Assembly: GCA_048885535.1 (NCBI GenBank)
Contig: JBHLLO010000022.1
Span: forward strand, 1 to 42,781
Length of the DNA: 42,781 nucleotides
Source: Candidatus Hermodarchaeota archaeon
GTDB lineage: Archaea; Asgardarchaeota; Lokiarchaeia; Sigyniarchaeales; SOKP01
Direction: 5' to 3'
Positions 1 to 42,781 of the stretch are shown here, in pieces; positions within the stretch are counted from its first letter, which is position 1, and each line of letters opens with the position of its first letter. The position numbers and the translations under genes are program-made. The notes under the pieces are model-generated. The model did no database searches. It saw only the letters and a program-made list of their open reading frames with translations, and was not told where the DNA came from.

Positions 1-70
<70 letters not shown>

Positions 71-330
71 TTTATTAATTTGTTATTTTCTTGGAATTTT
101 TACGGAGTTCTTAATTAACTTTCAATTTCTTTCTATTAACTCCGAATAGCTAAGTTTATATAATCAAAAGTTCATCATATAAACCTTCTAATAAAATGAA
201 AAAAATTATTTTTAAATAGATTAAAAGTGAAAATTATCTTTGAAAATTCTACAGTTTTAGATATGAACTCTTTAAAAGCGAAAAGCATATTAATAATAAT
301 AGTTTTAAATATTTGAAAGAAGCTTTGAAT

Positions 331-462
331 GGGCCTGTAGATCAGTGGAAGATCATTGATTTGTATTCAACAAATTAACCTTAAGCTTGACGCATTGTAA
401 GCAATTTGCTTGGTGCAAGTCTTGCACTCAAGAGGTCACGGGTTCAATTCCCGTCAGGTCCA
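331..462 (+). tRNA. tRNA-Ala(TGC) with two introns (355-384 at 25/26; 392-421 at 32/33)
   Basis: Acceptor GGGCCTG/CAGGTCC+A with the G3:U70 Ala identity pair; D stem GATC/GATC; after removing both introns the anticodon arm is CTTGA-CT-TGC-AC-TCAAG; T arm ACGGG-TTCAATT-CCCGT; both introns fold into BHB-type motifs. Confidence 0.92.
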
Positions 463-537
463 TTTTTTAACTAATTTAAAAATCCTTAAAAAATCAATCA
501 ACTTTAAGTAAAGTTATAGATTTTTTAAAATGAAAAT

Positions 538-708
538 ATGTTGAAAATAATGAGTATTTTAGGTATTTTTGAAACTATATTATTATACATTTTTCAAGCA
601 GATTTATCACCAGAACAGGAATCTTTTATTTTTATTGTAGTTATTTTTGGAATTATTCTACTAATCATAATTTTAATATATATTTTGGTAACTTCAAGAA
701 AAGAATAA
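538..708 (+). CDS. Putative small membrane protein (56 aa), not in the ORF track
   Basis: ATG..TAA ORF MLKIMSILGIFETILLYIFQADLSPEQESFIFIVVIFGIILLIIILIYILVTSRKE; strongly hydrophobic C-terminal helix followed by a basic tail; fills the gap up to the convergent GTPase gene. Confidence 0.5.
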   Translation: MLKIMSILGIFETILLYIFQADLSPEQESFIFIVVIFGIILLIIILIYILVTSRKE

Positions 709-711
709 TTC

Positions 712-1923
712 TTATTTACCCGTAACTATTTTGATAACATCATTATGTTTTAATATATAATTTTCTCCCAATCTTTTTTTAGTTATACCATGAATCCCAA
801 ACATAAATTTAGTAGCTAAATCTGTGTGAATCTTATCTTGAACAAAATCTTTTAAAAAAGTCCCTTGCTTAACAAGAAAAACATCAGGTAATACATTGCC
901 ACTATTATCAGTAAAATTGTTAATATCAGAAACAGGATAGACACATATTTGTTTTGCTATTTCAAAAACAGCATAATTTAAAGCTTTTTGGACTCCAGTT
1001 TCACCAAATCCATTAAGAATCTTAATTTTTATCTTTTCCAATGTTTCAGTTTCTTTTAAAGTCAGTTTTTCTTCTTTTAATATTTGAAATTTATCTGAAC
1101 CGGGGATATAGTCAATGCTTTTATCCTCATGAAAGGTCCTCAGAAAATATTCTGTTAAGGCACTACAAGGAATAATAGGTTTTGAATATTTTTCCTTTAG
1201 TTTCATATAATTATCTAAACCGTTTTCTTTGTCAATTTTATTCGCGACAACTAGAATAGGTTTTGAAATTTCTCTTAATGTTTTTGAAAAATGATATAAC
1301 TCATCATCTATCCAATCTGATGGACTTTTTTTTTCCAGTCCAGAATTTTTTAGAGCAATACTTATTTGCTCCATTTTAACCCTCACGCCAGACAATCTTT
1401 TATATAAAGCTTCAATAAATTTTCCTTTCTCTCGCGAATATGTTTTTAAAAATTTTGTCCAATCGCTTCTTTCAAGAATTTCCTTAAACCACAGGTTTAT
1501 TTCCCTCTCAAGGAAGATGACATCTTCATATGGGTCATTTTCTCCCGTTTGTATTCTTTTTCCCATTTTATCTAAAGAACCAGATATATCTAAAATATGT
1601 AATAGTATGTCTGCTTTACTTAAATCATTTAAAAACTTATTTCCTAAACCCTTTCCTTTATGAGCATCTGGTACAAGTCCTGCAACATCTAATAAATTAA
1701 TAGGGATAAATCTTCTTCCTTCAATACATAAGGAATTTATTGGATTATCTTTTACACTTAAATTTTTGCATAAACAATCTGACTTAACGTAGGCAACTCC
1801 TTTATTAGGATCTATAGTAGTAAAAGGTAATTCACTTACCTTTGCATTAGTTAAACAAGCGGCGTTTAAGAATGTGGATTTACCAGCACTAGGTTTCCCT
1901 ACAACGCCTATTATCAATGTCAT
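712..1923 (-). CDS. ychF: Obg-family translation-associated GTPase/ATPase (archaeal YchF/Ygr210 type)
   Basis: GKPSAGKST P-loop, PFTTIDPN switch I, DVAGLVP..G.GLGNKFL, ANKID, and a C-terminal TGS-like IHTDL...DVIKI segment. Confidence 0.9.
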   Translation of the reverse strand: MTLIIGVVGKPSAGKSTFLNAACLTNAKVSELPFTTIDPNKGVAYVKSDCLCKNLSVKDNPINSLCIEGRRFIPINLLDVAGLVPDAHKGKGLGNKFLNDLSKADILLHILDISGSLDKMGKRIQTGENDPYEDVIFLEREINLWFKEILERSDWTKFLKTYSREKGKFIEALYKRLSGVRVKMEQISIALKNSGLEKKSPSDWIDDELYHFSKTLREISKPILVVANKIDKENGLDNYMKLKEKYSKPIIPCSALTEYFLRTFHEDKSIDYIPGSDKFQILKEEKLTLKETETLEKIKIKILNGFGETGVQKALNYAVFEIAKQICVYPVSDINNFTDNSGNVLPDVFLVKQGTFLKDFVQDKIHTDLATKFMFGIHGITKKRLGENYILKHNDVIKIVTGK

Positions 1924-1954
1924 TAAATTATGATAAGATTTGTTCTCTTAAAAT

Positions 1955-3685
1955 TTATTTGTTCTTATTTTGTAAATCATATAAATTTTTAATGTATTCT
2001 TGAAGGATTTTCTGTTCCGATTGATCCTTTTTAAATAAGTTATTATATTCTTCCTTTTGAACATCTTTTAGTTTAATGGTTTTTAATCTCGAAATGAAGT
2101 TATACTTTAAAAATAAAATTAATCTCTTTATAACAATCTTTAGAGTCACTCTTCTTTTTCCTATTTCTCCTTTTGCTTTTAAGTCATTGGAATTTTCTAA
2201 TTTCTTCAAAATTGAATCATTTCTTCTATGAATTTCTGATACAGAGAGTTGATTATGCTTAATGAAAGGAACCCAAAGCAAAAAAGGGTCTTTTATTGAA
2301 TTAATACGCACTAAACAATTCCCCTCATCTAAAACTGATAAAAAATTCTTTTTATCTTCATCTAAATTCAACAATTCCAGCATTAAGTCTTTTTGTAGAT
2401 GACTTTGAAATGAAATTAATACTCCACAATTCGCTAATATCTCATTACTAATATTTGGACGTGTTGCTAAAGATATAAGACATTCTCCAGTTCCTCTTTG
2501 TAAAAGGGCAATATCTTCAAGATAAGATGTTATCTTTAATTTTTTGGATAAATCTTGAGGAGCAAAATATTGAGCATCTTCTATGATTGTAATATGTTTA
2601 ATTCCATTATATTTATCAGCTCCGGTAGTTATATTTAGGTCCCATAAATATTTCAAAATCATATTAAGAAAGAAAAGGGCATCTTCTTTTTCTCCTCCTA
2701 GACGAATTATTGAGCTAAGATCAAGTAACACATTCATAGATAGCAATTTGCATATCGAAATTTCATTCCTAGATTCAAATATTTTTTTTAGGGGTCCGTT
2801 TGAAAATCTTCTAATTCTATTTTTGATAGATATTAACGTTTGCTTTAACATTGGAATCGAAGTTTCATTTTTCTTTAAATATTCATCACATAATCTAAAA
2901 AATCCATTCCAATTTTGCAATTCTTTACTTTTACAAACTTTAATTAATACTTCTACCAATACTTTTTCCATTTGTGGGCTAAAATCAGCATTATCATCTA
3001 AAAATTTCCCACTTTTAAGGATATCAAAAATCCTTTCTGCGTGTATTAAGGGATTGGAATTTTCTGGATTAAAAATATTAATGGAAAAGTTCTCTCCAGG
3101 CCATAATACTAATGTGTTTTTTATTTTTTCTTGAAGAAAGTGATATTCTCCCTTAAATTCAACCAAAAAAAAAGGGATTTCATATAATTTTGTAAAATTT
3201 ATAAGGAAATTTTGCATGAAATTACTCTTACCTGTGCCCGTTGAGCCACATATAAACATATGTTTTTCTAAATCTTTGAGAGAAAGTAAAAAATCAAAAT
3301 TCATTGAAGAAGTTTTTATAACTTTCCCAATTTTAATTGTTCCTTTTCTTGCTCTAAAAAATGAAGGAGCGTTTAATCTTATTATATTATTATCTGTGTG
3401 AATATGGGATGCAAAAAAAAAAATACTAGAAATTCCAAAAAATAAGATCGAAAGATTGAATATTGAAATTCGTCCGATATTATCCTCAAGAGTTTCTAAA
3501 ATGTGATTTGATTCCAATATTATGAAATAAGTGATTTCATATATAAAAAAAGCCAGTAATACAATAAAGAGAGAATAAATTATAGGTTTTAAAATAATTA
3601 AAGAAGAACCTTTCTTTTTATATAAATAGTTAGTAATATTAATTATTAGATTAATAATATTGAAAATGAAATAAACTAAAAGCAT
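1955..3685 (-). CDS. HerA/FtsK/VirB4-like (DUF87) ATPase with N-terminal transmembrane helices
   Basis: About three hydrophobic N-terminal segments; HMFICGSTGTGKS Walker A; VEFKGEY motif; IIEDAQ Walker B variant; ILANCG motif typical of the HerA clade. Confidence 0.75.
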   Translation of the reverse strand: MLLVYFIFNIINLIINITNYLYKKKGSSLIILKPIIYSLFIVLLAFFIYEITYFIILESNHILETLEDNIGRISIFNLSILFFGISSIFFFASHIHTDNNIIRLNAPSFFRARKGTIKIGKVIKTSSMNFDFLLSLKDLEKHMFICGSTGTGKSNFMQNFLINFTKLYEIPFFLVEFKGEYHFLQEKIKNTLVLWPGENFSINIFNPENSNPLIHAERIFDILKSGKFLDDNADFSPQMEKVLVEVLIKVCKSKELQNWNGFFRLCDEYLKKNETSIPMLKQTLISIKNRIRRFSNGPLKKIFESRNEISICKLLSMNVLLDLSSIIRLGGEKEDALFFLNMILKYLWDLNITTGADKYNGIKHITIIEDAQYFAPQDLSKKLKITSYLEDIALLQRGTGECLISLATRPNISNEILANCGVLISFQSHLQKDLMLELLNLDEDKKNFLSVLDEGNCLVRINSIKDPFLLWVPFIKHNQLSVSEIHRRNDSILKKLENSNDLKAKGEIGKRRVTLKIVIKRLILFLKYNFISRLKTIKLKDVQKEEYNNLFKKDQSEQKILQEYIKNLYDLQNKNK

Positions 3686-3916
3686 TTTACCTATTTATAT
3701 ATTGAGTTTTTTAAACTACACTTAAAGTTTATAATTTCATTCTGAGTTTAACGTTCAGAGTGCCTAAACATGAAATATTGAAAGCATTATTCTTCTCTTA
3801 TTTATATTAAGTCAATTTTAGTTTTAATTCCGTAAACTTTTTTAATTTTATGACTTAGAGATCATTATATATATAAAATATAAAAACTAGTCAAAGTTAA
3901 CTAAACGTGAATTAAA

Positions 3917-5521
3917 ATGGCTCAATTATCAGGAGTCCCTATCCTTATTCTAAAAGAGGGAACTGAAAGAAAAAGGGGCAAAGATGCCCAAAAAAATAAC
4001 ATAAGTGCTGCTAAAGCAGTATCCGAGGCTGTTAGAACAACATTAGGCCCAAAAGGTATGGATAAAATGCTTGTTGATTCTCTTGGTGATGTGACAATAA
4101 CTAATGACGGAGCAACTATTCTAGACACTATCGATGTTGAACATCCTGCAGCAAAAATGATGGTGGAAGTAGCCAAAACACAAGATGAGAAAGTAGGAGA
4201 TGGTACTACCACCAGTGTGATTATTTCTGGAGAATTGTTAAGTTTAGCACAAGAGTTAATGGAACAAGCAGTTCATCCGACTATTATATTCCGCGGATAC
4301 AGAAAAGCCTTAGTAAAAGCCAAGCAGATTCTCAAGGAGTTAGCTACAAATATTGATATAAATGACAAAGACATCCTGAAAAAGGTGGCAGAAACTTCAA
4401 TGAATAGTAAATTGATTTCTAGCGCAAAAAATCATTTTGCAGATATTGCAGTTAAAGCAGTCATCCAGATTAAGGAAAGTAGAGGAGATAATATATACAT
4501 AGATTTAGATCAAATTCAAATAATCAAGAAAGAAGGTAAAAGTTTGTTAGACACGAATATTATTGACGGAATTATTGTTGATAAAGAAGTTGTACATCCT
4601 ATGATGCCTAAATTAATTAAAAATGCTAATATCGCCTTAATAGATTCAGCTTTAGAAATAGAAAAAACAGAATTTGATGCTGAGATAAGAGTTCAGACTC
4701 CAGATCAAATTAATAAATTCCTTGAGGAAGAAGCAAATATGTTAAAAAGCAAAGTAGCGAAATTAAAGGAGATTGGAGCTAATGTAATTTTTTGTCAGAA
4801 AGGTGTCGATGATAAAGCTCAAAACTTCCTCGCGCAAGCAGATATAATAACTGTTCGCAGGGTTAAAAAATCAGATATGGAAAAACTAGCAAGAGCGACA
4901 AATGCTAAAATTGTTAATAATTTAACTGAGATTTCCACAAATGATCTTGGAAAGGCTGGAAAGGTTGAAGAAAGAAAGATTGGGGATGACAATATGATCT
5001 TTGTCTCTCAATGTGCTGATCCAAAAGCTGTAAGCATCTTGATAAGGGCTGGAATAGAACATGTAGTTGATGAAGCGGAAAGAATGTTAAATGATGCATT
5101 ATCAGTAGTAAAGGCTTCTATGGAAGTCCCATATGTCTTAGCTGGAGGAGGTGCTGCTGAAATTGAATTAGCAAAAAGATTAAAATCTTTTGCTAGCTCA
5201 ATTGGTGGAAGAGAGCAATTAGCAATTGAAGTTTATGCAAATGCTTTAGAAATTATCCCTAAAACCTTAGTTGAAAATGCTGGTTATAATCCAGTAGATT
5301 TGCTTGTTGAATTAAGATCTAAACATGAGTCAGACAATGGGCGTAATTATGGAGTAAATATTGATTTGGGTAAACCAGATGATATGATGGAATTAGGAAT
5401 AATTGAACCATTATCAGTTCTAACCCAAGCTATTCAGTCAGCGACAGAGGTTGCATCAATGATATTAAAAATTGACGATATAATAGCCGCGTCAGGACTT
5501 TCTAAAAAGAGCGAAGATTAA
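3917..5521 (+). CDS. ths: Thermosome subunit (group II chaperonin)
   Basis: [34 protein letters not shown] and ILKIDD motifs. Confidence 0.97.
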
Positions 5522-5563
5522 TCTCCTTTAATATTTTCTTTTTATTCTTTTTTTTTAAAAAAG

Positions 5564-6031
5564 TTAAAAATTATTTAATAATTTGAATTGACTTCCCCAC
5601 GAGAATTTTGAAAGGATTAAATCAGCCAAATCACCAAAATTAGTAATATATAATGCAGCAGCTAATGCCTCTACGGAACTCAGCTTTTCCCATTTACCAT
5701 AGTTAATTGGGTTACTAGCTATGAGAGGAGGCAATTTTCTTTGATTTTTAGTCTCTATCATTTGTAAATTTAAAATCTTATTCCAAGAACAATCAATAAC
5801 AATTAAACCATAATTTAAAATAATTGATCTATCACTAAGGCTTATTAACGTCTTGGAAAAAGGATTTAAAAAAATCCCATTTTTTAGACTTCCTTTTACT
5901 TTTCTTTTTATATTTAAAAGCCTGTACTTCTTTAACTTTAAGGAAGTACATTTTTTTGGATCACAATCATCATAGTGTATACAATAAAGTTTTGGAAAAA
6001 CTAAATCTGAATTATTCATATATGAAAACAT
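5564..6031 (-). CDS. tsr3: SSU rRNA aminocarboxypropyltransferase Tsr3 (DUF367)
   Basis: CDPKKCTS, IDCSW, RKLP.L.A.NPINYG, KLSSVEALAAAL and FSWG motifs. Confidence 0.93.
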   Translation of the reverse strand: MFSYMNNSDLVFPKLYCIHYDDCDPKKCTSLKLKKYRLLNIKRKVKGSLKNGIFLNPFSKTLISLSDRSIILNYGLIVIDCSWNKILNLQMIETKNQRKLPPLIASNPINYGKWEKLSSVEALAAALYITNFGDLADLILSKFSWGSQFKLLNNF

Positions 6032-6052
6032 TCTTTTGTTTTAACAAAAAAT

Positions 6053-7051
6053 TTAATCATATCGAGAACTAGTTAAAACATTAATTGATTTAATAAAATG
6101 TTCTGTGATTGGTTCTGATCCTATAATCTTTAATATCGAAAAAATAATATTTCTTGATTCGCACATAATAGGAATTCCTCCATAAGTTAAGCTGAATAAA
6201 CCTATAAAAGAAATATCTTGAATATTAAGATTGTTTTCGCTTTCAGAATACTTTAATCTACCTGAAGGACAAGTTATAATGCCATAAAAATTATTTGGAT
6301 CAAAACCTGAAATTGCGACGTAGCATAGAAGTTCTCCTAAGGAACTTCCAGCAGATTCCTCCTTCATTTTTTGAAAAGCTACATTAGCATTAGCTGAAAA
6401 GGCCTCAACTGAAATTGGTAATTCTTGTCCTGAGACTTCTCGAGCATCTAATGTTAACCCATTTGGGCTTACTAAACTATACCTGATATAAATTGGATTT
6501 TGAAGTGAATCTAAAATATAACTTATTGCGGGTAATAAATTTGTTTGGTCAAAATTTTCTGGAGAATAAGACATAAATGGAACTTCAGAACCCATACTAA
6601 ATAAATAAATAGCACTTCTTACTTTATTGGAAAATAGTTCAAGTTCTCCTTCTTTTTCTGCTTTATTGCCAAAGAACTCTCCTAATTTTTGTTTTAAATA
6701 ATACATGGAACTCGCAAGGTTATCCGCATCTAATGGCCATTCATTATGATAATTATGTACAATTGTAAGAAGAGTTTCGTTAATTTTAATCGTAATTAAG
6801 CATATTTTTTCAAAGTAAGTAAAGGAAATTACTTGATCTTTTATATTTAAATCATTCCAATTCTCTTCGCTTGCTGAGAAAGCTGCTGATGCTAAACTTG
6901 TTATCTGATTTGGATTTATTTCAATATCACTTTTCCTACCAATTTTTGCTATAGAGAGTCCATTTAAATCACATAATATAACTAGTATTGTTCCCTGGGA
7001 TGCTCTTAAAATTGAGGTTAAATATTTTATTAGAGAATCTCTTACACTCAT
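6053..7051 (-). CDS. Tandem Roadblock/LC7 (MglB/LAMTOR-like) domain protein
   Basis: Two repeats of the Roadblock pattern: helix, then VILCDLNGLSIA / YSLVSPNGLTLD, then a long helix (ITSLASAAFSASE / FSANANVAFQ), then three strands. Confidence 0.75.
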   Translation of the reverse strand: MSVRDSLIKYLTSILRASQGTILVILCDLNGLSIAKIGRKSDIEINPNQITSLASAAFSASEENWNDLNIKDQVISFTYFEKICLITIKINETLLTIVHNYHNEWPLDADNLASSMYYLKQKLGEFFGNKAEKEGELELFSNKVRSAIYLFSMGSEVPFMSYSPENFDQTNLLPAISYILDSLQNPIYIRYSLVSPNGLTLDAREVSGQELPISVEAFSANANVAFQKMKEESAGSSLGELLCYVAISGFDPNNFYGIITCPSGRLKYSESENNLNIQDISFIGLFSLTYGGIPIMCESRNIIFSILKIIGSEPITEHFIKSINVLTSSRYD

Positions 7052-7239
7052 TAAATAAATACCAATCTTTTTTATCTTAATCCATTGCTATTACTTGTTT
7101 TAATAACAATAATATTAATTCTTAAATATTTCTAATTTTTAATTTTATGTATCATTTTAGTTTTTATACCCGTTGATGTAAAAATTTAATAAATCTTTGC
7201 AATTTCTATTATTAAGTGTTTATAATCCTAAAACTTAGA

Positions 7240-7324
7240 GCGGGAATCGCCAAGTTTGGTCAAAGGCGGTGGACTTAGAATCCATTCTCGTAGGAGTTCG
7301 GGAGTTCAAATCTCCCTTCCCGCA
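7240..7324 (+). tRNA. tRNA-Leu(TAG), intronless
   Basis: GCGGGAA/TTCCCGC+A acceptor; anticodon arm GTGGA-CT-TAG-AA-TCCAT; long variable arm; T loop TTCAAAT. Confidence 0.96.
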
Positions 7325-7479
7325 TTAGAAAAAATCATTAATTTTTAGAAAATTGATACATGAGATTTAAGCACTCACGGTTTCTATTATAAAAAAATTT
7401 AAAATTAAAAATTAATTAGATTAAAATACTTAGAGCTATTTTGAAAACTTTTAAAGAAAAAAATGAAGGAAGAATTATC

Positions 7480-7585
7480 GCTCCTGTAGTGTAGTCCGGC
7501 CAAGCATACGGGGCCTTCACCCCCGCGACTTACGGACGCATATTTGCGGCCGTACGCGACCCGGGTTCGAATCCCGGCAGGAGCA
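7480..7585 (+). tRNA. tRNA-Glu(TTC) with an intron at 48/49 (7530-7560) and atypical C33
   Basis: GCTCCTG/CAGGAGC+A acceptor; anticodon arm CGGGG-CC-TTC-AC-CCCCG; 31-nt insert with central helix CGCG/CGCG, bulge ACT and intron stem TACGG/CCGTA; T arm CCGGG-TTCGAAT-CCCGG. Confidence 0.88.
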
Positions 7586-7673
7586 TTAAAAACTCCTTCT
7601 TTATAATTTAAAAATCCTAAACTATATTATTTCCATTTAAAAAGCAAGAAAAAAGATATGAGTTAATAATTAA

Positions 7674-7825
7674 CGCCCCGGGCATGGTTTTCGTTCCACT
7701 AGAACCTAAATGGAAAATCGAACATGCGACCGCCCGGTTAACTTCCGGAGGTATAATGAAAATTACCTTAGCCGGGTGCTTTTGGCACACCGAAGCAGTG
7801 CTCTACCTAACTGAGCTACCGAGGC
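7674..7825 (-). tRNA. tRNA-Asn(GTT) with three introns (~7780-7801 at ~23/24; 7743-7769 at 33/34; 7688-7716 at 59/60)
   Basis: Minus strand GCCTCGG/CCGGGGC+G73; spliced anticodon arm CCCGG-CT-GTT-AA-CCGGG; spliced T arm GCATG-TTCGATC-CATGC; BHB-type central helices GGTA/TGCC, CCGG/CCGG and TTCG/CGAA. Confidence 0.9.
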
Positions 7826-7999
7826 AAGATTCGGGGGTTTTATATATTTCTTTTTGTATAATAAAAGGTATTAAAACTCCTTTTTAGGTTTTTCGCTAAG
7901 TTAAATTATTCATTACTTTTAATTTTAAAATGGGATTTTTTATCTAAAAATAATAAAATCTGAGATTGAATCATGGATAATTAGGAATAACTAAAGCAA

Positions 8000-8530
8000 T
8001 TAAGTTTCAGCTTGACTTGCATAATATATTAACCATTTTGCCATGGCTTGGAAGGATTCATTAACATTAATGTTTTCTTTTGAAGAACAGAATACACACT
8101 GATTACATTTTGATTCTCCAGCATAACTATTAGCTATATCATAATGGACTTCATGATTAGCTAAATCCCACTTCATTCCTAAAAGAATAATTGGAATAAA
8201 TCCCGCCTTTTGCCGAATTATCCTTAACCATTCAGGTATTTCTCTAAATGTATCATAATCTGTTATATCGAAACAAATAAACGCCCCGCTTGCACCCTTA
8301 CAATAGTCTGGCAAAAGTTCTCGAAAACGTTTTTCCCCTGCAAAATCCCACAATTGCATTTTCACAGCCTCTCCGGTATCAAGAGTCTCAGATTTTGTGT
8401 GAAATCCAGCTCCTATTGTCATTTTATATCCCTCTTCAAATTTTCCGGTGCAATAACGCGTAACCATAGCAGTTTTACCTACTCCTCCCGCTCCTGCTAT
8501 AATTACCTTAAAAATCCATGAACTAAACAT
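8000..8530 (-). CDS. Rab-like small GTPase (Ras superfamily, eukaryotic signature protein)
   Basis: FKVIIAGAGGVGKT, Y..TIG..F, KMQLWDFAGEKRFR, FDIT; G4 variant MKWD; G5 CSSK; no C-terminal prenylation motif. Confidence 0.92.
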   Translation of the reverse strand: MFSSWIFKVIIAGAGGVGKTAMVTRYCTGKFEEGYKMTIGAGFHTKSETLDTGEAVKMQLWDFAGEKRFRELLPDYCKGASGAFICFDITDYDTFREIPEWLRIIRQKAGFIPIILLGMKWDLANHEVHYDIANSYAGESKCNQCVFCSSKENINVNESFQAMAKWLIYYASQAET

Positions 8531-8714
8531 CTTAACCCGATCTAAGAAGAATTAATTTAATTATAATAAGAAAGAATTTATTTTTATAATCTTCTTTAAA
8601 ATTTCGAAATAAAAATCTTATTTGAAAGTAATCTATTTGAAAATAAAAAAAGATTTTTATAAGATTTTATTCTATTATTTTGTATACTTTACAATATTAA
8701 ATTTTCAATATAAA

Positions 8715-8723
8715 AGGTTGTGA
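8715..8723 (+). promoter_or_regulatory. Shine-Dalgarno-like site for aIF1
   Basis: AGGTTGTGA matches 7 of 9 positions of AGGAGGTGA (complement of the 16S tail in this window) and lies 9 nt before the ATT at 8733. Confidence 0.5.
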
Positions 8724-8732
8724 AAAAAAAGT

Positions 8733-9074
8733 ATTAAAGACGACGATATTTGTCCTATATGTAGTTTTCCAAAAGAGCTATGTATATGTGATAGCTTAAG
8801 TGCCGACGAACAACAAATAATTATTTCTAACGATAAAAGAAAATGGGGGCGTGTGGTTACAGTTATTAAATTTGAAGGTAATTTTGATGCGAACTTAAAA
8901 GATATTTTAACTAAAGCTAAAAAGAAATGTGCTTCCGGAGGAACCGTTAGGGGAAATGAAATTGAACTCCAAGGAGATCACAAATTTAAACTAAAGAAAT
9001 TCTTGATGGATTTAGGATTTCCAGAAGAAAATATCATAATTCAGGAAAAAATTGAAGTTTCGCGTAAGGAATAA
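8733..9074 (+). CDS. sui1: Translation initiation factor aIF1 (SUI1/eIF1), probable non-AUG (AUU) start
   Basis: The frame extends 40 codons upstream of the GTG at 8853 as IKDDDICPICSFPKELCICDSLSADEQQIIISNDKRKWGR, the typical archaeal aIF1 Cys-rich N-terminus; core LK....KKKCASGGTV...IELQGDH; in-frame TGA at 8721-8723 with no ATG/GTG/TTG between it and 8853. Confidence 0.85.
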   Translation: MKDDDICPICSFPKELCICDSLSADEQQIIISNDKRKWGRVVTVIKFEGNFDANLKDILTKAKKKCASGGTVRGNEIELQGDHKFKLKKFLMDLGFPEENIIIQEKIEVSRKE

Positions 9075-9134
9075 AAATATTTTATTTGAAATTCAAGCCA
9101 AATCTTCTATAATAATACAAATCTTCAAGCTTCA

Positions 9135-9572
9135 ATGAGCCTAATAGTTTATAAGGTAATTTTTAATGGTTTTGAAGAAGAGGAAGAAGGGTTAGCCTTG
9201 GCTTTTAAGGAACTCGATAGTACTGAATCTTTGAGCATCAATCAAAAATATATTTCTGCACTAAAGAGTCTAAGTCAATCAAGTCAACATATTATTAGTT
9301 TTCAAAATATCAGGGAGGTAATTAAGATTGGAGAGAATGGTATTGATATAATAATTAATTATTATATTGTTTTACTTTTTGTACATAAAATAGATAATAA
9401 TAAGATGGGATTTCTTATAGGAAATGTGAAAAAAAAAGGAGACATTATATTAGGAATCTGGCCGTTCACAAAAGAATTAAGAGATTTAATAATAGAGGGG
9501 ATTGAAAGAATTCTAAATAATCTAATTTCTAAACCAAAAGATTTTAGCAAAATTTGTCTAATCTATTCTTAA
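9135..9572 (+). CDS. Hypothetical protein
   Basis: 145-aa ORF downstream of aIF1 with normal composition; no motif recognised. Confidence 0.6.
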   Translation: MSLIVYKVIFNGFEEEEEGLALAFKELDSTESLSINQKYISALKSLSQSSQHIISFQNIREVIKIGENGIDIIINYYIVLLFVHKIDNNKMGFLIGNVKKKGDIILGIWPFTKELRDLIIEGIERILNNLISKPKDFSKICLIYS

Positions 9573-9590
9573 AAACTGCCATTTAAGTCT

Positions 9591-10514
9591 TCACTTATGA
9601 ACTTCCAAGAATTCATATAATTCTTTCTGATTAGGCATACCTGTTCTTGCTCCTAACTTCTGGATTTTAAGAGCAGCTGCAGCATTTGCATATTTACAAG
9701 CCCTTTCCAAATTCCAATTCTTAATCCAATAAGCAAATGAGAATGCACCATTAAATGTATCACCAGCCCCAGTAGTGTCAACAATATTATTAACTTTAAA
9801 TGCCGAAATCCGTTTTTGAAATTTTTCTGTGGTGATAAGTACCCCCTCTTTTCCTAAAGTAATAATTACAATAGGGATTCCTTTTTCAACCAAAATTTTG
9901 GCAGATTCTTCAACTTTTGGATTAGCTGTAATTAATTTCGCTCCTTCACGATTTGGTATCAATATATCAGCACTTAAAATCACTTTTTTCAACTTTTTCC
10001 ATCCTCTTTTAGCAATCTGTGATTCTAAATCGATGGTTATCTTAACATCATTCTTTTTTGCAATATTAACCGCATATTCTGTGACTTCAGGATGTATCAT
10101 CGTTGTATGAAGTATTTTTGAGTTAATAATGTATTCTTCATTTAAATCTATAGATTCAATTTTAGTAGTTAACATATGGGGTGATTGGATAATTGTTTTT
10201 TCACCCTTAGCAATAAAAATAAAATTTATTGGAGTTTTCTTATCCGCCTTTCTTATTGTAAAGCTAGTGTCTATACTTTCTCTTTCTAAATCTTGGATCA
10301 AGTAATCTCCATAAGAATCATCACCGACAGCTCCAATAAAACCACATTTTCCACCTAATCTAGCAGCAGCAACTAAAAAATTTGCAGTTACTCCTCCCGA
10401 AAAGTAATTCTCACTTATCGCATCAACCTTTTCATCAGGTTTGGGAAAATTCGGTATCTCGGTGACCCAATCTATAACTACCTCACCTAAACCAATAATG
10501 TCGACTCTCTTCAT
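9591..10514 (-). CDS. PfkB/ribokinase-family carbohydrate kinase
   Basis: GGVTAN..VAAARLG, G.VGDD.YG, PNREG, ITLGKEG and VDTTGAGDTFNG signatures. Confidence 0.93.
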   Translation of the reverse strand: MKRVDIIGLGEVVIDWVTEIPNFPKPDEKVDAISENYFSGGVTANFLVAAARLGGKCGFIGAVGDDSYGDYLIQDLERESIDTSFTIRKADKKTPINFIFIAKGEKTIIQSPHMLTTKIESIDLNEEYIINSKILHTTMIHPEVTEYAVNIAKKNDVKITIDLESQIAKRGWKKLKKVILSADILIPNREGAKLITANPKVEESAKILVEKGIPIVIITLGKEGVLITTEKFQKRISAFKVNNIVDTTGAGDTFNGAFSFAYWIKNWNLERACKYANAAAALKIQKLGARTGMPNQKELYEFLEVHK

Positions 10515-10592
10515 ATTGAATAAACCGAATGAATAATTATATTAATTATATGCATTATGATACAAAAATGAGATACAATAGAGGGTAGAAAA

Positions 10593-12308
10593 TTATATTT
10601 CATTAATAATGTGATCTAAATCATAATCAACATCAATTTCTTGGAAATCGAATACATTTAACTCATAAGATTTAGAATAATCATTAAATTTAGCACTTCC
10701 CTTAATATAAATATCTTTACCTACTAACTCATTTGAGAGTTTTTCTAGAATTTTTTCAAAATCGGGTGTATCCATCACTTTCATAATAATTTCAGTCTCT
10801 TTCCCAATTAATCTCTCTGCAATGTTACCTATGAATGATGTCCGAATTACTCCACTCTCATCATCAATAATAAGATTGATGATCATTCTGGGCTTTACAT
10901 CACCTTGTTTCTCACAATTACAATTCTCCATCTTCTTTAAACAATTAGAACAAGCATTATATATATTAATTCCATTTAGTTCTTTAGCAATCATACCCTT
11001 AATAATAAATTTTCCTGATTTGTTTATATCTCTGATTCTAGTTATATTTTCTGAAGGAAAAACACTTTTAGGCTCTGAAATTTCTTGAAAAGTCTCAAGT
11101 TCAGGTATTATAATATCTATCTCTTTTAAATTTGAAATATCTCTGATAGTTACTTCTTTTCTCCCAGAATAACTATTATATCTTAATGAAGCATTTTTAA
11201 TCATTACTCCCATCTTAACAGATAAGCGATCTGCCAAACTTCTAGCATTTTCACGCCAAACTGTAACCCTAACGTGATCCTCCAAACCTGTATTATCTCT
11301 TACTATAAAATTCAATAATTCTATATCTTCTCCTGATTTTGTTCTAATAGTTTTTAAGGGCTCAATAGAAGTAATAATTCCCTTAAATGATACAATATTT
11401 TCTTTACTTTGGACATCTTTTATATATTTACATAGTTCTATTTCTATGTTCAGATTTTTTTCTTTTTTTGAGATTTTTGTTCTTCTAGAAGCATGCAGAT
11501 TAATTGTATTTGGATTAAAACTATTCTCCCTTGGTCTAAGACCAGTTATTGAAATATAATCTCCCTCATCGAAATCATCAATTTTTGTAATATCCTCATC
11601 CCAAAAAGTGATTCGTGATGTACCTGTATTGTCCATAATAATAATGCTTTCAACACTTCCAGTTTCTCCAGAACTTCGGTCAAAAGTTTTGATCGGAAAT
11701 TTATTTAAGATTTTTCCTTCAACTGATACAGATTTTAACTTATTATTTATTTTATTAATTTTTATGAACTCTTCTTTTATTTTTGGATACTTTTTATAAT
11801 CAACATCGTCTGGGGATAAAATTACTTTTCCCATTCTTCCAATATGTATTTCTATTCCATATTTTCCTTCTTTTGCATAACCATTTAGTATTTTTACAAG
11901 TTCATTTTCTTTAAAATTCTGGTCATTGAAAATATTAACATGCTCATTCCACACAACAATTCGAATATCTCCCGTATTATCGTTTAACAAAAAGGATCCA
12001 ACATATCCTTTCTCTTCATTCTCTCGCACAAAATCATAGATTTTATAGATATCTTTAATTCTTCCAATTAGAGTTAGATTTTTCATATTTAAACTAATAT
12101 CCGAGATATTTATCTCAATATCTTTGAGTAAATCTACATTTTCACTTCTAACGTCGACACCATACTCTTTGGCAATTAAAAATAATGCCCCCTCATCGGT
12201 TATTAATCCTTTTAATTCACCTTTTTTTTCTTCGACTAAATTATGAATTTCGCTTCTAGTTAATCCAGTATCTTGGATTATTTTTGTAATATAAGCATCT
12301 GTTTTCAT
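10593..12308 (-). CDS. rpa: Replication protein A, large subunit (multiple OB folds plus Zn finger)
   Basis: N-terminal helical GLITDEGALFLIAKEYGV; four OB repeats with D.TG/D.SG-type motifs; CSNC...C.C zinc motif; GGTGA SD just upstream. Confidence 0.88.
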   Translation of the reverse strand: MKTDAYITKIIQDTGLTRSEIHNLVEEKKGELKGLITDEGALFLIAKEYGVDVRSENVDLLKDIEINISDISLNMKNLTLIGRIKDIYKIYDFVRENEEKGYVGSFLLNDNTGDIRIVVWNEHVNIFNDQNFKENELVKILNGYAKEGKYGIEIHIGRMGKVILSPDDVDYKKYPKIKEEFIKINKINNKLKSVSVEGKILNKFPIKTFDRSSGETGSVESIIIMDNTGTSRITFWDEDITKIDDFDEGDYISITGLRPRENSFNPNTINLHASRRTKISKKEKNLNIEIELCKYIKDVQSKENIVSFKGIITSIEPLKTIRTKSGEDIELLNFIVRDNTGLEDHVRVTVWRENARSLADRLSVKMGVMIKNASLRYNSYSGRKEVTIRDISNLKEIDIIIPELETFQEISEPKSVFPSENITRIRDINKSGKFIIKGMIAKELNGINIYNACSNCLKKMENCNCEKQGDVKPRMIINLIIDDESGVIRTSFIGNIAERLIGKETEIIMKVMDTPDFEKILEKLSNELVGKDIYIKGSAKFNDYSKSYELNVFDFQEIDVDYDLDHIINEI

Positions 12309-12477
12309 TTATTCACCAAATTTTATCTAATTAACTCATTAAAAGATTAGATTATATACTTTAAAAATAAAATTATTTAGTAATTAATTAATCAATATTT
12401 TTAAAAAAAAAGAGTAATAGATATTGGTAATTTCTTAATTTTATACAAAATTATATATTGAAATTTCATTTCATGTA

Positions 12478-13239
12478 ATGAACTTTTTTAAAGTATATCC
12501 TGTAATAGATATCTTAAATTCAATAGCCGTACATGCTATAAAGGGAGAGAGGGATAAATATCGTCCATTGAAATCCTCGATTATCAACACCAGCGAACCG
12601 ATAGAAATCATATTATGGTTAAAAAAAAAGGCGAATCTTAAACAGTTTTATATTGCTGATTTAGATGCTATAATTCATAAAAAACCTAGCATTGAAATCA
12701 TTAAAAAACTTTTAGATTTTGAAGATATTGAAATAATAATTGATCCTGGCATTAGAACTACCGAACATTTGAAGTTTTTCTCAGATCTTGATTTAAGCAA
12801 TATTATACTTGGTCTTGAAACATTACAAAATATTAAAATAATTAGAAAAAGCTTTAAATTTTTTAACAAGGAAAAAATCATTGTTAGTATCGATATGTAT
12901 AAAGAAAAGCTTTTTACTAATATAGAGAAATTGAAAAAGTTGACACCGCTAGAAGTAATTAATAAATTAGATAAAATTGGGATAAAACGCATTATTATAT
13001 TAGATTTATTTAGAGTCGGCCAGAAATTAGGGGGAATTCCTCCATTATATCTTAAAATTAAAAACAACTTTTTTGGCGAAATTTTAGTTGGAGGTGGAAT
13101 TAAAAATCTTGAAGATATTATATTATATCAAAAACATAATTTTTCAGGAGTCTTAATAGGAACTGCGATCTATGATGGTACAATGAATCTTAATGATTTA
13201 AAAACTTTTTGTAATTCAATCAATAAAAATTACACCTGA
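12478..13239 (+). CDS. HisA/HisF-related TIM-barrel protein (type found with C1-cofactor biosynthesis genes)
   Basis: PVIDI....AVHAIKGERDKYRP, YIADLDAI, LDL.RVG, VGGGI, GVLIGTAI. Confidence 0.8.
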   Translation: MNFFKVYPVIDILNSIAVHAIKGERDKYRPLKSSIINTSEPIEIILWLKKKANLKQFYIADLDAIIHKKPSIEIIKKLLDFEDIEIIIDPGIRTTEHLKFFSDLDLSNIILGLETLQNIKIIRKSFKFFNKEKIIVSIDMYKEKLFTNIEKLKKLTPLEVINKLDKIGIKRIIILDLFRVGQKLGGIPPLYLKIKNNFFGEILVGGGIKNLEDIILYQKHNFSGVLIGTAIYDGTMNLNDLKTFCNSINKNYT

Positions 13240-13746
13240 ACTCGAAACATTTAGTGATTTCTTACAAATGGGACAAGAATGTTTCATTCTCACCCAATCA
13301 ACCATATGCTCCTTATGTGCCCGTGATTGACATAAAGGACAGCCTGCAACCTCATCAAATATCTCAATATTTTTACCGCATACAGCACAATTAGTTTTGG
13401 AAGCAGTGGATACTTTTATAGTTTCTTTCTTTATGTCAAGTATTACCTTCTCAGTATTTTCAGGATTTGGATTAATCTGTTTTAATTCTGTTCTATTATC
13501 TACACAAAAAATTGTTCCCTCACTATCGTCTTTTTTATTACCAATCCATACAACTTTTCCTTTAAAATAACTAGAGCCATCTCTTTCTAATGATAAATTC
13601 AATCTACGGTCTTCCATAACAAAAGTTTGTATTACTTTTGTATATTTTAAATCTTCTAAATTTGAGGCGATTTGACGAATTACTTCAAATGGATCTTTAA
13701 ACACTTCATTTGTAATTTCGACTTTGGTAATTTCTTTAGGCGACAT
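13216..13746 (-). CDS. RING-finger-like protein (putative E3-ligase-type zinc domain at the C-terminus)
   Basis: C-terminal CAVC-x12-CPLC-x4-H-x2-H-x3-W-x6-CPIC pattern with the RING Trp and CP.C. Confidence 0.75.
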   Translation of the reverse strand: MSPKEITKVEITNEVFKDPFEVIRQIASNLEDLKYTKVIQTFVMEDRRLNLSLERDGSSYFKGKVVWIGNKKDDSEGTIFCVDNRTELKQINPNPENTEKVILDIKKETIKVSTASKTNCAVCGKNIEIFDEVAGCPLCQSRAHKEHMVDWVRMKHSCPICKKSLNVSSSGVIFID

Positions 13747-13827
13747 ATTAAATTCATAATTTTTTTGTTATTTAATAATAATTATTTAATTTAAATTTTT
13801 ATATGATTATGGTTAATTAATTTTTTT

Positions 13828-13841
13828 GAAAAACTTATAAT
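13828..13841 (+). promoter_or_regulatory. BRE/TATA promoter of mfnB (likely leaderless transcript)
   Basis: GAAAAA-CTTATAAT ends ~27 nt upstream of the ATG at 13868, the standard archaeal spacing. Confidence 0.5.
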
Positions 13842-13867
13842 TATTTTTACATTAAATATGATTTGTA

Positions 13868-14596
13868 ATGCCAAAGTCCATAAAACTATTAATAAGTCCT
13901 AAGGATGTTGAAGAAGCTGTTATTGTTATCAAATCCTGTGTATCCTATATTGATTGTAAAAACCCTAAAGAAGGATCATTAGGAGCAAATTTTCCATGGG
14001 TAATCAAAGAAATAAAAAGTCTGATTCCTCCAAATAGTTCTCAACTCTTAAGTGCTACAATAGGTGATTTTCCATATTTACCCGGATCTGCGTCATTGGC
14101 AGCTTTAGGTGCAGCAGTTTCAGGTGCAGATATAATAAAAGTAGGGTTGAAAGGTCCTAAAAACAAAAGAGAGGGAATAAGCTTAATGCAGAAAGTTGTA
14201 AAAGCAGTTAAAAATTACAATCATCACATAAAAATCGTAACAGCTGGTTATGCAGATAAAATAAGAATAGGTTCTTCACCTGAATTTTTGGATATTCCTA
14301 TAATCGCATCAGAATCAGGATCCGAAATTGCAATGCTTGATACATATATAAAAGATAATAATGGATTATTCGATTTTTTAAATGTTGAACAGTTAATTGA
14401 GTTTAAAAATAAAGCAAAAGATCTAAATTTAGAGGTTGCACTTGCAGGAAACCTAAGGAAAGATTCAATAGCCAAGATAAAAGAAATTTCTCCTGATATA
14501 GTTGGAGTTAGAAGCCTAGTTTGTAAAGGATACAATAGAGAAATTGGACAAATACAATACCATCTTATTGAGGATTTAAAAAGAGAATTCTATTAG
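13868..14596 (+). CDS. mfnB: (5-formylfuran-3-yl)methyl phosphate synthase (methanofuran biosynthesis, DUF556)
   Basis: LLISP...EEA, IDCKNPKEGSLGANFPWVI, SATIGD.P..PG, IKVGL, YAD, MLDT..KD, ALAG, PDIVGVR. Confidence 0.92.
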   Translation: MPKSIKLLISPKDVEEAVIVIKSCVSYIDCKNPKEGSLGANFPWVIKEIKSLIPPNSSQLLSATIGDFPYLPGSASLAALGAAVSGADIIKVGLKGPKNKREGISLMQKVVKAVKNYNHHIKIVTAGYADKIRIGSSPEFLDIPIIASESGSEIAMLDTYIKDNNGLFDFLNVEQLIEFKNKAKDLNLEVALAGNLRKDSIAKIKEISPDIVGVRSLVCKGYNREIGQIQYHLIEDLKREFY

Positions 14597-14724
14597 AAAT
14601 TCTAAATCAGCTACTCGTTTTGTCTAATATATTAAAGAAACAGGAAGTTAAATTTGTATAACTTAATATTTAACAAAATCTTTAAAGAGTAAAATTATTT
14701 TGGTTACGCTCCTTAATTAAAAAT

Positions 14725-15549
14725 ATGGTTAAGAAAGAATTAGGCGTAATTGGAATAGGTAAGATTGGAAGCACTTTAGTGTATAAGTTTATATCTACAA
14801 AAGTAATCACAAAAGATAATATTATAATTTATGATATTGATGATATTCGACTTAATGATAAAGTTAAGGAATTAAACATTGAAGGTGCAGAAAATAATGT
14901 TTCGCTTGTCAAAAAAGCAAAATTTATTCTTATTGCTGTAATTCCTCAAGTAATAGATAAAGTACTGGCTGAGATTGCACCAGAAATAACGGAAGACCAT
15001 ATTATAATATCAATAGCAGCAGGAATATCAATCAGTCATATAAAAAAACACATTAATAAGCAAATTGGCATTATAAGGGTTATGACAAATACACCTGCAT
15101 TAGTTGGAGCTGCAGCCACGGTATTCGCATGTAATGAAAAAGTTAATGAACTTGAAAAAAAATTTATACAAAAACTCTTTAATTCTGTAGGCTTGGTTTT
15201 TGAATTAAATGAAGAACATTTAGATGCTGTGACTGGATTATCAGGTAGTGGACCTGCTTATATTTTTATTATAATAGAAGCTCTCGCTGATGGTGGTGTA
15301 AAAATGGGAATTCCAAGAGATATAGCTCAGAAATTAGCTGCTCAAACTGTATTAGGTTCAGCTAAATTATTATTAGAAACTAATAAGCATCCTGGGGAAT
15401 TAAAAGATATGGTAGCAACTCCTGGAGGTACAACTATAACTGCAATACATGAAATAGAATCTGCAAAATTAAGGGCAACTCTAATTAGAGCTGTAGAAGC
15501 TGCTAGTATAAAGTCTAAAGCTCTTAATTCTTTAAAGGATAAAAATTAA
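14725..15549 (+). CDS. proC: Pyrroline-5-carboxylate reductase
   Basis: GIGKIG, ISIAAG, RVMTNTP, TGLSGSGPAY, HPGELKDMVATPGGTT. Confidence 0.96.
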   Translation: MVKKELGVIGIGKIGSTLVYKFISTKVITKDNIIIYDIDDIRLNDKVKELNIEGAENNVSLVKKAKFILIAVIPQVIDKVLAEIAPEITEDHIIISIAAGISISHIKKHINKQIGIIRVMTNTPALVGAAATVFACNEKVNELEKKFIQKLFNSVGLVFELNEEHLDAVTGLSGSGPAYIFIIIEALADGGVKMGIPRDIAQKLAAQTVLGSAKLLLETNKHPGELKDMVATPGGTTITAIHEIESAKLRATLIRAVEAASIKSKALNSLKDKN

Positions 15550-15556
15550 ATGATTG

Positions 15557-16519
15557 TCAATTTCTTTTAACTGAAATAGCTCTACTTTTTCGAATAGTCG
15601 ATTTGAAAATTTTTATCTTTGGTCGAAAACTTTCAAATATATCCAAAACTTTACCTTCATCTTCTCTTTTACATAAAGAGTAAACAGACCTTCCTAATTG
15701 ATTCATGCTAGCTCCTATAATCTTTATTTTATTTAAATCATCAAGTAATTCCTTAATATTATCTAATTTGAGTAGTTCAAGCATTTTTGTATCATATACA
15801 AAGTCTTTTGAAACAGATACAAAATTATTTATATTTGGGTCTTGTTTTAATTTACTTAGAGCTTTAATACCTGCTTGTTTGATTCTTGAACTAAGGATTG
15901 GGTTGGATAAAACTGATTTCGTAGGAATGATTCCAAAAGATCCACAAATTACTATTATATTGGGAGGAACTTTTATTCTTTCATACTTACAAGGATAACC
16001 TGGTTCGCTTAAAATGCATAATCCTCCCGCTAATAATCCACAAACGGTACCTAAACCAGTTTTATTTATTACTTCCGCAATATGGGCAATTCTAGCTCTT
16101 TCATGTACAGGTAAGCCTAAATTGAGGAGAAGATCCAACCCATTGACTATCCCCAAAGCACCTGAACCACTTGCTCCAAATCCACATCCTACTGGTAATT
16201 CGAATGTGTGGAAAATTTTTACATGTATTTCCCTTTTAAACAGCTTTTTCAAGTAATTAAAGATAAAGTATGAAGTTTCGGCTTTCTCATTCAACTCCTC
16301 ATTATTTATATAAATTTGACATGTAGGTTGGCTTTGATCGGTAGAATCTTCAACTATTATCTCTGTTTTTCCAAAACTGTTTAGATTAAAACCAGCGCCT
16401 CTCGATCCTACTTTTTCTAGATCCTCAATTTTTATCCCATTAATCTCATCAACGATTTCAAAAAAACCAGATACTCTGTGAGGAACCTTAATTATTATTT
16501 TGTGCATCTGAGGAATCAT
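15557..16519 (-). CDS. pok: Pantoate kinase (GHMP family, archaeal CoA pathway)
   Basis: VPH..SGFF, GSRGAG, LPVGCGFGASG, AHIAEV..KTGLGTV, SMNQLG. Confidence 0.88.
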   Translation of the reverse strand: MIPQMHKIIIKVPHRVSGFFEIVDEINGIKIEDLEKVGSRGAGFNLNSFGKTEIIVEDSTDQSQPTCQIYINNEELNEKAETSYFIFNYLKKLFKREIHVKIFHTFELPVGCGFGASGSGALGIVNGLDLLLNLGLPVHERARIAHIAEVINKTGLGTVCGLLAGGLCILSEPGYPCKYERIKVPPNIIVICGSFGIIPTKSVLSNPILSSRIKQAGIKALSKLKQDPNINNFVSVSKDFVYDTKMLELLKLDNIKELLDDLNKIKIIGASMNQLGRSVYSLCKREDEGKVLDIFESFRPKIKIFKSTIRKSRAISVKRN

Positions 16520-16574
16520 GAAACTTATTTTATCATATCACCTATTTAATAATAAATAGAAAGAAAAATCAAAT

Positions 16575-17288
16575 TTGATTATTATGAAAAACATTGTTAT
16601 AAAAATAGGAGGTTCACTACTTTTTAATGATGATTTTAAAATTAATTTTGAAAAGATTCATCAATTTTCTAATATTATTAGAAATAAGAATGATTATGAT
16701 ACGATTATAGTAATATGTGGTGGAGGATTGATAGCAAGAGAATACATTAAAATTGCAAGGAATTTTAAAAAAAATGAAGCATTTTGCGACACAATTGGAA
16801 TAGACCTCTCTCATATTAATTCTAAATTGATTATTGCTAGTCTTGGTACTATGGCGTATCCTTTAGTTCCAAAAAGCATTAAGGCGTTATCTAAAGCTAT
16901 TTTATTTAATAAAATTGTAGTAATGGGAGGTTTACAACCAGGACAATCAACAACATCTGTCGCATTTGAGGTAGCTGAATTTATTGATGCCAAATCTTTA
17001 GTAATATTAACAGACGTTAAAGGTATTTACGATAAGGATCCCGATCAATACGATGATGCTAAGTTGATTAGTCAACTTGATTATAATCAACTACAAGAAA
17101 TAATACTTAATCAACCAGGAAATAAACAAGCTTCTGCAGGAGAATATAGAATATTTGATTTAGTATCATTACAAATTCTAAAGAGAAGCAGAATTAAGGT
17201 CTATCTTCTTTCTGGAAAAGATTTAAATGAATTTCAGAAATTTTGGAGTGGTAATACAAAAATATTAGGCACAATTATAAAAAATTAA
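16575..17288 (+). CDS. pyrH: UMP kinase (archaeal type)
   Basis: VIKIGGS, CGGGLIAREYI, MGGLQPGQSTT, TDVKGIYDKDP; the real start is probably the ATG at 16584. Confidence 0.93.
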   Translation: MIIMKNIVIKIGGSLLFNDDFKINFEKIHQFSNIIRNKNDYDTIIVICGGGLIAREYIKIARNFKKNEAFCDTIGIDLSHINSKLIIASLGTMAYPLVPKSIKALSKAILFNKIVVMGGLQPGQSTTSVAFEVAEFIDAKSLVILTDVKGIYDKDPDQYDDAKLISQLDYNQLQEIILNQPGNKQASAGEYRIFDLVSLQILKRSRIKVYLLSGKDLNEFQKFWSGNTKILGTIIKN

Positions 17289-17368
17289 ACTCTAATAACA
17301 TAAATTATTTTAAATTATATAATTTTACTAATATATCATTAATCATATTATAGATTTAGGGTAATTAT

Positions 17369-17605
17369 ATGTCTCACTCTTCATGGAAAGATCAGATTCA
17401 AAAAAAATGGGGTCCTCACATACACTGCCCAATATGTGGTAAGGCTATGTCTACTGATAAACAATTTTGTAGTCAAAGCTGTAGAGACAATTATTTAACA
17501 CGAGAAAAGAAGCAAAAGAAAAAAGGAAGGCTGCAGTGTGTTTTTTTTATTGTCATGATAGGTGTTATGATGGTTCTTATGTTTGTATTGCCTCTTTTTG
17601 GATAA
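17369..17605 (+). CDS. DUF2116-like Zn-ribbon protein with C-terminal membrane anchor
   Basis: PHIHCPICGK...FCSQSC, then a basic stretch and a terminal hydrophobic helix. Confidence 0.8.
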   Translation: MSHSSWKDQIQKKWGPHIHCPICGKAMSTDKQFCSQSCRDNYLTREKKQKKKGRLQCVFFIVMIGVMMVLMFVLPLFG

Positions 17606-17625
17606 TATCTATATAAAAAAACTAT

Positions 17626-17781
17626 GCAGAGATAACCAAGCCAGGTCAAAGTATAACTCTCATTTGTTTGAATGAGATCTATGCGCCGATCGGTGATGGA
17701 CTCAAGATCCATTGTCACAGGACTGCGGGGGTTCGAAAAATTCCTCGTTCTATCGAAGATTCGAAAATCCCCCTCTCTGCA
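17626..17781 (+). tRNA. tRNA-Leu(CAA) with two introns (~17650-17690 in the D loop; 17738-17767 at 59/60)
   Basis: GCAGAGA/TCTCTGC+A; anticodon arm ATGGA-CT-CAA-GA-TCCAT; long variable arm; T-loop BHB TTCG/CGAA with bulges AAA and AAT; D-loop insert folds with GTATA/TATGC and TCTCATT/AATGAGA stems. Confidence 0.9.
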
Positions 17782-17809
17782 TTTTAAAAAAAGCGAAGTC
17801 CTAATCCTC

Positions 17810-18175
17810 TTATATGTCGGTTTTAGCAACTGCTTCAAGTGATTTATTAAGGAAATTAATCAAGATTTTGATCTTGTGTTGCATTTTTTCTTTAGATTTT
17901 ATGAAAATCATAAGTAATACTGGTGCATTAAGAATGTAGGAACTTCTTTCACCAATTATTTTACTTAACAAATCATCTTCAATCCCAAATAACTTATAGG
18001 ATGTAGCAGTAGATTTTATTCCCTCAATAACCGGAGGACTAGCCAATGTCACATTCCCTATACCCATTTCTTTATGATCAGAGATTAAAATGAGAAAACT
18101 CTTAAAAAGCTTGAAGATTTTTAAAAAAATCATTATATCTCCTATTGATTCCTCTTGATCTATTAGCAATTTCAT
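17810..18175 (-). CDS. Hypothetical protein, possible PAC3/PAC4-like proteasome assembly chaperone
   Basis: 121 aa; pattern KIFKLFKSFLILIS...IGNVTLASP...TSYKLFG..DDLLSKIIGER....NAPVLL resembles the PAC3/PAC4 fold, judged by eye. Confidence 0.5.
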   Translation of the reverse strand: MKLLIDQEESIGDIMIFLKIFKLFKSFLILISDHKEMGIGNVTLASPPVIEGIKSTATSYKLFGIEDDLLSKIIGERSSYILNAPVLLMIFIKSKEKMQHKIKILINFLNKSLEAVAKTDI

Positions 18176-18322
18176 AAAAAATATTATATTTATTTGATAT
18201 TATTTTAATTAGAAATAATTACTTATCAATTCTTTAAAATTTAAGTTTAATCAAGAATTAATAATTTTTAATGATAAAGAATATCTTTTTAGATAGATAG
18301 ATTTAAAAATTGGAATTTATTA

Positions 18323-18544
18323 ATGGCTAAAAATAAACAAAATTCAAAACTTGATCAAAATCTATCAATCGGCAAATGTTATAAGTGTAATCATGATATT
18401 CTTGATGCAAATAGTAAATATTGCCAGAATTGTAAAGCAATCCTAAAACCAAATGAATTGAAATGGCGATATAGTTTTATAGTTTGTTTATTTTTGTTAT
18501 GTTTGATACCATTTCTGATAGCTTTAATTTCTATATTGATATAA
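18323..18544 (+). CDS. Zn-ribbon protein with C-terminal membrane anchor
   Basis: CYKC-x10-CQNC followed by a terminal hydrophobic helix. Confidence 0.75.
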   Translation: MAKNKQNSKLDQNLSIGKCYKCNHDILDANSKYCQNCKAILKPNELKWRYSFIVCLFLLCLIPFLIALISILI

Positions 18545-18578
18545 CGAAGCGAAATTAAAAAATCTTGTCAAATTACTT

Positions 18579-19034
18579 TCAATCTGAAGAAATTATTACA
18601 TCTGATATTCTTTGTCTTCTTACATCAAAATCATGATCTAGGTGAATTGTAATATTATGTAAATCATCTCCACGGGGATTTTTGTGGACAAAACTAACAG
18701 GAACTATTGGTAGCTCGGACTTTTCTATAACTTTTTTTGGAATTGGTATAGGAATAACACTTCTACATCTTTCACAGTTGACTAATACTACCTTATTACT
18801 TTTTGTCTTTAATTTCTTGATTTTTTCTAATAAATCATTAGATAAACCTGGTGAGTTTATAGTTAATTTTCCTTTTTGTTTTGGTACCTCTGGTACTGGA
18901 GGGACATCTAATTCAAATTTAGGGTCAGTTTTTGACTTAGATGTACTGTCGCTTTCAGATTTATTCTTATCATTTTTTGGGAGATTTTGATAAGAATTAT
19001 CAGTCTTCTTAAAATTCTGGTTCATCTGACTCAT
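18579..19034 (-). CDS. Hypothetical protein: disordered, Pro-rich N-terminus plus CxxC/His domain
   Basis: Low-complexity N-terminus, VPPVPEVP, then CERC...FVH...H...LD.DF.VRR; co-oriented directly downstream of profilin. Confidence 0.75.
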   Translation of the reverse strand: MSQMNQNFKKTDNSYQNLPKNDKNKSESDSTSKSKTDPKFELDVPPVPEVPKQKGKLTINSPGLSNDLLEKIKKLKTKSNKVVLVNCERCRSVIPIPIPKKVIEKSELPIVPVSFVHKNPRGDDLHNITIHLDHDFDVRRQRISDVIISSD

Positions 19035-19086
19035 TTGATAAAATTTCTTTATATTATTGAGTAACTTAAAAAATATAGAAAATAAG

Positions 19087-19695
19087 TTAAACTCCGAATA
19101 TTTGTCTTAATTCAGAATAGATTTTTGATAATTCTGAAATTATATATGTGTTATTTTGCTGTAGATAATAATTAATGTATCCCGATAAGCCGTCGCTAGC
19201 TTTAATCCATTCCAGAAACGACTCAATTTCGTTCTTTAACTGCTGATCTATCCCAACTGCTCCTGAGGATTGGATTTGACCAACACTCTTACCTAATTGA
19301 GTACTATCATCCATATAATTCCTCTTAGAACTCAACTCAGCCAAAGTTCTCGAAGTATCCATTGTTGCACCCATAGGTTCCCCATCAGGCTCAAGATAAA
19401 CGATTATCTTATGTTCTTCATCTTTTGCCCCAATTATATGTCCTTCACCTTTTATTGATGTTGCTACCAGTCTTTCTGTAGTACATTGTAAAATAGAATA
19501 CTTTACTCCAGAAATCATTATAAATTGAGCATTCATACTATTCCAATTAGAGACTACTTTTGCTATATCTGGACTAATATCCCAATTATCTGTTGAGTAA
19601 AGAATATTATCTTTTCCTTGAATTACAGCTGCTGCTATGATACTAGGATCTTTTTGCATTAAATTGTAAATTGCTGTTGCTGGATCTATTGGCAT
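19087..19695 (-). CDS. Asgard profilin with C-terminal extension
   Basis: AAAVI...ILYSTDNWDI, W....QFIMISGVKYSILQCTTERLVATSIKGEGHIIGAK, the Loki-type profilin pattern; about 75 extra C-terminal residues. Confidence 0.85.
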   Translation of the reverse strand: MPIDPATAIYNLMQKDPSIIAAAVIQGKDNILYSTDNWDISPDIAKVVSNWNSMNAQFIMISGVKYSILQCTTERLVATSIKGEGHIIGAKDEEHKIIVYLEPDGEPMGATMDTSRTLAELSSKRNYMDDSTQLGKSVGQIQSSGAVGIDQQLKNEIESFLEWIKASDGLSGYINYYLQQNNTYIISELSKIYSELRQIFGV

Positions 19696-19799
19696 TTTAT
19701 TTCCTCAAATTTTAAGTAATTAAACTCCTTAAAAGAGAATATATTAATAATAATTTAATAGTATAAATATAATTATAAAATTTTTATTAAAATTTACGC

Positions 19800-20270
19800 T
19801 TATTCATTATTGTTTTCTGTTTTCTTAATATTAATTCTCCCAAATTTAAGTTTGTTTATTGAATTTTTATGATTAGGTGTCTTTTTACGGAAATTCATAA
19901 TATAATCCTTAAATGTTAGCTGATCTGAAAAAAAAAGCTTATGCTCTCTATCATTCTTTTTCATTTGTATGAAATGATCCTTTAGATTTTCTAAATTTTT
20001 AAACGGTTTTCCGCATATAGGGCAATTTAAAAATATCTCTTCTAAAAGGTATCTAGGTGTTTTAACAATCACTTTTTCCTTTTGTATTGATGTTTTAGAA
20101 AAACGATGGCAATAATGTTTGATGAGTTTACCATAGGGAGGGTATTGAAAAAAAACCTTGCTACCATGAGAACACTCCCAATACAATACATCTACACCAC
20201 ATCTTGGGCAAGATGTTTGAAATGAGCGGAGATAACAATGACTACCATGATATTTAGAATAATGTCGCAT
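19800..20270 (-). CDS. Zinc-finger protein (CxxC/Cys-His domain plus C2H2-like finger)
   Basis: CPRC..CSH..HYC and CPICGKPF..LENLKDH......H. Confidence 0.7.
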   Translation of the reverse strand: MRHYSKYHGSHCYLRSFQTSCPRCGVDVLYWECSHGSKVFFQYPPYGKLIKHYCHRFSKTSIQKEKVIVKTPRYLLEEIFLNCPICGKPFKNLENLKDHFIQMKKNDREHKLFFSDQLTFKDYIMNFRKKTPNHKNSINKLKFGRINIKKTENNNE

Positions 20271-20356
20271 TATATGACTCGAATAATTGATATAATTAAA
20301 AGTTTTTGATTCTTTTTTAAAATCAAAAAATAAAAAATATGATTATTATTAACTGA

Positions 20357-20384
20357 CAAACCTTTAAAACGCAAACATTTAAAT
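20357..20384 (+). promoter_or_regulatory. Tandem BRE/TATA-like elements upstream of tfb
   Basis: CAAACCTTTAAAA and CAAACATTTAAAT, 15 nt apart. Confidence 0.35.
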
Positions 20385-20438
20385 GTATGACTTTAATTAT
20401 AGAAATTAAAGCACTGAAATATTTATGGGTAGAAGTAT

Positions 20439-21368
20439 TTGGATCTTTCAATGCCTCAAAATAATATAAATTTGTGCCCAGAGTGTGGAAACATTGACGT
20501 AATTTCTGATGAGGCACGAGGGGAGATTATATGTAATGTATGTGGTTTAGTTTTAAGGCAAAAAGTTATTGATTCTGGTCCAGAATGGAGAGCATTCTCG
20601 TCAGAAGAAGCTAATAAGAAAGTAAGAGTCGGAGCCCCTACAACACTAACTTTACATGACAAAGGTTTAAGTACAATGATTGGATGGAAAAATAAAGACG
20701 CCTTTGGTAAAAGTATCAGCCCTAAAATGAAAGCTGAAGTATACAGATTAAGGAAATGGCATGTTAGAACACGTACTAATAAATCAATAGATCGCAACCT
20801 CGCATATGCAATGAATGAATTAGATAGATTTGCTTCGCAACTAAATTTATCAAAAGATATAAAAGAGTCAGCAGCCCATATATATCGAAAAATGGCTCAG
20901 AAGAATTTAATAAGAGGAAGATCGATTGAAGCAATGTTAATAGCATCAATTTACTTATCATGCCGATTGAACAATGTCCCAAAGACCCTAGACGATTTTT
21001 TAGAATTTGCAACTGTAGATAAAAAAAAAATCGCTAGATGCTATCGCCTGACACTAGGTGAATTAAAAATTAATATTCAAGTTTCTTCTCCTATTAATTT
21101 CATTCCACGTTTTTGTGCTGAATTAAAACTCTCTGGGAAAACTCAAAATCGAGCAGCTGAGCTTTTAAAGTTGGCAAAAAAGTACCATATAACAGCTGGC
21201 AAAGCTCCAACTGGTTTAGCTGGAGCTGCATTGTATGTGGCAGCTATACAGGAAGGTGAACGCCGTACTCAAAAGGAGATATCTTTAGCTGCCGGAGTTA
21301 CTGAAGCGACAATCCGTAACCGTTATAAAGAACTGCTAAATCATCTGAAATTTGAAATGAATATTTAA
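20439..21368 (+). CDS. tfb: Transcription initiation factor IIB (TFB)
   Basis: CPECG...GEIICNVCG zinc ribbon, IDSGPEWRAF B-reader, two cyclin repeats ending GVTEATIRNRYKEL. Confidence 0.97.
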   Translation: MDLSMPQNNINLCPECGNIDVISDEARGEIICNVCGLVLRQKVIDSGPEWRAFSSEEANKKVRVGAPTTLTLHDKGLSTMIGWKNKDAFGKSISPKMKAEVYRLRKWHVRTRTNKSIDRNLAYAMNELDRFASQLNLSKDIKESAAHIYRKMAQKNLIRGRSIEAMLIASIYLSCRLNNVPKTLDDFLEFATVDKKKIARCYRLTLGELKINIQVSSPINFIPRFCAELKLSGKTQNRAAELLKLAKKYHITAGKAPTGLAGAALYVAAIQEGERRTQKEISLAAGVTEATIRNRYKELLNHLKFEMNI

Positions 21369-21404
21369 CAGTTCTCAAAAAATGGTTATTCTATATTCAG
21401 AACT

Positions 21405-21554
21405 TTACCTGACTTTAATTCTTTTAATAACGTCCGGTCTTTTTTTAAAGAGTATACGGAAACCGCAGTGGGAACATTTGATACCAGGAAGAGCATTAAG
21501 TTCTTTTTTTGAAACTTCTTTCCCACAACTTTTTCTCGCACAAACATACTTCAT
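21405..21554 (-). CDS. rpo12: RNA polymerase subunit Rpo12 (RpoP), not in the ORF track
   Basis: Minus-strand 49-aa ORF MKYVCARKSCGKEVSKKELNALPGIKCSHCGFRILFKKRPDVIKRIKVR with the RpoP/RPB12 signature IKC..CG.RIL.K.RP. Confidence 0.92.
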   Translation of the reverse strand: MKYVCARKSCGKEVSKKELNALPGIKCSHCGFRILFKKRPDVIKRIKVR

Positions 21555-21604
21555 ATTTCCATAAAATATTCCATAATTAAAATATTTTTCTTAAAAATAA
21601 TTTA

Positions 21605-22420
21605 TTAAATATAAAGAGTTTTTTTCTTGTCATCTTTATCAGCAAACTGAAAGGTATCCAGATCTTTTTCTAATTGTTCCTTTTTAGTTTGTAAATTTTT
21701 TGTAATATCTTCAATATTTTCAAGAGAATATTTCTTTTTTATAGGAAGAGTAAACGATTTCTTAAGCATTTCTAATAGGATTATTGAAGCTTTCAAATCT
21801 GTAATATCTTCATTAATCATAGCAATATTATCTGTTTCTGCTAAAAGAACTATGCCATCTATGTCAAATCTTGCTTTTGCTAAAGTAGGTATTAGACCAT
21901 TAGCTCCAATAATGACACCTTTTTGAATTTTTTCACATTTATTATCAACTAAAAAATCATTAAGTAATTCTCGATTTGTAGAACTAGCATAAATTTTCGG
22001 AATTTTAGTATTCAATTTTCTACTATTCACAGGATAAGCCCCTAAAGCTATAATTAATTTGATACCATAATTATGGATAATTTCAGTTAAAAAGTTAGAT
22101 ATGTTATAAATCCCCTTTGGAGTTAAACTCTGAGCATCTGCTGTGATAAGAATTATATCTCTTAAGTTATTTGGGTCTTTCCAATATAAGATTTCTGCTT
22201 TTGGAGCCGATAATATGCTATCATCTACGATAGCTCCTGCAGGGTAATCGTCAAAAATAATATCCATAAAACTTTTAGCACTAAGTTGGCCAATCAGAGA
22301 ATCTAGAGCAAACTTTCCTACATCAGCAATACCAGGCATTCCCAGAATGCAAATTGGATTCTTTAAATCCTCTTTAGAAATGTCTAGATGCCTTATAATC
22401 CTTATTCCATTTTCAGACAT
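21605..22420 (-). CDS. PAC2-family (proteasome assembly chaperone-like) protein
   Basis: LKNPICILGMPGIADVGK, DIILITADAQ, IIALGAY, IIGANGLI, GIVLLAET. Confidence 0.87.
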   Translation of the reverse strand: MSENGIRIIRHLDISKEDLKNPICILGMPGIADVGKFALDSLIGQLSAKSFMDIIFDDYPAGAIVDDSILSAPKAEILYWKDPNNLRDIILITADAQSLTPKGIYNISNFLTEIIHNYGIKLIIALGAYPVNSRKLNTKIPKIYASSTNRELLNDFLVDNKCEKIQKGVIIGANGLIPTLAKARFDIDGIVLLAETDNIAMINEDITDLKASIILLEMLKKSFTLPIKKKYSLENIEDITKNLQTKKEQLEKDLDTFQFADKDDKKKTLYI

Positions 22421-22595
22421 TTTTATTTCTTAGCAATTAAATTATTATTATTAGAGTTAAAATCTTATCTTTAAAAATAGTGTGTTATCCAAATAGACAC
22501 ATGATTTACCGTTAAAGTAATACGAAAATAATATCACAAAGATTAATTGATAAAGAAATTTAGATAATATAGATGAGATAATATAATTCTTTTAA

Positions 22596-23219
22596 ATGCT
22601 TCAAACAGGAATCGCGGTGACTAAATTAAAATATAAATGTATGAAATGTGGAACATGCTGTCACGAAATTATTGAAAACCGAGGTTTAAAGAGAATACCT
22701 CTTTATCCAGAAGAAGTTGATAACTTAATAGATATAGCAAAAAAAAAAAAAATTATCTTTACAGTGATAGAGGATTTAGTTTTTCCTGATATAAAGAATC
22801 AGAAAATCCTTGTTATTACTTACAAGATTAATTTAGAAAACGCGGAAAATAAGTGTCCTTTTTTTGATAGAGTAAAGGGTTGTATAATTCATCAGATCAA
22901 ACCGTTATCATGTCAAGCATATCCATTAGCCTTAAAACGTATAGATGCTTTCAATTTTCAAATTTCAATAGATCCCTTATGTAATTTTGTAGTTGATAAT
23001 TATGAAGAACTAAAGAATATTAATAAGAAACAGTTAGAAGAAATTTTTTTGGAAGAATTTCCTAAAGCACATAAATTTTACTTAAAAAACAAGAAACTCC
23101 AATTAAAAATAAAGAAACTTGAATACCAGGAAAAAATAAAAATCCCGCGTAAAATTACCTTGGAAAAATTTAATGAATGTTTAAAAGAATGGGATAGGAA
23201 AGAAATTAATGTTAAATAA
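22596..23219 (+). CDS. YkgJ-family cysteine-cluster (Zn/Fe-S) protein
   Basis: CMKCGTCC, CPFF....GCIIH..KPLSCQAYP. Confidence 0.85.
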   Translation: MLQTGIAVTKLKYKCMKCGTCCHEIIENRGLKRIPLYPEEVDNLIDIAKKKKIIFTVIEDLVFPDIKNQKILVITYKINLENAENKCPFFDRVKGCIIHQIKPLSCQAYPLALKRIDAFNFQISIDPLCNFVVDNYEELKNINKKQLEEIFLEEFPKAHKFYLKNKKLQLKIKKLEYQEKIKIPRKITLEKFNECLKEWDRKEINVK

Positions 23220-23239
23220 ATTCATTTTATTAGAAGATT

Positions 23240-23878
23240 ATGATGAGAAAATTTATATCCTTACTCTCTCCCGGGTTAGATAGTCCAGTTGCAGCCTATT
23301 TAATGTTAAAGAAAAAATTTCATCCAGTATTTTTATCTTTTTTAACTTTTAATAATCAAAACATAGAGGTGAAGCAAGGAATTATTCAGATTGTGAAAAT
23401 TTTATCAAGATACACAAAAGGTAAGCTTAGGGTCTATTTCATAAATCACTCTTTAAATTTAAATACGATAAAACTCAATTGTGAAAGAAAGTTAACATGT
23501 ATCTTATGTAAACGATTGATGATCCAGATTGCTATGCAAATTGCTAGATTAGAAAAAACTAACATTATTATTACGGGAGATATCCTAGGAGAACAAGCCA
23601 GTCAGACATTAGATAATTTGTATTCCTATAATAACATTACCAATGGCAATATCATTGTTAGACCTTTAATCGGTTGGAATAAGTTAGATGTTATAGATTT
23701 AAATAAAAGAATGGGGTTATATGATTTGGTATCTAAATTATCAACTTCTTGTCGCTATAACCCTCAGTATCCTGAAACTCATGGAAAAGTAAAAGAAATT
23801 CAAATTAATGAATCAAAAATAGATATTTCAGCCACCATAAAAGAATCAATAAAATCTGCTGAATTATTTGAATTTTAA
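23240..23878 (+). CDS. ThiI-like PP-loop sulfurtransferase, catalytic domain only
   Basis: LLSPGLDSPVA, CILCKRLM, TGDILGEQASQTLDNL, RPLIG..K; no THUMP domain. Confidence 0.85.
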   Translation: MMRKFISLLSPGLDSPVAAYLMLKKKFHPVFLSFLTFNNQNIEVKQGIIQIVKILSRYTKGKLRVYFINHSLNLNTIKLNCERKLTCILCKRLMIQIAMQIARLEKTNIIITGDILGEQASQTLDNLYSYNNITNGNIIVRPLIGWNKLDVIDLNKRMGLYDLVSKLSTSCRYNPQYPETHGKVKEIQINESKIDISATIKESIKSAELFEF

Positions 23879-24259
23879 CTCTAAATCATCTATTAATTTC
23901 CTAAAATCATCATCATCGAATTCAACTTCTTTATATATTTCTAAAGTTTCACTAATGATTTGAGCTAAGATATGCTTACAAAAAACTCTCTTTCTTTTTA
24001 TAATTACACTCTTATAAAAATCTTGACAAGAACAATATAATTTTGGATAAATTATATGTTCACAATTTTCTCCTAAAGCTATCCAAACACATCGATTTGA
24101 TGGTTTATAGATATATTTAAAAATGCCTTTATTCAATACTTCAATAACTTTTTCAGCTTTATTTGGAAATATCTTCTCTAAAGAATTAATTAATTCTGTC
24201 TTATTCTTTCCTTTTTCCTTGATACTACCATAGAAATTACTAAAAAAATTATTAGTCAT
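23864..24259 (-). CDS. SWIM zinc-finger protein
   Basis: YCSCQDF-x11-CKHILA. Confidence 0.85.
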   Translation of the reverse strand: MTNNFFSNFYGSIKEKGKNKTELINSLEKIFPNKAEKVIEVLNKGIFKYIYKPSNRCVWIALGENCEHIIYPKLYCSCQDFYKSVIIKRKRVFCKHILAQIISETLEIYKEVEFDDDDFRKLIDDLELKFK

Positions 24260-24299
24260 ATATATTTCATATTATTAGTAGTAATAATTAGTAATAAGG

Positions 24300-25598
24300 A
24301 TGATTAATTTGAGTAATATTTTATATTTACCAACAAGATACTATCCAGCAATTTCAGGAGCAGAATTTTATATACAAAATATGGCTGAGATATTAACCTT
24401 TAAATACAAACAAACAATTGACATTTTCACATCAGAAGGAATAGATTTTAGAAGTCTAAGAGACTCAAAAGGTAAAAGCATTACAAAAAATAATAAATTG
24501 TATGCAGATGTAAATAAATTGAGAATCAATCGTTTTTCTATAAATTATAATCTCTCATTAACTGAGAAAATTAAAATGGTTGAAACTATCAATCAATATA
24601 AGAATTTGAAAATTACTCAGAAATCCTTATTAGAATATATAAAAAATGGACCTTTTTCATCTGACTTAATTGAGTATTTTCAAAACAATAAAAATGTAAA
24701 ATATGACTTAATTCATACTACTTTTTATCCCTACTTTAACCTTATAACTAGTTTAATTATAGGAAGAATTCTTCAAAAGCCTGTAATTTGTACACCCTTT
24801 TTTCATTTTTCAAATCCTCGTTATTTAAATTCCGATTTACTAATTGCCTTAAAAAAATTTGACAAAATAATCGCATGTACTAACTTAGAAAAAAGAAATT
24901 TAATAAAGTTATTAGAGATTCCCGAAACAAGGATAGAAGTTATTCCGATGGGGGTAGATTATAACAAATTTAATTATAATATCAAAAATAACAAGAAAGG
25001 TTACAACTTTAAACAAAATTTTTTCAAAAATGGTGAAAAGAAATACAAAATGGTACTTTTTTGTGGATATAAAAATTATGAAAAGGGAGCAATTTCAATC
25101 TTAAAGGCGATACCACTTATTACTAAAAGATTAAATAAAGTCTATTTTGTATTTATTGGACCTTCTACTATGGCTTTTAATCGAGAATTATCAAAAATAC
25201 AAAAAATATATAATATAAGGATTTTAAATTTTACACCGGATAATCTTACGGGATATTATGATAAGAAAAAGATAGCTGCTTTCAAAGAGGCGGATGTCTA
25301 CTTGATGCCTAGCAGAAGTGATGCTTTTGGAATAGCATTTTTAGAGGCTTGGGCTTCAAGAAAGCCAGTCATTGGAGCAAATATTGGTGCCACCCCTGAA
25401 ATAATAAGAAATAATTTCAATGGATTGTTAGTTGAATTTGATAATCCTAATGAGATTGCAGATAGAGTGATTTATCTTCTAAAAAGAAAGAGGAAAAGGA
25501 ATAAGTTAGGCTTACAAGGTCAGAAGATCGTAATTAAAAATTACAGTTGGGAAGAAGTAGCTAGAAAAACTAATGAACTTTATAGAAAATTAATTTAA
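24300..25598 (+). CDS. Glycosyltransferase family 4 (GT-B)
   Basis: YYPAISGAE, VIPMGVD, EKG, PSRSDAFGIAFLEAWA..KPVI. Confidence 0.92.
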   Translation: MINLSNILYLPTRYYPAISGAEFYIQNMAEILTFKYKQTIDIFTSEGIDFRSLRDSKGKSITKNNKLYADVNKLRINRFSINYNLSLTEKIKMVETINQYKNLKITQKSLLEYIKNGPFSSDLIEYFQNNKNVKYDLIHTTFYPYFNLITSLIIGRILQKPVICTPFFHFSNPRYLNSDLLIALKKFDKIIACTNLEKRNLIKLLEIPETRIEVIPMGVDYNKFNYNIKNNKKGYNFKQNFFKNGEKKYKMVLFCGYKNYEKGAISILKAIPLITKRLNKVYFVFIGPSTMAFNRELSKIQKIYNIRILNFTPDNLTGYYDKKKIAAFKEADVYLMPSRSDAFGIAFLEAWASRKPVIGANIGATPEIIRNNFNGLLVEFDNPNEIADRVIYLLKRKRKRNKLGLQGQKIVIKNYSWEEVARKTNELYRKLI

Positions 25599-25612
25599 TT
25601 GGGAAAAACAAA

Positions 25613-26833
25613 ATGAAAAAAATTGCTGGTAATCCATATTTAATTAAGCAAGGAGAAAAATTAACAATAGACTCAATAGAAATATCTGAGATGTTAAAGA
25701 GGTCAAAAACACCCTTTTTTATATTTATAGAAGATAGGATTAGAGAAAATGTCAGAAATTTCTCCAGGGTCTTTAAATCCTTGTTTAATAATACTCAAGT
25801 ATTTTATTCATTTAAAGCTAACTTTCTTCCAGAAATATGCAAGATAATTCAGTCTGAGGGAATGGGGGCTGAATTAGTTGGATTACCAGAGCTAAAACTA
25901 GCTTTAGAAATTGGATTCTCTCCAGAAAAAGTTATTATTGGAGGTCCTTACCTAACTAAAGAACTAATTGAAATAAGCATAAATAAGGAAGTAAAAGAGA
26001 TTGTTGTATACGATTTAAAGTATCTTAAGAAAATAAATGATATTGCTCAAAAATTAAATAAAGTACAGGAAGTATGTTTGAGAGTTAGATCCCAAAAATA
26101 TGCTAGTAAATTGGGTATTGTACTAACTGAAAATATTTTAACTCAATTAAAGAAATATGAGAAGAATTTCAAAAACATCAGCTTAAGTTCCATTTTATCC
26201 CACTATACTACTCAAATGAATAGCCTAGAGCAATTTAACAAAAATATATTAAGTTTAGTTAATAATTATAAAAAACTTTCGCAGAAAGGAATAGATATAA
26301 AAAATATAAATCTTGGTGGTGGATTTCCTGAGGCTTCTATTATGTCAGAGCAAGAGTTAATGAAAGTGGCTCTTAACATAAAACAACAATTAATAGATTA
26401 TGATTTAGAAGGTAAGAAAATATATTTTGAACCTGGTCGATATTTTGTTGGAGATTCTGGAGTAATAATTGCTAAAATAATAAGGCACACAAACAATAGA
26501 TGGATTTTTTTAAACATTGGGAACCATATTTGCCCTAAATTTGCCAAAAATTCATTAAGATTTTATAATATATCACAAATTAATAAACCCCATAAATACA
26601 AAACTTCAATAGGAGGTATATTACCCTTAGATCAAGATGTATTGGCTAAAGATTATTTTTTTACTAAAGAGATAAATAATGGTGAATTTGTATTAATAAC
26701 CAATGTAGGTGCGTATACTCTTACTTTTTCTAATCGATTTCCTTACAGTTTGCCAAACATATTTCTTATAAAGGAAAAACACTTTAGACAAATTTTTAAT
26801 GTTGAATATGACCACGATTTCTCTTTGTTTTGA
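25613..26833 (+). CDS. Fold-type III PLP enzyme, diaminopimelate/ornithine decarboxylase family (atypical)
   Basis: TPFF, YSFKAN (PLP lysine), SKLG, INLGGGFP, FEPGRY, NVGAYT; lacks the usual CE..D cysteine motif. Confidence 0.75.
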   Translation: MKKIAGNPYLIKQGEKLTIDSIEISEMLKRSKTPFFIFIEDRIRENVRNFSRVFKSLFNNTQVFYSFKANFLPEICKIIQSEGMGAELVGLPELKLALEIGFSPEKVIIGGPYLTKELIEISINKEVKEIVVYDLKYLKKINDIAQKLNKVQEVCLRVRSQKYASKLGIVLTENILTQLKKYEKNFKNISLSSILSHYTTQMNSLEQFNKNILSLVNNYKKLSQKGIDIKNINLGGGFPEASIMSEQELMKVALNIKQQLIDYDLEGKKIYFEPGRYFVGDSGVIIAKIIRHTNNRWIFLNIGNHICPKFAKNSLRFYNISQINKPHKYKTSIGGILPLDQDVLAKDYFFTKEINNGEFVLITNVGAYTLTFSNRFPYSLPNIFLIKEKHFRQIFNVEYDHDFSLF

Positions 26834-26948
26834 AATCATGCCCTCATAATTTATTATTAGATTAGATAATACGTGAATAACATATGAATTCTAATTTTTT
26901 TGTTTTAATACTTCAGTAAGATAAAATTAAACTAAGGATAATTTATAA

Positions 26949-28055
26949 ATGGAATCGTTAATCAGAAATGCTCGGAAAAGGGAAACAATTAAGCCTATAA
27001 AGGAGAATTATGGGTATGCTAATATAAAGATTGTTGGCTGTGGTGGTGCAGGAAATAACACTATAGATCGTCTGATGAAGATCGGAATTAGAGGTGCAAA
27101 ATGTGTAGCTCTTAATACAGATTGTCAACATCTAGATATGGTTGAAGCTCATATAAAAATATTGATTGGAAAGAATTTAACTAGAGGATTAGGTGCAGGT
27201 GGAAATCCAGAAATAGGACGTGCCGCAGCAGAAGAATCAAGAGAAGATTTGACGAAAGTTTTAAGAGAATCAAACTTAGTGTTTATAACATGTGGAGAAG
27301 GTGGTGGAACGGGCACAGGAAGTGCTCCAATTGTTGCTGAGATTGCAAAGTTAGAGGGTGCAATTGTGGTTGGAGTAGTAACTCTACCATTTGATACTGA
27401 AATTGGTCGTATTGATAAAGCTCAAATAGGTTTAAATGAACTAAAGAATTATGCAGATACTTTGGTGGTTATTGATAATAACCGTTTGTTAGAAATTGCA
27501 CCAGATTTACCAATTATAGAGGCTTTTAGTGTGGCTGATGAAGTTTTAGCGACAATGGTTAAAGGTATTACTGAAACAATTTCTCTTCCATCGTTAATAA
27601 ATTTAGATTTTGCAGATGTCCGTACAATTTTAAGTACTGGAGGGGTAGCTATTGTTGGTGTGGGCGAATCTGGGGAGAGGGAAAATCGTGTGAGTGAAGC
27701 CATTGAAGATGCTCTTAGCTCTCCTCTGCTAGATGTTTCTATAGATGGTGCAAAAGGAGCATTAATCCATATTTGTGGAGGAAATGATATGACATTAGCA
27801 GAAGCAAATTCAGTAGCGAAAAAGATCACAGAGAAGATGGATGTAAATGATTCAATGGTAATATGGGGTGCTAGGGTAAACGACGAATATGATGGATATT
27901 TAAGAGTTATGCTTCTAATTACAGGAATCAAATCTCCTCAAATTTTTGGAAAAAGCAATGCTTATGAAGCCACAATTTCCAATAAACAAACGCCTAAGCA
28001 AAAAATTGGATTATCTGATGATATCTTCAATATAGGAGAAATAACTTTTGATTAA
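26949..28055 (+). CDS. ftsZ: Cell division protein FtsZ
   Basis: VGCGGAGNN, LNTD, GLGAGGNP, GGGTGTG, LINLDFAD (T7 loop), VIWGA. Confidence 0.97.
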   Translation: MESLIRNARKRETIKPIKENYGYANIKIVGCGGAGNNTIDRLMKIGIRGAKCVALNTDCQHLDMVEAHIKILIGKNLTRGLGAGGNPEIGRAAAEESREDLTKVLRESNLVFITCGEGGGTGTGSAPIVAEIAKLEGAIVVGVVTLPFDTEIGRIDKAQIGLNELKNYADTLVVIDNNRLLEIAPDLPIIEAFSVADEVLATMVKGITETISLPSLINLDFADVRTILSTGGVAIVGVGESGERENRVSEAIEDALSSPLLDVSIDGAKGALIHICGGNDMTLAEANSVAKKITEKMDVNDSMVIWGARVNDEYDGYLRVMLLITGIKSPQIFGKSNAYEATISNKQTPKQKIGLSDDIFNIGEITFD

Positions 28056-28458
28056 ATCAAATTTCATCACTCTTTATAAACTCCTTTCTATACATAATTG
28101 CATGGAATATAAATTTACTCCTTATATAGAGGATAATATCCAAAAATTATTATCTTATCTTGATGATTGGAAAGGACTATTTTCCATAAAATTGAATTAT
28201 TATGAAGAAGGATGGGCAATCTCTCTTAGAGAAAAAAGCATTTACGCCCGCTATATTGTTATCTTTAAACCATATGATTTGAATCAATATTCTCTTAAAA
28301 GTTTTGAAATTCATTTTGATATTAATAATAATGAAGCTCTAAGAGAAATTTATTTTAATAAGGATATCTATACCTTAAATGCGTTGTATACTGAAGTTAA
28401 AGAAGTTATTTTTGGGAAAGACATTGCTGATAAAATTTTAAGGGATTTTCATAAATGA
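28048..28458 (+). CDS. Hypothetical protein downstream of ftsZ
   Basis: ORF overlapping the ftsZ stop (TTG start; a later ATG is possible); no motif recognised. Confidence 0.6.
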   Translation: MIKSNFITLYKLLSIHNCMEYKFTPYIEDNIQKLLSYLDDWKGLFSIKLNYYEEGWAISLREKSIYARYIVIFKPYDLNQYSLKSFEIHFDINNNEALREIYFNKDIYTLNALYTEVKEVIFGKDIADKILRDFHK

Positions 28459-28513
28459 TTTATTCTTAAGTTAATTTCAGAACTCTTCTAAACTCAAAAC
28501 CTGAAGATATACG

Positions 28514-29071
28514 TTAAAATTCAGGTTTATACATTTTTCGGAATTCTTCCCTTTGTTTCTCATTATATTTTTTTTCTAAAAATCTTAATACAGTATGATG
28601 AGGGATTCCACTTAATAACATATTAATTGCTTTCCTAGCAACTTGTAAATTCTCATAATCTGCTATTATTGATATTGTTTTTCCATAAATGGAGACATAA
28701 CTTTCAGCATATCTTTCTATTGCTTTTCTCATCTCCCCATTTCTCCCAATTATTCTACCTTTTATTCTTTTTATTTTTTTTTCAGACTTTCCTAAGAGAT
28801 TATAAAGGTTAAATATCTCAAGATCATAAGTATCTTCAGTTAATTTCATTGCTTTGATAGGATTAAAACCTCTATTAATCGCCCTCAAAATTTTCTCTGC
28901 AGTGTAAACATTTAAAGGGTTATAATTGGGATTTTCTAACATAGGTTTAACTTCACAATCTCCTGTTTTACTGTCTAAAATAATTTTAACATTTAATTCA
29001 TCCTCTATCTTTTTCTTAGTCTCCCCATTTTTACCTATAATTACAGCAATTCTATTTTTTCCAATTTTCAT
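28514..29071 (-). CDS. KH-domain pre-rRNA processing protein (Dim2/Pno1)
   Basis: RIAVIIGKNG, AINRGF, RIKGRIIGRNG, G.PH..V; adjacent to RIO1. Confidence 0.92.
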   Translation of the reverse strand: MKIGKNRIAVIIGKNGETKKKIEDELNVKIILDSKTGDCEVKPMLENPNYNPLNVYTAEKILRAINRGFNPIKAMKLTEDTYDLEIFNLYNLLGKSEKKIKRIKGRIIGRNGEMRKAIERYAESYVSIYGKTISIIADYENLQVARKAINMLLSGIPHHTVLRFLEKKYNEKQREEFRKMYKPEF

Positions 29072-29081
29072 AATCTAATCC

Positions 29082-29915
29082 TTATTTAATTATTTCATAA
29101 TAAAAAGTTTCTAAATCTGGAATTTTAATTCCAAATCTTTTAAAATAATTGGAGACATTTTTAATATCTCTCACTAGAAAATTTTCTGCTTTCGGATGTT
29201 GAATATCTACAGCTTGAGAAATATCAATGAAAATGGGTTTCTGATTATGATATAAAATATTGAATTCTGATAAATCCCCATGGACAAGTTTAGCTTCTTT
29301 GTATAACCTTTTAATAAAATCAAAAACTTGTTCTAATAAACCTCTAGGGTCGTTCAACTTTTTGATATCTTTAAGTTTTGGAGCTGGGATAGATTGAAAT
29401 CCGATATACTCCATTATCAATATATTATTTTTAATGTGGATAGGCTTTGGTACACTTAATCCTTCTCTAAATGCTCTTTTGAGGTTTTTGTATTCTTTAC
29501 TTGCCCATAAAAAGATGATCTTTGAAGGATTATGAGGTACCTTCTTAAACCGAGGATCTCCGATGATATAATTATACATCCACTTTGATGTATTACTATC
29601 AATTTTATAAATTTTAACCGCAACTTCTAACCCTGTTTTATCATAAGCTAAATATATATTTGCTTCTTTTCCAGCTGATATAATTCCTTCAATCTTATCT
29701 AATGGACCACTAACTAATAATTTATTTAAATTGAAAATTGTTCTTTCATCAAATACAGATTCTACAGCAGCTCTCTTTTTTGTTTGATCAATTTTTTTAA
29801 TCCTTTTAAAATCGATATTCCTTTTTTCTAAATCATCTATTTTTGAGTTTACTCCATTTTCCGAAAAGTTATCATCATATTCCTCATCATTGTTCATGAA
29901 ATGCATCTCCTCCAA
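29082..29915 (-). CDS. rio1: RIO1 serine/threonine kinase
   Basis: ISAGKEANIY, AVKIY, YIIGDPRF, WASKEYKNL, LVHGDLSEFNIL, IDISQAV. Confidence 0.95.
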   Translation of the reverse strand: MEEMHFMNNDEEYDDNFSENGVNSKIDDLEKRNIDFKRIKKIDQTKKRAAVESVFDERTIFNLNKLLVSGPLDKIEGIISAGKEANIYLAYDKTGLEVAVKIYKIDSNTSKWMYNYIIGDPRFKKVPHNPSKIIFLWASKEYKNLKRAFREGLSVPKPIHIKNNILIMEYIGFQSIPAPKLKDIKKLNDPRGLLEQVFDFIKRLYKEAKLVHGDLSEFNILYHNQKPIFIDISQAVDIQHPKAENFLVRDIKNVSNYFKRFGIKIPDLETFYYEIIK

Positions 29916-30828
29916 TAATTTTAAAAAGATTTTTTTGATTAAAAAAAAAAGAATAACTTTTTACTAATTTGAGCCTATCCTCGCCTCTTAATACTATTTT
30001 ATTTCTAGTAATATTATCGATAATATATTTATGATTCTCAATTTCAATTATATCATTTTTTTTGAAAGGTAGAAATTTCACTAATGATTTTAATCTATAA
30101 ATGTTTTTACCTTTTTGGATATCTCTACCAACCAACTTTTTAGTTCTTTTTAAAATAAAATGATATTTATTTCTTAAATGTGAAATTATATGGTTCAATA
30201 GTTCATTTGTGCTTAACATGAGGTCTACACCATACTTTTGATCAACTATTTTTGAGATATACTCTTTCTTGTTTCTTTCAAATAATTTTTCAACATAAAC
30301 CTGAATATAATCCAATACTTCCTTAATTAAATCGAAATAACTTTCATTATTTACTCGTAATTGCAATATTGATAAAAAGTAAGTTCCTCCTCTCAAATTT
30401 GAGCAATTTTTACATAAATCATAATTAAGATTAATCTTTACTAGTTGCTCATAAAATATCTTTTCATCTTCTTTTAAATTTCCCTTTATATTTGCATCTA
30501 AAGAACTCAATAACCCCTTTGAAGAGTACTTAAAGCTATCATTATTATAATCGATAATAAAATTAATTTGCTCAGTTTTTAAATAATTTCTTAATAAGAA
30601 ACGAAGGATTGCATGTTCAATAATAATAAAAATATCATCTGTATCTACTTGAACCCATTCATCCTTTTTGGTATAGCTTCCACAGCCAAGGCAAACTTTA
30701 AAATTGAAATTAGAGGGAATCTCAAATAGCGGATGTTCTTTTAAAAAGCAAGAAAGACACATTCCAATATGAGGGGAATCATTTTTTATATCTTTTCCAC
30801 AAACAGCACAAAATCTATGAGGCATCAA
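29887..30828 (-). CDS. nmd3: NMD3-family large-subunit biogenesis protein
   Basis: FCAVCG..MCLSC, CLGC, CKNC...GGTYF.SILQLR, GVD, KLVGRD..KGK..YR. Confidence 0.9.
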   Translation of the reverse strand: MMPHRFCAVCGKDIKNDSPHIGMCLSCFLKEHPLFEIPSNFNFKVCLGCGSYTKKDEWVQVDTDDIFIIIEHAILRFLLRNYLKTEQINFIIDYNNDSFKYSSKGLLSSLDANIKGNLKEDEKIFYEQLVKINLNYDLCKNCSNLRGGTYFLSILQLRVNNESYFDLIKEVLDYIQVYVEKLFERNKKEYISKIVDQKYGVDLMLSTNELLNHIISHLRNKYHFILKRTKKLVGRDIQKGKNIYRLKSLVKFLPFKKNDIIEIENHKYIIDNITRNKIVLRGEDRLKLVKSYSFFFNQKNLFKIIGGDAFHEQ

Positions 30829-31121
30829 AACATCATCTTTAAAGCCATAGGGACCCCATTTATTAAACGAACACCCTCTTCTGGAAGGATTCGTTCTTTA
30901 ATTATTATATTAATAATATTTTTTCCAACAATATTAAAATAAGAGGCATCTTTCAAAATTTCTATAGCATCTGTAATATCAATAAGATTTCCCCCAAAAA
31001 AGGGTTCATTAATTTCAATTCTTAAATTTCCTTCTGTAAAACTCTGATTTAATAATGATTCATCACAACATGCTACAATCTCAATTCCATTTCTAGAATG
31101 AATCTTTATATAAACTTTCAT
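30825..31121 (-). CDS. DUF424 family protein
   Basis: IVACCD..LL..., FFGG, NIVG, INGVP.A; typical position between aIF2-beta and NMD3. Confidence 0.87.
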   Translation of the reverse strand: MKVYIKIHSRNGIEIVACCDESLLNQSFTEGNLRIEINEPFFGGNLIDITDAIEILKDASYFNIVGKNIINIIIKERILPEEGVRLINGVPMALKMMF

Positions 31122-31130
31122 AACCTAACT

Positions 31131-31553
31131 TTACTTTTCTTTTATTTCTTCTCTTGCTCCACAAGCGGTACATTTAAGAAATTCTTTTTTAGCTTCACGC
31201 TGAATTTGTGTATCAGGTTTATTACAAATTTTACATAAAACATATGTCCTCGAATATTGTTCAATAAGTCTGTTAAGAACTTGTTCCTTATAGGTACCTT
31301 TTAAGAAGAGTTGTTGTCCTCGAATTTCACCCATAGTACCTGCTTTTCTTAGAAATACACCTAAAAAATGACGCCTATCTCGGTTTAGGGTATTAATAAT
31401 CCGATTAAAATTTATAATATACGTATTTTTTGACTCTATTCTAATTTGTACCTTTGGAATCTCAAATCTAGAGAGTTTCTTTACATTCTCTGGTATATCT
31501 TCATATGCACTTTCAAGAAGTTTTTCATAATCATGTAGATCCATTTTTATCAA
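31131..31553 (-). CDS. eif2b: Translation initiation factor aIF2 subunit beta
   Basis: YEKLL..AY, RFEIP, LNRD..H, YVLCKICNKPDT, LKCTACGA. Confidence 0.95.
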   Translation of the reverse strand: MIKMDLHDYEKLLESAYEDIPENVKKLSRFEIPKVQIRIESKNTYIINFNRIINTLNRDRRHFLGVFLRKAGTMGEIRGQQLFLKGTYKEQVLNRLIEQYSRTYVLCKICNKPDTQIQREAKKEFLKCTACGAREEIKEK

Positions 31554-31657
31554 CCAAAATCATATTCAATATATAAATTAATATTTCTTTCAAAAAAATT
31601 TTTGCTGTTTTAAAAAAAGATTTTTTCAATTCATAATGAATAATCTAATGAATTAAT

Positions 31658-32347
31658 TTAAGGTAAGTATGATTGGTAAAAGTTTTCCTCAGATTGATAA
31701 ATTTTTGATTCAATTTCTAATTCTCTAATGTGCCTCCTTAATTTTTCCTCAGGAATCTCCATTATTCGCATTAAATTTCTAAAACTTATCCCCCTTTCAG
31801 TTTGAGAAAACTTTTCAATTACAGAAAAAACACTTTCTTTGACTTGATTTTTTTCATTTACATGTTGTTCTAGAAATGATAAATCTGCATCTAAATCCTC
31901 ATTTTCTTCAATAAGTTTGACTTTCACTTTATTTATAATTTCAGCATTTCTCAGTAAAATCATATTTGGATTTCCTACTTTATTCATAACTTCTAGAGAA
32001 ATCGTGAGGTTGTCATACTTATAGTTAATTAAACCAATAATATCAACCAAATCACCTTTCTCAAAAATCTTATAGAATTTAGGGTTAGCATCCCATTTAT
32101 TTACTTGTATTAAACTTGTCCCATCATCCAAACCAAATTCTATTCGTATACGAGTGTCGTTAGAGTTTTGAGTACTTACATTTATCTTTTTTTCAATAAT
32201 AGTACCAAGGATTCGAACCCTCTTTGTATAGCCAAAAATTGTTTTCAACATATTTTTTTCCGATGAAAATTGCGCTTCAACAAGATGTTTAATCCAGCAT
32301 CGAATTGCAGGTAATCTTTTTCTTGTCATCTCACTCATCAAAACCAC
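31658..32347 (-). CDS. RPA2/RPA32-like OB-fold protein with C-terminal winged helix
   Basis: KRVRILGTI, LDDGTSLI...W, GDLVDIIG OB fold; C-terminal GISF..L...IRELE.ESKIYQ winged-helix pattern. Confidence 0.8.
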   Translation of the reverse strand: MVLMSEMTRKRLPAIRCWIKHLVEAQFSSEKNMLKTIFGYTKRVRILGTIIEKKINVSTQNSNDTRIRIEFGLDDGTSLIQVNKWDANPKFYKIFEKGDLVDIIGLINYKYDNLTISLEVMNKVGNPNMILLRNAEIINKVKVKLIEENEDLDADLSFLEQHVNEKNQVKESVFSVIEKFSQTERGISFRNLMRIMEIPEEKLRRHIRELEIESKIYQSEENFYQSYLP

Positions 32348-32452
32348 TTAAAAAGAGAATTTAAAATTTATAAAAAATATAGGTTTTCAGAAATATAGAT
32401 TTATCTATTAAAAGATAAACATCTTCCTAATCTACTTTTAAAGAAAAACAGA

Positions 32453-32588
32453 TGGTAGCGGGGGTTCGAATTTCAGCTTGTTGGAAACCAACCTTCTTGC
32501 TTTTGAACGAACGATCTCAGGGTTTCTCTAAGGGGTAGAGATGCCATATATGAGCCCTGCGGCATAAACCAGGCTAGCCCACCCCGCT
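32453..32588 (-). tRNA. Initiator tRNA-Met(CAT) with two introns (32524-32548 at 37/38; 32470-32501 at 59/60), CCA encoded
   Basis: A1:U72 (AGCGGGG/CCCCGCT-A-CCA); anticodon stem CAGGG/CCCTG with three G:C pairs; T-loop BHB TTCA/TGAA with bulges AAA and ATT. Confidence 0.92.
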
Positions 32589-32760
32589 CTAATTACTCAT
32601 ATGAAAAAATTCAAATTTCTATATATGATTATAATTATTTTATTTTTTAATATTTACCCTTTTTAGAAGTTTTAGTGGATTTTTTTAATTTAAAAATAAA
32701 CTAACTTAATAATAGTTCTAATTAATACTTATTAATTATAATATAGAGTGTTTAAAAATA

Positions 32761-33474
32761 ATGGTTGATGCTCATATTCAAAGTTTTTTTGGTCAAAACA
32801 CAGGAATCATAGTAAAAACCCTCTCTCGTTCAAAGCCATATATTTTTTTTCACTTTATAAAAAAGAAAAATAATGGAATTTGGGAAAAACCATCTAATAA
32901 TCAAGGAAAAGTAATAAAATTCTCGTTAGAAGAAATAGTTATGATCTTACAAGTATTAAACAGAAATCTTTTAAATTGGACAAATTACCATACTTATAGG
33001 GATAAAAAAACTCATATATCATTTAGTTGGGAGGAGGATAATACAGATATTTTATGGATAAATATTGATGATTACTCAAAGATGCTTAATTTTGCTCAAA
33101 CGGAGATTCTCAGGTTATTAATGACCCATTTATTAACTGAAAAAATTGTTTATGCGACTACGTTAAAAAAAGAATCTATAAGATCAGATAACACTCTTTT
33201 AGAGAATCAACTCAGTTATTTCTCAAATGATAAGAGTTTAATACATAATTCTAGCCAAAATGAAACGAAAAGGAAGAAATCATCAATTATGAGTCCCATA
33301 GAAGGTTTAATAAAAGGCGAATCAGAGAAGGCTATGTTAATTAAATTTGATTCTAATAAGGAAGTATGGATTCCTAAATCAGCTATCCACTCTCGTTATG
33401 TTTTAAGAAAAAATAACACTCAAACTTTTGTAATAGAAAATTGGATACTAAAAAAAAATAATTTAGAATCCTAA
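32761..33474 (+). CDS. Hypothetical protein, possible Whirly/PC4-like ssDNA-binding domain plus small C-terminal beta domain
   Basis: Repeated beta4-alpha pattern (..W.KPS..GKVIKFSLEEIV..L; YH...SFSW...LNFAQTEILRLL); C-terminal ESEKAMLI...WIPKSAI. Confidence 0.55.
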   Translation: MVDAHIQSFFGQNTGIIVKTLSRSKPYIFFHFIKKKNNGIWEKPSNNQGKVIKFSLEEIVMILQVLNRNLLNWTNYHTYRDKKTHISFSWEEDNTDILWINIDDYSKMLNFAQTEILRLLMTHLLTEKIVYATTLKKESIRSDNTLLENQLSYFSNDKSLIHNSSQNETKRKKSSIMSPIEGLIKGESEKAMLIKFDSNKEVWIPKSAIHSRYVLRKNNTQTFVIENWILKKNNLES

Positions 33475-33560
33475 ATCTTTAATTTATTTCATGACTTTTT
33501 TAAAAAAACAAACTTAATTTCAATTTTGAATTTTATTTTGTAATAAAAGAATTTAATTAT

Positions 33561-35384
33561 ATGAGTATCTTAGATTTCATTCCATGGTTCATAATATCCT
33601 TAATTTTTTGGATATTTGTAGTAATTATAGTATATTTATTAAGAAAGAGGAAAGGTTCTTATAACCTATTTTTTCCTTTACTCGCATTATTTAAAACAAA
33701 AAGATTAAACAAATTTATTAGAAGAATTTCTGAAAAAAGACCTAAATTCTGGAGGGTTTTTTGGAATATTGGTATCTTAGTGTCATTTGGTTTAATGATT
33801 TACGCACTCTATTTCTTTTTTATAAATTTTATTAATTTAATCTTTAATCCTAGTATAGAGCAAGCAATAGTTCCACTTATTCCCGGAGTTACAATTGATT
33901 TACCGACTTTATTTTATTTCATTTTACCATTATTGTTTGTAGTTACTACTCATGAATTTGCTCATGGAATATCTGCTAGTGTAGATGGAGTTGAAATCAA
34001 ATCAACTGGAGTAATGGGTGTTGGAATTTTTTTTATAATTGGCTTTGGAGCGTTTGTTGAAGTTAATGAATGGGAATTAAATTCAAGTAAGTATAATCGA
34101 AATACAAGATTTAGAATTGCTGCCGCGGGAACTTATATAAATGCCATTACTGCGGGATTAGCTTTTATATTATTAATAAGCTATCCATATCTAGTATCAC
34201 CCTTTTATAAACAAGTAACTCAAATTTACTCGGTTAACAAACCTGAAGAAGGAGGGTTCAATTATGGTGTACTTGAACATGGGGATGCCATCGAAGCGAT
34301 AAAAAAACAGAATGAAAGTGATTTGGATTATTTATATCTAGATGAACTTTATGGTATAAGTTTAAGTACAATTTTAGATAATCAAACACGCATAAAATGT
34401 TCTGTTGGTGATAATTTAACTTTTAAGGTTTATAACCCTTTCCAAGATAAATATTCAGAAAAAGATGTTTTGGTTGGTCCGAAATATAATATTATACACG
34501 AATTCGAGAAAGATAGATACTCAGAAACGCAATATAATCTCATTTTAAGATACGAAAAAGCTTCAGATCATTCAATCCGACTTACATATAATTATTCGAG
34601 TAATGAAAATTTGAATATTTTAATAACCAAAATTAATAGTATTCCTATTAATTATACCAAAGGAGATACATTAGAATACATTTTAACAAATTTTAGTTTA
34701 GCATATTTAAATTTAACCTCTGATATAGGATCAAATTATTTAATACCTGTTCAAATCATTGATGTTTTAATAGGGGTGCAAAGCACCCTATACTGGATGC
34801 ATAAGAATGATTTTGCTAAGTTCTTCACAGGAAATTGGCCTGATTTTTGGTTAAGAGAAATTGTATGGCTTTTTATTATTTCATTTAGTCTATTTCTTTT
34901 CAATATAGTTCCTTTACCTGTTTTTGATGGAGATAGAATGTTGAAAGAACTAATTGATTGGATTTTTGGAAAGAAATTCAGCGGTACGGTAAGAAAAAAG
35001 AAAGATCGCTTCATTTATAAAGGTAAAGATACAGATTGTAATCTATCAGAGTATCGTGTAGAAAAAATCGATACTATTAAAATTTATATAAAAGATAAGT
35101 CTGACAAGCGAAAAAGCGGGGAAATTATATTGGGTGAAAACAACTATGAGTTAATAGATAAAACAGGAGATGGTTTTAACGACACAGTTTCAATAAAATT
35201 GCCAGAGGATTCAAAAATTAAAGAAAATACAGTATTTGAGATATTCTATGAGCATTCATATGATGATAAAAGAAAGGTTAAGAATCGAATTTTGAATATA
35301 GTTAGAGTTATTATGTTAATAGTCGTACTAGGAAATTTTGTATTATCGTTTATAAGATTTGGCTTAAGTTTCTTTTGGCTTTAA
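33561..35384 (+). CDS. Site-2 protease (M50 intramembrane metalloprotease)
   Basis: PLIPG, HEFAH, GAFVE, RIAAAG..IN, FNIVPLPVFDGD; several TM helices and a large extramembrane insert. Confidence 0.93.
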   Translation: MSILDFIPWFIISLIFWIFVVIIVYLLRKRKGSYNLFFPLLALFKTKRLNKFIRRISEKRPKFWRVFWNIGILVSFGLMIYALYFFFINFINLIFNPSIEQAIVPLIPGVTIDLPTLFYFILPLLFVVTTHEFAHGISASVDGVEIKSTGVMGVGIFFIIGFGAFVEVNEWELNSSKYNRNTRFRIAAAGTYINAITAGLAFILLISYPYLVSPFYKQVTQIYSVNKPEEGGFNYGVLEHGDAIEAIKKQNESDLDYLYLDELYGISLSTILDNQTRIKCSVGDNLTFKVYNPFQDKYSEKDVLVGPKYNIIHEFEKDRYSETQYNLILRYEKASDHSIRLTYNYSSNENLNILITKINSIPINYTKGDTLEYILTNFSLAYLNLTSDIGSNYLIPVQIIDVLIGVQSTLYWMHKNDFAKFFTGNWPDFWLREIVWLFIISFSLFLFNIVPLPVFDGDRMLKELIDWIFGKKFSGTVRKKKDRFIYKGKDTDCNLSEYRVEKIDTIKIYIKDKSDKRKSGEIILGENNYELIDKTGDGFNDTVSIKLPEDSKIKENTVFEIFYEHSYDDKRKVKNRILNIVRVIMLIVVLGNFVLSFIRFGLSFFWL

Positions 35385-35397
35385 ATAAGATGTCAAA

Positions 35398-36384
35398 GTG
35401 ATTTATATGGATTCTCTACCCATTGGAATAGCAAACCATAAATGTTCATTCTGTGATAAAAGTGCTTTCACTTTCAGAAGGCATTCGGGGCAATACTTAT
35501 GTAAGGATTGCTTCTTAAAAAGCATTGAAAAGATTATAGCTAGAACAATCTCAAAATATAACATGCTTAAACCTAGAGATCAAATAGTTATTGGATTATC
35601 GGGTGGTAAAGATTCCATTACACTAATGTATAATTTGATAAAGATTCAAAAAAGAATATTCAAACCAAGACTGTTGATTGCTATAACTGTTGATGAGGGT
35701 ATTGAAGGATATAGAGAAAAAACTATCAAATTTGCTAAGAACTTTTGTAGAGAATATGATATACCACAAGAAATTGTATCTTTTAAAGAGAGGTTTGGGG
35801 TAACATTGGATGAGATTGTGAGAATAAAGAAGAAGTCCCCTGATTATAAGTATGCATGTAATTATTGTGCTACTATTCGAAGAAGGTTGCTTAATGATGT
35901 AGCGAAAGAAATGGGTGCAAGTATCATAGCTTTAGGACATAATTTAACTGATATATGTGAAACTTTTTTAATGAATATTTTATGCAAAAGAATAAATCTA
36001 ATAGGATATCAATTTTTTAACAAAGAAATGAGTGAAAAGATCAGAAATCATTATATTAGAAAAATATTGCCATTAATGAGACTTCCTGAAGACGAAATAT
36101 CCTTATATGTTCAAATAAAAAATTTTGAACTTTACAGTTCTCATTGTCCTTACAGAGAGAAGGATCCCATTCTAAGGAGAAGAGTTTTAGAATTCATTCA
36201 ATCATGTAAAATTTATAGTCCTGAAATAGAATTTAATTTATTTAATGGATTCTTAGAACTTTCCGAAATAATTTATAGTCATCATGGAGAAAAGCAACAT
36301 GATATATGTAAAATTTGTGGATATCCAAGTGGTAATGCTAAAATATGTTCATATTGCGAATTAAAAGAAGATTTGACATTATAA
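35398..36384 (+). CDS. ncsA: tRNA 2-thiolation protein (NcsA/Ncs6/CTU1/TtuA family)
   Basis: N- and C-terminal zinc fingers, LSGGKDS PP-loop, DEGIEGYR, CNYC...RRR, GHNLTD, CPY. Confidence 0.88.
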   Translation: MIYMDSLPIGIANHKCSFCDKSAFTFRRHSGQYLCKDCFLKSIEKIIARTISKYNMLKPRDQIVIGLSGGKDSITLMYNLIKIQKRIFKPRLLIAITVDEGIEGYREKTIKFAKNFCREYDIPQEIVSFKERFGVTLDEIVRIKKKSPDYKYACNYCATIRRRLLNDVAKEMGASIIALGHNLTDICETFLMNILCKRINLIGYQFFNKEMSEKIRNHYIRKILPLMRLPEDEISLYVQIKNFELYSSHCPYREKDPILRRRVLEFIQSCKIYSPEIEFNLFNGFLELSEIIYSHHGEKQHDICKICGYPSGNAKICSYCELKEDLTL

Positions 36385-36385
36385 A

Positions 36386-37375
36386 TTAGTTAATTAGATA
36401 TTGTGAGAACGCCTTTAACATTTTGTATTCCCTAATTTCATCTTTAAACAAAGGTACTTCTGTTAAATTTTTCCGTAATTTATCTCGGAATATCACCTTG
36501 ATTTTTTCTATATTTTTCTGTTGCATGTTTCTTCTGGACCTACAAAATTCACATAACTCTGAAGGATCTTGATATAGTTGGTTAACTATAATATTTGTAT
36601 TAGGGATATTATACTTTATTAATTGATTCAACAATCTTCCCGTTTCTGCAATAGCCATTTCTTCAGGAATCATGACTATTACAAAAGAATTGATATTTGG
36701 GTTAGTTAAATCTTCTCTAGCTTTTAATATCGCATCATTCATTCTCTCTAATACCTCAAGTGAATCATCTTGCTCATCACTACCTCCACCAAAAATCTTT
36801 TTAAATTTTCCAAAAATCTTTCCCAATTTAAGTCTCAGCTTTAAAATTTTCCCAATCCAGCTAGATAATGTTTCTGGAAGTCCTAAGAGTCTTAATGTAT
36901 GTCCAGTGGGTGCAGTATCGAAAATAATTAGATCGTAATTATGTTCAGTTTCTATAAATTCTAAAACTTTTCCAAAAGCTAAAGTCTCATCAATACCAGG
37001 AGGGTTTAAAGCAACACCATTTTCTGAATCTCCAGACATCCCATCTAACATACTTTGCATCATATCACCCATTACCCCCATCTCTTCCATTGGATTTATT
37101 TCTGTAAATTGCTTAATTTCTGCCACTTTTACTTGAGGATTGATCTCTAAAGCGCTTAAATTTTTCACCCCATTAACAGGTACAATTTCACCAGGAGGTA
37201 ACTCCATTCCTAAACTATCTCCTAGTGAATGGGCAGGATCAGTGCTTATAATTAATGTTTTTCTTCCATGTTCAGCAGCCCAGATTGCTGAGCTTGCTGC
37301 GCAAGTTGTTTTCCCTACTCCTCCTTTTCCACCAAACATAATCATTTTTAAGTTCATCAATAGATTGTTTAACAT
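36386..37375 (-). CDS. ArsA/GET3/TRC40-family ATPase
   Basis: GGKGGVGKTT, STDPAHSL, PGIDE, FDTAPTGHTLRLL, VNQ, CEFC; single ATPase domain. Confidence 0.92.
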   Translation of the reverse strand: MLNNLLMNLKMIMFGGKGGVGKTTCAASSAIWAAEHGRKTLIISTDPAHSLGDSLGMELPPGEIVPVNGVKNLSALEINPQVKVAEIKQFTEINPMEEMGVMGDMMQSMLDGMSGDSENGVALNPPGIDETLAFGKVLEFIETEHNYDLIIFDTAPTGHTLRLLGLPETLSSWIGKILKLRLKLGKIFGKFKKIFGGGSDEQDDSLEVLERMNDAILKAREDLTNPNINSFVIVMIPEEMAIAETGRLLNQLIKYNIPNTNIIVNQLYQDPSELCEFCRSRRNMQQKNIEKIKVIFRDKLRKNLTEVPLFKDEIREYKMLKAFSQYLIN

Positions 37376-37423
37376 TAACTTATACCACTTTATTTTTTCT
37401 GTACTATTCTTAATACATATTAA

Positions 37424-38707
37424 TTAATAACTAAGTTTAAAACGTAAAATTGCTACTATTCCTCCAAAAGTGCTATATAGCATTTCCCCTTCTTCAGTTT
37501 CAGAAGAAATAATATCCACTTCTGTTCCCATAGTAGCTGCAATACTTCCAAGTTCTTCTATCATAGAGAGATTGGTCACAACATTAAATGTATTTGAATT
37601 ACATTTTGGGCAACTCTCTTGTTGCACAGCATTCTCAATATTAGGAATATCTTGTTCTCTTGCAATTCGATTTTCTACATATCCGCAATTTGAACATTCT
37701 AACATGACCTTATAAGTATCCAACTTTTCAGAGAGAATCAATGTATCGACAGCTCCCATATTCAATGCTTTTTGGACGTCTTCAAGACCATAAGTAGCCA
37801 TACCTGTATCATTTGCAATCTCTTTCATGAAACTTTGCATAACCTGCTTTTCTCGAATATATTTTACATCTTGAATTTTATCCTTGACTTTCTCAATTAA
37901 TGCACGAATTCCCTCGGATCCACCATATCCAAGATCGACCACGTCTAAAATCTTTTCTCTTAACCTATAATCTAAACTTTCATCATTTACGAATTTTTCT
38001 TTTGATTGTCCTGGACCTCCTATGAAAATTCCTTGTAAATCTTCCATATCTAAAAACAGTTCACTGATTTCAGCCGAAATCCTTCTATAAAATTGTTTTT
38101 CGCCCTCTTCAATTAATCTTTCAAATCTCCTTTGAGATTGACCTCCTGCTCTATGTTTACTATGTATCCCTGAGGTATACTCTCTAACAACTTCAACATG
38201 ACTCCCCTTTATATACCCAACTGCGGATTCTTGTCTGCCGATAACAAGAAGACCATATGTTTCTTTTGGTACAATCATCTCTTCTAAAGGCCACAATAAA
38301 AATTCACTTGCACAGTGATATCTGAAAGTTTTAACTCTTTCTGGGGGATCTACAATATATAATTCATTCTTCTCTGTACCAGGAGTATTACTTTGGGGAA
38401 TTGCTCCAGAAAACATTATTAATCCGTTCTCAGGAGTACTACTTATATTTTTTAATTGACCCAAAAGACTTGCTATACTGTCTAGTACATTTTTTCTGGT
38501 TAATTTCGATTTAATATTTTGGCTCTCACTAATTTCATTTTTTAAGTAATTTGTGACATCAGATATTTTTCTATCATGAGGAATATATAGCGAAACCAAT
38601 TCAGTATGAAATCCCTTTTTACCTTTTAAATAGTCTAATAGTTTCTTAGTTTTATAGATTTGAAGGTCATTACTTTTCTTTTGAACACCTGAACTCATAT
38701 TTATCAA
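37424..38707 (-). CDS. prf1: Peptide chain release factor aRF1
   Basis: TELVSLYIP, NIKS, YHC, GGQSQRRF, FGGIVAILRF. Confidence 0.97.
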   Translation of the reverse strand: MINMSSGVQKKSNDLQIYKTKKLLDYLKGKKGFHTELVSLYIPHDRKISDVTNYLKNEISESQNIKSKLTRKNVLDSIASLLGQLKNISSTPENGLIMFSGAIPQSNTPGTEKNELYIVDPPERVKTFRYHCASEFLLWPLEEMIVPKETYGLLVIGRQESAVGYIKGSHVEVVREYTSGIHSKHRAGGQSQRRFERLIEEGEKQFYRRISAEISELFLDMEDLQGIFIGGPGQSKEKFVNDESLDYRLREKILDVVDLGYGGSEGIRALIEKVKDKIQDVKYIREKQVMQSFMKEIANDTGMATYGLEDVQKALNMGAVDTLILSEKLDTYKVMLECSNCGYVENRIAREQDIPNIENAVQQESCPKCNSNTFNVVTNLSMIEELGSIAATMGTEVDIISSETEEGEMLYSTFGGIVAILRFKLSY

Positions 38708-38781
38708 CTAGGATCTTAAAGATACAAAAAATTAATAGTTTTTCTTTATTTTAAACTATTAAAATAATAAGATTTTTAATT

Positions 38782-39591
38782 TTGGGAACTATGAATACTA
38801 ATATTTATTATGACCATGATATACCAGAAGATCACCCTCGTTTTCTTAGCCTTAAATATCGTCATAAAATAATTGAAGGGATGAAAAAATTAATTGTTGC
38901 AGAAGCGGGACTTATTGCTCATGGGAGAGGAGAATGTTTTGATTACATTTTAGGTGAAAAAACTAATAAAAATGCAATGAAAGCAATGGAGACTGCAGTA
39001 GCGCTAATATTGTTAGCAAAGCATCCTATTATTAGCGTAAATGGTAATACTGCTGCATTATGCCCAAAAAGTTTAGTAGAATTCTCAAATGTAGTAAATG
39101 CAAAGCTAGAAATAAATTTATTCTATGGAAAGGAAGGGAGAATTGAAGCAATAAAAAAGATATTGGAGGATGCGGGAGCAGAGAATCTTCTCGGAATTAA
39201 CAAAGATACTATGGTAGAAATTCAGGAGATTTCAAGTAATAGGAGAAAAATAGATCCTCATGGAATTAATCTCGCTGATGTTGTATTTGTTCCATTAGAA
39301 GATGGAGATAGAACAGAAGCTTTAAAAAAAATGGGTAAGAAGGTTATTGCTGTTGATCTAAATCCTATAAGTAGAACTGCAATTTGGGCAGACATAACTA
39401 TCATAGATAATATTGTTAGAGTTTTACCTCAAATGATACTAATGACAAAAAAACTGAAAAAATTAAAAACTCAAGAACTTCAAATGATAATTGATAAATT
39501 TAATAACAAAAAAAACATTCATAAAGCTCTTGATTTAATAATAAACTACATCAAGAAGCAAAAAAAAGCATTCAAGGTTATAAAAGAGTAA
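38782..39591 (+). CDS. pps: Phosphopantothenate synthetase (archaeal)
   Basis: HPR..SL..R, GLIAHGRGE.FDY.LGE, ISVNGN, VPLEDGDR, DLNPISRT. Confidence 0.93.
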   Translation: MGTMNTNIYYDHDIPEDHPRFLSLKYRHKIIEGMKKLIVAEAGLIAHGRGECFDYILGEKTNKNAMKAMETAVALILLAKHPIISVNGNTAALCPKSLVEFSNVVNAKLEINLFYGKEGRIEAIKKILEDAGAENLLGINKDTMVEIQEISSNRRKIDPHGINLADVVFVPLEDGDRTEALKKMGKKVIAVDLNPISRTAIWADITIIDNIVRVLPQMILMTKKLKKLKTQELQMIIDKFNNKKNIHKALDLIINYIKKQKKAFKVIKE

Positions 39592-39689
39592 ATTAAAAAT
39601 TATATTTCTAATTAAAAAAGCTTAAAAAGTTCTAAAATAATATCTAATATAGCTAATTTTTCAAAAATAAAGGATACGTATTACTAAAG

Positions 39690-40229
39690 ATGGGCACTGA
39701 TAAAGAGACTGAAACAAAATATTTCAATGTATTTAATGATGGAGATACAATTTTAATCAGAAGATGTACTACAGAAGATCTGGAGGGCGTTATCGAGGTC
39801 AATGAAAAAGAATTACCAGAAGATTATCCATACTTTTTCTATAAAAGCATCCTTGATGACTATCCTGAGTCATTTTTAGTGGCTTGTAATTCTCAAGGAA
39901 AGATAATCGGTTATATCATGTGGAGAGTTGAAAAACTACCATCAAAATATAATTTGGAATTTACAAATAAAGGTCATTTAGTCTCTATCGCAGTTTCAAA
40001 AGAATATAGAAAGTTAGGAGTTGCTAAATCACTTTTGATAAAATCAATGAACGAAGTAATGAAATATAATATAGATGAGTTTGTTTTAGAAGTTAGAGTA
40101 AGTAATTACCCCGCAATAAAGTTATATAAGAAATATGGATTTAAGACACATAGTATTAAAAGAAACTACTACAGAGACCAAGAGAATGCATATTATATGA
40201 TAAAGGAACTGAAAAAGACAAAAAAATAG
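39690..40229 (+). CDS. ard1: N-terminal acetyltransferase (Ard1/RimI GNAT)
   Basis: NEKELPEDY, GHLVSIAV...YRKLG, LEVRVSN..AI.LY, YYRDQENAY. Confidence 0.9.
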   Translation: MGTDKETETKYFNVFNDGDTILIRRCTTEDLEGVIEVNEKELPEDYPYFFYKSILDDYPESFLVACNSQGKIIGYIMWRVEKLPSKYNLEFTNKGHLVSIAVSKEYRKLGVAKSLLIKSMNEVMKYNIDEFVLEVRVSNYPAIKLYKKYGFKTHSIKRNYYRDQENAYYMIKELKKTKK

Positions 40230-40249
40230 ATAATAAGATTAAATTTCTT

Positions 40250-41242
40250 TTAATAAGATCCTTCTAAGCTCTTTATCAAGATTGTCAATATTTCATTAAT
40301 CGGGACTTCGATCCCTAATTCTTTGGCATATTTAACGATCCTACCATTCAGAAAATCTATTTCTGTTTTCCTACCTTTTAATATATCTTGTAACATAGAG
40401 TTTTTATTATTATATGTCTCTTTTGCCACTTGATATGTTAATTCAATATAATCTTTTTTATCAAGATCAATATTAATTAGCTCAGCAACTTTTAGAGCTT
40501 CTTTAACCACTTTACTCATTAATTTCTTCAATGCTTCAAATTCTAATAATTGTCCATTTTTTAAGCGTGTCAAAGTTCCTAGAGCATTAATGCCAATATT
40601 TACAAAAGCTTTTCCCCATGATTTTGCAATGATGTTATGCACTAATAAAATTTCAATACCACTTAATTTAATCAGATTTACAATCAAATTTATATCAGAT
40701 TTGGTCTCCTCTTCATAAATTTGTTTATGTCCTAGAAAGGGGGCTCCGATATATGTAAACCCAAATCCAATATGACAAACATAACCCGGTTTTTCTAATG
40801 ACGCTCCGTGAGAAGTTATAATTCTTATTAAATTATCTCTTTTAAAAAGTTTTTTTACGACTTCCTCATTTCCAATTCCATTTTGGAGAATTATCAACCA
40901 TCTAGCATCGTCTATTATCTTTTTATACATAGACATAGCCTTTTCAATATCATAGGTTTTGGTAGTAAGAAAAAGATAGTCAAATACTGATTTTTTTTTT
41001 TTCAAACTAAACAAATAATCATCTAGATTTTTGAAAGCTTTAATATTTTGAATAATTCGAATAAAGCCCTTTTGATTGATCTTAAGCCCTTCTAGATTAA
41101 CCATATTAGCATGTTCTTTTCTACAAAAAAAGATCACCTCTGTGGATTCAACTTCAGCTAAATATCCACCAAATAAACTACCTATGGCACCTGCACCAAT
41201 AAAGCCTATTTTGATTTTGTTTTGAACCATGGAAAGAAACAA
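40250..41242 (-). CDS. panE: 2-dehydropantoate (ketopantoate) reductase
   Basis: IGAGAIGSLFG, TKTYD, LQNGIG, W.K..VN..IN, SMLQDI..GRKTEIDFLNG. Confidence 0.94.
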   Translation of the reverse strand: MFLSMVQNKIKIGFIGAGAIGSLFGGYLAEVESTEVIFFCRKEHANMVNLEGLKINQKGFIRIIQNIKAFKNLDDYLFSLKKKKSVFDYLFLTTKTYDIEKAMSMYKKIIDDARWLIILQNGIGNEEVVKKLFKRDNLIRIITSHGASLEKPGYVCHIGFGFTYIGAPFLGHKQIYEEETKSDINLIVNLIKLSGIEILLVHNIIAKSWGKAFVNIGINALGTLTRLKNGQLLEFEALKKLMSKVVKEALKVAELINIDLDKKDYIELTYQVAKETYNNKNSMLQDILKGRKTEIDFLNGRIVKYAKELGIEVPINEILTILIKSLEGSY

Positions 41243-41281
41243 TTTAAGTTATTACAATTATGTTTACATACACTATTTAAA

Positions 41282-42169
41282 TTATTTTAAATATTTATTC
41301 AAAGCCGATTGACCTTTCGGTAATGATCCTGATTTTTTTTTAATTTCTAAAATATTAATTTTATTTGGCTCATTTCTGGGTTTAAGTTTAAGTTCTTCCA
41401 TCAGCATTAATGAATTTTTAGCAGCATATCCTGAAAAATGATTATTAAAATAAATACTAATCAAATCTGCCTTTTCTATCGAATTTTTTATATTATTTGC
41501 CCAATTCTTTATTTCTTCTTCTCTGAAAAAATAATCAAACCAAATCTCCTTTCCATACCCGTGAAAACGGATATAAAGTAGCTCTTTATTAGTTATATCC
41601 ATACGTGCTGGCAACAATGGTTCAATTACAGCACAATAGATTAAAGAGTTCTGTTTTAAATACGAGAATATTTCATCCACCATCCAAGATTCATCTCTAA
41701 ATTCTATTACCAAATGATAATTTTCTTCCTTATACTCCTTAGGCCAATTAGAAACAAATTCTTTTAGATGGGAAAAATAATTACTTTTCGTAAAGGATGG
41801 AGGTAATTGTATTAAGAATGCTAAGAGTTTTGATGATGTTATTAACGGCTCCATAGTTTTCAAAAAATAGTCTAAGTCAGTCAAACATGTATCAATATCT
41901 AATTTCTTCTCATGAGTAATTATACCAGGAATTTTTACAGTAAATAAAAATTCATGAGGGGTTTTCTTCACCCAACGTTCTACTACATGATGAGAAGGTG
42001 TGTTATAAAAAGTAGTATTTATTTCATTTGTATAAAAAATTTGCGAATAATAGGTTAAAAAATCCTCCTTATTTAACCCCTTAGGATAAAAGGGCCCAAT
42101 CCATTCATCATAACTCCATCCTGATGTCCCAATCAAAATCTTTTCTGTCAAAAGCTCCACTTTTTGCAC
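41282..42169 (-). CDS. DUF72 (YecE-like) protein
   Basis: IGTSGWSY..W.G.FYP, EINTTFY, ITH, QLPPSF, EFRD.SW, YIRFHG, YFNNH. Confidence 0.92.
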   Translation of the reverse strand: MQKVELLTEKILIGTSGWSYDEWIGPFYPKGLNKEDFLTYYSQIFYTNEINTTFYNTPSHHVVERWVKKTPHEFLFTVKIPGIITHEKKLDIDTCLTDLDYFLKTMEPLITSSKLLAFLIQLPPSFTKSNYFSHLKEFVSNWPKEYKEENYHLVIEFRDESWMVDEIFSYLKQNSLIYCAVIEPLLPARMDITNKELLYIRFHGYGKEIWFDYFFREEEIKNWANNIKNSIEKADLISIYFNNHFSGYAAKNSLMLMEELKLKPRNEPNKINILEIKKKSGSLPKGQSALNKYLK

Positions 42170-42385
42170 ATTGAATAGAACTTGATTATCTTATATTAAA
42201 TTAAATCAAAAACAACTACTTTTATGATCTCGAACATTATACTTTTTTAATTTTATGAGATACTTAACTTTTAAAATTACATATGTTAATGATCTCTATC
42301 TAATTCTAAATGTTTTCAGAAATACTTTTAAAATTTATTAATTTTGACCATAAAATTTTTAATTAAGAAATTACTCTTATATTTC

Positions 42386-42751
42386 GCCGGTGGTATTTTA
42401 GTATATAACATAAATTTCATGCTTTTGCCATCGACAAATTATTGGTTGAGAAAAATACCTCATCATAAACTGATGACGTACCGCCAATAACAGGCATCGA
42501 CCTCATTGAAGTGCACCAGGAAAGATTACGATCAAAATGTCTGGTGTTACAGGAAATGAGTGCTTAAATCAAACATCACATTGGTTGGTTTAAGATTATC
42601 GAGCCAAGCACTTACAATAAATGAGTTTTGTGCTCAAAGGAACATACTCCCCATATTAATTAATGTATTATCGTCTCGATATTAATTTTAATATTATCGT
42701 CTCAAAATACACAAGCCTTAGTGCAAGCAATCTGAATCTTTCCTTAAGTAG
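42386..42751 (+). ncRNA. Structured non-coding region, probable 5' leader/processing region of the 23S rRNA transcript
   Basis: No ORF in the track, higher GC than its flanks, multiple helices (TCATCA/TGATGA, CACCAG/CTGGTG, TGAGTGCTT/AAGCACTTA), directly before a 23S-like start. Confidence 0.45.
42666..42703. repeat. 12-bp direct repeat TATTATCGTCTC x2
   Basis: Copies at 42666-42677 and 42692-42703, with an ATATTAA/TTAATAT inverted repeat between and partly overlapping them. Confidence 0.7.
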
Positions 42752-42781
42752 ACGCCAATACGCCTACGCTATTTGGTGGAT
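42752..42781 (+). rRNA. rrl: Probable 5' start of 23S rRNA (partial)
   Basis: The window ends in CTACGCTATTTGGTGGAT, resembling the conserved 23S start (..CTA.GC...YGGTGGATG); only ~25 nt visible and the exact 5' end is uncertain. Confidence 0.55.

Follow-up and report, generated by a model that had tools for sequence, protein, structure and literature searches.

Ten putative bulge-helix-bulge introns in five out of six tRNA genes on a contig from a Lokiarchaeota-type Asgard archaeon

Introduction

The stretch of 42,781 nt analysed here (the window) belongs to a metagenome-assembled genome (MAG, G000) that is 91.6% complete. It contains six tRNA genes, five of which are interrupted by a total of ten inserts of 22-41 nt each. 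This raises the question whether such genes can be functional, how the inserts would be removed and whether they were gained together. Judging from the relatives of its tRNA splicing endonuclease (EndA), the host is probably a Loki-type (Lokiarchaeota) Asgard archaeon. We consider it likely, with a probability of about 0.88, that the genes are functional and transcribed separately and that the ten inserts are protein-spliced introns of the bulge-helix-bulge (BHB) type; their splicing, the exact cuts and the expression of the genes are deduced from sequence.

The tRNA genes and their inserts

The six tRNA genes (Ala-TGC, Leu-TAG, Glu-TTC, Asn-GTT, Leu-CAA and initiator Met, iMet) were located by scans for GC islands combined with scans for acceptor and T-arms, and by direct inspection a TATA-like A/T box can be found about 22-37 nt upstream of each of them. 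The initial annotation had counted ten introns of 20-41 nt in five of six tRNAs, nine of them at non-canonical sites, and both the positions and the size range hold; position 37/38 of iMet is the only canonical site. The 3′ end of a 16S rRNA gene (1..71, forward strand; Rfam SSU 58.6 bits, model positions 1463-1533) opens the window, tRNA-Ala lies 260 nt downstream of it, and no 23S rRNA was found in the window.

A textbook BHB consists of a 4-bp helix with a 3-nt bulge on each side, on opposite strands, and is cut past the second bulge base. The tRNA-Ala(TGC) gene (331..462, forward strand; Rfam tRNA 45.5 bits, 63 nt being left unaligned as an insert), in which G3:U70 is present, harbours two introns of 30 nt each. 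The first one (355..384, position 25/26) forms a relaxed BHB with three out of four central pairs, a 2-bp exon helix and a 9-bp intron helix by the count of our script, and the second one (392..421, position 32/33) has the canonical centre CTTG/CAAG. The tRNA-Leu(TAG) gene (7240..7324, forward strand; ARAGORN, Rfam 57.6 bits) is uninterrupted. In tRNA-Glu(TTC) (7480..7585, forward strand; Rfam 47.9 bits) a single intron of 31 nt (7530..7560) is located at 48/49, the border of variable region and T-stem, and combines the canonical centre CGCG/CGCG with a 5-bp intron helix.

Three introns interrupt tRNA-Asn(GTT) (7674..7825, reverse strand), which was identified by the scans and by its spliced form, Asn(gtt). 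For the first of them, 22 nt in the D-arm (7781..7802), the register is ambiguous because five bases repeat, so that 22/23 to 27/28 are equivalent. The register that yields an ortholog-like D-arm has three out of four central pairs; a better motif with all four lies one base off on each side and leaves two extra bases. The second intron (7743..7769, 27 nt, position 33/34) has a canonical centre (CCGG/CCGG) and a 5-bp intron helix, and the third (7688..7716, 29 nt, position 59/60) shows the full hBHBh′ structure (TTCG/CGAA), with the T-stem as outer helix and a 7-bp intron helix.

The tRNA-Leu(CAA) gene (17626..17781, forward strand), likewise found by the scans and with a spliced form Leu(caa) of 85 nt, contains a 41-nt D-loop insert (17650..17690) without a canonical BHB: two out of four central pairs form, or three if the 5′ cut is shifted by one base. 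Its second intron (17738..17767, 30 nt, position 59/60) is again a full hBHBh′ (TTCG/CGAA) with the T-stem as outer helix. Finally, the iMet(CAT) gene (32456-32588 on the reverse strand, or 32453..32588 with the CCA encoded at 32453-32455; scans and spliced form) has A1:U72 and an anticodon stem with three G-C pairs at its base. Its intron at 37/38 (32524..32548, 25 nt) possesses a relaxed BHB with three out of four central pairs, a weak intron helix and the anticodon stem as outer helix, and its intron at 59/60 (32470..32501, 32 nt) a full hBHBh′ (TTCA/TGAA) whose outer helix is the T-stem.

Restored tRNAs and splicing motifs

Removing the ten inserts in silico results in five clean, full-length cloverleaves, which ARAGORN names Ala(tgc) (72 nt), Glu(ttc) (75 nt), Asn(gtt), Leu(caa) and Met(cat). 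Together with a perfect 4-bp BHB centre at six out of ten junctions (Ala-2, Glu, Asn-2, Asn-3, Leu-2, iMet-2) this supports the initial assignment of the inserts to BHB-type tRNA introns. Three central pairs are present at three further junctions (Ala-1, Asn-1, iMet-1), which on one view add little by themselves, and two at Leu-1. The BHB scores of nine inserts were matched in at most 4 out of 2000 local shuffles; for Leu-CAA intron 1 a fraction of 0.0575 of the shuffles reached the score, which is no better than chance. Strict enumeration of BHB motifs within the genes produces many chance matches. Because orthologs which are intronless or otherwise interrupted have conserved exons, the junctions could be set independently of the splicing motif. 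The intronless Asn and iMet genes of a related genome (G003) match the joined exons from the window, those of iMet being identical, and applying the cut rule at Asn 33/34 gives the same anticodon loop as in the intronless Asn gene.

Conservation of the motif was examined for one intron, Ala 32/33. Across 13 sequences, every one of the 52 cells of its central helix is paired, with only wobble-compatible changes, and overall 99% of the cells are paired, compared to 21-50% when the partners are slid. In addition, the inner hairpin has a compensatory GC/AU change in four sequences. At this intron the BHB motif is kept by selection across orthologs. RNAalifold applied to the same region returned the mature anticodon stem and not the BHB, which was then counted explicitly.

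The two D-arm inserts (Asn intron 1 and Leu-CAA intron 1) have no centre with four pairs at the junctions defined by the orthologs. It is conceivable, but in our opinion unlikely, that they are not ordinary EndA substrates: other cut registers could lead to slightly different D-loops, other introns might have to be removed before, or a conserved hairpin might be recognised in a different mode. When 12 insert-bearing Asn genes were folded with RNAfold, the conserved 3′ part of the insert paired with the 3′ exon every time, and this structure is not a BHB; furthermore, the available text of a recent preprint gives D-arm inserts as canonical just 33% of the time (bioRxiv 10.64898/2026.10.13.758758). 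However, inserts at the Leu-CAA D-loop site are found in eight congener genes, and two of these (in G007 and G003) have a perfect 4-bp centre and leave the expected D-loop, hence this site can be spliced via the normal route. Moreover, relaxed motifs are tolerated by an EndA that has the crenarchaeal loop, according to the accessible part of PMC5829648. Ordinary EndA splicing is thus the reading we prefer for the D-arm inserts, and the cut positions assigned to the four junctions with relaxed motifs (Ala 25/26, Asn D-arm, iMet 37/38 and Leu-CAA D-loop) are provisional.

Distribution of the introns among relatives

Comparing the orthologs reveals very different distributions. While all 12 congener Ala(TGC) orthologs possess the 32/33 intron, the 25/26 intron is present in none of them, and the Glu 48/49 intron is found in none of 19 other Glu genes of relatives. 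The introns of iMet and Asn are patchy among the congeners: 18 out of 25 other iMet genes carry an insert at 37/38 and nine out of 25 at 59/60, and the orthologs of tRNA-Asn have no intron in G003 and one in G002. The host shares the Leu-CAA 59/60 intron with G021 and G019 only. These numbers do not support a single burst of intron gain in the form proposed in the initial annotation. Since old shared introns, introns seen only here and patchy ones are mixed, the history of tRNA introns in this genus points to continued gain and loss.

A blastn-short search of G000 with the ten introns returned no convincing further copy of any of them: below an E-value of 0.01 only self-matches were obtained, and the best other match covers 20 nt (E 0.017). 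By eye, the Ala 25/26 intron had been likened to introns of Ala(CGC) genes (24/25-25/26 in G003 and G023), which blastn-short did not support.

The syntenic Glu ortholog in G013 has identical exons and a D-loop insert in place of the one at 48/49. Eleven sequencing runs are listed for this sequence, none of them RNA. In four metagenome DNA contig sets we found contigs lacking exactly the 31 nt of the Glu intron, and the same sets contain another tRNA-Glu variant with a D-loop insert; these are DNA variants of co-occurring relatives. One might go further and suppose that the species of this genus exchange the positions of their tRNA introns without any change in the exons (Glu 48/49 here, D-loop in G013), with both DNA forms in one sediment, so that introns would still be gained today and the process might be observed directly, and in addition that the D-arm inserts are a separate class with a conserved hairpin pairing with the 3′ exon and without a clean BHB, whose removal or folding role may lie outside the two-bulge rule. 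This combined proposal appears doubtful to us.

Several related strains are present in the sample, and the same runs show other intron states of tRNA-Glu and tRNA-Ala, which would suit the suspicion that the inserts are artefacts of assembly or binning. We give this hardly any credence: contigs over the stretch come from four runs (X1-X4, all of one study), homologous inserts occur at the same sites in congener genomes of other assemblies, and the inserts form specific motifs with their own exons.

Genome-wide burden and annotation

Out of 49 merged tRNA loci in G000, seven with weak, single-method support were dropped (C8:5-62, C10:51370, C25:34546, C26:31556, C40:13765, C64:10607, C103:2346), leaving 42 credible loci. 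As a rough estimate from gene lengths, about 31 of these (~74%) are interrupted, and, equally roughly, there are about 1.1 inserts per tRNA gene. The burden is given in this form because BHB-guided splicing combined with ARAGORN over 40 loci was too noisy to count introns exactly; ARAGORN is permissive, and in this genome-wide trial it let several incorrect splice combinations pass.

For the five interrupted isoacceptors G000 yielded no further copies, therefore the loci in the window are the only ones recovered. Since the MAG is 91.6% complete, intronless copies may sit in the missing part, and this, together with the four relaxed motifs, is what could be said for regarding the interrupted genes as decaying pseudogenes with intact copies elsewhere. 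However, the exons are perfectly tRNA-like, with those of iMet unchanged from the intronless G003 gene, most congeners have interruptions in these genes too, and the majority of the credible loci in the genome itself is interrupted. Decay is therefore a very improbable explanation, and we keep to functional, interrupted tRNA genes.

Simple annotation programs largely overlook these genes, as had been anticipated from the sequence. ARAGORN finds one out of six tRNA genes in the window and Rfam at gathering score two; with introns allowed, ARAGORN gives Ala and Glu the wrong names and leaves out three genes. Simple annotators can be expected to under-call or mis-call the tRNA sets of such MAGs badly, which distorts inferences on completeness and codon usage.

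Splicing machinery

The initial annotation had postulated a permissive EndA. Two paralogous genes with both PF01974 and PF02778 are present, an ORF of 200 aa (alpha, G000:C6) and one of 205 aa (beta, G000:C1), and their relatives are nearly all from Promethearchaeota (Lokiarchaeota) MAGs. The Tyr, His and Lys of A. pernix 3p1z_B (E 3e-35) are kept in the alpha protein, whose loop region aligns without gaps to A. pernix alpha, including a shared Lys-Pro-Arg, and with a 3-residue gap to P. aerophilum alpha. The additional loop belongs to the N-terminal portion of alpha and corresponds to D34-A46 of P. aerophilum according to the available text of PMC2724299. In the beta protein an Ala replaces the catalytic His of M. 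jannaschii. The subunit architecture could in this way be predicted from the genes: one catalytic and one non-catalytic paralog suggest the (alpha-beta)2 pattern with a crenarchaeal-type loop, the type of EndA credited with broad specificity. For the Asgard archaea an (alpha-beta)2 EndA with an L1 insert has been described before (Kaneta 2018, PMC5829648, available text). As far as the published descriptions could be compared, the two paralogous genes, the alpha residues Tyr/His/Lys and the loop are shared with the EndA of A. pernix (3p1z) and P. aerophilum (2zyz) (Yoshinari 2009, PMC2724299; PMC5829648). A difference from the crenarchaeal (alpha-beta)2 enzymes lies in the predicted beta protein of the host: among the matches listed, no crenarchaeal chain is as close to it as the EndA of M. 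jannaschii and M. kandleri.

Genes for RtcB and Archease are present and adjacent. Folding of the pre-tRNA would place a BHB motif at every exon/intron border, both bulges of which would be cleaved by the predicted (alpha-beta)2 EndA; RtcB and Archease would then ligate the exons and probably also circularise the introns. The loop on the catalytic subunit is credited with the tolerance of relaxed motifs, and on this tolerance the four relaxed junctions would have to rely.

Comparison with other archaea

Thermoproteales reportedly have multiple non-canonical BHB introns together with a heterotetrameric EndA and a crenarchaeal-specific loop, as is said to have been described by Sugahara in 2008 and Fujishima in 2010, and their introns reportedly recur as related copies in different tRNAs, a sign of transposition. 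The host resembles them in its multiple non-canonical BHB introns and, as far as the sequence tells, in the EndA loop, but differs in that no such copies were recovered for its ten introns.

The initial view of Thermoproteales as the best-known case has been overtaken: heavily interrupted multi-intron tRNA genes and this type of EndA have been published for Asgard archaea (PMC5829648, PMC11291895, bioRxiv 10.64898/2026.10.13.758758). The host is therefore a further case of a known phenomenon. In the available text of these sources the multi-intron groups are Atabeyarchaeia, Freyarchaeia and Jordiarchaeia (Valentin-Alvarado 2024, PMC11291895; bioRxiv 10.64898/2026.10.13.758758), whereas our host, judged by the relatives of its EndA, groups with Promethearchaeota (Lokiarchaeota) MAGs. 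The term 'Loki' is absent from the main text of the preprint, and its supplementary tables may include the genus (bioRxiv 10.64898/2026.10.13.758758). A Lokiarchaeota-type genus would thus join the Asgard groups whose tRNA genes are heavily interrupted. Among its congeners the same gene can be intronless, singly or multiply interrupted, and these clean natural experiments could be useful for the question how tRNA introns arrive.

Many features agree with the published Asgard cases, as far as these are described in the available text: several short inserts per gene at mostly non-canonical positions, weak motifs in D-arm and strong ones in T-arm inserts, patchy gain and loss, no paralogous intron copies and many genes missed by annotators. 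The share of canonical BHBs is about 60% in both, with six out of ten here and 58% in the preprint (bioRxiv 10.64898/2026.10.13.758758). The burden, in contrast, is lower in our host, at roughly 1.1 inserts per gene and 74% interrupted genes by rough estimate, compared to 2.2 per gene and 97% in the focal families of the available published text.

Six tRNA genes and their inserts

tRNA genes were located as G+C-rich islands in the A+T-rich DNA of the window (26-33% G+C) and by scanning for sequences able to pair as acceptor stem and T-arm. This yielded six genes: tRNA-Ala(TGC) (331-462, +), tRNA-Leu(TAG) (7240-7324, +), tRNA-Glu(TTC) (7480-7585, +), tRNA-Asn(GTT) (7674-7825, -), tRNA-Leu(CAA) (17626-17781, +) and initiator tRNA-Met(CAT) (32456-32588, -). 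The last one is followed directly by an encoded 3' CCA (32453-32455, -), an end which is present in some iMet genes of congeners and absent in others.

Comparison of these genes with the cloverleaf shows five of them to be interrupted by a total of ten inserts, each 22-41 nt long, at the very sites named in the initial annotation, and only the iMet 37/38 insert lies at the canonical position. The observation of ten inserts is correct and well above chance. When the inserts are removed in silico, ARAGORN with introns switched off recovers five tRNAs of full length: Ala(tgc), Glu(ttc), Asn(gtt), Leu(caa) and Met(cat). The spliced tRNA-Ala carries the expected identity mark G3:U70, and the spliced iMet has, as expected, an A1:U72 pair together with an anticodon stem that has three G-C pairs at its base.

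The suspicion that standard annotation misses these tRNAs was justified, as default ARAGORN detects one of the six genes and Rfam two at the gathering score or three at E values up to 10. With its intron option on, ARAGORN assigns Lys(ttt) to the Ala gene and Arg(acg) to the Glu gene, and the genes for Asn, Leu(CAA) and iMet go undetected.

At its left end the window begins with the last 71 bases of the 16S rRNA (1-71, Rfam), followed by tRNA-Ala from 331 and then by protein-coding ORFs. Because no 23S rRNA match was found anywhere in the 42.8-kb window, 16S and 23S appear to be unlinked here.

BHB motifs at the junctions

The junctions were set from orthologs, independently of any splicing motif. 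The BHB cut rule was fixed from the Asn 33/34 junction and checked against the intronless ortholog: the exon closes with six bases, four that form one helix strand and two from the bulge, and the intron closes with six more, the complementary strand and again two bulge bases. At these ortholog-defined junctions six of the ten inserts show a complete central helix of four pairs as well as a flanking helix. They are Ala 32/33, Glu 48/49, Asn 33/34 and the 59/60 introns of Asn, Leu(CAA) and iMet; in the 59/60 introns the T-stem itself serves as the outer helix. Three inserts (Ala 25/26, Asn D-arm and iMet 37/38) have three of four pairs, and such motifs are common by chance, as a 2026 preprint cautions in its main text (10.64898/2026.10.13.758758). 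The Asn D-arm insert also allows a register with all four pairs, shifted by one base at both ends, which would leave two extra bases. The Leu(CAA) D-loop insert has two of four pairs, or three if the 5' cut is shifted by one base. In a test against 2000 local shuffles per insert, no more than 4 reached the observed BHB score for nine inserts; for the Leu(CAA) D-loop insert the fraction that did so was 0.0575.

Across 13 orthologs the central helix of the Ala 32/33 intron is paired in 52 of 52 cells, with only wobble-compatible changes on the intron side, and in four sequences one pair of the inner hairpin is AU in place of GC. Taking all positions of the motif together, 99% of cells are paired, versus 21-50% when the partners are slid.

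Constant exons and variable inserts

Each gene was searched against 40 relatives, 24 of them congeneric, and the matches were parsed for insert positions. The Asn gene is intronless in the relative G003, has the 59/60 insert alone in G002, and three to five inserts in other congeners. The iMet gene is intronless in three of 25 other sequences (G003, G030, G039), and the joined iMet exons of the window are identical to the intronless G003 gene; the 37/38 insert occurs in 18 and the 59/60 insert in nine of these 25, in patchy combinations. While the Ala(TGC) 32/33 insert is shared by all 12 congener orthologs, the 25/26 insert is found in none of the 12, and the Glu 48/49 insert in none of 19 other Glu genes from relatives. 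The syntenic Glu gene of G013 has identical exons and carries a 35-nt D-loop insert in place of the 48/49 insert; since the flanking spacers are well diverged, this swap is a difference between species. Eight congener genes share the site of the Leu(CAA) D-loop insert, and two of them (G021, G019) also the 59/60 insert.

The exons are thus conserved, whereas the inserts are gained, lost and altered, a pattern that marks genuine introns in functional genes. The same searches turned up each of the five interrupted isoacceptors just once in the source genome. A single intron-gain "burst", as proposed initially, is not supported by this mix of shared and patchy inserts across relatives, which points to continuing gain and loss.

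Some congener Asn genes contain up to five inserts, among them a second one in the D-region and another, at about 63/64, that interrupts the 3' T-stem strand. The hairpin core of the Asn D-arm insert is conserved in all insert-bearing genes among congener loci L086-L096, and in G012 this insert is bordered on either side by a 9-nt direct repeat.

Ala(CGC) genes of G018, G019, G003 and G023 (L121, L122, L124, L126) have inserts at 24/25-25/26, a site they share with the Ala(TGC) 25/26 intron that only the source genome has, and by eye the A/T-rich start and AA end look similar. This likeness hinted at a transfer between Ala isoacceptors, which blastn did not support.

In metagenome DNA contigs from the source samples (runs X2 and X3 of one study), tRNA-Glu also occurs in a form that lacks the 31-nt insert at 48/49 (window 7523-7555), and a D-loop insert of 33 nt, like that of G013, is present in one contig at 7502/7503. 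Closely related strains or species that differ in their intron states therefore live side by side in one sediment.

Genome-wide intron burden and published precedent

The source genome comprises 3.09 Mb in 112 contigs, of which the window is C22 (1-42781), with an estimated completeness of 91.6% and contamination of 1.88%. Merging the acceptor/T-arm scan, Rfam and ARAGORN gave 49 tRNA loci, of which 42 were judged credible after seven weak single-method rows were left out. Of these, 31 (74%) are interrupted and 11 uninterrupted. About 11-12 loci, four of them in the window, are at least 43 nt longer than a compact tRNA and thus probably hold two or more inserts. From gene lengths the load is estimated at roughly 1.1 inserts per gene, a lower bound rather than an exact census. 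A blastn search of the genome found no convincing second copy of any of the ten introns.

Two intronless genes each exist for tRNA-Cys(gca) (C2:86649, C65:8067) and tRNA-Arg(tct) (C30:35276, C52:21464), which may be true paralogs or lie on contigs of a contaminating relative. A tRNA-Sec(tca) call by ARAGORN (C73:9476-9568, -; Rfam tRNA match 34.6 bits) suggests selenocysteine use.

The multi-intron tRNA phenomenon is already in print for Asgard archaea. In Atabeyarchaeia and Freyarchaeia introns are reported for 92-95% of tRNA genes, with several in over half (Valentin-Alvarado 2024, PMC11291895). The main text of the 2026 preprint, covering 90 Asgard genomes, gives 2.2 inserts per gene for its focal families against 0.91 for the rest, canonical BHB motifs in 58% of inserts, D-arm inserts that are often missed and have weak motifs, repeated recent gains, a two-subunit EndA that is widespread, and absence of intron copying (10.64898/2026.10.13.758758); this main text contains no Loki-type name. 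Our results agree closely with the figures reported in these two sources, and the tRNA introns described here are a further instance of the published Asgard pattern, not a new phenomenon.

Splicing machinery

Two EndA paralogs are encoded in the genome, each with N- and C-terminal EndA domains. The 200-aa paralog (alpha) aligns over residues 22-200 to the catalytic EndA subunit of Aeropyrum pernix (3p1z_B, E 3e-35) and shares its Tyr/His/Lys context. The N-terminal loop region of alpha is ungapped against 3p1z_B and has one gap, of three residues, in the alignment to 2zyz_B of Pyrobaculum aerophilum, in which species the loop (D34-A46) is reported to be needed for activity (PMC2724299). The 205-aa paralog (beta) has Ala at the position of the catalytic His of Methanocaldococcus jannaschii EndA. 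As read from sequence, the pair is of the (alpha-beta)2 pattern with an L1 loop; this type has been assigned to Asgard archaea and tied to a broad substrate range (Kaneta et al. 2018, PMC5829648).

EndA alpha has 101 relatives in species-representative genomes, and the best 80 of these 101 are nearly all from Promethearchaeota/Promethearchaeia MAGs, with a few under other Asgard labels. NCBI taxonomy places a single class, Promethearchaeia, in Promethearchaeota. The old name of this phylum is Lokiarchaeota.

RtcB and Archease genes are present as well, on contig C2, where they adjoin on opposite strands in convergent orientation (C2:49044-50792), and we infer that the splicing mechanism is the ordinary archaeal one.

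Follow-up and report, generated by a model that had tools for sequence, protein, structure and literature searches.

The bacterial gene infC, which encodes the initiation factor IF3, starts at AUU, and its translational autorepression has been demonstrated; AUU starts are very rare in bacteria, so infC stands out. In eukaryotes, eIF1 begins at an AUG in poor context and is under negative feedback (Ivanov et al. 2010, as cited in PMC6237735), an autoregulation that the available text of PMC6237735 mentions solely as a eukaryotic parallel. The archaeal factor, aIF1, is placed near the P site of the 30S subunit, rejecting near-cognate codons, in the accessible parts of the literature on S. solfataricus and P. 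abyssi, and S. solfataricus aIF1 is described in the available portion of one review as making 30S complexes reject AUU mRNA (PMC4705826). The terms "autoregul", "feedback", "near-cognate", and "non-AUG" are all absent from the accessible portion of a 2020 review (PMC7531240). On the genomic scale, the available text of PMC2830850 reports unusually frequent non-canonical start codons, shown by N-terminal proteomics, in Deinococcus deserti, and that of PMC7261190 reports ~30% near-cognate codons among the putative alternative sites of Haloferax.

The locus described here is an aIF1 gene in the genome of a Loki-type Asgard archaeon (Candidatus Hermodarchaeota; contig JBHLLO010000022.1, of which the whole 42,781-nt stretch analyzed is called the window). 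Like infC, it is the gene of a factor that polices start codons and appears to begin at an AUU behind a Shine–Dalgarno (SD) element, and the weak codon is, as in infC, held over a wide clade, with AUC or AUA in some relatives. Unlike infC, it lies in a genome where AUH and CUG starts seem to be common, the IF3 and aIF1 folds are unrelated, and repression by aIF1 is proposed here only by analogy. The likeness to eIF1 extends to the protein itself (both are SUI1 family homologues), to the role in start selection, and to the suboptimal initiation site of the gene; eIF1 differs in using an AUG in poor Kozak context with scanning, whereas the aIF1 site described here would combine a near-cognate codon with SD positioning. 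As in D. deserti, the whole genome appears to exceed the expected number of non-canonical initiation codons, missed by standard gene finders, although D. deserti is a bacterium studied by proteomics and the present case concerns an archaeal family and comparative inference only. Compared with the solved archaeal aIF1 (4mo0_A, also in entries 5jb3 and 5jbh), the N-terminus is two residues longer. Neither a near-cognate aIF1 start nor frequent near-cognate initiation in Asgard archaea was described in the main texts covered by a literature search.

The aIF1 Gene and Its Protein Product

The gene product matches the Pfam SUI1 family (PF01253) over residues 26–97 (E 9.6e-17; 61.7 bits against a cut-off of 25.5) and the PDB aIF1 entry 4mo0_A over residues 5–103 (E 5.9e-24), a stretch which includes both the CPxC...CxC knuckle and the KRxxGK loop. 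It has the archaeal-type architecture, in which an N-terminal Cys knuckle precedes the SUI1 fold, in a protein of 113 aa (~100 aa for the type), and was the single aIF1 match in a search of its own genome (assembly 91.6% complete). The forward strand reads AAAGG TTG TGA AAA AAA AGT ATT AAA GAC GAC GAT ATT TGT CCT ATA TGT at 8713–8762, so that the aIF1 frame is closed by the TGA at 8721–8723, and the next in-frame ATG, GTG, or TTG is the GTG at 8853. The peptide ICPICSFPKELCIC is encoded at 8748–8789; the knuckle CPICSFPKELCIC aligns with CPRCGLPKELCVC of the solved aIF1, and residue 3 of 4mo0_A (EICPRC...) falls on residue 5 of the product counted from the ATT at 8733. All of the positions on which the original prediction had been built (TGA 8721, GTG 8853, ATT 8733, the A8 run at 8723–8730, and GTG 8720) proved exact. 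Taken as a whole, the locus (Table 1) is best explained as an intact, single-copy aIF1 gene with its translation start at AUU 8733, as part of a habit of the lineage and with possible feedback, an explanation that we consider probable.

Table 1. Features of the aIF1 locus, with positions in the window.
Feature	Position	Strand	Remarks
Promoter-like block	8645..8684	+	Purine run, TTTTTATAA (8654–8662), TCTATTA, and TTTTGTA; conserved columns
Imperfect Shine–Dalgarno element AAAGGTTGTGA	8713..8723	+	Core GTGA (8720–8723) conserved family-wide
Mini-frame GTG AAA AAA AAG TAT TAA (VKKKY*)	8720..8737	+	Out of frame by +1; stop overlaps ATT
A-rich 9-nt spacer AAAAAAAGT	8724..8732	+	Forms the A8 run with A8723; probably untranslated
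Putative ATT start codon (AUU, Met by initiator tRNA)	8733..8735	+	Family comparison, NCBI proteins of relatives, 4mo0_A alignment
aIF1 (SUI1) CDS	8733..9074	+	113 codons and TAA stop; Pfam and PDB matches
N-terminal Cys knuckle CPICSFPKELCIC (CxxC...CxC)	8751..8789	+	Upstream of the first canonical in-frame start
GTG, first canonical in-frame codon	8853..8855	+	Choice of gene finders limited to ATG/GTG/TTG; 73 aa without knuckle

Ribosome Binding Site and Upstream Region

The sequence AGGTTGTGA (8715–8723) directly precedes the 9-nt spacer and the ATT, and the SD element contains a TTG at 8718, in frame with the TGA at 8721 directly after it, and the out-of-frame GTG at 8720. As the source genome has no assembled 16S rRNA, six other genomes of its genus supplied the anti-SD sequence, and the 16S 3′ end was ...GGATCACCTCCT in all six loci. 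With this end, the aIF1 element pairs through 3 bp, a 2x2 mismatch, and a further 4 bp (−7.9 kcal/mol), an energy that does not separate the motif from random sequence (top 8–9% of both gene-upstream and random 22-mers). Across the genome, the upstream profile of 1008 ATG-first ORFs places GGTG(A) at −11 to −7, with G enriched at −11, −10, and −8, and the spacer behind GTGA measures 6 nt in 50 cases, 7 nt in 35, and 9 nt in 21; the 9-nt spacer of aIF1 is longer than the 6-nt mode. The aIF1 site is therefore weak in three ways, namely, in its codon, its SD element, and its spacing. The motif had been described from the outset as SD-like, a label to be qualified in that the pairing contains mismatches, the energy is ordinary, and the spacer is over-long. 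In the mechanism we propose, the 30S subunit would be placed by the imperfect SD element (AGGUUGUGA) with its over-long spacer, and Met-tRNAi would pair with AUU via a third-base mismatch, giving a protein that starts M-K-D-D-D-I-C-P; the weak SD element, long spacer, and near-cognate codon together would be expected to keep aIF1 output low.

Further upstream, a MAFFT alignment of 29 upstream sequences from 9 genera revealed a block (8645–8684) with columns at least 80% conserved, while its flanks were not. Going by archaeal promoter geometry, this block would comprise a BRE/TATA box and an initiator region, and since it is read in this way, the transcript is predicted to start near 8684 with a 5′ leader of ~48 nt. 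A leaderless mRNA, which would have a TATA box ~26 nt upstream and no SD, does not fit this site, as the TATA-like block lies 71–79 nt upstream of the ATT. In the genome-wide upstream profile, an SD signal is visible and a TATA signal at a fixed distance is absent. RNA folding of 8700–8800 gave a z-score of −1.5, a value equaled or bettered by 17 of 200 shuffled sequences, and no conserved structure was found there. A sigma-70/terminator scan returned nothing useful, its model not being relevant to archaea.

Conservation of the Start Codon among Relatives

A search of the order returned a match in 131 of 154 genomes, and the 5′ regions were anchored on the knuckle, which is present in 127 of 130 loci; of the three exceptions, L030 and L064 are truncated where their contigs end, and L096 is interrupted by an in-frame stop. 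In the main copy of the family (104 loci, 12 genera), the start codon is ATT in 95 loci, ATA in 5, ATC in 3, and GTG in 1, with ATG in none. A layout of GTGA, 8–9 nt, and ATT or ATC recurs in 92 of the 104 loci, which is more than chance would give. No in-frame ATG, GTG, or TTG occurs between the last stop and the knuckle in 97 main-copy loci, and the remaining seven carry an in-frame GTG, either at the start position itself (L089) or just upstream of the AUH codon (six loci; L083 and L084 have it within the GTGA core, and the other four within the motif AAGGTAGTG of g12).

Within the same genus, AAAGGTTGTGA, 9 nt, and ATTAAAGA follow one another with an unchanged frame relation in 33 of 33 loci. 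The large sister genus g22 reads TTG TGA TA[AG] ... ATT in 40 of 40 loci (some as TGA TAA TAG AGT ATT), so that each g22 spacer contains one or two additional stop codons in frame (TAA or TAG). Among the relatives, the spacer varies in sequence and is constant in length (8–9 nt in 92/104 loci), and GTGA is retained where the TTG has been lost (TCG in L068, TAG in L071, and CCG in L078-80). The codon preceding the ATT is variable and not start-like (AGT, AGC, AAC, CGT, CCT, AAA, or ACA), which suggests that nothing upstream of the ATT is translated, and the stops just upstream of it exclude a longer product. Some genomes contain a second aIF1 paralogue with the GTG in frame and with an SD of the GAGGTGA type 8 nt before the ATT or ATA; this start is ATT or ATA in all eight knuckle-intact loci, the full GGAGGTGA SD is present in three of the eight, and the ninth locus, L096, has its in-frame stop at the knuckle. 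At the homologous position in sister families, a TTG, GTG, ATG, or ATA precedes the same P-K-D...ICPKC N-terminus.

What is conserved is thus an SD core with an AUH codon at a constant spacing from it, and neither a frameshift site nor an upstream frame. The original prediction that this aIF1 initiates at AUU gains strong support from the family alignment of 5′ regions, which keeps a near-cognate codon at the position of 8733, and the close relatives with a normal AUG there that would have spoken against it amount to 0 of the 104 main copies. Translation of aIF1 very probably begins at AUU 8733. NCBI proteins of close relatives begin MKDD(D/E)ICP, i.e., with the ATT read as Met, and a start at this codon has therefore already been placed by NCBI automatic annotation in relatives.

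Near-Cognate Starts across the Genome

A first scan for ORFs without a canonical start was inflated by shadow ORFs, and filtering reduced its 310 candidates to 103, of which 66 were coding-like. Among 2616 coding-like, non-shadow ORFs, there are 66 in which a coding-like segment, 30 codons long or more, lacks a canonical start. Directly behind GGTGA, we found 57 ORFs of at least 120 codons whose frame is closed by the TGA of that motif. While 33 of these have an ATG, GTG, or TTG in their first four codons, mostly at the codon given by a 6-nt spacer, 17 of the other 24 have a near-cognate codon exactly at that place (ATT 10, ATA 5, ATC 1, and CTG 1), and seven are unclear.

A wider count over the 2616 ORFs took all positions served by GGTG in the first six codons after the upstream stop (192 positions). 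Here, near-cognate codons (60; ATT 29, ATA 19, ATC 8, and CTG 4) stand beside 68 canonical ones (ATG 38, TTG 24, and GTG 6), and only these seven codons are enriched at the GGTG-served 5′ ends of ORFs (ATT with an odds ratio of 2.7, p 1e-5; ATA, p 4e-3; ATC, p 5e-3; CTG, p 4e-3). Internal GGTG-served positions showed no such enrichment, with ratios of 0.78–1.20 for the seven codons.

Orthologues in a 30-genome panel of the family point in the same direction. The start column of IscU, directly before Y-S-E/D-K-V, holds ATT 12, ATA 8, and ATG 6 (26 orthologues, with four paralogue-level rows left out), and that of PheT, before P-T-I/L, holds ATG 20, TTG 3, ATA 3, ATT 1, and CTG 1 (28 orthologues). 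These columns confirm the near-cognate codons in their putative role as starts, and we infer that roughly one in three SD-served genes of the genome starts at AUU, AUA, AUC, or CUG. Ordinary genes frequently use such starts, so the AUU does not set aIF1 apart, and the weak start of aIF1 is not exceptional in its genome; it would be one case of a lineage-wide near-cognate habit.

Possible Autoregulation of aIF1

If near-cognate initiation is a habit of the lineage, the AUU of aIF1 may simply be one of many near-cognate starts that set low expression, without any feedback by aIF1, and we give this reading close to an even chance. The genome-wide enrichment of near-cognate starts and the interchange of PheT and IscU start codons among relatives are what it would predict, but it leaves unexplained why ATG is found on none of the 104 main copies of aIF1, and why aIF1 alone carries ATA or CTG in genomes with a canonical PheT.

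These two observations agree better with the feedback that the original prediction had proposed, in which AUU is kept as a sensor, and high aIF1 rejects AUU and represses its own mRNA in the manner of infC and eIF1. As aIF1 would be the factor rejecting near-cognate codons, its own synthesis may fall as its level rises. This stronger reading is nested within our best explanation and not exclusive of it. It draws on the control genes, which show ATG at the same column (PheT 20/28, IscU 6/26, and a LarA-like gene 15/24, the latter with 7 of 24 orthologues that could not be called at the start column); usable orthologues came from five control genes only, and the relatives are not independent samples. 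A DsrE-like control was left out of the counts (paralogue-level matches at 33–55% identity), and an Fe-ADH-like control gave 3 matches in the 30 genomes. Both aIF1 paralogues use ATT or ATA (8/8 knuckle-intact loci for the second), and aIF1A, aIF2 alpha, aIF2 beta, and aIF6 of the source genome all have ATG. Discrimination against AUU by S. solfataricus aIF1, as given in the available part of the review (PMC4705826), also favors this reading.

The phylum offers a further comparison. A match was found in 282 of 301 genomes, and of 70 loci examined, 62 had the knuckle; the apparent aIF1 start among these is ATG in about half and GTG, TTG, CTG, or ATA in the others. In 13 of the 62, drawn from seven other Asgard families, no in-frame canonical codon precedes the knuckle and aIF1 starts with ATA or CTG, and PheT, which was matched in 12 of these genomes, has a canonical start in all 12. 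Over all 29 genomes of the PheT phylum panel, which was chosen partly by the aIF1 result, PheT starts with ATG in 21, GTG in 3, TTG in 2, and ATT in 1, with two that could not be called. Collectively, these comparative results fit selection for a weak aIF1 start.

Several observations weigh against a dedicated loop. Roughly one SD-served gene in three seems to start with a codon of this class, so any discrimination against it has to be mild; because near-cognate starts are frequent at housekeeping genes (IscU, PheT), aIF1 here must tolerate AUH, which weakens the premise of feedback, as does the standing of near-cognate initiation as a lineage habit. Weak starts have also been long held elsewhere (TTG 24, ATG 4, and ATT 1 of 29 in an HdrA-like gene; AUH in 20 of 26 for IscU), at least ten Asgard families carry ATG on aIF1, and the literature search found no experiment on such feedback in any archaeon. 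Of the original feedback claim, the part that stands is that the weak site is near-cognate and conserved, whereas its main premise is lost, as AUU is not exceptional in the genome, and the proposed link between the bacterial and eukaryotic mechanisms remains an analogy. We therefore hold the strong form tentatively, and dedicated feedback through the AUU of aIF1 itself, argued by analogy with infC and eIF1, is to us a possibility falling somewhat short of even. A wider proposal, that this AUU is the sensor of a homeostatic loop setting proteome-wide near-cognate initiation in Loki-type Asgard archaea, is unlikely on present evidence. Were it true, IF3, aIF1, and eIF1, in all three domains, would self-regulate through a weak start, and the archaeal lineage nearest eukaryotes would run a relaxed, tunable start-codon stringency.

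Other Start Models

Three models place the start of aIF1 elsewhere than at AUU 8733. In the first, translation would begin at GTG 8720, and the aIF1 frame would be entered through a programmed +1 frameshift or, alternatively, through termination at the TAA (8735–8737) and re-initiation at the overlapping ATT. The GTG of this mini-frame is invariant in the main copy, and its TAA overlaps the ATT by one base, but as the 9-nt spacer varies freely, there is no conserved slippery site of the prfB type. Moreover, the TAA is lost where the ATT is replaced by ATC (L057-59), the paralogues, like L083 and L084, have an in-frame GTG and an 8-nt spacer, and GTG 8720 sits within the SD element with no SD of its own. 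We judge the mini-frame to be incidental and this model improbable.

The second model starts the protein at GTG 8853, giving a 73-aa product without the knuckle, or at TTG 8718, in which case TGA 8721 would be read through to give 118 aa. Public gene calls among the relatives include both kinds: truncated entries of 73–90 aa and ENA entries that begin MWKKSIK, with the TGA read as W. One 73-aa entry (P0095) starts at the codon matching GTG 8853, and the other, 76–90 aa entries start elsewhere; an exact look-up of the 73-aa and 113-aa products found neither in the protein collection. Against the shorter form, protein-level conservation extends over the knuckle and the 40 codons ahead of 8853, which also align with the solved aIF1, and GTG 8853 is not kept among relatives, whose first canonical codon lies anywhere from +45 to +318. 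Against the longer form, TTG 8718 is lost in several genera, and the extra TAA or TAG that g22 adds after the TGA, directly before the ATT in 40 of 40 loci, excludes read-through. This model is very improbable in either form.

The third model, an assembly error in the A8 run with a true A7 that would bring GTG 8720 into frame (M-K-K-S-I-K-D), merits hardly any credence, as the +1 offset between the GTG and the ORF is common to all 92 loci with GTGA-N8-9-AT[TC], most of which have no homopolymer there, most of the same-genus loci, 33 in all, have an interrupted A-run (gaaaaaagagt, gaataaaaagt, gaagaaagaac, gaaaaaggagt, and gaaacaagagt), the g22 spacer carries TAA or TAG, and the A7 form named at the outset as a refutation was seen neither in relatives with an interrupted A-run nor in contigs from three of four DNA runs (X1-X3) that span 8713/8717–8776/8801 with no gaps and no inserted or deleted letters. 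These Logan contigs, from four DNA runs of one study, are short and strain-mixed, perhaps include the source sample, and are not raw reads, and they count for little beside the comparative result on the A-run.

Implications

The AUU start of this aIF1 bears first on annotation, as gene finders limited to ATG, GTG, and TTG either shorten aIF1 to 73–90 aa, with loss of the zinc knuckle, or produce a spurious reading of TGA as W, and several per cent of the genes in the family are probably misannotated in the same way. For the biology of initiation, a proofreader of start codons whose own start would be near-cognate follows the logic of infC and eIF1, and conservation in over 100 Asgard species, together with the recurrence of AUA and CUG elsewhere in the phylum, makes the archaeal version directly testable. 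Finally, frequent AUH and CUG initiation in close archaeal relatives of eukaryotes would bear on the origin of stringent AUG selection.

Genomic surroundings of the aIF1 gene

Upstream of the aIF1 (SUI1) gene lies a promoter-like block (window 8645-8684) that is strongly conserved over nine genera, its conservation exceeding that of its flanks. Just upstream of 8646, the contigs of other strains depart from the window sequence, consistent with a synteny break at the edge of the predicted promoter. The 145-aa ORF immediately downstream of aIF1 gave no match at E<=0.01 in a Pfam search.

Features in the window and in its genome (G000), with aIF1 paralogue loci of the family
Feature	Location	Strand	Remark
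Ras/Roc-family small GTPase	window 8000-8530	-	divergent neighbour of aIF1; Pfam E 3.7e-39
145-aa ORF	window 9135-9572	+	downstream of aIF1
aIF2 beta	window 31152-31484	-	ATG start
PheT start	L207:201-203		ATT behind GGTG(A)
IscU start	L208:431-433	-	ATC behind GGTG(A)
HdrA-like gene start	L211:201-203		CTG behind GGTG(A)
LarA-like gene start	L212:201-203		ATA behind GGTG(A)
Putative adenylosuccinate-synthetase-like ORF	contig C4, offset 53471 on reverse complement	-	opens directly after TGA
aIF1 paralogues	L053-L056, L072, L093-L095		
aIF1 paralogue, broken copy	L096		

aIF1 paralogues and related proteins

In some genomes of the family aIF1 is present twice, the additional copy sharing 60-66% identity with the main one; a search of G000 itself found no such copy. 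The paralogues are served by a GAGGTGA-type SD, which contains an in-frame GTG and lies 8 nt ahead of ATT or ATA, and the full GGAGGTGA is present in three of the eight paralogue loci. In the broken copy, an in-frame stop interrupts the N-terminal Cys knuckle. This knuckle is missing altogether from the SUI1 proteins of some other Asgard families (f11, f16, f21 and f24; loci L200-L206), which carry an N-terminal extension of a different kind.

Two ENA-derived protein entries for aIF1 of relatives (P0002 and P0008) begin with MW(K/R)K..., read from a TTG with the in-frame TGA taken as Trp. These N-termini are an artefact, the relatives' contigs having been called under a code in which TGA is Trp.

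Near-cognate starts across the genome

Near-cognate starts behind GGTG(A), the SD signal of this genome, are frequent throughout G000: ATT, ATA, ATC or CTG occupies 60 of the 192 GGTG-served 5′ positions genome-wide, compared to 68 with a canonical codon. In the comparison of family genomes (L331-L359), the HdrA-like gene is a metabolic-gene example of a long-held weak start, with TTG kept in 24 of 29 genomes; the codon is CTG in G000 and ATT in one relative. On contig C4, an ORF whose ...EGKGKFVD... and GGNNAGHT motifs suggest an adenylosuccinate-synthetase-like protein has neither a canonical nor a near-cognate codon ahead of its P-loop-like motif; an ATG ATG just upstream is out of frame by one base. 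Genes with near-cognate starts will come out truncated from standard gene finders.
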